From the human T2T-CHM13v2.0 reference genome, Homo sapiens, in assembly GCA_009914755.4 (NCBI GenBank), contig CP086569.2:29376001-29440000 (forward strand): DNA of 64,000 nucleotides. Reading direction: 5' to 3'. Each line of letters starts with the position of its first letter. Positions within the stretch are counted from its first letter, which is position 1. A program made the translations under genes and the position numbers. The notes beneath the pieces are model-generated. The model did no database searches. It was not told the DNA's origin and saw only the letters and a list, made by a program, of their open reading frames with translations. Positions 1 through 64,000 of the stretch are shown here, one piece after another.

Positions 1-3000
1 TTCGAGTGGAATGGAATCGAATATAATGGAGTCGAATGAAATGGAATTGAAAGGAATGGGATCGAATACAATGGAATATACTGGTATGTAACGTAATGTA
101 CTCGAATGTAATTGACTGGAATGGAATGTACATGAATGGAATGTAATCGAATGGAAAGTAATCCAATGGAATAGAATCTAATGCAATAAAATCGACTGAA
201 ATAGAATAGAATGTAATGGAATGGAGTGCAGTGCAATGGAATGGAATGGAATGCAATGCAATGGAATGGAATGTAATGGAATGGAATGGAATGGGATGGA
301 ATGGTAAGGAATGGATAGTAATGGACTGGAGTGAAATGGACTGGAAAGGAATGGACTCAAATTGAAAGGGCTCGAAAGGAACGGAGTCAAATGGAATGGT
401 CTGGAATGGAATGAACACGAATGTAATGCAATCCAATAGAATGGAATCGAATGGCATGGAATATAAAGAAATGGAATCGAAGAGAATGGAAACAAATGGA
501 ATGGAATTGAATGGAATGGAATTGAATGGAATGGGAAGGAATGGAGTGAAATTGTATGCAGTAGAAGAGAATAGAAAGGAATGCAAGCGAAAGGAAAGGA
601 ATGGATTGCAATGGAATGGAATTCATTGGAATGGAAGGGAATGTAGTGTAATGGACAGGCCTGGAATAAAGTGGAATGCTACGGTCTCGAATGGAATAAA
701 AATGTATGGAATGGAATGCAATGAAACGGAATCGAATGTCATAGAATGTAATGGAATGCAAAAAAATGGAATCCAAAATCATTGACTGGAAAGGCTGTGT
801 GTCGAAAGGAATTGAATCCAATGGAATGGAATCGAATGGAATGGAAGTGAATAGAATCGAACTAAATCGAATGGAATGGAATTGATAGGAACGGAATGGA
901 AAGGAATGCAATGATTTGGCATGGAATGGAATCGAATGGCATCGAATGGAATGGAATGGAATGCAATGGAATGGAATGTATTAGAATGTAATGAACATTA
1001 ATGGAATGTACTCGAATGGATTCGACTGGAATGGAATGTTCTCGATGTGAATGGACTCCAATGGAATGGATTCGAAAGGAATGGAATCGAACGGAATGGC
1101 ATCTAATGGAATGGAATTAAATGGAAATGAATCAAATTGAATAGCACGGAATTGAATTGAATGGAATCGAATGCAATGGAATCTAATGAAACGGAAAGGA
1201 AAGGAATGGAATGGAATGGAATGGGCTGGAATGGAATGGAATCGAAACGAATGGAATGGAATCGAACTGAAGAGACTGGAATGGAATGCACTGGAATGGA
1301 AGGGAGTGTAATAGAAGGTTCTCGAAAAAATTGGAATCGAATGGAATGGAATTGAATGGAACGGAATAGAGTCGAATGGAATTGAATGGAATGGAATGGA
1401 CTAGAGTGAAATGGAATCGAACCACAAGGAATGGACAGGAATAGAATGGTCTCGAATTGAAAGGAATCGTATGGAATGGCATCAAACGGAATGGAATGGA
1501 CAGCCACGGAATGGAATGCACTCGAATGCAATGGAGTCGAAACTAATGGACTGGAATAGAATGGACTCGACTGGTACGGACTCCAATGGAATGGAATCGA
1601 ATGGAAGGGAATTGAACGGAATGGACTCGAAGGGAAAAGACTGCAATGGAAAGATCTCGAATGGAATGGAAATTAATGGAATGGAATGGAATCGAATGAA
1701 ATGGAGTCAAAAGGAATGGAATCGAATGGCAAGAAATCGAATGTAATGGAATCACAAGGAATTGATGTGAAGGGAACGGAATGGAATGGAATCCAAAGGA
1801 ATGGAATAGAATGGAATGGAATCGAATGGAAAGCACTCGAATGGAAATCACTCGAATAGAATTCATTTTAATAAAATAGGATCAAATGTAATGGAATGGA
1901 ATGGAAAGGAATCGAAACGAAATTAATGGAGACAGATGGAATGGAATGGAACAGAGAGCAATGGTATAGAATGGAATGGAATCATCTGGAATGGAATTGA
2001 ATGGAATGGAATAATGTGAAATGGAATGGAATGGAATGGAATGCCCTTGAATTAAATGGACTGGAATGGAATGGACTCGAACAGAGTGGAATGGAAAGTG
2101 TTGAAATAGAATGGAATGGACTCCTTTGGAATGGTCTAGTATGCAATGCAATCGACTGGCAGGGAATCAAAAGGAATGTAATCGAATGGATTGGACTGGA
2201 ATGCAATGGACTCGAATAGATTGGAAACGGAATGCAAAGGAATGGAATGCAATAGTATGGAATGGAATGGAAAGGAATGGAGTGGAATAGACTAGAGTGG
2301 AATGGAATGGACTGGAAAGCAATGGACTGGAATGGAACTTTCTTGAATGGACTGGAATCAAACGGAATGGAATGCAATGCAATCAAATGGCATGGAATAA
2401 AATAGAATGAAAGAGAATCAAATGGAATTGAATTGAATGGAATCGAATGGATTGGAAAGGAATAGAATGGAATGGAATGGAATTGACTCAAATGGAATGG
2501 ACTAGAATGGAATGGATTCGAATGGAAGGCAAAGGAATGGAATCTATTGGAATGGACTGTAATGGAATGGAATGGAAGGGATTGGAATGGACTCGAATGG
2601 AATGGACTGCAATAGAAAGGATTCGAATGGAATGAAAAAGAATTGAATGGAATAGAACAGAATGGAATCAAATCGAATGAAATGGAATGGAATAGAAAGG
2701 AATGGAATGAAATGGAATGGAAAGGATTCGAATGGAATGCAATCGAATGGAATGCAGTCGAACGGAATGGAATCGAACGGAATGGAATAAAATGGAAGAA
2801 AACTGGCAAGAAATGGAATCGAAATGAATGGAGTGTTATGGGTCGGACTCAAAAGGAATTGAATGTAATAGAATGGAGTGGAGTGGACTCGAATATAATG
2901 GACTGGAATGGAATGAAATCACATGGAATGGGAACGAATGGAATGGAATGGAAATGAATGGAATCGAATGGAAAGGAATCGAATGGAAATCACTCGAATA

Positions 3001-5848
3001 GAATGCAATTTAATAAAATAGGATCAAATGTAATGGAATGGAATGGAAAGGAATCGAAACGAAAGGAATGGAGACAGATGCAATGGAATGGAACAGAGAG
3101 CAATGGTATAGAATGCAATGGAATCATCTGGAATGGAATTGAATGGAATGGAATAATATGAAATGGAATGGAATGGAATGGAATGCCCTTGAATTAAATG
3201 GACTGGAATGGAATGGACTCGAACAGAGTGGAATGAAAAGTGTTGAGATAGAATGGAATGGACTCTTTTGGAATGGTCTAGTATGCAATGCAATCGACTG
3301 GCAGGGAATCAAAAGGAATGTAATCGAATGGATTGGACTGGAATGCAATGGACTCGAATAGATTGGAAACGGAATGCAAAGGAATGGAATGGAATAGTAT
3401 GGAATGGAATGGAAAGGAATGGAGTGGAATAGACTAGAGTGGAATGGAATGGACTGGAAAACAATGGACTGGAATGGAACTTTCTTGAATGGACTGGAAT
3501 CAAACGGAATGGAATGCAATGCAATCAAATGGCATGGAATAAAATAGAATGAAAGAGAATCAAATGGAATTGAATCGAATGGAATCGAATGGATTGGAAA
3601 GGAATAGAATGGAATGGAATGGAATTGACTCAAATGGAATGGACTAGAATGGAATGGATTCGAATGGAAGGCAAAGGAATGGAATCTATTGGAATGGACT
3701 GTAATGGAATGGAATGGAAGGGATTGGAATGGACTCGAATGGAATGGACTGCAATAGAAAGGATTCGAATGGAATGAAAAAGAATTGAATGGAATAGAAC
3801 AGAATGGAATCAAATCGAATGAAATGGAATGGAATAGAAAGGAATGGAATGAAATGGAATGGAAAGGATTCGAATGGAATGCAATCGAATGGAATGCAAT
3901 CGAACGGAATGGAATCGAACGGAATGGAATAAAATGGAAGAAAACTGGCAAGAAATGGAATCGAAATGAATGGAGTGTTATGGAACGGACTCAAAAGGAA
4001 TTGAATGTAATAGAATGGAGTGGAGTGGACTCGAATATAATGGACTGGAATGGAATGAAATCACATGGAATGGGAACGAATGGAATGGAATGGAAAGGAA
4101 TGGAATCGAATGGAAAGGAATCGAATGGAAATCACTCGAATAGAATGCAATTTAATAAAATAGGATCAAATGTAATGGAATGGAATGGAAAGGAATCGAA
4201 ACGAAAGGAATGGAGACAGATGGAATGGAATGGAACAGAGAGCAATGGTATAGAATGGAATGGAATCATCAGGAATGGAATTGAATGGAATGGAATAATA
4301 TGAAATGGAATGGAATGGAATGGAATGCCCTTGAATTAAATGGACTGGAATGGAATGGACTCGAACAGAGTGGAATGAAAAGTGTTGAGATAGAATGGAA
4401 TGGACTCTTTTGGAATGGTCTAGTATGCAATGCAATCGACTGGCAGCGAATCAAAAGGAATGTAATCGAATGGATTGGACTGGAATGCAATGGACTCGAA
4501 TAGATTGGAAACGGAATGCAAAGGAATGGAATGGAATAGTATGGAATGGAATGGAAAGGAATGGAGTGGAATAGACTAGAGTGGAATGGAATGGACTGGA
4601 AAGCAATGGACTGGAATGGAACTTTCTTGAATGGACTGGAATCAAACGGAATGGAATGCAATGCAATCAAATGGCATGGAATAAAATAGAATGAAAGAGA
4701 ATCAAATGGAATTGAATCGAATGGAATCGAATGGATTGGAAAGGAATAGAATGGAATGGAATGGAATTGACTCAAATGGAATGGACTAGAATGGAATGGA
4801 TTCGAATGGAAGGCAAAGGAATGGAATCTATTGGAATGGACTGTAATGGAATGGAATGGAAGGGATTGGAATGGACTCGAATGGAATGGACTGCAATAGA
4901 AAGGATTCGAATGGAATGAAAAAGAATTGAATGGAATAGAACAGAATGGAATCAAATCGAATGAAATGGAATGGAATAGAAAGGAATGGAATGAAATGGA
5001 ATGGAAAGGATTCGAATGGAATGCAATCGAATGGAATGCAATCGAACGGAATGGAATCGAACGGAATGGAATAAAATGGAAGAAAACTGGCAAGAAATGG
5101 AATCGAAAGGAATGGAGTGTTATGGAACGGACTCAAAAGGAATTGAATGTAATAGAATGGAGTGGAGTGGACTCGAATATACTGGACTGGAATGGAATGA
5201 AATCACATGGAATGGGAACGAATGGAATGGAATGGAAAGGAATGGAATCGAATGGAAAGGAATCGAATGGAAGGGAATGAAATTGAATCAACAGGAATGG
5301 AAGGGAATTGAATAGACGGTAATGGAATGGACTCGAATAGAATGGACACGAATGCTCAAATTGAATGGACTCGAATGGAATGGAAACGAAAGGAATGTCA
5401 TCGAATGGAATTGAATCGATTGGAATGAAATCGCATGGAATGGAGTGGAATCCAATGGAATTGAATCGAAAGGAAAGGAAGCGAATGGACTGAAATGAAA
5501 TGGAATGGAATGGAATGGAAAGTAATGCAATGGAATAGAATGGAACGAAATTTCACGGAATGGAATCAAACTGAATGGAATCAAATCAATGGAATATAAT
5601 CAAATGGAATGGAAAGGAATTGAATGGAGTAGATGGGATTGGATGGGATTGGAATGAAATGTACTGGAAAAGACTCGAATTTTATGAAACGGAATGGAAT
5701 GAATTGGAACGGAATGGACTCGAATGGAATGGAATGTCATGGAATGGCATCAAATGGAATGGCATCAAATGGAATGGAATCGAATGCAATGGAATGCTAT
5801 GGAATGGAATGGAATGCATTGGAATGGAATGTCCTCTAATGGAATGGA
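1..5848. repeat. HOR unit 1, expanded variant of 5,848 bp containing 3 tandem copies of a 1,142 bp internal segment
   Basis: Phase is defined by the landmark ttcgagtggaatggaatcgaatataatgg at positions 1 and 5849. The internal landmark taataaaatagg recurs at 1869, 3011 and 4153 (spacing 1,142). Confidence 0.85.
1840..5266. repeat. Three-fold tandem amplification of a 1,142 bp intra-HOR segment. Copies are at ~1840-2981, 2982-4123 and 4124-5266.
   Basis: The recombination joint cgaatggaaa|tcactcgaatagaatgcaatttaataaaatagg recurs at ~2982 and ~4124. The normal continuation cgaatggaagggaatgaaattgaatcaacagg appears only after the third copy (~5266). The three copies differ by a few substitutions, for example gaattcatttta in copy 1 against gaatgcaattta in copies 2 and 3. 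Confidence 0.8.
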
Positions 5849-8800
5849 TTCGAGTGGAATGGAATCGAATATAATGGAGTCGAATGAAATGGAATTGAAA
5901 GGAATGGGATCGAATACAATGGAATATACTGGAATGTAACGTAATGAACTCGAATGTAATTGACTGGAATGGAATGTACATGAATGGAATGTAATCGAAT
6001 GGAAAGTAATCCAATGGAATAGAATCTAATGCAATAAAATCGACTCAAATAGAATAGAATGTAATGGAATGGAGTGCAGTGCAATGGAATGGAATGGAAT
6101 GGAATTCAATGCAATGGAATGTAATGGAATGGAATGGAATGGGATGGAATGGTATGGAATGGATAGTAATGGACTGGAGTGAAATGGACTGGAAAGGAAT
6201 GGACTCAAATTGAAAGGGCTCGAAAGGAATGGAGTCAAATGGAATGGTCTGGAATGGAATGAACACGAATGTAATGCAATCCAATAGAATGGAATCGAAT
6301 GGCATGGAATATAAAGAAATGGAATCGAAGAGAATGGAAACAAATGGAATGGAATTGAATGGAATGGAATTGAATGGAATGGGAAGGAATGGAGTGAAAT
6401 TGTATGCAGTAGAAGAGAATAGAATGGAATGCAAGCGAAAGGAAAGGAATGGATTTCAATGGAATGGAATTCATTGGAATGGAAGGGAATGTAGTGTAAT
6501 GGACAGGCCTGGAATAAAGTGGAATGCTACGGTCTCGAATGGAATAAAAATGTATGGAATGGAATGCAATGAAACGGAATCGAATGTCATAGAATGTAAT
6601 GGAATGCAAAAAAATGGAATCCAAAATCATTGACTGGAAAGGCTGTGTGTCGAAAGGAATTGACTCCAATGGAATGGAATCGAATGGAATGGAAGTGAAT
6701 AGAATCGAACTAAATCGAATGGAATGGAATTGATAGGAACGGAATGGAAAGGAATGCAATGATTTGGCATGGAATGGAATCGAATGGCATCGAATGGAAT
6801 GGAATGGAATGCAATGGAATGGAATGTATTAGAATGTAATGAACATTAATGGAATGTACTCGAATGGATTCGACTGGAATGGAATGTTCTAGAAGTGAAT
6901 GGACTCCAATGGAATGGATTCGAAAGGAATGGAATCGAACGGAATGACATCTAATGGAATGGAATTAAATGGAAATGAATCAAATTGAATAGCATGGAAT
7001 TGAATTGAATGGAATCGAATGCAATGGAATCTAATGAAACGGAAAGGAAAAGAATGGAATGGAATGGAATGGGCTGGAATGGAATGGAATCGAAACGAAT
7101 GGAATGGAATCGAACTGAAGAGACTGGAATGGAATGCACTGGAATGGAAGGGAGTGTAGTGGAAGGTTCTCGAAAAAAATGGAATCGAATGGAATGGAAT
7201 TGAATGGAACGGAATAGAGTCGAATGGAATTGAATGGAATGGAATGGACTAGAGTGAAATGGAATCGAACCACAAGGAATGGACTGGAATAGAATGGTCT
7301 CGAATTGAAAGGAATCGTATGGAATAGCATCAAACGGAATGGAATGGACAGCCACGGAATGGAATGCACTCGAATGCAATGGAGTCGAAACTAATGGACT
7401 GGAATAGAATGGACTCGACTGGTACGGACTCCAATGTAATGGAATCGAATGGAAGGGAATCGAACGGAATGGACTCGAAGGGAATAGACTGCAATGGAAA
7501 GGTCTCGAATGTAATGGAAATTAATGGAATGGAATGGAATCGAATGAAATGGAGTCAAAAGGAATGGAATCGAATGGCAAGAAATCGAATGGAATGGAAT
7601 CACAAGGAATTGATGTGAACGGAACGGAATGGAATGGAATCCAAAGGAATGGAATAGAATGGAATGGAATCGAATGGAAAGGACTCGAATGGAAATCACT
7701 CGAATAGAATGCAATTTAATAAAATAGGATCAAATGTAATGGAATGGAATGGAAAGGAATCGAAATGAAAGGAATGGAGACAGATGGAATGGAATGGAAC
7801 AGAGAGCAATGGTATAGAATGGAATGGAATCATCTGGAATGGAATTGAATGGAATGGAATAATATGAAATGGAATGGAATGGAATGGAATGCCCTTGAAT
7901 TAAATGGACTGGAATGGAATGGACTCGAACAGAGTGGAATGGAAAGTGTTGAAATAGAATGGAATGGACTCCTTTGGAATGGTCTAGTATGCAATGCAAT
8001 CGACTGGCAGGGAATCAAAAGGAATGTAATCGAATGGATTGGACTGGAATGCAATGGACTCGAATAGATTGGAAACGGAATGCAAAGGAATGGAATGGAA
8101 TAGTATGGAATGGAATGGAAAGGAATGGAGTGGAATAGACTAGAGTGGAATGGAATGGACTGGAAAGCAATGGACTGGAATGGAACTTTCTTGAATGGAC
8201 TGGAATCAAACGGAATGGAATGCAATGCAATCAAATGGCATGGAATAAAATAGAATGAAAGAGAATCAAATGGAATTGAATCGAATGGAATCGAATGGAT
8301 TGGAAAGGAATAGAATGGAATGGAATGGAATTGACTCAAATGGAATGGACTAGAATGGAATGGATTCGAATGGAAGGCAAAGGAATGGAATCTATTGGAA
8401 TGGACTGTAATGGAATGGAATGGAAGGGATTGGAATGGACTCGAATGGAATGGACTGCAATAGAAAGGATTCGAATGGAATGAAAAAGAATTGAATGGAA
8501 TAGAACAGAATGGAATCAAATCGAATGAAATGGAATGGAATAGAAAGGAATGGAATGAAATGGAATGGAAAGGATTCGAATGGAATGCAATCGAATGGAA
8601 TGGAATCGAACGGAATGGAATAAAATGGAAGAAAACTGGCAAGAAATGGAATCGAAATGAATGGAGTGTTATGGAACGGACTCAAAAGGAATTGAATGTA
8701 ATAGAATGGAGTGGAGTGGACTCGAATATACTGGACTGGAATGGAATGAAATCACATGGAATGGGAACGAATGGAATGGAATGGAAAGGAATGGAATCGA

Positions 8801-9397
8801 ATGGAAAGGAATCGAATGGAAGGGAATGAAATTGAATCAACAGGAATGGAAGGGAATAGAATAGACGGTAATGGAATGGACTCGAATAGAATGGACACGA
8901 ATGCTCAAATTGAATGGACTCGAATGGAATGGAAACGAAAGGAATGTCATCGAATGGAATTGAATCGATTGGAATGAAATCGCATAGAATGGAGTGGAAT
9001 CCAATGGAATTGAATCGAAAGGAAAGGAAGCGAATGGACTGAAATGAAATGGAATGGAATTGAATGGAAAGTAATGCAATGGAATAGAATGGAACGAAAT
9101 TTCACGGAATGGAATCAAACTGAATGGAATCAAATCAATGGAATCTAATCAAATGGAATGGAAAGGAATTGAATGGAGTAGATGGGATTGGATGGGATTG
9201 GAATGAAATGTACAGGAAGAGACTCGAATTTTATGAATCGGAATGGAATGAATTGGAACGGAATGGACTCGAATGGAATGGAATGTCATGGAATGGCATC
9301 AAATGGAATGGTATCAAATGGAATGGAATCGAATGCAATGGAATGCTATGGAATGGAATGGAATGCATTGGAATGGAATGTCCTCTAATGGAATGGA
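5849..9397. repeat. HOR unit 2, canonical 3,549 bp
   Basis: Landmark ttcgagtgg at 5849 and 9398. One copy of each diagnostic segment. Confidence 0.85.
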
Positions 9398-12300
9398 TTC
9401 GAGTGGAATGGAATCGAATATAATGGAGTCGAATGAAATGGAATTGAAAGGAATGGGATCGAATACAATGGAATATACTGGTATGTAACGTAATGTACTC
9501 GAATGTAATTGACTGGAATGGAATGTACATGAATGGAATGTAATCGAATGGAAAGTAATCCAATGGAATAGAATCTAATGCAATAAAATCGACTGAAATA
9601 GAATAGAATGTAATGGAATGGAGTGCAGTGCAATGGAATGGAATGGAATGCAATGCAATGGAATGGAATGTAATGGAATGGAATGGAATGGGATGGAATG
9701 GTAAGGAATGGATAGTAATGGACTGGAGTGAAATGGACTGGAAAGGAATGGACTCAAATTGAAAGGGCTCGAAAGGAACGGAGTCAAATGGAATGGTCTG
9801 GAATGGAATGAACACGAATGTAATGCAATCCAATAGAATGGAATCGAATGGCATGGAATATAAAGAAATGGAATCGAAGAGAACGGAAACAAATGGAATG
9901 GAATTGAATGGAATGGAATTGAATGGAATGGGAAGGAATGGAGTGAAATTGTATGCAGTAGAAGAGAATAGAAAGGAATGCAAGCGAAAGGAAAGGAATG
10001 GATTGCAATGGAATGGAATTCATTGGAATGGAAGGGAATGTAGTGTAATGGACAGGCCTGGAATAAAGTGGAATGCTACGGTCTCGAATGGAATAAAAAT
10101 GTATGGAATGGAATGCAATGAAACGGAATCGAATGTCATAGAATGTAATGGAATGCAAAAAAATGGAATCCAAAATCATTGACTGGAAAGGCCGTGTGTC
10201 GAAAGGAATTGAATCCAATGGAATGGAATCGAATGGAATGGAAGTGAATAGAATCGAACTAAATCGAATGGAATGGAATTGATAGGAACGGAATGGAAAG
10301 GAATGCAATGATTTGGCATGGAATGGAATCGAATGGCATCGAATGGAATGGAATGGAATGCAATGGAATGGAATGTATTAGAATGTAATGAACATTAATG
10401 GAATGTACTCGAACGGATTCGACTGGAATGGAATGTTCTCGATGTGAATGGACTCCAATGGAATGGATTCGAAAGGAATGGAATCGAACGGAATGGCATC
10501 TAATGGAATGGAATTAAATGGAAATGAATCAAATTGAATAGCACGGAATTGAATTGAATGGAATCGAATGCAATGGAATCTAATGAAACGGAAAGGAAAG
10601 GAATGGAATGGAATGGAATGGGCTGGAATGGAATGGAATCGAAACGAATGGAATGGAATCGAACTGAAGAGACTGGAATGGAATGCACTGGAATGGAAGG
10701 GAGTGTAATAGAAGGTTCTCGAAAAAATTGGAATCGAATGGAATGGAATTGAATGGAACGGAATAGAGTCGAATGGAATTGAATGGAATGGAATGGACTA
10801 GAGTGAAATGGAATCGAACCACAAGGAATGGACAGGAATAGAATGGTCTCGAATTGAAAGGAATCGTATGGAATGGCATCAAACGGAATGGAATGGACAG
10901 CCACGGAATTTAATGCACTCGAATGCAATGGAGTCGAAACTAATGGACTGGAATAGAATGGACTCGACTGGTACGGACTCCAATGGAATGGAATCGAATG
11001 GAAGGGAATTGAACGGAATGGACTCGAAGGGAAAAGACTGCAATGGAAAGATCTCGAATGGAATGGAAATTAATGGAATGGAATGGAATCGAATGAAATG
11101 GAGTCAAAAGGAATGGAATCGAATGGCAAGAAATCGAATGTAATGGAATCACAAGGAATTGATGTGAAGGGAACGGAATGGAATGGAATCCAAAGGAATG
11201 GAATAGAATGGAATGGAATCGAATGGAAAGCACTCGAATGGAAATCACTCGAATAGAATTCATTTTAACAAAATAGGATCAAATGTAATGAAATGGAATG
11301 GAAAGGAATCGAAACGAAAGTAATGGAGACAGATGGAATGGAATGGAACAGAGAGCAATGGTATAGAATGGAATGGAATCATCTGGAATGGAATTGAATG
11401 GAATGGAATAATGTGAAATGGAATGGAATGGAATGGAATGCCCTTGAATTAAATGGACTGGAATGGAATGGACTCGAACAGAGTGGAATGGAAAGTGTTG
11501 AAATAGAATGGAATGGACTCCTTTGGAATGGTCTAGTATGCAATGCAATCGACTGGCAGGGAATCAAAAGGAATGTAATAGAATGGATTGGACTGGAATG
11601 CAATGGACTCGAATAGATTGGAAACGGAATGCAAAGGAATGGAATGCAATAGTATGGAATGGAATGGAAAGGAATGGAGTGGAATAGACTAGAGTGGAAT
11701 GGAATGGACTGGAAAGCAATGGACTGGAATGGAACTTTCTTGAATGGACTGGAATCAAACGGAATGGAATGCAATGCAATCAAATGGCATGGAATAAAAT
11801 AGAATGAAAGAGAATCAAATGGAATTGAATTGAATGGAATCGAATGGATTGGAAAGGAATAGAATGGAATGGAATGGAATTGACTCAAATGGAATGGACT
11901 AGAATGGAATGGATTCGAATGGAAGGCAAAGGAATGGAATCTATTGGAATGGACTGTAATGGAATGGAATGGAAGGGATTGGAATGGACTCGAATGGAAT
12001 GGACTGCAATAGAAAGGATTCGAATGGAATGAAAAAGAATTGAATGGAATAGAACAGAATGGAATCAAATCGAATGAAATGGAATGGAATAGAAAGGAAT
12101 GGAATGAAATGGAATGGAAAGGATTCGAATGGAATGCAATCGAATGGAATGCAGTCGAACGGAATGGAATCGAACGGAATGGAATAAAATGGAAGAAAAC
12201 TGGCAAGAAATGGAATCGAAATGAATGGAGTGTTATGGGACGGACTCAAAAGGAATTGAATGTAATAGAATGGAGTGGAGTGGACTCGAATATAATGGAC

Positions 12301-15245
12301 TGGAATGGAATGAAATCACATGGAATGGGAACGAATGGAATGGAATGGAAATGAATGGAATCGAATGGAAAGGAATCGAATGGAAATCACTCGAATAGAA
12401 TGCAATTTAATAAAATAGGATCAAATGTAATGGAATGGAATGGAAAGGAATCGAAACGAAAGGAATGGAGACAGATGCAATGGAATGGAACAGAGAGCAA
12501 TGGTATAGAATGCAATGGAATCATCTGGAATGGAATTGAATGGAATGGAATAATATGAAATGGAATGGAATGGAATGGAATGCCCTTGAATTAAATGGAC
12601 TGGAATGGAATGGACTCGAACAGAGTGGAATGAAAAGTGTTGAGATAGAATGGAATGGACTCTTTTGGAATGGTCTAGTATGCAATGCAATCGACTGGCA
12701 GGGAATCAAAAGGAATGTAATCGAATGGATTGGACTGGAATGCAATGGACTCGAATAGATTGGAAACGGAATGCAAAGGAATGGAATGGAATAGTATGGA
12801 ATGGAATGGAAAGGAATGGAGTGGAATAGACTAGAGTGGAATGGAATGGACTGGAAAACAATGGACTGGAATGGAACTTTCTTGAATGGACTGGAATCAA
12901 ACGGAATGGAATGCAATGCAATCAAATGGCATGGAATAAAATAGAATGAAAGAGAATCAAATGGAATTGAATCGAATGGAATCGAATGGATTGGAAAGGA
13001 ATAGAATGGAATGGAATGGAATTGACTCAAATGGAATGGACTAGAATGGAATGGATTCGAATGGAAGGCAAAGGAATGGAATCTATTGGAATGGACTGTA
13101 ATGGAATGGAATGGAAGGGATTGGAATGGACTCGAATGGAATGGACTGCAATAGAAAGGATTCGAATGGAATGAAAAAGAATTGAATGGAATAGAACAGA
13201 ATGGAATCAAATCGAATGAAATGGAATGGAATAGAAAGGAATGGAATGAAATGGAATGGAAAGGATTCGAATGGAATGCAATCGAATGGAATGCAATCGA
13301 ACGGAATGGAATCGAACGGAATGGAATAAAATGGAAGAAAACTGGCAAGAAATGGAATCGAAATGAATGGAGTGTTATGGAACGGACTCAAAAGGAATTG
13401 AATGTAATAGAATGGAGTGGAGTGGACTCGAATATAATGGACTGGAATGGAATGAAATCACATGGAATGGGAACGAATGGAATGGAATGGAAAGGAATGG
13501 AATCGAATGGAAAGGAATCGAATGGAAATCACTCGAATAGAATGCAATTTAATAAAATAGGATCAAATGTAATGGAATGGAATGGAAAGGAATCGAAACG
13601 AAAGGAATGGAGACAGATGGAATGGAATGGAACAGAGAGCAATGGTATAGAATGGAATGGAATCATCTGGAATGGAATTGAATGGAATGGAATAATATGA
13701 AATGGAATGGAATGGAATGGAATGCCCTTGAATTAAATGGACTGGAATGGAATGGACTCGAACAGAGTGGAATGAAAAGTGTTGAGATAGAATGGAATGG
13801 ACTCTTTTGGAATGGTCTAGTATGCAATGCAATCGACTGGCAGCGAATCAAAAGGAATGTAATCGAATGGATTGGACTGGAATGCAATGGACTCGAATAG
13901 ATTGGAAACGGAATGCAAAGGAATGGAATGGAATAGTATGGAATGGAATGGAAAGGAATGGAGTGGAATAGACTAGAGTGGAATGGAATGGACTGGAAAG
14001 CAATGGACTGGAATGGAACTTTCTTGAATGGACTGGAATCAAACGGAATGGAATGCAATGCAATCAAATGGCATGGAATAAAATAGAATGAAAGAGAATC
14101 AAATGGAATTGAATCGAATGGAATCGAATGGATTGGAAAGGAATAGAATGGAATGGAATGGAATTGACTCAAATGGAATGGACTAGAATGGAATGGATTC
14201 GAATGGAAGGCAAAGGAATGGAATCTATTGGAATGGACTGTAATGGAATGGAATGGAAGGGATTGGAATGGACTCGAATGGAATGGACTGCAATAGAAAG
14301 GATTCGAATGGAATGAAAAAGAATTGAATGGAATAGAACAGAATGGAATCAAATCGAATGAAATGGAATGGAATAGAAAGGAATGGAATGAAATGGAATG
14401 GAAAGGATTCGAATGGAATGCAATCGAATGGAATGCAATCGAACGGAATGGAATCGAACGGAATGGAATAAAATGGAAGAAAACTGGCAAGAAATGGAAT
14501 CGAAATGAATGGAGTGTTATGGAACGGACTCAAAAGGAATTGAATGTAATAGAATGGAGTGGAGTGGACTCGAATATACTGGACTGGAATGGAATGAAAT
14601 CACATGGAATGGGAACGAATGGAATGGAATGGAAAGGAATGGAATCGAATGGAAAGGAATCGAATGGAAGGGAATGAAATTGAATCAACAGGAATGGAAG
14701 GGAATAGAATAGACGGTAATGGAATGGACTCGAATAGAATGGACACGAATGCTGAAATTGAATGGACTCGAATGGAATGGAAACGAAAGGAATGTCATCG
14801 AATGGAATTGAATCGATTGGAATGAAATCGCATGGAATGGAGTGGAATCCAATGGAATTGAATCGAAAGGAAAGGAAGCGAATGGACTGAAATGAAATGG
14901 AATGGAATTGAATGGAAAGTAATGCAATGGAATAGAATGGAACGAAATTTCACGGAATGGAATCAAACTGAATGGAATCAAATCAATGGAATATAATCAA
15001 ATGGAATGGAAAGGAATTGAATGGAGTAGATGGGATTGGATGGGATTGGAATGAAATGTACTGGAAAAGACTCGAATTTTATGAAACGGAATGGAATGAA
15101 TTGGAACGGAATGGACTCGAATGGAATGGAATGTCATGGAATGGCATCAAATGGAATGGCATCAAATGGAATGGAATCGAATGCAATGGAATGCTATGGA
15201 ATGGAATGGAATGCATTGGAATGGAATGTCCTCTAATGGAATGGA
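9398..15245. repeat. HOR unit 3, expanded 5,848 bp variant with 3 x 1,142 bp. Near-identical to unit 1.
   Basis: All landmarks of unit 1 recur at +9,397 bp. Unit-specific variants are shared with unit 1, for example the 15 bp insertion that gives the 275-codon rather than 270-codon stop-free frame, and gaattcattttaataaaatagg. Confidence 0.85.
11237..14663. repeat. The same 3 x 1,142 bp amplification in unit 3. It is a copy of 1840-5266 at +9,397.
   Basis: Joints at ~12379 and ~13521. The internal variant pattern is identical to unit 1. Confidence 0.8.
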
Positions 15246-18200
15246 TTCGAGTGGAATGGAATCGAATATAATGGAGTCGAATGAAATGGAATTGAAAGGA
15301 ATGGGATCGAATACAATGGAATATACTGGAATGTAACGTAATGAACTCGAATGTAATTGACTGGAATGGAATGTACATGAATGGAATGTAATCGAATGGA
15401 AAGTAATCCAATGGAATAGAATCTAATGCAATAAAATCGACTCAAATAGAATAGAATGTAATGGAATGGAGTGCAGTGCAATGGAATGGAATGGAATGGA
15501 ATTCAATGCAATGGAATGTAATGGAATGGAATGGAATGGGATGGAATGGTATGGAATGGATAGTAATGGACTGGAGTGAAATGGACTGGAAAGGAATGGA
15601 CTCAAATTGAAAGGGCTCGAAAGGAATGGAGTCAAATGGAATGGTCTGGAATGGAATGAACACGAATGTAATGCAATCCAATAGAATGGAATCGAATGGC
15701 ATGGAATATAAAGAAATGGAATCGAAGAGAATGGAAACAAATGGAATGGAATTGAATGGAATGGAATTGAATGGAATGGGAAGGAATGGAGTGAAATTGT
15801 ATGCAGTAGAAGAGAATAGAATGGAATGCAAGCGAAAGGAAAGGAATGGATTTCAATGGAATGGAATTCATTGGAATGGAAGGGAATGTAGTGTAATGGA
15901 CAGGCCTGGAATAAAGTGGAATGCTACGGTCTCGAATGGAATAAAAATGTATGGAATGGAATGCAATGAAACGGAATCGAATGTCATAGAATGTAATGGA
16001 ATGCAAAAAAAATGGAATCCAAAATCATTGACTGGAAAGGCTGTGTGTCGAAAGGAATTGACTCCAATGGAATGGAATCGAATGGAATGGAAGTGAATAG
16101 AATCGAACTAAATCGAATGGAATGGAATTGATAGGAACGGAATGGAAAGGAATGCAATGATTTGGCATGGAATGGAATCGAATGGCATCGAATGGAATGG
16201 AATGGAATGCAATGGAATGGAATGTATTAGAATGTAATGAACATTAATGGAATGTACTCGAATGGATTCGACTGGAATGGAATGTTCTAGAAGTGAATGG
16301 ACTCCAATGGAATGGATTCGAAAGGAATGGAATCGAACGGAATGGCATCTAATGGAATGGAATTAAATGGAAATGAATCAAATTGAATAGCACGGAATTG
16401 AATTGAATGGAATCGAATGCAATGGAATCTAATGAAACGGAAAGGAAAGGAATGGAATGGAATGGAATGGGCTGGAATGGAATGGAATCGAAACGAATGG
16501 AATGGAATCGAACTGAAGAGACTGGAATGGAATGCACTGGAATGGAAGGGAGTGTAGTGGAAGGTTCTCGAAAAAAATGGAATCGAATGGAATGGAATTG
16601 AATGGAACGGAATAGAGTCGAATGGAATTGAATGGAATGGAATGGACTAGAGTGAAATGGAATTGAACCACAAGGAATGGACTGGAATAGAATGGTCTCG
16701 AATTGAAAGGAATCGTATGGAATCGCATCAAACGGAATGGAATGGACAGCCACGGAATGGAATGCACTCGAATGCAATGGAGTCGAAACTAATGGACTGG
16801 AATAGAATGGACTCGACTGGTACGGACTCCAATGGAATGGAATCGAATGGAAGGGAATCGAACGGAATGGACTCGAAGGGAAAAGACTGCAATGGAAAGG
16901 TCTCGAATGGAATGGAAATTAATGGCATGGAATGGAATCGAATGAAATGGAGTCAAAAGGAATGGAATCGAATGGCAAGAAATCGAATGGAATGGAATCA
17001 CAAGGAATTGATGTGAACGGAACGGAATGGAATGGAATCCAAAGGAATGGAATAGAATGGAATGGAATCGAATGGAAAGGACTCGAATGGAAATCACTCG
17101 AATAGAATGCAATTTAATAAAATAGGATCAAATGTAATGGAATGGAATGGAAAGGAATCGAAATGAAAGGAATGGAGAAAGATGGAATGGAATGGAGCAG
17201 AGAGCAATGGTATAGAATGGAATGGAATCATCTGGAATGGAATTGAATGGAATGGAATAATATGAAATGGAATGGAATGGAATGGAATGCCCTTGAATTA
17301 AATGGACTGGAATGGAATGGACTCGAACAGAGTGGAATGGAAAGTGTTGAAATAGAATGGAATGGACTCCTTTGGAATGGTCTAGTATGCAATGCAATCG
17401 ACTGGCAGGGAATCAAAAGGAATGTAATCGAATGGATTGGAGTGGAATGCAATGGACTCGAATAGATTGGAAACGGAATGCAAAGGAATGGAATGGAATA
17501 GTATGGAATGGAATGGAAAGGAATGGAGTGGAATAGACTAGAGTGGAATGGAATGGACTGGAAAGCAATGGACTGGAATGGAACTTTCTTGAATGGACTG
17601 GAATCAAACGGAATGGAATGCAATGCAATCAAATGGCATGGAATAAAATAGAATGAAAGAGAATCAAATGGAATTGAATCGAATGGAATCGAATGGATTG
17701 GAAAGGAATAGAATGGAATGGAATGGAATTGACTCAAATGGAATGGACTAGAATGGAATGGATTCGAATGGAAGGCAAAGGAATGGAATCTATTGGAATG
17801 GACTGTAATGGAATGGAATGGAAGGGATTGGAATGGACTCGAATGGAATGGACTGCAATAGAAAGGATTCGAATGGAATGAAAAAGAATTGAATGGAATA
17901 GAACAGAATGGAATCAAATCGAATGAAATGGAATGGAATAGAAAGGAATGGAATGAAATGGAATGGAAAGGATTCGAATGGAATGCAATCGAATGGAATG
18001 GAATCGAACGGAATGGAATAAAATGGAAGCAAACTGGCAAGAAATGGAATCGAAATGAATGGAGTGTTATGGAACGGACTCAAAAGGAATTGAATGTAAT
18101 AGAATGGAGTGGAGTGGACTCGAATATACTGGACTGGAATGGAATGAAATCACATGGAATGGGAACGAATGGAATGGAATGGAAAGGAATGGAATCGAAT

Positions 18201-18794
18201 GGAAAGGAATCGAATGGAAGGGAATGAAATTGAATCAACAGGAATGGAAGGGAATAGAATAGACGGTAATGGAATGGACTCGAATAGAATGGACACGAAT
18301 GCTGAAATTGAATGGACTCGAATGGAATGGAAACGAAAGGAATGTCATCGAATGGAATTGAATCGATTGGAATGAAATCGCATAGAATGGAGTGGAATCC
18401 AATGGAATTGAATCGAAAGGAAAGGAAGCGAATGGACTGAAATGAAATGGAATGGAATTGAATGGAAAGTAATGCAATGGAATAGAATGGAACGAAATTT
18501 CACGGAATGGAATCAAACTGAATGGAATCAAATCAATGGAATCTAATCAAATGGAATGGAAAGGAATTGAATGGAGTAGATGGGATTGGATGTGATTGGA
18601 ATGAAATGTACTGGAAAAGACTCGAATTTTATGAAACGGTATGGAATGAATTGGAACGGAATGGACTCGAATGGAATGGAATGTCATGGAATGGCATCAA
18701 ATGGAATGGCATCAAATGGAATGGAATCGAATGCAATGGAATGCTATGGAATGGAATGGAATGCATTGGAATGGAATGTCCTCTAATGGAATGG
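15246..18794. repeat. HOR unit 4, canonical 3,549 bp. Near-identical to unit 2.
   Basis: Landmarks of unit 2 recur at +9,397 bp. It differs from unit 2 by, for example, an A7 to A8 homopolymer change near 16008. Confidence 0.85.
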
Positions 18795-21700
18795 ATTCGA
18801 GTGGAATGGAATCGAATATAATGGAGTCGAATGAAATGGAATTGAAAGGAATGGGATCGAATACAATGGAATATACTGGAATGTAACGTAATGAACTCGA
18901 ATGTAATTGACTGGAATGGAATGTACATGAATGGAATGTAATCGAATGGAAAGTAATCCAATGGAATAGAATCTAATGCAATAAAATCGACTCAAATAGA
19001 ATAGAATGTAATGGAATGGAGTGCAGTGCAATGGAATGGAATGGAATGGAATGCAATGCAATGGAATGTAATGGAATGGAATGGAATGGGATGGAATGGT
19101 ATGGAATGGATAGTAATGGACTGGAGTGAAATGGACTGGAAAGGAATGGACTCAAATTGAAAGGGCTCGAAAGGAATGGAGTCAAATGGAATGGTCTGGA
19201 ATGGAATGAACACGAATGTAATGCAATCCAATAGAATGGAATCGAATGGCATGGAATATAAAGAAATGGAATCAAAGAGAATGGAAACAAATGGAATGGA
19301 ATTGAATGGAATGGAATTGAATGGAATGGGAAGGAATGGAGTGAAATTGTATGCAGTAGAAGAGAATAGAATGGAATGCAAGCGAAAGGAAAGGAATGGA
19401 TTGCAATGGAATGGAATTCATTGGAATGGAAGGGAATGTAGTGTAATGGACAGGCCTGGAATAAAGTGGAATGCTACGGTCTCGAATGGAATAAAAATGT
19501 ATGGAATGGAATGCAATGAAACGGAATCGAATGTCATAGAATGTAATGGAATGCAAAAAAATGGAATCCAAAATCATTGACTGGAAAGGCTGTGTGTCGA
19601 AAGGAATTGACTCCAATGGAATGGAATCGAATGGAATGGAAGTGAATAGAATCGAACTAAATCGAATGGAATGGAATTGATAGGAACGGAATGGAAAGGA
19701 ATGCAATGATTTGGCATGGAATGGAATCGAATGGCATCGAACGGAATGGAATGGAATGCAATGGAATGGAATGTATTAGAATGTAATGAACATTAATGGA
19801 ATGTACTCGAATGGATTCGACTGGAATGGAATGTTCTAGAAGTGAATGGACTCCAATGGAATGGATTCGAAAGGAATGGAATCGAACGGAATGGCATCTA
19901 ATGGAATGGAATTAAATGGAAATGAATCAAATTGAATAGCACGGAATTGAATTGAATGGAATCGAATGCAATGGAATCTAATGAAACGGAAAGGAAAGGA
20001 ATGGAATGGAATGGAATGGGCTGGAATGGAATGGAATCGAAACGAATGGAATGGAATCGAACTGAAGAGACTGGAATGGAATGCACTGGAATGGAAGGGA
20101 GTGTAGTGGAAGGTTCTCGAAAAAAATGGAATCGAATGGAATGGAATTGAATGGAACGGAATAGAGTCGAATGGAATTGAATGGAATGGAATGGACTAGA
20201 GTGAAATGGAATCGAACCACAAGGAATGGACTGGAATAGAATGGTCTCGAATTGAAAGGAATCGTATGGAATGGCATCAAACGGAATGGAATGGACAGCC
20301 ACGGAATGGAATGCACTCGAATGCAATGGAGTCGAAACTAATGGACTGGAATAGAATGGACTCGACTGGTACGGACTCCAATGGAATGGAATCGAATGGA
20401 AGGGAATCGAACGCAATGGACTCGAAGGGAAAAGACTGCAATGGAAAGGTCTCGAATGGAATGGAAATTAATGGAATGGAATGGAATCGAATGAAATGGA
20501 GTCAAAAGGAATGGAATCGAGTGGCAAGAAATCGAATGGAATGGAATCACAAGGAATTGATGTGAACGGAACGGAATGGAATGGAATCCAAAGGAATGGA
20601 ATAGAATGGAATGGAATCGAATGGAAAGGACTCGAATGGAAATCACTCGAATAGAATGCAATTTAATAAAATAGGATCAAATGTAATGGAATGGAATGGA
20701 AAGGAATCGAAATGAAAGGAATGGAGACAGATGGAATGGAATGGAACAGAGAGCAATGGTATAGAATGGAATGGAATCATCTGGAATGGAATTGAATGGA
20801 ATGGAATAATATGAAATGGAATGGAATGGAATGGAATGCCCTTGAATTAAATGGACTGGAATGGAATGGACTCGAACAGAGTGGAATGGAAAGTGTTGAA
20901 ATAGAATGGAATGGACTCCTTTGGAATGGTCTAGTATGCAATGCAATCGACTGGCAGGGAATCAAAAGGAATGTAATCGAATGGATTGGACTGGAATGCA
21001 ATGGACTCGAATAGATTGGAAACGGAATGCAAAGGAATGGAATGGAATAGTATGGAATGGAATGGAAAGGAATGGAGTGGAATAGACTAGAGTGGAATGG
21101 AATGGACTGGAAAGCAATGGACTGGAATGGAACTTTCTTGAATGGACTGGAATCAAACGGAATGGAATGCAATGCAATCAAATGGCATGGAATAAAATAG
21201 AATGAAAGAGAATCAAATGGAATTGAATCGAATGGAATCGAATGGATTGGAAAGGAATAGAATGGAATGGAATGGAATTGACTCAAATGGAATGGACTAG
21301 AATGGAATGGATTCGAATGGAAGGCAAAGGAATGGAATCTATTGGAATGGACTGTAATGGAATGGAATGGAAGGGATTGGAATGGACTCGAATGGAATGG
21401 ACTGCAATAGAAAGGATTCGAATGGAATGAAAAAGAATTGAATGGAATAGAACAGAATGGAATCAAATCGAATGAAATGCAATGGAATAGAAAGGAATGG
21501 AATGAAATGGAATGGAAAGGATTCGAATGGAATGCAATCGAATGGAATGGAATCGAACGGAATGGAATAAAATGGAAGAAAACTGGCAAGAAATGGAATC
21601 GAAATGAATGGAGTGTTATGGAACGGACTCAAAAGGAATTGAATGTAATAGAATGGAGTGGAGTGGACTCGAATATACTGGACTGGAATGGAATGAAATC

Positions 21701-22344
21701 ACATGGAATGGGAACGAATGGAATGGAATGGAAAGGAATGGAATCGAATGGAAAGGAATCGAATGGAAGGGAATGAAATTGAATCAACAGGAATGGAAGG
21801 GAATAGAATAGACGGTAATGGAATGGACTCGAATAGAATGGACACGAATGCTGAAATTGAATGGACTCGAATGGAATGGAAACGAAAGGAATGTCATCGA
21901 ATGGAATTGAATCGATTGGAATGAAATCGCATAGAATGGAGTGGAATCCAATGGAATTGAATCGAAAGGAAAGGAAGCGAATGGACTGAAATGAAATGGA
22001 ATGGAATTGAATGGAAAGTAATGCAATGGAATAGAATGGAACGAAATTTCACGGAATGGAATCAAACTGAATGGAATCAAATCAATGGAATCTAATCAAA
22101 TGGAATGGAAAGGAATTGAATGGAGTAGATGGGATTGGATGTGATTGGAATGAAATGTACTGGAAAAGACTCGAATTTTATGAAACGGTATGGAATGAAT
22201 TGGAACGGAATGGACTCGAATGGAATGGAATGTCATGGAATGGCATCAAATGGAATGGCATCAAATGGAATGGAATCGAATGCAATGGAATGCTATGGAA
22301 TGGAATGGAATGCATTGGAATGGAATGTCCTCTAATGGAATGGA
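18795..22344. repeat. HOR unit 5 (3,550 bp)
   Basis: Landmark ttcgagtgg at 18795 and 22345. Confidence 0.85.
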
Positions 22345-25300
22345 TTCGAGTGGAATGGAATCGAATATAATGGAGTCGAATGAAATGGAATTGAAAGGAA
22401 TGGGATCGAATACAATGGAATATACTGGAATGTAACGTAATGAACTCGAATGTAATTGACTGGAATGGAATGTACATGAATGGAATGTAATCGAATGGAA
22501 AGTAATCCAATGGAATAGAATCTAATGCAATAAAATCGACTCAAATAGAATAGAATGTAATGGAATGGAGTGCAGTGCAATGGAATGGAATGGAATGGAA
22601 TGCAATGCAATGGAATGTAATGGAATGGAATGGAATGGGATGGAATGGTATGGAATGGATAGTAATGGACTGGAGTGAAATGGACTGGAAAGGAATGGAC
22701 TCAAATTGAAAGGGCTCGAAAGGAATGGAGTCAAATGGAATGGTCTGGAATGGAATGAACACGAATGTAATGCAATCCAATAGAATGGAATCGAATGGCA
22801 TGGAATATAAAGAAATGGAATCGAAGAGAATGGAAACAAATGGAATGGAATTGAATGGAATGGAATTGAATGGAATGGGAAGGAATGGAGTGAAATTGTA
22901 TGCAGTAGAAGAGAATAGAATGGAATGCAAGCGAAAGGAAAGGAATGGATTGCAATGGAATGGAATTCATTGGAATGGAAGGGAATGTAGTGTAATGGAC
23001 AGGCCTGGAATAAAGTGGAATGCTACGGTCTCGAATGGAATAAAAATGTATGGAATGGAATGCAATGAAACGGAATCGAATGTCATAGAATGTAATGGAA
23101 TGCAAAAAAATGGAATCCAAAATCATTGACTGGAAAGGCTGTGTGTCGAAAGGAATTGACTCCAATGGAATGGAATCGAATGGAATGGAAGTGAATAGAA
23201 TCGAACTAAATCGAATGGAATGGAATTGATAGGAACGGAATGGAAAGGAATGCAATGATTTGGCATGGAATGGAATCGAATGGCATCGAACGGAATGGAA
23301 TGGAATGCAATGGAATGGAATGTATTAGAATGTAATGAACATTAATGGAATGTACTCGAATGGATTCGACTGGAATGGAATGTTCTAGAAGTGAATGGAC
23401 TCCAATGGAATGGATTCGAAAGGAATGGAATCGAACGGAATGGCATCTAATGGAATGGAATTAAATGGAAATGAATCAAATTGAATAGCACGGAATTGAA
23501 TTGAATGGAATCGAATGCAATGGAATCTAATGAAACGGAAAGGAAAGGAATGGAATGGAATGGAATGGGCTGGAATGGAATGGAATCGAAACGAATGGAA
23601 TGGAATCGAACTGAAGAGACTGGAATGGAATGCACTGGAATGGAAGGGAGTGTAGTGGAAGGTTCTCAAAAAAAATGGAATCGAATGGAATGGAATTGAA
23701 TGGAACGGAATAGAGTCGAATGGAATTGAATGGAATGGAATGGACTAGAGTGAAATGGAATCGAACCACAAGGAATGGACTGGAATAGAATGGTCTCGAA
23801 TTGAAAGGAATCGTATGGAATGGCATCAAACGGAATGGAATGGACAGCCACGGAATGGAATGCACTCGAATGCAATGGAGTCGAAACTAATGGACTGGAA
23901 TAGAATGGACTCGACTGGTACGGACTCCAATGTAATGGAATCGAATGGAAGGGAATCGAACGCAATGGACTCGAAGGGAAAAGACTGCAATGGAAAGGTC
24001 TCGAATGGAATGGAAATTAATGGAATGGAATGGAATCGAATGAAATGGAGTCAAAAGGAATGGAATCGAATGGCAAGAAATCGAATGGAATGGAATCACA
24101 AGGAATTGATGTGAACGGAACGGAATGGAATGGAATCCAAAGGAATGGAATAGAATGGAATGGAATCGAATGGAAAGGACTCGAATGGAAATCACTCGAA
24201 TAGAATGCAATTTAATAAAATAGGATCAAATGTAATGGAATGGAATGGAAAGGAATCGAAATGAAAGGAATGGAGACAGATGGAATGGAATGGAACAGAG
24301 AGCAATGGTATAGAATGGAATGGAATCATCTGGAATGGAATTGAATGGAATGGAATAATATGAAATGGAATGGAATGGAATGGAATGCCCTTGAATTAAA
24401 TGGACTGGAATGGAATGGACTCGAACAGAGTGGAATGGAAAGTGTTGAAATAGAATGGAATGGACTCCTTTGGAATGGTCTAGTATGCAATGCAATCGAC
24501 TGGCAGGGAATCAAAAGGAATGTAATGGAATGGATTGGACTGGAATGCAATGGACTCGAATAGATTGGAAACGGAATGCAAAGGAATGGAATGGAATAGT
24601 ATGGAATGGAATGGAAAGGAATGGAGTGGAATAGACTAGAGTGGAATGGAATGGACTGGAAAGCAATGGACTGGAATGGAACTTTATTGAATGGACTGGA
24701 ATCAAACGGAATGGAATGCAATGCAATCAAATGGCATGGAATAAAATAGAATGAAAGAGAATCAAATGGAATTGAATCGAATGGAATCGAATGGATTGGA
24801 AAGGAATAGAATGGAATGGAATGGAATTGACTCAAATGGAATGGACTAGAATGGAATGGATTCGAATGGAAGGCAAAGGAATGGAATCTATTGGAATGGA
24901 CTGTAATGGAATGGAATGGAAGGGATTGGAATGGACTCGAATGGAATGGACTGCAATAGAAAGGATTCGAATGGAATGAAAAAGAATTGAATGGAATAGA
25001 ACAGAATGGAATCAAATCGAATGAAATGCAATGGAATAGAAAGGAATGGAATGAAATGGAATGGAAAGGATTCGAATGGAATGCAATCGAATGGAATGGA
25101 ATCGAACGGAATGGAATAAAATGGAAGAAAACTGGCAAGAAATGGAATCGAAATGAATGGAGTGTTATGGAACGGACTCAAAAGGAATTGAATGTAATAG
25201 AATGGAGTGGAGTGGACTCGAATATAATGGACTGGAATGGAATGAAATCACATGGAATGGGAACGAATGGAATGGAATGGAAAGGAATGGAATCGAATGG

Positions 25301-25893
25301 AAAGGAATCGAATGGAAGGGAATGAAATTGAATCAACAGGAATGGAAGGGAATAGAATAGACGGTAATGGAATGGACTCGAATAGAATGGACACGAATGT
25401 TCAAATTGAATGGACTCGAATGGAATGGAAACGAAAGGAATGTCATCGAATGGAATTGAATCGATTGGAATGAAATCGCATAGAATGGAGTGGAATCAAA
25501 TGGAATTGAATCGAAAGGAAAGGAAGCGAATGGACTGAAATGAAATGGAATGGAATTGAATGGAAAGTAATGCAATGGAATAGAATGGAAAGAAATTTCA
25601 CAGAATGGAATCAAACTGAATGGAATCAAATCAATGGAATCTAATCAAATGGAATGGAAAGGAATTGAATGGAGTAGATGGGATTGGATGGGATTGGAAT
25701 GAAATGTACTGGAAAAGACTCGAATTTTATGAAACGGAATGGAATGAATTGGAACGGAATGGACTCGAATGGAATGGAATGTCATGGAATGGCATCAAAT
25801 GGAATGGCATCAAATGGAATGGAATCGAATGCAATGGAATGCTATGGAATGGAATGGAATGCATTGGAATGGAATGTCCTCTAATGGAATGGA
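22345..25893. repeat. HOR unit 6 (3,549 bp)
   Basis: Landmark ttcgagtgg at 22345 and 25894. Confidence 0.85.
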
Positions 25894-28800
25894 TTCGAGT
25901 GGAATGGAATCGAATATAATGGAGTCGAATGAAATGGAATTGAAAGGAATGGGATCGAATACAATGGAATATACTGGAATGTAACGTAATGAACTCGAAT
26001 GTAATTGACTGGAATGGAATGTACATGAATGGAATGTAATCGAATGGAAAGTAATCCAATGGAATAGAATCTAATGCAATAAAATCGACTCAAATAGAAT
26101 AGAATGTAATGGAATGGAGGGCAGTGCAATGGAATAGAATGGAATGGAATGCAATGCAATGGAATGTAATGGAATGGAATGGAATGGGATGGAATGGTAT
26201 GGAATGGATAGTAATGACTGGAGTGAAATGGACTGGAAAGGAATGGACTCAAATTGAAAGGGCTCGAAAGGAATGGAGTCAAATGGAATGGTCTGGAATG
26301 GAATGAACACGAATGTAATGCAATCCAATAGAATGGAATCGAATGGCATGGAATATAAAGAAATGGAATCGAAGAGAATGGAAACAAATGGAATGGAATT
26401 GAATGGAATGGAATTGAATGGAATGGGAAGGAATGGAGTGAAATTGTATGCAGTAGAAGAGAATCGAATGGAACGCAAGCGAAAGGAAAGGAATGGATTG
26501 CAATGGAATGGAATTCATTGGAATGGAAGGGAATGTAGTGTAATGGACAGGCCTGGAATAAAGTGGAATGCTACGGTCTCGAATGGAATAAAAATGTATG
26601 GAATGGAATGCAATGAAACGGAATCGAATGTCATAGAATGTAATGGAATGCAAAAAAATGGAATCCAAAATCATTGACTAGAAAGGCTGTGTGTCGAAAG
26701 GAATTGACTCCAATGGAATGGAATCGAATGGAATGGAAGTGAATAGAATCGAACTAAATCGAATGGAATGGAATTGATAGGAACGGAATGGAAAGGAATG
26801 CAATGATTTGGCATGGAATGGAATCGAATGGCATCGAATGGAATGGAATGGAATGCAATGGAAAGGAATGTATTAGAATGTAATGAACATTAATGGAATG
26901 TACTCGAATGGATTCGACTGGAATGGAATGTTCTAGAAGTGAATGGACTCCAATGGAATGGATTCGAAAGGAATGGAATCGAACGGAATGGCATCTAATG
27001 GAATGGAATTAAATGGAAATGAATCAAATTGAAAAGCACGGAATTGAATTGAATGGAATCGAATGCAATGGAATCTAATGAAACGGAAAGGAAAGGAATG
27101 GAATGGAATGGAATGGGCTGGAATGGAATGGAATCGAAACGAATGGAATGGAATCGAACTGAAGAGACTGGAATGGAATGCACTGGAATGGAAGGGAGTG
27201 TAATGGAAGGTTCTCGAAAAAAATGGAATCGAATGGAATGGAATTGAATGGAACGGAATAGAGTCGAATGGAATTGAATGGAATGGAATGGACTAGAGTG
27301 AAATGGAATCGAACCACAAGGAATGGACAGGAATAGAATGGTCTCGAATTGAAAGGAATCGTATGGAATGGCATCAAAAGGAATGGAATGGACAGCCACG
27401 GAATGGAATGCACTCGAATGCAATGGAGTCGAAACTAATGCACTGGAATAGAATGGACTCGACTGGTACGGACTCCAATGGAATGGAATCGAATGGAAGG
27501 GAATCGAACGCAATGGACTCGAAGGGAAAATACTGCAATGGAAAGGTCTCGAATGGAATGGAAATTAATGGAATGGAATGGAATCGAATGAAATGGAGTC
27601 AAAAGGAATGGAATCGAATGGCAAGAAATCGAATGTAATGGAATCACAAGGAATTGATGTGAACGGAACGGAATGGAATGGAATCCAAAGGAATGGAATA
27701 GAATGGAATGGAATCGAATGGAAAGGACTCGAATGGAAATCACTCGAATAGAATGCAATTTAATAAAATAGGATCAAATGTAATGGAATGGAATGGAAAG
27801 GAATCGAAATGAAAGGAATGGAGACAGATGGAATGGAATGGAACAGAGAGCAATGGTATAGAATGGAATGGAATCATCTGGAATGGAATTGAATGGAATG
27901 GAATAATATGAAATGGAATGGAATGGAATGTAATGCCCTTGAATTAAATGGACTGGAATGGAATGGACTCGAACAGAGTGGAATGGAAAGTGTTGAGATA
28001 GAATTGAATGGACTCCTTTGGAATGGTCTAGTATGCAATGCAATCGACTGGCAGGGAATCAAAAGGAATGTAATCGAATGGATTGGAGTGGAATGCAATG
28101 GACTCGAATAGATTGGAAACGGAATGTAAAGGAATGGAATGGAATAGTATGGAATGGAATGGAAAGGAATGGAGTGGAATAGACTAGAGTGGAATGGAAT
28201 GGACTGGAAAGCAATGGACTGGAATGGAACTTTCTTGAATGGACTGGAATCAAACGGAATGGAATGCAATGCAATCAAATGGCATGGAATAAAATAGAAT
28301 GAAAGAGAATCAAATGGAATTGAATCGAATGGAATCGAATGGATTGGAAAGGAATAGAATGGAATGGAATGGAATTGACTCAAATGGAATGGACTAGAAT
28401 GGAATGGATTCGAATGGAAGGCAAAGGAATGGAATCTATTGGAATGGACTGTAATGGAATGGAATGGAAGGGATTGGAATGGACTCGAATGGAATGGACT
28501 GCAATAGAAAGGATTCGAATGGAATGAAAAAGAATTGAATGGAATAGAACAGAGTGGAATCAAATCGAATGAAATGGAATGGAATAGAAAGGAATGGAAT
28601 GAAATGGAGTGGAAAGGATTCGAATGGAATGCAATCGAATGGAATGGAATCGAACGGAATGGAATAAAATGGAAGAAAACTGGCAAGAAATGGAATCGAA
28701 ATGAATGGAGTGTTATGGAACGGACTCAAAAGGAATTGAATGTAATAGAATGGAGTGGAGTGGACTCGAATATAATGGACTGGAATGGAATGAAATCACA

Positions 28801-29411
28801 TGGAATGGGAACGAATGGAATGGAATGGAATGGAAGGGAATGAAATTGAATCAACAGGAATGGAAGGGAATAGAATAGACGGTAATGGAATGGACTCGAA
28901 TAGAATGGACACGAATGCTCAAATTGAATGGACTCGAATGGAATGGAAAAGAAAGGAATGTCATCGAATGGAATTGAATCGATTGAAATGAAATCGCATA
29001 GAATGGAGTGGAATCAAATGGAATTGAATCGAAAGGAAAGGAAGCGAATGGACTGAAATGAAATGGAATGGAATTGAATGGAAAGTAATGCAATGGAATA
29101 AAATGGAACGAAATTTCACGGAATGGAATCAAACTGAATGGAATCAAATCAATGGAATATAATCAAATGGAATGGAAAGGAATAGAATGGAGTAGATTGG
29201 ATTGGATGGGATTGGAATGAAATGGAATGGAAAGGACTCGAATTTCAGGAAACAGAAGGGAATGAATTGGAACGGAATGGACTCGAATGGAATGGAATGT
29301 CATGGAATGGCATCAAATGGAATGGCATCAAATGGAATGGAATCGAATGCACTGGAATGCTATGGAATGGAATGGAATGCATTGGAATGGAATGTCCTCT
29401 AATGGAATGGA
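25894..29411. repeat. HOR unit 7 (3,518 bp). Carries a ~30 bp deletion near 28820.
   Basis: Landmark at 25894 and 29412. The sequence ggaatggaatggaatggaagggaatgaaattg at ~28810 lacks the segment aaggaatggaatcgaatggaaaggaatcgaatgg that other units have. Confidence 0.8.
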
Positions 29412-32400
29412 TTCGAGTGGAATGGAATCGAATATAATGGAGTCGAATGAAATGGAATTGAAATGAATGGGATCGAATACAATGGAATATACTGGAATGA
29501 AACGTAATGAACTCGAATGTAATTGACTGGAATGGGATGTACATGAATGGAATGTAATCGAATGGAAAGTAATCCAATGGAATAGAATCCAATGCAATAA
29601 AATCGACTCAGATAGAATAGAATATAATAGAATGGAGTGCAGTGCAATGGAATGGAATGGAATGGAATGCAATGGAATGGAATGGAATGGCATGGAATAG
29701 AATGGGACGGAATGGTATGGAATGGATAGTAATGGACTGGAGTGAAATGGGCTGGAAAGCAATGGACTCAATTTGAAAGCGCTCGAAACGAATGGAGTCA
29801 AATGGAATGGTCCGGAATGGAATGAACACGAATGTAATGCAATCCAATAGAATGGAATCGAATGGCATGGAATATAAAGAAATGGAATCGAAGAGAATGG
29901 AAACAAATGGAATGGAATTGAATGGAATGGGAACGAATGGAGTGAAATTGTATGCAGCAGAAGAGTATAGAATGGAATGCAAGCAAAAGGAAAGGAATGG
30001 ATTGGAATGGAATGGAATTCATTGGAATGGAAGGGAATGTAGTGTAATGGACAGGCCTGGAATAAAGTGGAATGCTACGGTCTCGAATGGAATAAAAATG
30101 TATGGAATGGAATGCAATGAAACGGAATCGAATGTCATAGAATGTAATGGAATGCAAAAAAATGGAATCCAAAATCATTGACTGGAAAGGCTGGGTGTCG
30201 AAAGGAATTGACTCCAATGGAATGGAATCGAATGGAATGGAAGTGAATAGATTCGAACTAAATCGAATGGAATGGAATTGATAGGAACTGAATGGAAAGG
30301 AATGCAATGCTTTGGCATGGAATGGAATCGAATGGCATCGAATGGAATGGAATGGAATGCAATGGAATGGAATGTATTAGAATGTAATGAACTTTAATGG
30401 AATGTACTCGAATGGATTCGATTGGAATGGAGTGTTCTGGAAGTGAATGGACTACAATGGAATGGATTCGAAAGAAATGGAATCGAACGGAATGGAATCT
30501 AATGGAATGGAATTAAATGGAAAGGAATCAAATTGAATAGCACGGAATTGAATTGAATGGAATCGAATGCAATGGAATCTAATGAAACGGAAAGGAAAGG
30601 AATAGAATGGAATGGAATGGGCTGTAATGGAAAGGAATCGAAACGAATGGAATGGAATCGAACTTAAGAGACTGGAATGGAATGCACTGGAATGGAAGGG
30701 AGTGTAATGGAAAGTTCTCGAAAAAAATGGAATCGAATGGAATGGAATTGAATGGAACGGAATTGAGTCGAATGGAATTGAATGGAATGGAATGGACTAG
30801 AGTGAAATGGAATCGAACCACAAGGAATGGACAGGAATAGAATGGTCTCGAATTGAATGGAATCGTATGGAATGGCATCAAACGGAATGGAATGGACAGC
30901 CACGGAATGGAATGCACTCGAATGCAATGGAGTCGAAACTAATGGACTGGAATAGAATGGACTCGACTGGTACGGACTCCAATGGAATGGAATCGAATGG
31001 AAGGGAATCGAACGGAATGGACTCGAAGGGAAAAGACTGCAATGGAAAGGTCTCGAATGGAATGGAAGTTAATGGAATGGAATGGAATCGAATGAAATGG
31101 AGTCAAAAGGAATGGAATCGAATGGCAAGAAATCGAATGTAATGGAATCGCAAGGAATTGATGTGAACGGAACGGAATGGAATGGAATCCAAAGGAATGG
31201 AATAGAATGGAATGGAATCGAATGGAAAGGACTCGAATGGAAATCACTCGAATAGAATGAAATTTAATAAAATAGGATCAAATGTAATGGAATGGAATGG
31301 AAAGGAATCAAAACGAAAGGAATGGAGACAGATGGAATGGAATGGAACAGAGAGCAATGGTATAGAATGGAATGGAATCATCTGGAATGGAATTGAATGG
31401 AATGGAATAATATGAAATGGAATGGAATGGAATGGAATGTCCTTGAATTAAATGGACTGGAATGGAATGGACTCGAACAGAGTGGAATGGAAAGTGTTGA
31501 GATAGAATGGAATGGACTCCTTTGGAATGGTCTAGTATGCAATGCAATCGACTGGCAGGGAATCAAAAGGAATGTAATCGAATGGATTGGACTGGAATGC
31601 AATGGACTCGAATAGATTGGAAACGGAATGTAAAGGAATGGAATGGAATAGTATGGAATGGAATGGAAAGGAATGGAGTGGAATAGACTAGAGTGGAATG
31701 GAATGGACTGGAAAGCAATGGACTGGAATGGAACTTTCTTGAATGGACTGGAATCAAACGGAATGGAATGCAATGCAATCAAATGGCATGGAATAAAATA
31801 GAATGAAAGAGAATCAAATGGAATTGAATCGAATGGAATCGAATGGATTGGAAAGGAATAGAATGGAATGGAATGGAATTGACTCAAATGGAATGGACTA
31901 GAATGGAATGGATTCGAATGGAAGGCAAAGGAATGGAATCTATTGGAATGGACTTTAATGGAATGGAATGGAAGGGATTGGAATGGACTCGAATGGAATG
32001 GACTGCAATAGAAAGGATTCGAATGGAATGAAAAAGAATTGAATGGAATAGAACAGAATGGAATCAAATCGAATGAAATGGAATGGAATAGAAAGGAATG
32101 GAATGAAATGGAATGGAAAGGATTCGAATGGAATGCAATCGAATGGAATGGAATCGAACGGAATGGAATAAAATGGAAGAAAACTGGCAAGAAATGGAAT
32201 CGAAATGAATGGAGTGTTACGGAACGGACTCAAAAGGAATTGAATGTAATAGAATGGAGTGGAGTGGACTCGAATATAATGGACTGGAATGGAATGAAAT
32301 CATATGGAATGGGAACGAATGGAATAGAATGGAAAGGAATGGAATCGAATGGAAAGGAATCGAATGGAAGGGAATGAAATTGAATCAACAGGAATGGAAG

Positions 32401-32944
32401 GGAATAGAATAGACGGTAATGGAATGGACTCGAATAGAATGGACACCAATGCTCAAATTGAATGGACTCGAATGGAATGGAAACGAAAGGAATGTCATCG
32501 AATGGAATTGAATCGATTGGAATGAAATCGCATAGAATGGAGTGGAATCAAATGGAATTGAATCGAAAGGAAAGGAAGCGAATGGACTGAAATGAAATGG
32601 AATGGAATTGAATGGAAAGTAATGCAATGGAATAGAATGGAACGAAATTTCACGGAATGGAATCAAACTGAATGGAATCAAATCAATGGAATCTAATCAA
32701 ATGGAATGGAAAGGAATTGAATGGAGTAGATTGGATTGGATGGGATTGGAATGAAATGTACTGGAAAGGACTCGAATTTCATGAAACGGAATGGAATGAA
32801 TTGGAACGGAATGGACTCGAATGGAATGGAATGTCATGGAATGGCATCAAATGGAATGGCATCAAATGGAATGGAATCGAATGCAATGGAATGCTATGGA
32901 ATGGAATGGAATGCATTGGAATGGAATGTCCTCTAATGGAATGG
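29412..32944. repeat. HOR unit 8 (3,533 bp)
   Basis: Landmark at 29412 and 32945. Carries diagnostic variants that recur in unit 10 at +7,153 bp. Confidence 0.8.
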
Positions 32945-35900
32945 ATTCGAGTGGAATGGAATCGAATATAATGGAGTCGAATGAAATGGAATTGAAAGGA
33001 ATGGGATCGAATACAATGGAATATACTGGAATGTAATGTAATGAGCTGGAATGTAATTGACTGGAATGGAATGTACATGAATGGAATGTAATCGAATGGA
33101 AAGTAATCCAATGGAATAGAATCTAATGCAATAATATCGACTCAGATAGAGTAGAATGTAATGGAATGGAGTGCAGTGAAATGGAATGGAATGGAATGGA
33201 ATGCAATGGAATGGAATGGAATGGAATGGAATGGAATGGAATGGAATGGAATGGGATGGAATGGTGTGGAATGGATAGTAATGGACTGGAGTGAAATGGA
33301 GTGGAAAGGAATGGACTCAAATTGAAAGGGCTCGAAAGGAATGGAGTCAAATGGAATGGTATGGAATGGAATGAACACGAATGTAAGGCAATCCAATAGA
33401 ATGGAATCGAATGGCATGGAATATAAAGAAATGGAATCGAAGAGAATGGAAACAAATGGAATGGAATTGAATGGAATGGAATTGAATGGAATGGGAACGA
33501 ATGGAGTGAAATTGTATGCAATAGAAGAGAATAGAATGGAATGCAAGCGAAAGGAAAGGAATAGATTGGAATGGAATGGAATTCATTGGAATGGAAGGGA
33601 ATGTAGTGTAATGGACAGGCCTGGAATAAAGTGGAATGCTACGGTCTCGAATGGAATAAAAATGTATGGAATGGAATGCAATGAAACGGAATCGAATGTC
33701 ATAGAATGTAATGGAATGCAAAAAATTGGAATCCAAAATCATTGACTGGAAAGGCTGGGTGTCGAAAGGAATTGACTCCAATGGAATGGAATCGAATGGA
33801 ATGGAAGTGAATAGAATCGAACTAAATCGAATGGAATGGAATTGATAGGAACGGAATGGAAAGGAATGCAATGATTTGGCATGGAATGGAATCGAATGGC
33901 ATCGAATGGAATGGAATGGAATGCAATGGAATGGAATGTATTAGAATGTAATGAACTTTAATGGAATGTACTCGAATGGATTCGACTGGAATGGAATGTT
34001 CTGGAAGTGAATGGACTCCAATGGAATGGATTCGAAAGGAATGGAATCGTACGGAATGGAATCTAATGGAATGGAATTAAATGGAAATGAATCAAATTGA
34101 ATAGCACGGAATTGAATTGAATGGAATCGAATGCAATGGAATCTAATGAAACGGAAAGGAAAGGAATGGAATGGAATGGAATGGGCTGGAATGGAAAGGA
34201 ATCGAAACGAATGGAATGGAATCGAACTGAAGAGACTGGAATGGAATGCACTGGAATGGAAGGGAGTGTAATGGAAGGTTCTCGAAAAAAATGGAATCGA
34301 ATGGAATGGAATTGAATGGAACGGAATAGAGTCGAATGGAATTGAATGGAATGGAATGGACTAGAGTGAAATGGAATCGAACCACAAGGAATGGACAGGA
34401 ATAGAATGGTCTCGAATTGAATGGAATCGTATGGAATGGCATCAAACGGAATGGAATGGACAGCCACGGAATGGAATGCACTCGAATGCAATGGAGTCGA
34501 AACTAATGGACTGGAATAGAATGGACTCGACTGGTACGGACTCCAATGGAATGGAATCGAATGGAAGGGAATCGAACGGAATGGACTCGAAGGGAAAAGA
34601 CTGCAATGGAAAGGTCTCGAATGGAATGGAAATTAATGGAATGGAATGGAATCGAATGAAATGGAGTCAAAAGGAATGGAATCGAATGGCAAGAAATCGA
34701 ATGTAATGGAATCGCAAGGAATTGATGTGAACGGAACGGAATGGAATGGAATCCAAAGGAATGGAATAGAATGGAATGGAATCGAATGGAAAGGACTCGA
34801 ATGGAAATCACTCGAATAGAATGCAATTTAATAAAATAGGATCAAATGTAATGGAATGGAATGGAAAGGAATCGAAACGAAAGGAATGGAGACAGATGGA
34901 ATGGAATGGAACAGAGAGCAATGGTATAGAATGGAATGGAATCATCTGGAATGGAATTGAATGGAATGGAATAATATGAAATGGAATGGAATGGAATGGA
35001 ATGGAATGCCCTTGAATTAAATGGACTGGAATGGAATGGACTCGAACAGAGTGGAATGGAAAGTGTTGAGATAGAATGGAATGGACTCCTTTGGAATGGT
35101 GTAGTATGCAATGCAATCGACTGGCAGGGAATCAAAAGGAATGTAATCGAATGGATTGGAGTGGAATGCAATGGACTCGAATAGATTGGAAACGGAATGC
35201 AAAGGAATGGAATGGAATAGTATGGAATGGAATGGAAAGGAATGGAGTGGAATAGACTAGAGTGGAATGGAATGGACTGGAAAGCAATGGACTGGAATGG
35301 AACTTTATTGAATGGACTGGAATCAAACGGAATGGAATGCAATGCAATCAAATGGCATGGAATAAAATAGAATGAAAGAGAATCAAATGGAATTGAATCG
35401 AATGGAATCGAATGGATTGGAAAGGAATAGAATGGAATGGAATGGAATTGACTCAAATGGAATGGACTAGAATGGAATGGATTCGAATGGAAGGCAAAGG
35501 AATGGAATCTATTGGAATGGACTGTAATGGAATGGAATGGAAGGGATTGGAATGGACTCGAATGGAATGGACTGCAATAGAAAGGATTCGAATGGAATGA
35601 AAAAGAATTGAATGGAATAGAACAGAATGGAATCAAATCGAATGAAATGGAATGGAATAGAAAGGAATGGAATGAAATGGAATGGAAAGGATTCGAATGG
35701 AATGCAATCGAATGGAATGGAATCGAACGGAATGGAATAAAATGGAAGAAAACTGGCAAGAAATGGAATCGAAATGAATGGAGTGTTATGGAACGGACTC
35801 AAAAGGAATTGAATGTAATAGAATGGAGTGGAGTGGACTCGAATATAATGGACTGGAATGGAATGAAATCACATGGAATGGGAACGAATGGAATGGAATG

Positions 35901-36514
35901 GAAAGGAATGGAATCGAATGGAAAGGAATCGAATGGAAGGGAATGAAATTGAATCAACAGGAATGGAAGGGAATAGAATAGACGGTAATGGAATGGACTC
36001 GAATAGAATGGACACGAATGCTCAAATTGAATGTACTCGAATGGAATGGAAACGAAAGGAATGTCATCGAATGGAATTGAATCGATTGGAATGAAATCGC
36101 ATAGAATGGAGTGGAATCAAATGGAATTGAATCGAAAGGAAAGGAAGCGAATGGACTGAAATGAAATGGAATGGAATTGAATGGAAAGTAATGCAATGGA
36201 ATAGAATGGAACGAAATTTCACGGAATGGAATCAAACTGAATGGAATCAAATCAATGGAATCAAATCAAATGGAATGGAAAGGAATTGAATGGAGTAGAT
36301 TGGATTGGATGGGATTGGAATGAAATGTACTGGAAAGGACTCGAATTTCATGAAACGGAATGGAATGAATTGGAACGGAATGGACTCGAATGGAATGGAA
36401 TGCCATGGAATGGCATCAAATGGAATGGCATCAAATGGAATGGAATCGAATGCAATGGAATGCTATGGAATGGAATGGAATGCATTGGAATGGAATGTCC
36501 TCTAATGGAATGGA
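32945..36514. repeat. HOR unit 9 (3,570 bp). Carries extra GGAAT pentamers (e.g. near 34980-35000 and 33200-33250).
   Basis: Landmark at 32945 and 36515. An extra ggaat in the atatgaaatgg(aatgg)n run fuses two stop-free frames into a 305-codon ORF on the minus strand. Confidence 0.8.
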
Positions 36515-39500
36515 TTCGAGTGGAATGGAATCGAATATAATGGAGTCGAATGAAATGGAATTGAAAGGAATGGGATCGAATACAATGGAATATACTGGAA
36601 TGTAATGTAATGAACTCGAATGTAATTGACTGGAATGGAATGTACATGAATGGAATGTAATCGAATGGAAAGTAATCCAATGGAATAGAATCTAATGCAA
36701 TAAAATCGACTCAGATAGAGTAGAATGTAACGGAATGGAGTGGAGTGCAATGGAATGGAATGGAATGGAATGCAATGGAATGGAATGGAATGGAATGGAA
36801 TGGAATGGAATGGAATGGAATGGAATGGGATGGAATGGGATGGAATGGTATGGAATGGATAGTAATGGACTGGAGTGAAATGGACTGGAAAGGAATGGAC
36901 TCAAATTGAAAGGGCTCGAAAGGAATGGAGTCAAATGGAATGGTCTGGAATGGAATGAACACGAATGTAATGCAATCCAATAGAATGGAATCGAATGGCA
37001 TGGAATATAAAGAAATGGAATCGAAGAGAATGGAAACAAATGGAATGGAATTGAATGGAATGGAATTGAATGGAATGGGAACGAATGGAGTGAAATTGTA
37101 TGCAGTAGAAGGGAATAGAATGGAATGCAAGCGAAAGGAAAGGAATGGATTGGAATGGAATGGAATTCATTGGAATGGAAGGGAATTTAGTGTAATGGAC
37201 AGGCCTGGAATAAAGTGGAATGCTACGGTCTCGAATGGAATAAAAATGTATGGAATGGAATGCAATGAAACGGAATCGAATGTCATAGAATGTAATGGAA
37301 TGCAACAAAATGGAATCCAAAATCATTGACTGGAAAGGCTGGGTGTCGAAAGGAATTGACTCCAATGGAATGGAATCGAATGGAATGGAAGTGAATAGAA
37401 TCGAACTAAATCGAATGGAATGGAATTGATAGGAACGGAATGGAAAGGAATGCAATGATTTGGCATGGAATGGAATCGAATGGCATCGAATGGAATGGAA
37501 TGGAATGCAATGGAATGGAATGTATTAGAATGTAATGAACTTTAATGGAATGTACTCAAATGGATTCGACTGGAATGGAATGTTCTGGAAGTGAATGGAC
37601 TACAATGGAATGGATTCAAAAGGAATGGAATCGTACGGAATGGAATCTAATGGAATGGAATTAAATGGAAATGAATCAAATTGAATAGCACGGAATTGAA
37701 TTGAATGGAATGGAATGCAATGGAATCTAATGAAACGGAAAGGAAAGGAATGGAATGGAATGGAATGGAATGGGCTGGAATGGAAAGGAATCGAAACGAA
37801 TGGAATGGAATCGAACTGAAGAGACTGGAATGGAATGCACTGGAATGGAAGGGAGTGTAATGGAAGGTTCTCGAAAAAAATGGAATCGAATGGAATGGAA
37901 TTGAATGGAACGGAATAGAGTCGAATGGAATTGAATGGAATGGAATGGACTAGAGTGAAATGGAATCGAACCACAAGGAATGGAGAGGAATAGAATGGTC
38001 TCGAATTGAATGGAATCGTATGGAATGGCATCAAACGGAATGGAATGGACAGCCACGGAATGGAATGCACTCGAATGCAATGGAGTCGAAACTAATGGAC
38101 TGGAATAGAATGGACTCGACTGGTACGGACTCCAATGGAATGGAATCGAATGGAAGGGAATCGAACGGAATGGACTCGAAGGGAAAAGACTGCAATGGAA
38201 AGGTCTCGAATGGAATGGAAATTAATGGCATGGAATGGAATCGAATGAAATGGAGTCAAAAGGAATGGAATCGAATGGCAAGAAATCGAATGTAATGGAA
38301 TCGCAAGGAATTGATGTGAACGGAACGGAATGGAATGGAATCCAAAGGAATGGAATAGAATGGAATGGAATCGAATGGAAAGGACTCGAATGGAAATCAC
38401 TCGAATAGAATGCAATTTAATAAAATAGGATCAAATGTAATGGAATGGAATGGAAAGGAATCAAAACGAAAGGAATGGAGTCAGATGGAATGGAATGGAA
38501 CAGAGAGCAATGGTATAGAATGGAATGGAATCATCTGGAATGGAATTGAATGGAATGGAATAATATGAAATGGAATGGAATGGAATGGAATGTCCTTGAA
38601 TTAAATGGACTGGAATGGAATGGACTCGAACAGAGTGGAATGGAAAGTGTTGAGATAGAATGGAATGGACTCCTTTGGAATGGTCTAGTATGCAATGCAA
38701 TCGACTGGCAGGGAATCAAAAGGAATGTAATGGAATGGATTGGACTGGAATGCAATGGACTCGAATAGATTGGAAACGGAATGTAAAGGAATGGAATGGA
38801 ATAGTATGGAATGGAATGGAAAGGAATGGAGTGGAATAGACTAGAGTGGAATGGAATGGACTCGAAAGCAATGGACTGGAATGGAACTTTCTTGAATGGA
38901 CTGGAATCAAACGGAATGGAATGCAATGCAATCAAATGGCATGGAATAAAATAGAATGAAAGAGAATCAAATGGAATTGAATCGAATGGAATCGAATGGA
39001 TTGGAAAGGAATAGAATGGAATGGAATGGAATTGACTCAAATGGAATGGACTAGAATGGAATGGATTCGAATGGAAGGCAAAGGAATGGAATCTATTGGA
39101 ATGGACTTTAATGGAATGGAATGGAAGGGATTGGAATGGACTCGAATGGAATGGACTGCAATAGAAAGGATTCGAATGGAATGAAAAAGAATTGAATGGA
39201 AGAGAACAGAATGGAATCAAATCGAATGAAATGGAATGGAATAGAAAGGAATGGAATGAAATGGAATGGAAAGGATTCGAATGGAATGCAATCGAATGGA
39301 ATGGAATCGAACGGAATGGAATAAAATGGAAGAAAACTGGCAAGAAATGGAATCGAAATGAATGGAGTGTTATGGAACGGACTCAAAAGGAATTGAATGT
39401 AATAGAATGGAGTGGAGTGGACTCGAATATAATGGACTGGAATGGAATGAAATCACATGGAATGGGAACGAATGGAATGGAATGGAATGGAAGGGAATGA

Positions 39501-40068
39501 AATTGAATCAACAGGAATGGAAGGGAATAGAATAGACGGTAATGGAATGGACTCGAATAGAATGGACACGAATGCTCAAATTGAATGGACTCGAATGGAA
39601 TGGAAAAGAAAGGAATGTCACCGAATGGAATTGAATCGATTGAAATGAAATCGCATAGAATGGAGTGGAATCAAATGGAATTGAATCGAAAGGAAAGGAA
39701 GCGAATGGACTGAAATGAAATGGAATGGAATTGAATGGAAAGTAATGCAATGGAATAAAATGGAACGAAATTTCACGGAATGGAATCAAACTGAATGGAA
39801 TCAAATCAATGGAATATAATCAAATGGAATGGAAAGGAATAGAATGGAGTAGATTGGATTGGATGGGATTGGAATGAAATGGAATGGAAAGGACTCGAAT
39901 TTCAGGAAACAGAAGGGAATGAATTGGAACGGAATGGACTCGAATGGAATGGAATGTCATGGAATGGCATCAAATGGAATGGCATCAAATGGAATGGAAT
40001 CGAATGCACTGGAATGCTATGGAATGGAATGGAATGCATTGGAATGGAATGTCCTCTAATGGAATGGA
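36515..40068. repeat. HOR unit 10 (3,554 bp). Mosaic: unit-8-like middle, and unit-7-like tail with the same ~30 bp deletion.
   Basis: Landmark at 36515 and 40069. The ~30 bp deletion recurs at ~39467, which is 28810+10,657. The variants giving MDFNG and SIKVH in the stop-free frames recur at +7,153 from unit 8. Confidence 0.75.
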
Positions 40069-43000
40069 TTCGAGTGGAATGGAATCGAATATAATGGAGT
40101 CGAATGAAATGGAATTGAAATGAATGGGATCGAATACAATGGAATATACTGGAATGAAACGTAATGAACTCGAATGTAATTGACTGGAATGGGATGTACA
40201 TGAATGGAATGTAATCGAATGGAAAGTAATCCAATGGAATAGAATCCAATGCAATAAAATCGACTCAAATAGAATAGAATGTAATAGAATGGAGTGCAGT
40301 GCAATGGAATGGAATGGAATGGAAAGCAATGGAATGGAATGGAATGGCATGGAATAGAATGGGACGGAATGGTATGGAATGGATAGTAATGGACTGGAGT
40401 GAAATGGGCTGGAAAGCAATGGACTCAATTTGAAAGCGCTCGAAACGAATGGAGTCAAATGGAATGGTCCGGAATGGAATGAACACGAATGTAATGCAAT
40501 CCAATAGAATTGAATCGAATGGCATGGAATATAAAGAAATGGAATCGAAGAGAATGGAAACAAATGGAATGGAATTGAATGGAATGGAATTGAATGGAAT
40601 GGGAACGAATGGAGTGAAATTGTATGCAGCAGAAGAGTATAGAATGGAATGCAAGCAAAAGGAAAGGAATGGATTGGAATGGAATGGAATTCATTGGAAT
40701 GGAAGGGAATGTAGTGTAATGGACAGGCCTGGAATAAAGTGGAATGCTACGGTCTCGAATGGAATAAAAATGTATGGAATGGAACGCAATGAAACGGAAT
40801 CGAATGTCATAGAATGTAATGGAATGCAACAAAATGGAATCCAAATCATTGACTGGAAAGGCTGGGTGTCGAAAGGAATTGACTACAATGGAATGGAATC
40901 GAATGGAATGGAAGTGAGTAGAATCGAACTAAATCGAATGGAATGGAATTGATAGGAACGGAATGGAAAGGAATGCAATGATTTGGCATGGAAAGGAATC
41001 GAATGGCATCGAATGGAATGGAATGGAATGCAATGGAATGCAATGTATTAGAGTGAAATGAACTTTAATGGAATGTACTCGAATGGATTCGACTGGAATC
41101 GAATGTTCTGGAAGTGAATGGACTCCAATGGAATGGATTCGAAAGGAATGGAATCGAACGGAATGGAATCTAATGGACTGGAATTAAATGGAAACGAATC
41201 AAATTGAATAGCACGGAATTGAATTGAATGGAATCGAATGCAATGGAATCTAATGAAACGGAAAGGAAAGGAATGGAATGGAATGGGCTGGAATGGAATG
41301 GAATCGAAACGAATGGAATGGAATCGAACTGAAGAGACTGGAATGGAATGCACTGGAATGGAAGGGAGTGTAATGGAAGGTTCTCGAAAACAATGGAATC
41401 GAATGGAATGGAATTGAATGGAACGGAATAGAGTCGAATGGAATTGAATGGAATGGAATGGACTAGAGTGAAATGGAATCGAACCACAAGGAATGGACAG
41501 GAATAGAATGGTCTCGAATTGAATGGAATCGTATGGAATGGCATCAAACGGAATGGAATGGACAGCCACGGAATGGAATGCACTCGAATGCAATGGAGTC
41601 GAAACTAATGGACTGGAATAGAATGGACTCGACTGGTACGGACTCCAATGGAATGGAATCGAATGGAAGGGAATCGAACGGAATGGACTCGAAGGGAAAA
41701 GACTGCAATGGGAAGGTCTCGAATGGAATGGAAATTAATGGAGTGGAATGGAATGGAATCGAATGAAATGGAGTCAAAAGGAATGGAATCGAATGGCAAG
41801 AAATCGAATGTAATGGAAGCGCAAGGAATTGATGTGAACGGAACGGAATGGTATGGAATCCAAAGGAATGGAATAGAATGGAATGGAATCGAATGGAAAG
41901 GACTCGAATGGAAATCACTCGAATAGAATTCAATTTAATAAAACAGGATCAAATGTAATGGAATGGAATGGAAAGGAATCGAAACGAAAGGAATGGAGAC
42001 AGATGGAATGGAATGGAACAGAGAGCAATGGTATAGAATGGAATGGAATCATCTGGAATGGAATTGAATGGAATGGAATAATATGAAATGGAATGGAATG
42101 GAATGGAATGCCCTTGAATTAAATGGACTGGAATGGAATGGACTCGAACAGAGTGGAATGGAAAGTGTTGAAATAGAATGGAATGGACTCCTTTGGAATG
42201 GTGTAGTATGCAATGCAATCGACTGGCAGGGAATCAAAAGGAATGTAATCGAATGGATTGGACTGGAATGCAATGGACTCGAATAGATTGGAAACGGAAT
42301 GCAAAGGAATGGAATGGAATAGTATGGAATGGAATGGAAAGGAATGGAGTGGAATAGACTAGAGTGGAAAGGAATGGACTGGAAAGCAATGGACTGGAAT
42401 GGAACTTTCTTGAATGGACTGGAATCAAACGGAATGGAATGCAATGCAATCAAATGGCATGCAATAAAATAGAATGAAAGAGAATCAAATGGAATTGAAT
42501 CGAATGTAATCGAATGGATTGGAAAGGAATAGAATGGAATGGAATGGAATTGACTCAAATGGAATGGACTAGAATGGAATGGATTCGAATGGAAGGCAAA
42601 GGAATGGAATCTATTGGAATGGACTGTAATGGAATGGAATGGAAGAGATTGGAACGGACTCGAATGGAATGGACTGCAATAGAAAGGATTAGAAAGGAAT
42701 GAAAAAGAATTGAATGGAATAGAACAGAATGGAATCAAATCGAATGAAATGGAATGGAATAGAAAGGAATGGAATGAAATGGAATGGAAAGGATTCGAAT
42801 GGAATGCAATCGAATGGAATGCAATCGAACGGAATGGAATCGAACGGAATGGAATAAAATGGAAGAAAACTGGTAAGAAAAGGAATCGAAATGAATGGAG
42901 TGGTATGGAACGGATTCAAAAGGAATTGAATGTAATAGAATGGAGTGGAGTGGACTCGAATATAATGGACTGGAATGGAATGAAATCACATGGAATGGGA

Positions 43001-43631
43001 ACGAATGGAATGGAATGGAAAGGAATGGAATCGAATGGAAAGGAATCGAATGGAAGGGAATGAAATTGAATCAGCAGGAATGGAAGGGAGTAGAATAGAC
43101 GGAAATGGAATGGACTCGAAGAGAATGGACACGAATGCTCAAATTGAATGGACTCGAATGGAATGGAAAAGAAAGGAATGTCATCGAATGGAATTGAATC
43201 GATTGGAATGAAATCGCATGGAATGGAGTGGAATCAAATGGATTTGAATCGAAAGGAAAGGAAGCGAATGGACTGAAATGAAATGGAATGGAATTGAATG
43301 GAAAGTAATGCAATGGAATAGAATGGAACGAAATTTCACGGAATGGAATCAAACTGAATGGAATCAAATTAATGGAATATAATCAAATGGAATGGAAAGG
43401 AATTGAATGGAGTAGATTGGATTGGATGGGATTGGAATGAAATGTACTGGAAAGGACTCGCATTTCATGAAACGGAATGGAATGAATTGGAACGGAATGG
43501 ACTCGAATGGAATGGAATGTCATGGAATGGAATCAACTGGAATGGCATTAAATGGAATGGAATCGAATGCAATGGAATGCTATGCAATGGAATGGAATGC
43601 ATTGGAATGGAATGTCCTCTAATGGAATGGA
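40069..43631. repeat. HOR unit 11 (3,563 bp)
   Basis: Landmark at 40069 and 43632. Confidence 0.8.
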
Positions 43632-46600
43632 TTCGAGTGGAATGGAATCGAATATAATGGAGTCGAATGAAATGGAATTGAAAGGAATGGGATCGAATAC
43701 AATGGAATATAGTGGAATGTAACGTAATGAACTCGAATGTAATTGACTGAAATGGAATGTACATGAATGGAATGTAATCGAAAGGAAAGTAATCCAGTGC
43801 AATAGAATCTAATGCAATAAAATCGACTCAAATAGAATAGAATGTAATGGAATGGAGTACAGTGCAATGGAATGGAATGGAATGGATTGGAATGCAACGG
43901 AATGGAACGGAATAGAATGGAATAGAATGGGATGGAATGGTATGGAATGGATAGTAATGGACTGGAGTGAAATGGACTGGAAAGCAATGGACTCAAATTG
44001 AAAGCGCTCGAAACGAATGGAGTGAAATGGAATGGTCTGGAATCGAGTGAACACGAATGTAATGCAATCCAATAGAATGGAATCGAATGGCATGGAATAT
44101 AAAGAAATGGAATCGAAGAGAATGGAAACAGATGGAATGGAATTTAATGGAATGGAATTGAATGGAATGGGAACGAATGGAGTGAAATTGTATGCAGTAG
44201 AAGAGAATAGAATGGAATGCAAGCGAAAGGAAAGGAATGGATTGGAATGGAATGGAATTCATCGGAATGGAAGGGAATGTAGTGTAATGGACAGGCCTGG
44301 AATAAAGTGGAATGCTACGGTCTCGAAAGGAATAAAAATGTATGGAATGGAATGCAATGAAACGGAATCGAATGTCATAGAATGTAATGGAATGCAAAAA
44401 AATGGAATCCAGAATCATTGACTGGAAAGGCTGGGTGTCGAAAGGAATTGACTCCAATGGAATGGAATCGAATGGAATGGAAGTGAGTAGAATCAAACTA
44501 AATCGAATGGAATGGAATTGATAGGAACGGAATGGAAAGGAATGCAATGATTTGGCATGGAATGGAATCGAATGGCATCGAATGGAATGGAATGGAATGC
44601 AATGGAATGGAATGTATTAGAATGTAATGAACTTTAATGGAATGTACTCGAATGGATTCGACTGGAATGGAATGTTCTGGAAGTGAATGGACGCCAAAGG
44701 AATGGATTCGAAAGGAATGGAATCGAACGGAATGGAATCTAATGGAATGGAATTAAATGGAAATGAATCAAATTGAATAGCACGGAATTGAATTGAATGG
44801 AATCGAATGCAATGGAATCTAATGAAACGGAAAGGAAAGGAATGGAATTGAATGGAATGGGCTGGAATGGAAAGGAATCGAAACGAATGGAATGGAATCG
44901 AACTGAAGAGACTGGAATGGAATGCACTGGAATGAAAGGGAGTGTAATGGAAAGCTCTCGAAAAAAACGGAATCGAATGGATTGGAATTGAATGGAACGG
45001 AACAGAGTCGAATGGAATTCAATGGAATGGAATGGACTAGAGTGAAATGGAATCGAACCACAAGGAATGGAAAGGAATAGAATGGTATCGAATTGAATGG
45101 AATCGTATGGAATGGTATCAAACGGAATGGAATGGACAGCCACGGAATGGAATGCATTCGAATGCAATGGAGTCGAAGCTAATGGACTGGAATAGAATGG
45201 ACTCGACTGGTACGGACTCCAATGGAATGGAATCGAATGGAAGGGAATCGAACGGAATGGACTCGAAGGGAAAAGACTGCAATGGAAAGGTCTCGAATGG
45301 AATGGAAATTAATGGAATGGAATGGAATCGAATGAAATGGAGTCAAAAGGAATGGAATCGAATGCAAGAAATCGAATGTAATGGAATCGCAAGGAATTGA
45401 TGTGAACGGAACGGAATGGAATGGAATCCAAAGGAATGGAATAGAATGGAATGGAATCGAATGGAAAGGACTCGAATGGAAATCACTCGAATAGAATGCA
45501 ATTTAATAAAATAGGATCAAATGTAATGGAATGGAATGGAAAGGAATCGAAACGAAAGGAATGGAGACAGATGGAATGGAATGGAACAGAGAGCAATGGT
45601 ATAGAATGGAATGGAATCATCTGGAATGGAATTGAATGGAATGGAATGGGATGGAATGGTATGGAATGGATAGTAATGGACTGGAGTGAAATGGACTGGA
45701 AAGGAATGGACTCAAATTGAAAGGGCTCGAAAGGAATGGAGTCAAATGGAATGGTCTGGAATGGAATGAACACGAATGTAATGCAATCCAATAGAATGGA
45801 ATCGAATGGCATGGAATATAAAGAAATGGAATCGAAGAGAATGGAAACAAATGGAAAGGAATTGAATGGAATGGAATTGAATGGAATGGGAAGGAATGGA
45901 GTGAAATTGTATGCAGTAGAAGAGAATAGAATGGAATGCAAGCGAAAGGAAAGGAATGGGTTGGAATGGAATGGATTTCATTGGAATGGAAGGGAATGTA
46001 GTGTAATGGACAGGCCTGGAATAAAGTGGAATGCTACGGTCTCGAATGGAATAAAAATGTATGGAATGGTATGCAATGAAACGGAATCGAATGTCATAGA
46101 ATGTAATGGAATGCAAAAAAATGGAATCCAAAATCATTGACTGGAAAGTCTGGGTTTCGAAAGGAATTGACGCCAATGGAATGGAATCGAATGGAATGGA
46201 AGTGAATAGAATCGAACTAAATCGAATGGAATGGAATTGATAGGAACGGAATGGAAAGGAAAGCAATGATTTGGCATGGAATGGAATCGAATGGCATCGA
46301 ATGGAATGGAATAGAATGCAATGGAATGGAATGTATTAGAATGTAATGAACATTAATGGAATGTAATCGAATGGATTGGACTGGAATGCAATGGACTCGA
46401 ATAGATTGGAAACGGAATGCCAAGGAATGGAATGGAATAGTATGGAATGGAATGGAAAGGAATGGAGTGGAATAGACTAGAGTGGAATGGAATGGACTGG
46501 AAAGCAATGGACTGGAATGGAACTTTCTTGAATGGACTGGAATCAAACGGAATGGAATGCAATGCAATCAAATGGCATGGAATAAAATAGAATGAAAGAG

Positions 46601-47734
46601 AATCAAATGGAATTGAATCGAAGGGAATCGAATGGATTGGAAAGGAATAGAATGGAATGGAATGGAATTGACTCAAATGGAATGGACTAGAATGGAATGG
46701 ATTCGAATGGAAGGCAAAGGAATGGAATCTATTGGAATGGACTGTAATGGAATGGAATGGAAGGGATTGGAATGGACTCGAATGGAATGGACTGCAATAG
46801 AAAGGATTCGAATGGAATGAAAAAGAATTGAATGGAATAGAACAGAATGGAATCAAATCGAATGAAATGGAATGGAATAGAAAGGAATGGAATGAAATGG
46901 AATGGAAAGGATTCGAATGGAATGCAATCGAATGGAATGGAATCGAACGGAATGGAATAAAATGGAAGAAAACTGGCAAGAAATGGAATCGAAATGAATG
47001 GAGTGTTATGGAACGGACTCAAAAGGAATTGAATGTAATAGAATGGAGTGGAGTGGACTCGAATATAATGGACTGGAATGGAATGAAATCACATGGAATG
47101 GGAACGAATGGAATGGAATGGAAAGGAATGGAATCGAATGGAAAAGAATCGAATGGAAGGGAATGAAATTGAATCAACAGGAATGGAAGGGAATAGAATA
47201 GACGTTAATGGAATGGACTCGAATAGAATGGACACGAATGCTCAAATTGAATGGACTCGAATGGAATGGAAACGAAAGTAATGTCATCGAATGGAATTGA
47301 ATCGATTGGAATGAAATCGCATAGAATGGAGTGGAATCAAATGGAATTGAATCGAAAGCAAAGGAAGCGAATGGACTGAAATGAAATGGAATGGAATTGA
47401 ATGGAAAGTAATGCAATGGAATAGAATGGAACGAAATTTCACGGAATGGAATCAAACTGAATGGAATCAAATCAATGGAATATAATCAAATGGAATGGAA
47501 AGGAATTGAATGGAGTAGATTGGATTGGATGGGATTGGAATGAAATGTACTGGAAAGGACTCGAATTTCATGAAACGGAATGGAATGAATTGGAACGGAA
47601 TGGACTCGAATGGAATGGAATGTCATGGAATGGCATCAAATGGAATGACATCAAATGGAATGGAATCGAATGCAATGGAATGCTATGGAATGGAATGGAA
47701 TGCATTGGACTGGAATGTCCTCTAATGGAATGGA
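43632..47734. repeat. HOR unit 12, rearranged 4,103 bp variant. About 185 bp of the 1,142 bp segment is replaced by a ~715 bp second copy of the unit-proximal segment.
   Basis: Landmark at 43632 and 47735. Junction A is at ~45640-45650: ggaattgaatggaatggaat|gggatggaatggtatggaatggatagtaatgg. Junction B is at ~46355-46365: gtaatgaacattaatggaatgta|atcgaatggattggactggaatgcaatggactcg. Confidence 0.8.
45645..46360. repeat. Displaced intra-unit duplication inside unit 12. It is a copy of the segment that normally lies ~290-1,015 bp from the unit start.
   Basis: Content and order match, for example, 6150-6870 of unit 2 (gggatggaatggtatgg ... gtaatgaacattaatggaatgta). Both junctions lie in short motifs that are near-identical at donor and acceptor sites: ggaatggaatggaat, and ggaatgtaNtcgaatggattNgactgg. 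Confidence 0.75.
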
Positions 47735-50700
47735 TTCGAGTGGAATGGAATCGAATATAATGGAGTCGAATGAAATGGAATTGCAAGGAACGGGATCGAA
47801 TACAATGGAATATACCGGAATGTAATGTAATGAACTCGAATGTAATTGACTGGAATGGAATGTACATGAATGGAATGTAATCGAATGGAAAGTAATCCAA
47901 TGGAATAGAATCTAATGTAATAAAATCGACTCAGATACAGTAGAATATAATGGAATGGAGTGAAGTGCAATGGAATGGAACGGAATGGAATGCAATGGAA
48001 TGGAATGGAATGGAATGGAATGGAATGGAATGGAATGGAATGGAATGGGATGGAATGGTATGGAATGGATAGTAATGGACTGGAGTGAAATGGACTGGAA
48101 ATGAATGGACTCAAATTGAAAGGGCTCGAAAGGAATGGAGTCAAATGGAATGGTCTGGAATGGAATGAACACGAATGTAATGCAATCCAATAGAATGGAA
48201 TCGAATGGCATGGAATATAAAGAAATGGAATCGAAGAGAATGGAAACAAATGGAATGGAATTGAATGGAATGGAATTGAATGGAATGGGAACGAATGGAG
48301 TGAAATTGTATGCAGTGGAAAAGAATAGAATGGAATGCAAGCGAAAGGAAAGGAATGGATTGGAATGGAATGGAATTCATTGGAATGGAAGGTAATGTAG
48401 TGTAATGGACAGGCCTGGAATAAAGTGGAATGCTACGGTCTCGAATGGAATAAAAATGTATGGAATGGAATGCAATGAAACGGAATCGAATGTCATAGAA
48501 TGTAATGGAATGCAAAAAAATGGAATCCAAAATCATTGACTGGAAAGGCTGGGTGTCGAAAGGAATTGACTCCAATGGAATGGAATCGAATGGAATGGAA
48601 GTGAATAGAATCGAACTAAATCGAATGGAATGGAATTGATAGGAACGGAATGGAAAGGAATGCAATGATTTGGCATGGAATGGAATCGAATGGCATCGAA
48701 TGGAATGGAATGGAATGGAATGTATTAGAATGTAATGAACTTTAATGGGATGTACTCGAATGGATTCGACTGGAATGGAATGTTCTGGAAGTGAATGGAC
48801 TCCAATGGAATGGATTCGAAAGGAATGGAATCGAACGGAATGGAATCTAATGGAATGGAATTAAATGGAAATGAATCAAATTGAATAGCACGGGATTGAA
48901 TTGAATGGAATCGAATGCAATGGAATCTAATGAAACGGAAAGGAAAGGAATGGAATGGAATGGAATGGGCTGGAATGGAAAGGAATCGAAACGAATGGAA
49001 TGGAATCGAACTGAAGAGACTGGAATGGAATGCACTGGAATGGAAGGGAGTGTAATGGAAGGTTCTCGACAAAAATGGAATCGAATGGAATGGAATTGAA
49101 TGGAACGGAATAGAGTGGAATGGAATTGAATGGAATGGAATGGACTAGAGTGAAATGGAATCGAACCACAAGGAATGGACAGGAATAGAATGGTCTCGAA
49201 TTGAATGGAATCGTATGGAATGGCATCAAACGGAATGGAATGGACAGCCACGGAATGGAATGCACTCGAATGCAATGGAGTCGAAACTAATGGACTGGAA
49301 TAGAATGGACTCGACTGGTACGGACTCCAATGGAATGGAATCGAATGGAAGGGAATCGAAAGGAATGGACTCGAAGGGAAAAGACTGCAATGGAAAGGTC
49401 TCGAATGGAATGGAAATTAATGGAATGGAATGGAATCGAATGAAATGGAGTCAAAAGGAATGGAATCGAATGGCAAGAAATCGAATGTAATGGAATCGCA
49501 AGGAATTGATGTGAACGGAACGGAATGGAATGGAATCCAAAGGAATGGAATAGAATGGAATGGAATCGAATGGAAAGGACTCGAATGGAAATCACTCGAA
49601 TAGAATGCAATTTAATAAAATAGGATCAAATGTAATGGAATGGAATGGAAAGGAATCGAAACGAAAGGAATGGAGACAGATGGAATGGAATGGAACAGAG
49701 AGCAATGGTATAGAATGGAATGGAATCATCTGGAATGGAATTGAATGGAATGGAATAATATGAAATGGAATGGAATGGAATGGAATGCCCTTGAATTAAA
49801 TGGACTGGAATGGAATGGACTCGATCAGAGTGGAATGGAAAGTGTTGAGATAGAATGGAATGGACTCCTTTGGAATGGTGTAGTATGCAATGCAATCGAC
49901 TGGCAGGGAATCAAAAGGAATGTAATCGAATGGATTGGACTGGAATGCAATGGACTCGAATAGATTGGAAACGGAATGCAAAGGAATGGAATGGAATAGT
50001 ATGGAATGGAATGGAAAGGAATGGAGTGGAATAGACTAGAGTGGAATGGAATGGACTCGAAAGCAATGGACTGGAATGGAACTTTCTTGAATGGACTGGA
50101 ATCAAACGGAATGGAATGCAATGCAATCAAATGGCATGGAATAAAATAGAATGAAAGAGAATCAAATGGAATTGAATCGAATGGAATCGAATGGATTGGA
50201 AAGGAATAGAATGGAATGGAATGGAATTGACTCAAATGGAATGGACTAGAATGGAATGGATTCGAATGGAAGGCAAAGGAATGGAATCTATTGGAATGGA
50301 CTGTAATGGAATGGAATGGAAGGGATTGGAATGGACTCGAATGGAATGGACTGCAATAGAAAGGATTCGAATGGAATGAAAAAGAATTGAATGGAATAGA
50401 ACAGAATGGAATCAAATCGAATGAAATGGAATGGAATAGAAAGGAATGGAATGAAATGGAATGGAAAGGATTCGAATGGAATGCAATCGAATGGAATGGA
50501 ATCGAACGGAATGGAATAAAATGGAAGAAAACTGGCAAGAAATGGAATCGAAATGAATGGAGTGTTATGGAACGGACTCAAAAGGAATTGAATGTAATAG
50601 AATGGAGTGGAGTGGACTCGAATATAATGGACTGGAATGGAATGAAATCACATGGAATGGGAACGAATGGAATGGAATGGAAAGGAATGGAATCGAATGG

Positions 50701-51293
50701 AAAGGAATCGAATGGAAGGGAATGAAATTGAATCAACAGGAATGGAAGGGAATAGAATAGACGGTAATGGAATGGACTCGAATAGAATGGACACGAATGC
50801 TCAAATTGAATGGACTCGAATGGAACGGAAACGAAAGGAATGTCATCGAATGGAATTGAATCGATTGGAATGAAATCGCATAGAATGGAGTGGAATCAAA
50901 TGGAATTGAATCGAAAGCAAAGGAAGCGAATGGACTGAAATGAAATGGAATGGAATTGAATGGAAAGTAATGCAATGGAATAGAATGGAACGAAATTTCA
51001 CGGAATGGAATCAAACTGAATGGAATCAAATCAATGGAATATAATCAAATGGAATGGAAAGGAATTGAATGGAGTAGATTGGATTGGATGGGATTGGAAT
51101 GAAATGTACTGGAAAGGACTCGAATTTCATGAAACGGAATGGAATGAATTGGAACGGAATGGACTCGAATGGAATGGAATGTCATGGAATGGCATCAAAT
51201 GGAATGACATCAAATGGAATGGAATCGAATGCAATGGAATGCTATGGAATGGAATGGAATGCATTGGACTGGAATGTCCTCTAATGGAATGGA
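47735..51293. repeat. HOR unit 13 (3,559 bp)
   Basis: Landmark at 47735 and 51294. Shares variants, such as the one giving SGIFHCIRSRS in the stop-free frame, with the head of unit 14. Confidence 0.8.
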
Positions 51294-54200
51294 TTCGAGT
51301 GGAATGGAATCGAATATAATGGAGTCGAATGAAATGGAATTGAAAGGAACGGGATCGAATACAATGGAATATACCGGAATGTAATGTAATGAACTCGAAT
51401 GTAATTGACTGGAATGGAATGTACATGAATGGAATGTAATCGAATGGAAAGTAATCCAATGGAATAGAATCTAATGTAATAAAATGGACTCAGATAGAGT
51501 AGAATATAATGGAATGGAGTGAAGTGCAATGGAATGGAACGGAATGGAATGCAATGGAATGGAATGGAATGGAATGGAATGGAATGGAATGGAATGGGAT
51601 GGAATGGTATGGAATGGATAGTAATGGACTGGAGTGAAATGGACTGGAAATGAATGGACTCAAATTGAAAGGGCTCGAAAGGAATGGAGTCAAATGGAAT
51701 GGTCTGGAATGGAATGAACACGAATGTAATGCAATCCAATAGAATGGAATCGAATGGCATGGAATATAAAGAAATGGAATCGAAGAGAATGGAAACAAAT
51801 GGAATGGAATTGAATGGAATGGAATTGAATGGAATGGGAACGAATGGAGTGAAATTGTATGCAGTGGAAAAGAATAGAATGGAATGCAAGCGAAAGCAAA
51901 GGAATGGATTGGAAAGGAATGGAATTCATTGGAATGGAAGGGAATGTAGTGTAATGGACATGCCTGGAATAAAGTGGAATGCTACGGTCTCGAATGGAAT
52001 AAAAATGTATGGAATGGAATGCAATGAAACGGAATCGAATGTCATAGAATGTAATGGAATGCAAAAAAATGGAATCCAAAATCATTGACTGGAAAGGCTG
52101 GGTGTCGAAAGGAATTGACTCCAATGGAATGGAATCGAATGGAATGGAAGTGAATAGAATCGAACTAAATCGAATGGAATGGAATTGATAGGAACGGAAT
52201 GGAAAGGAATGCAATGATTTGGCATGGAATGGAATCGAATGGCATCGAATGGAATGGAATGGAATGGAATGTATTAGAATGTAATGAACTTTAATGGGAT
52301 GTACTCGAATGGATTCGACTGGAATGGAATGTTCTGGAAGTGAATGGACTCCAATGGAATGGATTCGAAAGGAATGGAATCGAACGGAATGGAATCTAAT
52401 GGAATGGAATTAAATGGAAATGAATCAAATTGAATAGCACGGAATTGAATTGAATGGAATCGAATGCAATGGAATCTAATGAAACGGAAAGGAAAGGAAT
52501 GGAATGGAATGGAATGGGCTGGAATGGAAAGGAATCGAAACGAATGGAATGGAATCGAACTGAAGAGACTGGAATGGAATGCACTGGAATGGAAGGGAGT
52601 GTAATGGAAGGTTCTCGACAAAAATGGAATCGAATGGAATGGAATTGAATGGAACGGAATAGAGTCGAATGGAATTGAATGGAATGGAATGGACTAGAGT
52701 GAAATGGAATCGAACCACAAGGAATGGACAGGAATAGAATGGTCTCGAATTGAATGGAATCGTATGGAATGGCATCAAACGGAATGGAATGGACAGCCAC
52801 GGAATGGAATGCACTCGAATGCAATGGAGTCGAAACTAATGGACTGGAATAGAATGGACTCGACTGGTACGGACTCCAATGGAATGGAATCGAATGGAAG
52901 GGAATCGAACGGAATGGACTCGAAGGGAAAAGACTGCAATGGAAAGGTCTCGAATGGAATGGAAATTAATGGAATGGAATGGAATCGAATGAAATGGAGT
53001 CAAAAGGAATGGAATCGAATGGCAAGAAATCGAATGTAATGGAATCGCAAGGAATTGATGTGAACGGAACGGAATGGAATGGAATCCAAAGGAATGGAAT
53101 AGAATGGAATGGAATCGAATGGAAAGGACTCGAATGGAAATCACTCGAATAGAATGCAATTTAATAAAATAGGATCAAATGTAATGGAATGGAATGGAAA
53201 GGAATCGAAACGAAAGGAATGGAGACAGATGGAATGGAATGGAACAGAGAGCAATGGTATAGAATGGAATGGAATCATCTGGAATGGAATTGAATGGAAT
53301 GGAATAATATGAAATGGAATGGAATGGAATGGAATGCCCTTGAATTAAATGGACTGGAATGAAATGGACTCGATCAGAGTGGAATGGAAAGTGTTGAGAT
53401 AGAATGGAATGGACTCCTTTGGAATGGTGTAGTATGCAATGCAATCGACTGGCAGGGAATCAAAAGGAATGTAATCGAATGGATTGGACTGGAATGCAAT
53501 GGACTCGAATAGATTGCAAACGGAATGCAAAGGAATGGAATGGAATAGTATGGAATGGAATGGAAAGGAATGGAGTGGAATAGACTAGAGTGGAATGGAA
53601 TGGACTCGAAAGCAATGGACTGGAATGGAACTTTCTTGAATGGACTGGAATCAAACGGAATGGAATGCAATGCAATCAAATGGCATGGAATAAAATAGAA
53701 TGAAAGAGAATCAAATGGAATTGAATCGAATGGAATCGAATGGATTGGAAAGGAATAGAATGGAATGGAATGGAATTGACTCAAATGGAATGGACTAGAA
53801 TGGAATGGATTCGAATGGAAGGCAAAGGAATGGAATCTATTGGAATGGACTGTAATGGAATGGAATGGAAGGGATTGGAATGGACTCGAATGGAATGGAC
53901 TGCAATAGAAAGGATTCGAATGGAATGAAAAAGAATTGAATGGAATAGAACACAATGGAATCAAATCGAATGAAATGGAATGGAATAGAAAGGAATGGAA
54001 TGAAATGGAATGGAAAGGATTCGAATGGAATGCAATCGAATGGAATGGAATCGAACGGAATGGAATAAAATGGAAGAAAACTGGCAAGAAATGGAATCGA
54101 AATGAATGGAGTGTTATGGAACGGACTCAAAAGGAATTGAATGTAATAGAATGGAGTGGAGTGGACTCGAATATAATGGACTGGAATGGAATGAAATCAC

Positions 54201-54494
54201 ATGGAATGGGAACGAATGGAATGGAATGGAAAGGAATGGAATCGAATGGAAAGGAATCGAATGGAAGGGAATGAAATTGAATCAACAGGAATGGAAGGGA
54301 ATAGAATAGACGGTAATGGAATGGACTCGAATAGAATGGACACGAATGCTCAAATTGAATGGACTCGAATGGAATGGAAACGAAAGGAATGTCATCGAAT
54401 GGAATTGAATCGATTGGAATGAAATCGCATAGAATGGAGTGGAATCAAATGGAATTGAATCGAAAGCAAAGGAAGCGAATGGACTGAAATGAAA
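51294..54494. repeat. HOR unit 14. Its 3' end is truncated by the first of three identical ~710 bp deletions.
   Basis: The landmark is at 51294. The next ttcgagtgg landmark is missing. The junction ggactgaaatgaaatgg|actcaaattgaaagggctcg is at ~54491-54500. Confidence 0.8.
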
Positions 54495-57344
54495 TGGACT
54501 CAAATTGAAAGGGCTCGAAAGGAATGGAGTCAAATGGAATGGTCTGGAATGGAGTGAACACGAATGTAATGCAATCCAATAGAATGGAATCGAATGGCAT
54601 GGAATATAAAGAAATGGAATCGAAGAGAATGGAAACAAATGGAATGGAATTGAATGGAATGGAATTGAATGGAATGGGAACGAATGGAGTGAAATTGTAT
54701 GCAGTAGAAGAGAATAGAATGGAATGCAAGCGAAAGGAAAGGAATGGATTGGAATGGAATGGAATTCATTGGAATGGAAGGGAATGTAGTGTAATGGACA
54801 GGCCTGGAATAAAGTGGAATGCTACGGTCTCGAATTGAATAAAAATGTATGGAATGGAATGCAATGAAACGGAATCGAATGTCATAGAATGTAATGGAAT
54901 GCAAAAAATTGGAATCCAAAATCATTGACTGGAAAGGCTGGGTGTCGAAAGGAATTGACTCCAATGGAATGGAATCGAATGGAATGGAAGTGAATAGAAT
55001 CGAACTAAATCGAATGGAATGGAATTGATAGGAACGGAATGGAAAGGAATGCAATGATTTGGCATGGAGTGGAATCGAATGGCATCGAATGGAATGGAAT
55101 GGAATGCAATGGAATGGAATGTATTAGAATGTAATGAACATTAATGGAATGTACTCGAATGGATTCGACTGGCATGGAATGTTCTGGAAATGAATGGAAT
55201 CCAATGGAATGGATTCAAAAGGAATGGAATCGTACGGAATGGAATCTAATGGAATGGAATTAAATGGAAATGAATCAAATTGAATAGCACGGAATTGAAT
55301 TGAATGGAATCGAATGCAATGGAATCTAATGAAACGGAAAGGAAAGGAATGGAATGGAATGGAATGGGCTGGAATGGAAAGGAATCGAAACGAATGGAAT
55401 GGAATCGAACTGAAGAGACTGGAATGGAATGCACTGGAATGGAAGGGAGTGTAATGGAAGGTTCTCGACAAAAATGGAATCGAATGGAATGGAATTGAAT
55501 GGAACGGAATAGAGTCGAATGGAATTGAATGGAATGGAATGGACTAGAGTGAAATGGAATCGAACCACAAGGAATGGACAGGAATAGAATGGTCTCGAAT
55601 TGAATGGAATCGTATGGAATGGCATCAAACGGAATGGAATGGACAGCCACGGAATGGAATGCACTCGAATGCAATGGAGTCGAAACTAATGGACTGGAAT
55701 AGAATGGACTCGACTGGTACGGACTCCAATGGAATGGAATCGAATGGAAGGGAATCGAATGGAATGGACTCGAAGGGAAAAGACTGCAATGGAAAGGTCT
55801 CGAATGGAATGGAAATTAATGGAATGGAATGGAATCGAATGAAATGGAGTCAAAAGGAATGGAATCGAATGGCAAGAAATCGAATGTAATGGAATCGCAA
55901 GGAATTGATGTGAACGGAACGGAATGGAATGGAATCCAAAGGAATGGAATAGAATGGAATGGAATCGAATGGAAAGGACTCGAATGGAAATCACTAGAAT
56001 AGAAAGCAATTTAATAAAATAGGATCAAATGTAATGGAATGGAATGGAAAGGAATCGAAACGAAAGGAATGGAGACAGATGGAATGGAATGGAACAGAGA
56101 GCAATGGTATAGAATGGAATGGAATCATCTGGAATGGAATTGAATGGAATGGAATAATATGAAATGGAATGGAATGGAATGGAATGCCTTTGAATTAAAT
56201 GGACTGGAATGGAATGGACTCGAACAGAGTGGAATGGAAAGTGATGAGATAGAATGGAATGGACTCGTTTGGAATGGTGTAGTATGCAATGTAATCGACT
56301 GGCAGGGAATCAAAAGGAATGTAATCGAATGGATTGTACTGGAATGCAATGGACTCGAATAGATTGGAAACGGAATGCAAAGGAATGGAATGGAATAGTA
56401 TGGAATGGAATGGAAAGAAATGGAGTGGAATAGACTAGAGTGGAATGGAATGGACTGGAAAGCAATGGACTGGAATGGAACTTTCTTGAATGGACTGGAA
56501 TCAAACGGAATGGAATGCAATGCAATCAAATGGCATGGAATAAAATAGAATGAAAGAGAATCAAATGGAATTGAATCGAATGGAATCGAATGGATTGGAA
56601 AGGAATAGAATGGAATGGTATGGAATTGACTCAAATGGAATGGACTAGAATGGAATGGATTCGAATGGAAGGCAAAGGAATGGAATCTATTGGAATGGAC
56701 TGTAATGGAATGGAATGGAAGGGATTGGAATGGACTCGAATGGAATGGACTGCAATAGAAAGGATTCGAATGGAATGAAAAAGAATTGAATGGAATAGAA
56801 CACAATGGAATCAAATCGAATGAAATGGAATGGAATAGAAAGGAATGGAATGAAATGGAATGGAAAGGATTCGAATGGAATGCAATCGAATGGAATGGAA
56901 TCGAACGGAATGGAATAAAATGGAAGAAAACTGGCAAGAAATGGAATCGAAATGAATGGAGTGTTATGGAACGGACTCAAAAGGAATTGAATGTAATAGA
57001 ATGGAGTGGAGTGGACTCGAATATAATGGACTGGAATGGAATGAAATCACATGGAATGGGAACGAATGGAATGGAATGGAAAGGAATGGAATCGAATGGA
57101 AAGGAATCGAATGGAAGGGAATGAAATTGAATCAACAGGAATGGAAGGGAATAGAATAGACGGTAATGGAATGGACTCGAATAGAATGGACACGAATGCT
57201 CAAATTGAATGGACTCGAATGGAATGGAAACGAAAGGAATGTCATCGAATGGAATTGAATCGATTGGAATGAAATCGCATAGAATGGAGTGGAATCAAAT
57301 GGAATTGAATCGAAAGCAAAGGAAGCGAATGGACTGAAATGAAA
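54495..57344. repeat. HOR deletion-variant unit 15 (2,850 bp), delimited by identical deletion junctions
   Basis: The same junction sequence occurs at ~54495 and ~57345. The unit lacks the segment running from gaatggaaagtaatgcaatgg through the unit boundary to ggaatggatagtaatggactggagtgaaatggactggaaaggaatgg. Confidence 0.8.
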
Positions 57345-60174
57345 TGGACTCAAATTGAAAGGGCTCGAAAGGAATGGAGTCAAATGGAATGGTCTGGAAT
57401 GGAGTGAACACGAATGTAATGCAATCCAATAGAATGGAATCGAATGGCATGGAATATAAAGAAATGGAATCGAAGAGAATGGAAACAAATGGAATGGAAT
57501 TGAATGGAATGGAATTGAATGGAATGGGAACGAATGGAGTGAAATTGTATGCAGTAGAAGAGAATAGAATGGAATGCAAGCGAAAGGAAAGGAATGGATT
57601 GGAATGGAATGGAATTCATTGGAATGGAAGGGAATGTAGTGTAATGGACAGGCCTGGAATAAAGTGGAATGCTACGGTCTCGAATGGAATAAAAATGTAT
57701 GGAATGGAATGCAATGAAACGGAATCGAATGTCATAGAATGTAATGGAATGCAAAAAATTGGAATCCAAAATCATTGACTGGAAAGGCTGGGTGTCGAAA
57801 GGAATTGACTCCAATGGAATGGAATCGAATGGAATGGAAGTGAATAGAATCCAACTAAATCGAATGGAATGGAATTGATAGGAACGGAATGGAAAGGAAT
57901 GCAATGATTTGGCATGGAGTGGAATCGAATGGCATCGAATGGAATGGAATGGAATGCAATGGAATGGAATGTATTAGAATGTAATGAACATTAATGGAAT
58001 GTACTCGAATGGATTCGACTGGCATGGAATGTTCTGGAAGTGAATGGAATCCAATGGAATGGATTCAAAAGGAATGGAATCGTACGGAAAGGAATCTAAT
58101 GGAATGGAATTAAATGGAAATGAATCAAATTGAATAGCACGGAATTGAATTGAATGGAATCGAATGCAATGGAATCTAATGAAACGGAAAGGAAAGGAAT
58201 GGAATGGAATGGGCTGGAATGGAAAGGAATCGAAACGAATGGAATGGAATCGAACTGAAGAGACTGGAATGGAATGCACTGGAATGGAAGGGAGTGTAAT
58301 GGAAGGTTCTCGACAAAAATGGAATCGAATGGAATGGAATTGAATGGAACGGAATAGAGTGGAATGGAATTGAATGGAATGGAATGGACTAGAGTGAAAT
58401 GGAATCGAACCACAAGGAATGGACAGGAATAGAATGGTCTCGAATTGAATGGAATCGTATGGAATGGCATCAAACGGAATGGAATGGACAGTCACGGAAT
58501 GGAATGCATTCGAATGCAATGGAGTCGAAACTAATGGACTGGAATAGAATGGACTCGACTGGTACGAACTCCAATGGAATGGAATCGAATGGAAGGGAAT
58601 CGAACGGAATGGACTCGAAGGGAAAAGACTGCAATGGAAAGGTCTCGAATGGAATGGAAATTAATGGAATGGAATGGAATCGAATGAAATGGAGTCAAAA
58701 GGAATGGAATCGAATGGCAAGAAATCGAATGTAATGGAATCGCAAGGAATTGATGTGAACGGAACGGAATGGAATGGAATCCAAAGGAATGGAATCGAAT
58801 GGAATGGAATCGAATGGAAAGGACTCGAATGGAAATCACTCGAATAGAATGCAATTTAATAAAATAGGATCAAATGTAATGGAATGGAATGGAAAGGAAT
58901 CGAAACGAAAGGAATGGAGACAGATGGAATGGAATGGAACAGAGAGCAATGGTATAGAATGGAATGGAATCATCTGGAATGGAATTGAATGGAATGGAAA
59001 AATATGAAATGGAATGGAATGGAATGGAATGTCCTTGAATTAAATGGACTGGCATGGAATGGACTCGAACAGAGTGGAATGGAAAGTGTTGAAATAGAAT
59101 GTAATGGACTCCTTTGGAATGGTCTAGTATGCAATGCAATCGACTGGCAGGGAATCAAAAGGAATGTAATCGAATGGATTGGACTGGAATGCAATGGACT
59201 CGAATAGATTGGAAACGGAAAGCAAAGGAATGGAATGGAATAGTATGGAATGGAATGGAAAGGAATGGAGTGGAATAGACTAGAGTGGAATGGAATGGAC
59301 TCGAAAGCAATGGACTGTAATGGAACTTTCTTGAATGGACTGGAATCAAACGGAATGGAATGCAATGCAATCAAATGGCATGGAATAAAATAGAATGAAA
59401 GAGAATCAAATGGAATTGAATCGAATGGAATCGAATGGATTGGAAAGGAATAGAATGGAATGGAATGGAATTGACTCAAATGGAATGGACTAGAATGGAA
59501 TGGATTCGAATGGAAGGCAAAGGAATGGAATCTATTGGAATGGACTGTAATGGAATGGAATGGAAGGGATTGGAATGGACTCGAATGGAATAGACTGCAA
59601 TAGAAAGGATTCGAATGGAATGAAAAAGAATTGAATGGAATAGAACAGAATGGAATCAAATCGAATGAAATGGAATGGAATAGAAAGGAATGGAATGAAA
59701 TGGAATGGAAAGGATTCGAATGGAATGCAATCGAATGGAATGGAATCGAACGGAATGGAATAAAATGGAAGAAAACTGGCAAGAAATGGAATCGAAATGA
59801 ATGGAGTGTTATGGAACGGACTCAAAAGGAATTGAATGTAATAGAATGGAGTGGAGTGGACTCGAATATAATGGACTGGAATGGAATGAAATCACATGGA
59901 ATGGGAACGAATGGAATGGAATGGAAAGGAAAGGAATCGAATGGAAGGGAATGAAATTGAATCAACAGGAATGGAAGGGAATAGAATAGACGGTAATGGA
60001 ATGGACTCGAATAGAATGGACACGAATGCACAAATTGAATGGACTCGAATGGAATGGAAACGAAAGGAATGTCATCGAATGGAATTGAATCGATTGGAAT
60101 GAAATCGCATAGAATGGAGTGGAGTCAAATGGAATTGAAACGAAAGCAAAGGAAGCGAATGGACTGAAATGAAA
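57345..60174. repeat. HOR deletion-variant unit 16 (2,830 bp)
   Basis: The same junction occurs at ~57345 and ~60175. Confidence 0.8.
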
Positions 60175-63100
60175 TGGACTCAAATTGAAAGGGCTCGAAA
60201 GGAATGGAGTCAAATGGAATGGTCTGGAATGGAATGAACACGAATGTAATGCAATCCAATAGAATGGAATCGAATGGCATGGAATATAAAGAAATGGAAT
60301 CGAAGAGAATGGAAACAAATGGAATGGAATTGAATGGAATGGAATTGAATGGAATGGGAACGAATGGAGTGAAATTGTATGCAGTAGAAGAGAATAGAAT
60401 GGAATACAAGCGAAAGGAAAGGAATGGATTGGAATGGAATGGAATTCATTGGAATGGAAGGGAATGTAGTGTAATGGACAGGCCTGGAATAAAGTGGAAT
60501 GCTACGGTCTCGAATGGAATAAAAATGTATGGAATGGAATGCAATGAAACGGAATCGAATGTCATAGAATGTAATGGAATGCAACAAAATGGAATCCAAA
60601 ATCATTGACTGGAAAGGCTGGGTGTCGAAAGGAATTGACTCCAATGGAATGGAATCGAATGGAATGGAAGTGAATAGAATCGAACTAAATCGAATGGAAT
60701 GGAATTGATAGGAACGGAATGGAAAGGAATGCAATGATTTGGCATGGAATGGAATCGAATGGCATCGAATGGAATGGAATGGAATGCAATGGAATGGAAT
60801 GTATTAGAATGTAATGAACATTAATGGAATGTACTCGAATGGATTCGACTGGCATGGAATGTTCTGGAAGTGAATGGAATCCAATGGAATGGATTCAAAA
60901 GGAATGGAATCGTACGGAATGGAATCTAATGGAATGGAATTAAATGGAAATGAATCAAATTGAATAGCACGGAATTGAATTGAATGGAATCGAATGCAAT
61001 GGAATCTAATGAAACGGAAAGGAAAGGAATGGAATGGAATGGAATGGGCTGGAATGGAAAGGAATCGAAACGAATGGAATGGAATCGAACTGAAGAGACT
61101 GGAATGGAATGCACTGGAATGGAAGGGAGTGTAATGGAAGGTTCTCGACAAAAATGGAATCGAATGGAATGGAATTGAATGGAACGGAATAGAGTCGAAT
61201 GGAATTGAATGGAATGGAATGGACTAGAGTGAAATGGAATCGAACCACAAGGAATGGACAGGAATAGAATGGTCTCGAATTGAATGGAATCGTATGGAAT
61301 GGCATCAAACGGAATGGAATGGACAGCCACGGAATGGAATGCACTCGAATGCAATGGAGTCGAAACTAATGGACTGGAATAGAATGGACTCGACTGGTAG
61401 GGACTCCAATGGAATGGAATCGAATGGAAGGGAATCGAATGGAATGGACTCGAAGGGAAAAGACTGCAATGGAAAGGTATCGAATGGAATGGAAATTAAT
61501 GGAATGGAATGGAATCGAATGAAATGGAGTCAAAAGGAATGGAATCGAATGGCAAGAAATCGAATGTAATGGAATCGCAAGGAATTGATGTGAACGGAAC
61601 GGAATGGAATGGAATCCAAAGGAATGGAATAGAATGGAATGGAATCGAATGGAAAGGACTCGAATGGAAATCACTCGAATAGAAAGCAATTTAATAAAAT
61701 AGGATCAAATGTAATGGAATGGAATGGAAAGGAATCGAAACGAAAGGAATGGAGACAGATGGAATGGAATGGAACAGAGAGCAATGGTATAGAATGGAAT
61801 GGAATCATCTGGAATGGAATTGAATGGAATGGAATAATATGAAATGGAATGGAATGGAATGGAATGCCTTTGAATTAAATGGACTGGAATGGAATGGACT
61901 CGAACAGAGTGGAATGGAAAGTGATGAGATAGAATGGAATGGACTCGTTTGGAATGGTCTAGTATGCAATGCAATCGACTGGCAGGGAATCAAAAGGAAT
62001 GTAATCGAATGGATTGTACTGGAATCCAATGGACTCGAATAGATTGGAAACGGAATGCAAAGGAATGGAATGGAATAGTATGGAATGGAATGGAAAGAAA
62101 TGGAGTGGAATAGACTAGAGTGGAATGGAATGGACTCGAAAGCAATGGACTGGAATGGAACTTTCTTGAATGGACTGGAATCAAACGGAATGGAATGCAA
62201 TGCAATCAAATGGCATGGAATAAAATAGAATGAAAGAGAATCAAATGGAATTGAATCGAATGGAATCGAATGGATTGGAAAGGAATAGAATGGAATGGAA
62301 TGGAATTGACTCAAATGGAATGGACTAGAATGGAATGGATTCGAATGGAAGGCAAAGGAATGGAATCTATTGGAATGGACTGTAATGGAATGGAATGGAA
62401 GGGATTGGAATGGACTCGAATGGAATGGACTGCAATAGAAAGGATTCGAATGGAATGAAAAAGAATTGAATGGAATAGAACACAATGGAATCAAATCGAA
62501 TGAAATGGAATGGAATAGAAAGGAATGGAATGAAATGGAATGGAAAGGATTCGAATGGAATGCAATCGAATGGAATGGAATCGAACGGAATGGAATAAAA
62601 TGGAAGAAAACTGGCAAGAAATGGAATCGAAATGAATGCAGTGTTATGGAACGGACTCAAAAGGAATTGAATGTAATAGAATGGAGTGGAGTGGACTCGA
62701 ATATAATGGACTGGAAGGGAATGAAATCACATGGAATGGGAACGAATGGAATGGAATGGAAAGGAATGGAATCGAATGGAAAGGAATCGAATGGAAGGGA
62801 ATGAAATTGAATCAACAGGAATGGAAGGGAATAGAATAGACGGTAATGGAATGGACTCGAATAGAATGGACACGAATGCTCAAATTGAATGGACTCGAAT
62901 GGAATGGAAACGAAAGGAATGTCATCGAATGGAATTGAATCGATTGGAATGAAATCGCATAGAATGGAGTGGAATCAAATGGATTTGAATCGAAAGGAAA
63001 GGAAGCGAATGGACTGAAATGAAATGGAATGGAATTGAATGGAAAGTAATGCAATGGAATAGAATGGAACGAAATTTCACGGAATGGAATCAAACTGAAT

Positions 63101-63372
63101 GGAATCAAATCAATGGAATCAAATCAAATGGAATGGAAAGGAATTGAATGGAGTAGATTGGATTGGATGGGATTGGAATGAAATGTACTGGAAAGGACTC
63201 GAATTTCATGAAACGGAATGGAATGAATTGGAACGGAAGGGACTCGAATGGAATGGAATGTCATGGAATGGCATCAAATGGAATGACATCAAATGGAATG
63301 GAATCGAATACAATGGAATGTTATGGAATGGAATGGAATGCATTGGAATGGAATGTCCTCTAATGGAATGGA
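60175..63372. repeat. HOR unit 17. Its head is missing because of the third deletion. Its tail is canonical, with the ttcgagtgg landmark restored at 63373.
   Basis: Junction at ~60175. The canonical tail segment, including the stop-free frames at 62812-63398, is present. Confidence 0.8.
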
Positions 63373-64000
63373 TTCGAGTGGAATGGAATCGAATATAATG
63401 GAGTCGAATGAAATGGAATTGAAAGGAATGGGATCGAATAGAATGGAATATACTGGAATGTAATGTAATGAACTGGAATGTAATTGACTGGAATGGAATG
63501 TAGATGAATGGAATGTAATCGAATGGAAAGTAATCCAATGGAATAGAATCTAATGCAATAAAACCGACTCAGATAGAGTAGAATGTAATGGAATGGAGTG
63601 CAGTGCAATGGAATGGAATGGAATTGAATGGAATGGAATGGAATGGAATGGAATGGAATGGAATGGGATGGAATGGTATGGAATGGATAGTAATGGACTG
63701 GAGTGAAATGGACTGGAAAGGAATGGACTCAAATTGAAAGGGCTCGAAAGGAATGGAGTCAAATGGAATGGTCTGGAATGGAATGAACACGAATGTAATG
63801 CAATCCAATAGAATGGAATCGAATGGCATGGAATATAAAGAAATGGAATCGAAGAGAATGGAAACAAATGGAATGGAATTGAATGGAATGGAATTGAATG
63901 GAATGGGAACGAATGGAGTGAAATTGTATGCAGTAGAAGGGAATAGAATGGAATGCAAGCGAAAGGAAAGGAATGGATTGGAATGGAATGGAATTCATTG
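63373..64000. repeat. HOR unit 18, partial, runs to the window edge
   Basis: Landmark ttcgagtgg at 63373. Content matches the first ~630 bp of the canonical units. Confidence 0.8.

What the first reader, a model, noticed from the sequence alone, without database searches (positions are those of the whole stretch)
1..64000. Window is a pure HSat3 (GGAAT)n array with a ~3.55 kb HOR and one HaeIII site per unit, which fits DYZ1 of Yq12
Seen directly: a 5 bp GGAAT monomer, a HOR period of 3,549 bp, exactly one GGCC per canonical unit (in gacaggcctgg), and one degenerate HSat3 decamer relic (attcgagtgg, compare A[C/T]TCGGGTTG) per unit. From established knowledge, the classical human Y long-arm heterochromatin family DYZ1 is a TTCCA/GGAAT-derived satellite defined by a ~3.4-3.56 kb HaeIII ladder. 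A HaeIII digest of this window would give that ladder, plus 5.85 kb and 2.84 kb variant bands. The assignment to DYZ1 rather than another HSat3 HOR (9q12, acrocentrics, chr1) is inference.
Basis: partly seen in the sequence, partly recalled or inferred. Interest (0 to 1): 0.5.

Follow-up and report, generated by a model that had tools for sequence, protein, structure and literature searches.

The report
Human Y-chromosome DYZ1 satellite array

Summary
The window is one uninterrupted, single-orientation GGAAT-based satellite. It is organised as about 19 head-to-tail copies of a ~3.55 kb higher-order unit that are 97-99.7% identical to each other.

Four tests support DYZ1/HSat3A6:
- A published 400-nt piece of the DYZ1 type clone X06228 aligns once per unit at 96.4-98.75%. 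Out of register it reaches only 74-79%.
- A published X06228 27-mer and Y-specific primers match at the expected spacing.
- Of Altemose's 14 subfamily marker 24-mers, only the HSat3A6 one is present (22 exact hits).
- GC is 38.7% and there is 1 CpG per 34.7 bp, which equals the published DYZ1 figures.

Human-contaminant contigs in "bacterial" assemblies collapse to a 3,569-bp unit, the published modal DYZ1 HaeIII fragment. They are 97.9-99.7% identical to the window's units.

The HaeIII digest has more odd fragments than stated: 135, 1,719, 2,399, 5,713 and 6,389 bp. The "decamer relic" ATTCGAGTGG is a one-base variant of the common ATTCGAATGG, read in the wrong orientation.

The Yq12 location itself is inferred, because the window holds no DYZ2 and no flank.

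Verdict: already known, low interest.

The parts
1..64000 (+). Uninterrupted DYZ1 / HSat3A6 satellite array with the G-rich (GGAAT) strand on +. It holds about 19 higher-order units.
   Evidence: GC is 38.7% with 1 CpG per 34.7 bp.
1..657 (+). Tail of a unit (unit positions 2893-3549).
   Evidence: 98.8% identity.
658..6505 (+). 5,848-bp variant unit. Unit segment ~1124-2316 is triplicated with a 1,142-bp period (copies 1781-2922, 2923-4064, 4065-5206).
   Evidence: The junction lies in ~30 bp of pentamer homology.
6506..10054 (+). Canonical 3,549-bp unit.
10055..15902 (+). Second 5,848-bp variant unit, 99.76% identical to the first, with an extra HaeIII site at 10190. Together with the next unit it forms a duplicated 9,397-bp block (658-10054 vs 10055-19452, 99.53%).
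15903..26549 (+). Three canonical units (3,550, 3,549 and 3,548 bp), 99.2-99.7% identical to each other. This is a locally homogenised block.
26550..44293 (+). Five full-length units with length variants of 3,504, 3,564, 3,584, 3,524 and 3,568 bp. All multi-base gaps are multiples of 5 bp; the only others are isolated 1-bp gaps. The EcoRI fragment 30015-33578 is exactly 3,564 bp, the length of clone X06228.
44294..46012 (+). 1,719-bp deletion unit (unit 1-1421 joined to 3159-3549).
46013..48411 (+). 2,399-bp deletion unit (unit 1-381 joined to 1516-3549).
48412..51960 (+). Canonical 3,549-bp unit. The HaeIII site that should follow it at 51961 is lost (TGCC).
51961..60480 (+). Three tandem 2.83-2.85 kb deletion units (unit 1-2548 joined to 3227-3549), 98.8-99.1% identical to each other.
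   Evidence: The junction 30-mer is at 54483, 57333 and 60163.
60481..64000 (+). Canonical unit cut by the window end (unit 1-3520).
33608..34007 (+). Best match (98.75%) to the published 400-nt fragment of DYZ1 clone X06228. The equivalent match occurs once in every unit.
37615..37641 (-). Exact match to X06228 positions 3089-3115 (ATTCCGTACGATTCCATTCCTTTTGAA). Also exact at 55214 and 60894.
33994..34006 (+). Heat-shock-element-like trimer GAATGTTCTGGAA, the HSE framed in the published DYZ1 fragment. There are 43 nGAAnnTTCnnGAAn matches in the window, at three positions of the unit.

Best explanation
The window is a piece of human DYZ1 (subfamily HSat3A6), most probably from one of the DYZ1 blocks of Yq12.

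What it is. It is non-coding constitutive-heterochromatin satellite. A degenerate GGAAT pentamer carries a 15-bp sub-period. About 710 pentamers form a ~3.55 kb higher-order unit, and that unit is repeated head to tail.

How it evolves (partly shown, partly inferred). The array changes by out-of-register homologous exchange and slippage within and between units, followed by local amplification. This yields four visible patterns:
- length variants that differ by multiples of 5 bp;
- a 1,142-bp internal triplication;
- deletion derivatives that are themselves amplified;
- a duplicated two-unit block.

What it does (from the literature, not testable here). It forms methylated heterochromatin. It offers thousands of GGAATG (TEAD-type) sites and a few heat-shock elements per unit. 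Through these, HSF1 can nucleate nuclear stress bodies on the Y and drive GGAAU-strand SATIII transcription after heat shock.
For: Shown here:
- Whole-window tiling by one unit at 95-100%. Units are 97.1-99.7% identical pairwise.
- The X06228 fragment matches at 96.4-98.75% once per unit, against 74-79% out of register.
- The X06228 27-mer is exact in three units and WYR6 in twelve, 151 bp apart as in X06228 coordinates 2965-3115. The Penin reverse primer is exact in nine units; the forward primer has one mismatch both in the published X06228 fragment and in 17 of the 18 units that carry its site (two mismatches at 51955). The pair gives ~167 bp in both.
- Mapping X06228 coordinates onto the window puts its last base (3564) inside the EcoRI site at 37163-37168. 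One EcoRI fragment is exactly 3,564 bp.
- The HSat3A6 marker 24-mer is exact 22 times, and the 13 other subfamily markers have no hit.
- GC is 38.7% with 1 CpG per 34.7 bp, against 38% and 1 per 35 bp published for DYZ1.
- The contaminant contigs L006 and L001 collapse to circular units of 3,569 and 3,574 bp, each with one GGCC. These units are 97.9-99.7% identical to every window unit. 3,569 bp is the most abundant DYZ1 HaeIII fragment in 6 of 7 assembled Y chromosomes.
- Mechanism: all multi-base gaps between units are 5, 10, 15, 20, 25 or 30 bp; the only others are isolated 1-bp gaps. Breakpoints lie in short shared pentamer runs. The 5.85 kb units are 99.76% identical to each other, while their internal 1,142-bp copies are 97.7-99.5% identical, so the triplication came before the block duplication.

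From the literature:
- DYZ1 is a Y-specific HSat3 subfamily with ~3.6 kb units that evolves by unequal exchange.
- HSF1 binds Yq12 SATIII at HSEs.
- TEAD binds GGAATG in HSat3. The window holds 2,804 GGAATG.
Against: - No human genome assembly could be searched, so chromosome and position are not directly shown.
- The window has no DYZ2 block and no unique flank.
- Only 400 + 27 nt of the 3,564-nt type clone could be compared directly.
- The modal unit here is 3,549 bp, not the genome-wide modal 3,569 bp.
- In the 3,549-bp block (about 6.5-30 kb) the marker 24-mer and some primers carry one mismatch. This is a local variant domain.
- Recurrence of the HSE-like sites across units follows from homogenisation and is not evidence of selection.
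Confidence: 0.95

Rival explanations
1. It is another HSat3 higher-order array. Candidates are D15Z1/HSat3A5 on chromosome 15 (published period 1.8/3.6 kb), HSat3B5 of 9q12, or an acrocentric HSat3A array.
For: All share the GGAAT pentamer. D15Z1 has a published 1,800/3,600-bp unit (Altemose Table S1), so a ~3.6 kb period alone is not diagnostic.
Against: - The marker 24-mers of HSat3A1-A5 and B1-B5 and of HSat2 have no hit at 0 or 1 mismatch.
- There are no KpnI sites and no 1.8 kb lag.
- The TCGGGTTG/CAACCCGA decamer core of the HSat3B clade is absent.
- Generic HSat3 from contaminant contigs is only 70-74% identical to the unit.
- The X06228 fragment matches at 96-99% in register.
Confidence: 0.01
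2. It is DYZ1-family sequence located outside the main Yq12 blocks. Candidates are the DYZ1-derived 2.7 kb array of the DYZ18 subregion or a small autosomal HSat3A6 patch (Altemose's model predicted ~94 kb on chromosome 7).
For: - Hallast et al. describe a 2.7 kbp array whose unit is 77% DYZ1-like at 97% identity.
- The window contains three 2.83-2.85 kb units and several rearranged units.
- Altemose's supplement mentions a possible chromosome 7 signal.
Against: - The 2.85 kb units are colinear with DYZ1 over their whole length (unit 1-2548 plus 3227-3549, at least 97.5%). There is no foreign 23% segment.
- They sit among 14 full-length units.
- The T2T-Y paper calls the subfamily Y-specific.
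- Over 20 Mb of DYZ1 lies in Yq12, so the prior strongly favours Yq12.
Confidence: 0.04
3. It is HSat3 from a non-human great ape, or the structural variants are assembly artefacts.
For: (AATGG)n is present on the Y chromosomes of other apes. Long satellite arrays are prone to misassembly.
Against: - The window is 96-99.7% identical to human-derived sequences: X06228, a HuRef-derived marker k-mer, and human contaminants in unrelated assemblies. This is within the spread among the window's own units.
- Each variant unit type recurs with its own private substitutions, which collapse artefacts would not produce.
Confidence: 0.01

Closest known systems
DYZ1 (HSat3A6), type clone X06228 (Nakahori et al. 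1986), as assembled in T2T-Y and 43 further Y chromosomes
   Same: - Pentamer base and a ~3.55 kb unit.
- One HaeIII and one EcoRI site per unit.
- 96-99% identity to the available clone fragment.
- Marker k-mer, GC and CpG density all agree.
- Units are more than 97% identical with local homogenisation.
   Different: - The local modal length is 3,549 bp rather than 3,564 or 3,569 bp.
- The window carries a cluster of structural variants (5,848, 2,830-2,850, 1,719 and 2,399 bp). I could not find these described in the papers read, but they are of the kind expected in this array.
HSat3B5, the 9q12 satellite III that is the classical HSF1 / nuclear stress body target
   Same: GGAAT pentamer satellite, heterochromatic, with HSE-like sites and GGAATG motifs.
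   Different: - 9q12-type units carry the A[C/T]TCGGGTTG decamer (seen in L038 and L015), and this window has none.
- Its marker k-mer is absent.
- Non-DYZ1 HSat3 in general (contigs L016 and L037, subfamily not determined) is only ~70-74% identical to the unit; identity to a pure HSat3B5 sequence was not measured.
D15Z1 (HSat3A5) of chromosome 15
   Same: HSat3A clade with a published 1.8/3.6 kb higher-order period.
   Different: No KpnI sites, no 1.8 kb period, and its marker k-mer is absent.
2.7 kbp DYZ18/DYZ1 chimeric array at the Yq11/Yq12 border (Hallast et al.)
   Same: Shortened DYZ1-derived unit, tandemly amplified.
   Different: The window's 2.85 kb units are pure DYZ1 with a single internal deletion. 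They have no DYZ18-like quarter.

Membership tests
DYZ1 / HSat3A6 | Tandem array derived from the pentamer GGAAT/ATTCC (CATTC). | tested here: met
   4,189 GGAAT, all on one strand. 73% of bases lie in GGAAT with at most 1 mismatch. TRF periods are multiples of 5.
DYZ1 / HSat3A6 | Higher-order unit of about 3.5-3.6 kb (3,564-bp clone; 3,569-bp modal HaeIII fragment). | tested here: met
   The modal lag is 3,549 bp. Full-length units are 3,504-3,584 bp, and one EcoRI fragment is exactly 3,564 bp.
DYZ1 / HSat3A6 | One HaeIII site (and one EcoRI site) per unit, giving the male-specific 3.4-3.6 kb band. | tested here: met
   There is one GGCC in every full-length unit.
DYZ1 / HSat3A6 | High in-register sequence identity to the type clone X06228. 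| tested here: met
   A 400-nt fragment matches at 96.4-98.75% in all 18 units, against at most 79% out of register. The 27-mer 3089-3115 is exact 3 times. The remaining ~3.1 kb of X06228 was not available.
DYZ1 / HSat3A6 | Carries HSat3A6-specific 24-mers and none from other subfamilies (Altemose 2014). | tested here: met
   The top HSat3A6 marker is exact 22 times, and the 13 other top markers have no hit at 0 or 1 mismatch.
DYZ1 / HSat3A6 | About 38% GC and about 1 CpG per 35 bp. | tested here: met
   38.66% GC and 1 CpG per 34.7 bp, compared.
DYZ1 / HSat3A6 | Male-specific, located in Yq12, in blocks alternating with DYZ2 (HSat1B). | not testable with these tools
   No human assembly can be searched, and the window contains no DYZ2 or unique flank. 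The location is inferred from family membership and from the literature.
HSat3B clade (e.g. 9q12 HSat3B5) | Interspersed decamer A[C/T]TCGGGTTG on the ATTCC strand (CAACCCGA[A/G]T on the GGAAT strand). | tested here: not met
   CAACCCGA and TCGGGTTG have 0 hits at 0 or 1 mismatch. The decamer oligonucleotide is confined to the HSat3B clade. It is seen on the ATTCC strand in L038 and L015.
D15Z1 / HSat3A5 | 1.8 kb (3.6 kb) KpnI periodicity and HSat3A5-specific k-mers. | tested here: not met
   No KpnI site, no 1.8 kb lag, and the marker is absent even at 2 mismatches.
2.7 kbp DYZ18/DYZ1 chimeric array | Unit of ~2.7 kb, of which ~23% is DYZ18-like (86% identity) and 77% is DYZ1-like. | tested here: not met
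   The 2,830-2,850-bp units align to DYZ1 over their full length in two colinear pieces at 97.5% or more. No DYZ18 sequence was available for a direct comparison.

The most novel reading that the evidence does not exclude
The window may capture locally amplified DYZ1 sub-variants that have not been individually catalogued:
- a 3,549-bp domain;
- a 5,848-bp unit with a triplicated 1,142-bp segment, inside a duplicated 9.4 kb block;
- a run of 2.85 kb deletion units.

These could serve as block-specific or Y-lineage-specific markers of Yq12 structure. The exact junction 30-mer of the 2.85 kb deletion was absent from metagenome contigs, although 33 stretches of those contigs carried canonical DYZ1. 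This is consistent with a rare or private variant. It is weak evidence, because short contigs rarely span such junctions.
Probability: 0.3. Interest if true: 0.15.

Novelty: already known. Interest (0 to 1): 0.08.

Why it matters
It matters little beyond correct annotation. DYZ1 has been known since the 1970s-80s and has been fully assembled in many Y chromosomes. The window illustrates three known points:
- Satellite arrays evolve by out-of-register exchange in pentamer phase, followed by local amplification.
- The classical HaeIII ladder hides structural variants.
- This very abundant human repeat contaminates microbial assemblies.

If the source is a metagenome or a non-human sample, the practical message is that this is human male DNA.

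Tried and rejected
- Literature search for the classic DYZ1 PCR primers that I recalled from memory (TCCACTTTATTCCAGGCCTGTCC / TTGAATGGAATGGGAACGAATGG) found no paper holding them. They match the window and give 154-bp products in 18 units. That point rests on memory only and is not used as evidence.
- The Nakahori 1986 paper (PMC311781) is not held, so the full X06228 sequence could not be aligned.
- Altemose Dataset S2, the full list of subfamily-specific 24-mers, is stored truncated within HSat2A1. Only the 14 top markers of Table 1 could be used.
- Exact junction scans found nothing. The 2.85 kb deletion junction had 0 hits in metagenome contigs. The 1,142-bp duplication junction had 0 hits in viral contigs.
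- Rfam at gathering thresholds gave 0 matches.
- There are 23 ORFs of at least 200 aa, all on the ATTCC strand at the same unit positions. They follow mechanically from a stop-poor pentamer repeat, so coding was rejected without further search.
- The canonical unit has no internal sub-repeat. All off-diagonal self-alignments are ~71%.
- The 'decamer relic' reading was rejected.
- One BLAST run timed out and was repeated with stricter settings. One paper look-up failed on a formatting rule.
Full report
**1. The observation**

The window has a strongly skewed composition (A 26,001, G 19,359, T 13,256, C 5,384). It holds 4,189 GGAAT on the + strand and no ATTCC, so the whole 64 kb is in one orientation. 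Tandem Repeats Finder covers 2-63,994 with periods of 15, 20, 25 and 45. Exact GGAAT covers 33% of bases, and GGAAT with at most one mismatch covers 73%. No 200-bp window falls below 45%. The array is therefore degenerate but uninterrupted.

The nearest-repeat lag of 24-mers peaks at 3,549 bp. Secondary lags are 1,142, 2,850, 5,848, 3,564, 3,569, 3,504 and 3,584 bp.

A canonical unit (19453-23001) tiles the entire window at 95-100% identity. Starting each unit at its HaeIII site (GGCC), the map is:

| Coordinates | Length (bp) | Note |
|---|---|---|
| 1-657 | 657 | tail of a unit |
| 658-6505 | 5,848 | variant unit |
| 6506-10054 | 3,549 | canonical |
| 10055-15902 | 5,848 | variant unit |
| 15903-19452 | 3,550 | canonical |
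| 19453-23001 | 3,549 | canonical |
| 23002-26549 | 3,548 | canonical |
| 26550-30053 | 3,504 | length variant |
| 30054-33617 | 3,564 | length variant |
| 33618-37201 | 3,584 | length variant |
| 37202-40725 | 3,524 | length variant |
| 40726-44293 | 3,568 | length variant |
| 44294-46012 | 1,719 | deletion unit |
| 46013-48411 | 2,399 | deletion unit |
| 48412-51960 | 3,549 | canonical |
| 51961-54800 | 2,840 | deletion unit |
| 54801-57650 | 2,850 | deletion unit |
| 57651-60480 | 2,830 | deletion unit |
| 60481-64000 | 3,520 | cut by the window end |

GGCC occurs 18 times, 17 of them in GACAGGCCTGG. Every full-length unit has exactly one. One site was gained at 10190 (GGCT>GGCC) and one was lost at 51961 (GGCC>TGCC).

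The virtual HaeIII digest gives 5848, 3549, 135, 5713, 3550, 3549, 3548, 3504, 3564, 3584, 3524, 3568, 1719, 2399, 6389, 2850 and 2830 bp. The list of non-ladder fragments was incomplete.

**2. Is it DYZ1?**

A ~3.6 kb period is not diagnostic by itself, because D15Z1 (HSat3A5) has a published 1.8/3.6 kb unit. I therefore looked for published DYZ1 sequence.

*Match to the type clone.*
- Penin et al. 2021 (PMC7889540, Fig. S4) print a stretch of the type clone X06228 (Nakahori 1986), of which 400 nt are held. It aligns once per unit, at the HaeIII site, in all 18 units that contain that region. Identity is 96.4-98.75%. The best out-of-register matches of the same fragment are 74-79% over at most 280 nt.
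- Their Y-specific reverse primer is exact in 9 units. Their forward primer has one mismatch both in the published fragment and in 17 of the 18 units that carry its site (two mismatches at 51955). The pair spans ~167 bp in both.
- PMC3565251 gives the X06228 27-mer 3089-3115 and primer WYR6. The 27-mer is exact in 3 units and within 2 mismatches in 16. WYR6 is exact in 12. They lie 151 bp apart, matching X06228 coordinates 2965-3115.
- Projecting X06228 coordinates onto the window puts base 3564 inside the EcoRI site at 37163-37168. There is one EcoRI site per canonical unit, and the fragment 30015-33578 is exactly 3,564 bp.

*Subfamily markers.* Altemose et al. 2014 (PMC4022460, Table 1) list the commonest subfamily-specific 24-mer for 14 HSat2/3 subfamilies. 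Only the HSat3A6 marker is found, with 22 exact hits and 38 at up to 1 mismatch. The other 13 have no hit at 0 or 1 mismatch. The same paper equates HSat3A6 with DYZ1.

*Composition.* GC is 38.66% and there is 1 CpG per 34.7 bp. Hallast et al. report 38% and 1 per 35 bp for DYZ1.

**3. Related sequences elsewhere**

A 32-mer across the HaeIII site occurs in six "bacterial" genome contigs, L001-L006. It also occurs in 33 stretches of metagenome contigs. The T2T-Y paper had already reported Y-derived HSat3 contamination of bacterial assemblies.

L001-L006 are 98.6-99.5% identical to the window. L006 and L001 have terminal overlaps of 35 and 63 bp, so they are circularly collapsed units of 3,569 and 3,574 bp, each with one GGCC. 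3,569 bp is exactly the most abundant DYZ1 HaeIII fragment in 6 of 7 complete Yq12 assemblies.

The two collapsed units are 99.92% identical to each other and 97.9-99.7% identical to each full-length window unit.

Metagenome contigs made of other HSat3 align to the DYZ1 unit at only 70-74% (L016, L037). Intermediate values belong to assembler chimeras or noisy long-read contigs.

**4. The "decamer relic"**

The classical satellite III decamer A[C/T]TCGGGTTG is written on the ATTCC strand. This is visible directly in L038 and L015, where TCGGGTTG sits among ATTCC repeats. On the window's GGAAT strand it would read CAACCCGA[A/G]T.

Neither CAACCCGA nor TCGGGTTG occurs at 0 or 1 mismatch. Altemose's supplement states that the decamer-containing oligonucleotide is confined to the HSat3B clade and is absent from HSat3A, which includes the Y families.

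ATTCGAGTGG is one of 520 A.TCGA.TGG decamers in the window. AATCGAATGG occurs 275 times and ATTCGAATGG 62 times. It differs from ATTCGAATGG by one base. It is a useful once-per-unit landmark at unit position ~2892, but it is not a relic of the decamer.

**5. Anatomy and how the array evolves**

*No internal sub-repeat.* Off-diagonal self-alignments of the canonical unit are all ~71%. The 3.55 kb unit is therefore a true higher-order unit.

*A 15-bp sub-period.* This lies under the pentamer:
- Self-identity is 0.686 at lag 15, against 0.640 at lag 5 and 0.638 at lag 10.
- CpG spacing peaks at 15, 30 and 45 bp.
- The TRF consensus is TCGAATGGAATGGAA.

*Indels.* All multi-base gaps among full-length units are 5, 10, 15, 20, 25 or 30 bp; the only others are isolated 1-bp gaps.

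*Structural variants.* All have breakpoints inside short runs shared by the two parental positions:
- a triplication of unit segment ~1124-2316 with a 1,142-bp period;
- a deletion of 2549-3226, giving the 2.85 kb units;
- a deletion of 1422-3158, giving the 1,719-bp unit;
- a deletion of 382-1515, giving the 2,399-bp unit.

*Order of events.* The two 5.85 kb units are 99.76% identical, while their internal 1,142-bp copies are 97.7-99.5% identical. The block 658-10054 is 99.53% identical to 10055-19452. The triplication therefore preceded duplication of a 9,397-bp two-unit block. The three 2.85 kb units are 98.8-99.1% identical to each other.

*Two domains.* Units at 6.5-26.5 kb form a tight 3,549-bp family that is 99.0-99.7% identical. 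It has private variants: HSE GAATGTTCTAGAA, and one mismatch in the marker and in some primers. Units from about 30 kb onward are closer to the collapsed consensus, reaching 99.66%.

These patterns are what unequal or out-of-register exchange with local homogenisation predicts. That is the mechanism the T2T-Y and Hallast papers infer for Yq12. The exchange mechanism itself is inferred from the patterns, not observed.

**6. Function**

No Rfam family matches. The 23 long ORFs all lie on the ATTCC strand at recurring unit positions and are a by-product of the repeat.

The window holds 2,804 GGAATG (TEAD core) motifs. It also holds 43 nGAAnnTTCnnGAAn trimers, against 1.2 expected from shuffles. 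These trimers occupy only three positions of the unit, so they amount to three independent sites copied by amplification. One is the HSE framed in the published DYZ1 fragment.

From the literature:
- HSF1 binds Yq12 SATIII after heat shock, forms nuclear stress bodies on the Y and recruits SRSF1.
- TEAD1 binds HSat3 arrays.
- DYZ1 is methylated heterochromatin.

None of this can be tested on sequence alone.

**7. Verdict**

Family membership (DYZ1/HSat3A6, human) is established on every feature that could be tested. The Yq12 location is a strong inference from the literature, but it is not shown here because there is no DYZ2, no flank and no searchable human assembly.

The finding is correct and ordinary. 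It is already known and of low interest. The only mildly new content is the specific set of local structural variants.

Noticed in passing
window 1-64000: A 15-bp sub-period lies under the pentamer. Self-identity is 0.686 at lag 15, against 0.640 at lag 5 and 0.638 at lag 10. CpG-to-CpG spacing peaks at 15, 30 and 45 bp. The TRF consensus is TCGAATGGAATGGAA. Many unit-length differences are 15 or 30 bp.
   Followed up: partly
L001-L006 (genome contigs): Six 'bacterial' assemblies contain human DYZ1 at 98.6-99.5% identity to the window. They are Actinomadura cremea JCM 3308, Streptosporangium violaceochromogenes JCM 3281, Streptomyces kurssanovii JCM 4388, Streptomyces sp. NPDC050549, Senimuribacter DSM 106208 and a Polyangiaceae MAG. 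This is human male contamination. L006 and L001 are circularly collapsed units of 3,569 and 3,574 bp.
   Followed up: yes
L007-L039 (metagenome contigs), e.g. L038:1-5356, L015:2645-4658: 33 stretches of metagenome contigs carry the DYZ1 HaeIII-site 32-mer. Several are assembler chimeras that join DYZ1 to HSat3B-type satellite carrying the classical TCGGGTTG decamer, or to unrelated microbial sequence. Three long contigs (BNJT01001888.1, BNJU01004413.1, BNJU01001848.1; 52-55 kb) carry the 32-mer. The held parts of BNJT01001888.1 (L010, L011) are ~97% identical to the window, with sites about 3.54-3.56 kb apart. The held DYZ1-like parts of the two BNJU contigs range from ~90% (L027, L033) to ~97% (L019).
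   Followed up: partly
window ~6,500-30,000 versus ~30,000-64,000: The window holds two locally homogenised variant domains. The first is a 3,549-bp family with HSE variant GAATGTTCTAGAA and a one-base variant of the HSat3A6 marker 24-mer. The second lies closer to the genome-wide consensus, with GAATGTTCTGGAA and the exact marker.
   Followed up: partly
window 10190 and 51961: Single-base gain (GGCT>GGCC) and loss (GGCC>TGCC) of HaeIII sites create the 135 + 5,713 bp and the 6,389 bp fragments.
   Followed up: yes
window 26550-30053 and 37202-40725: These two non-adjacent units, 10,652 bp apart, share 98.86% identity and the same 30-bp deletions. That is more than either shares with its neighbours. 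It hints at an older three-unit duplication or at gene conversion.
   Followed up: no
PMC7889540 versus window: The paper gives 154 bp for its Yq12 ChIP amplicon. In its own printed X06228 fragment and in the window the two primers span ~167 bp.
   Followed up: yes
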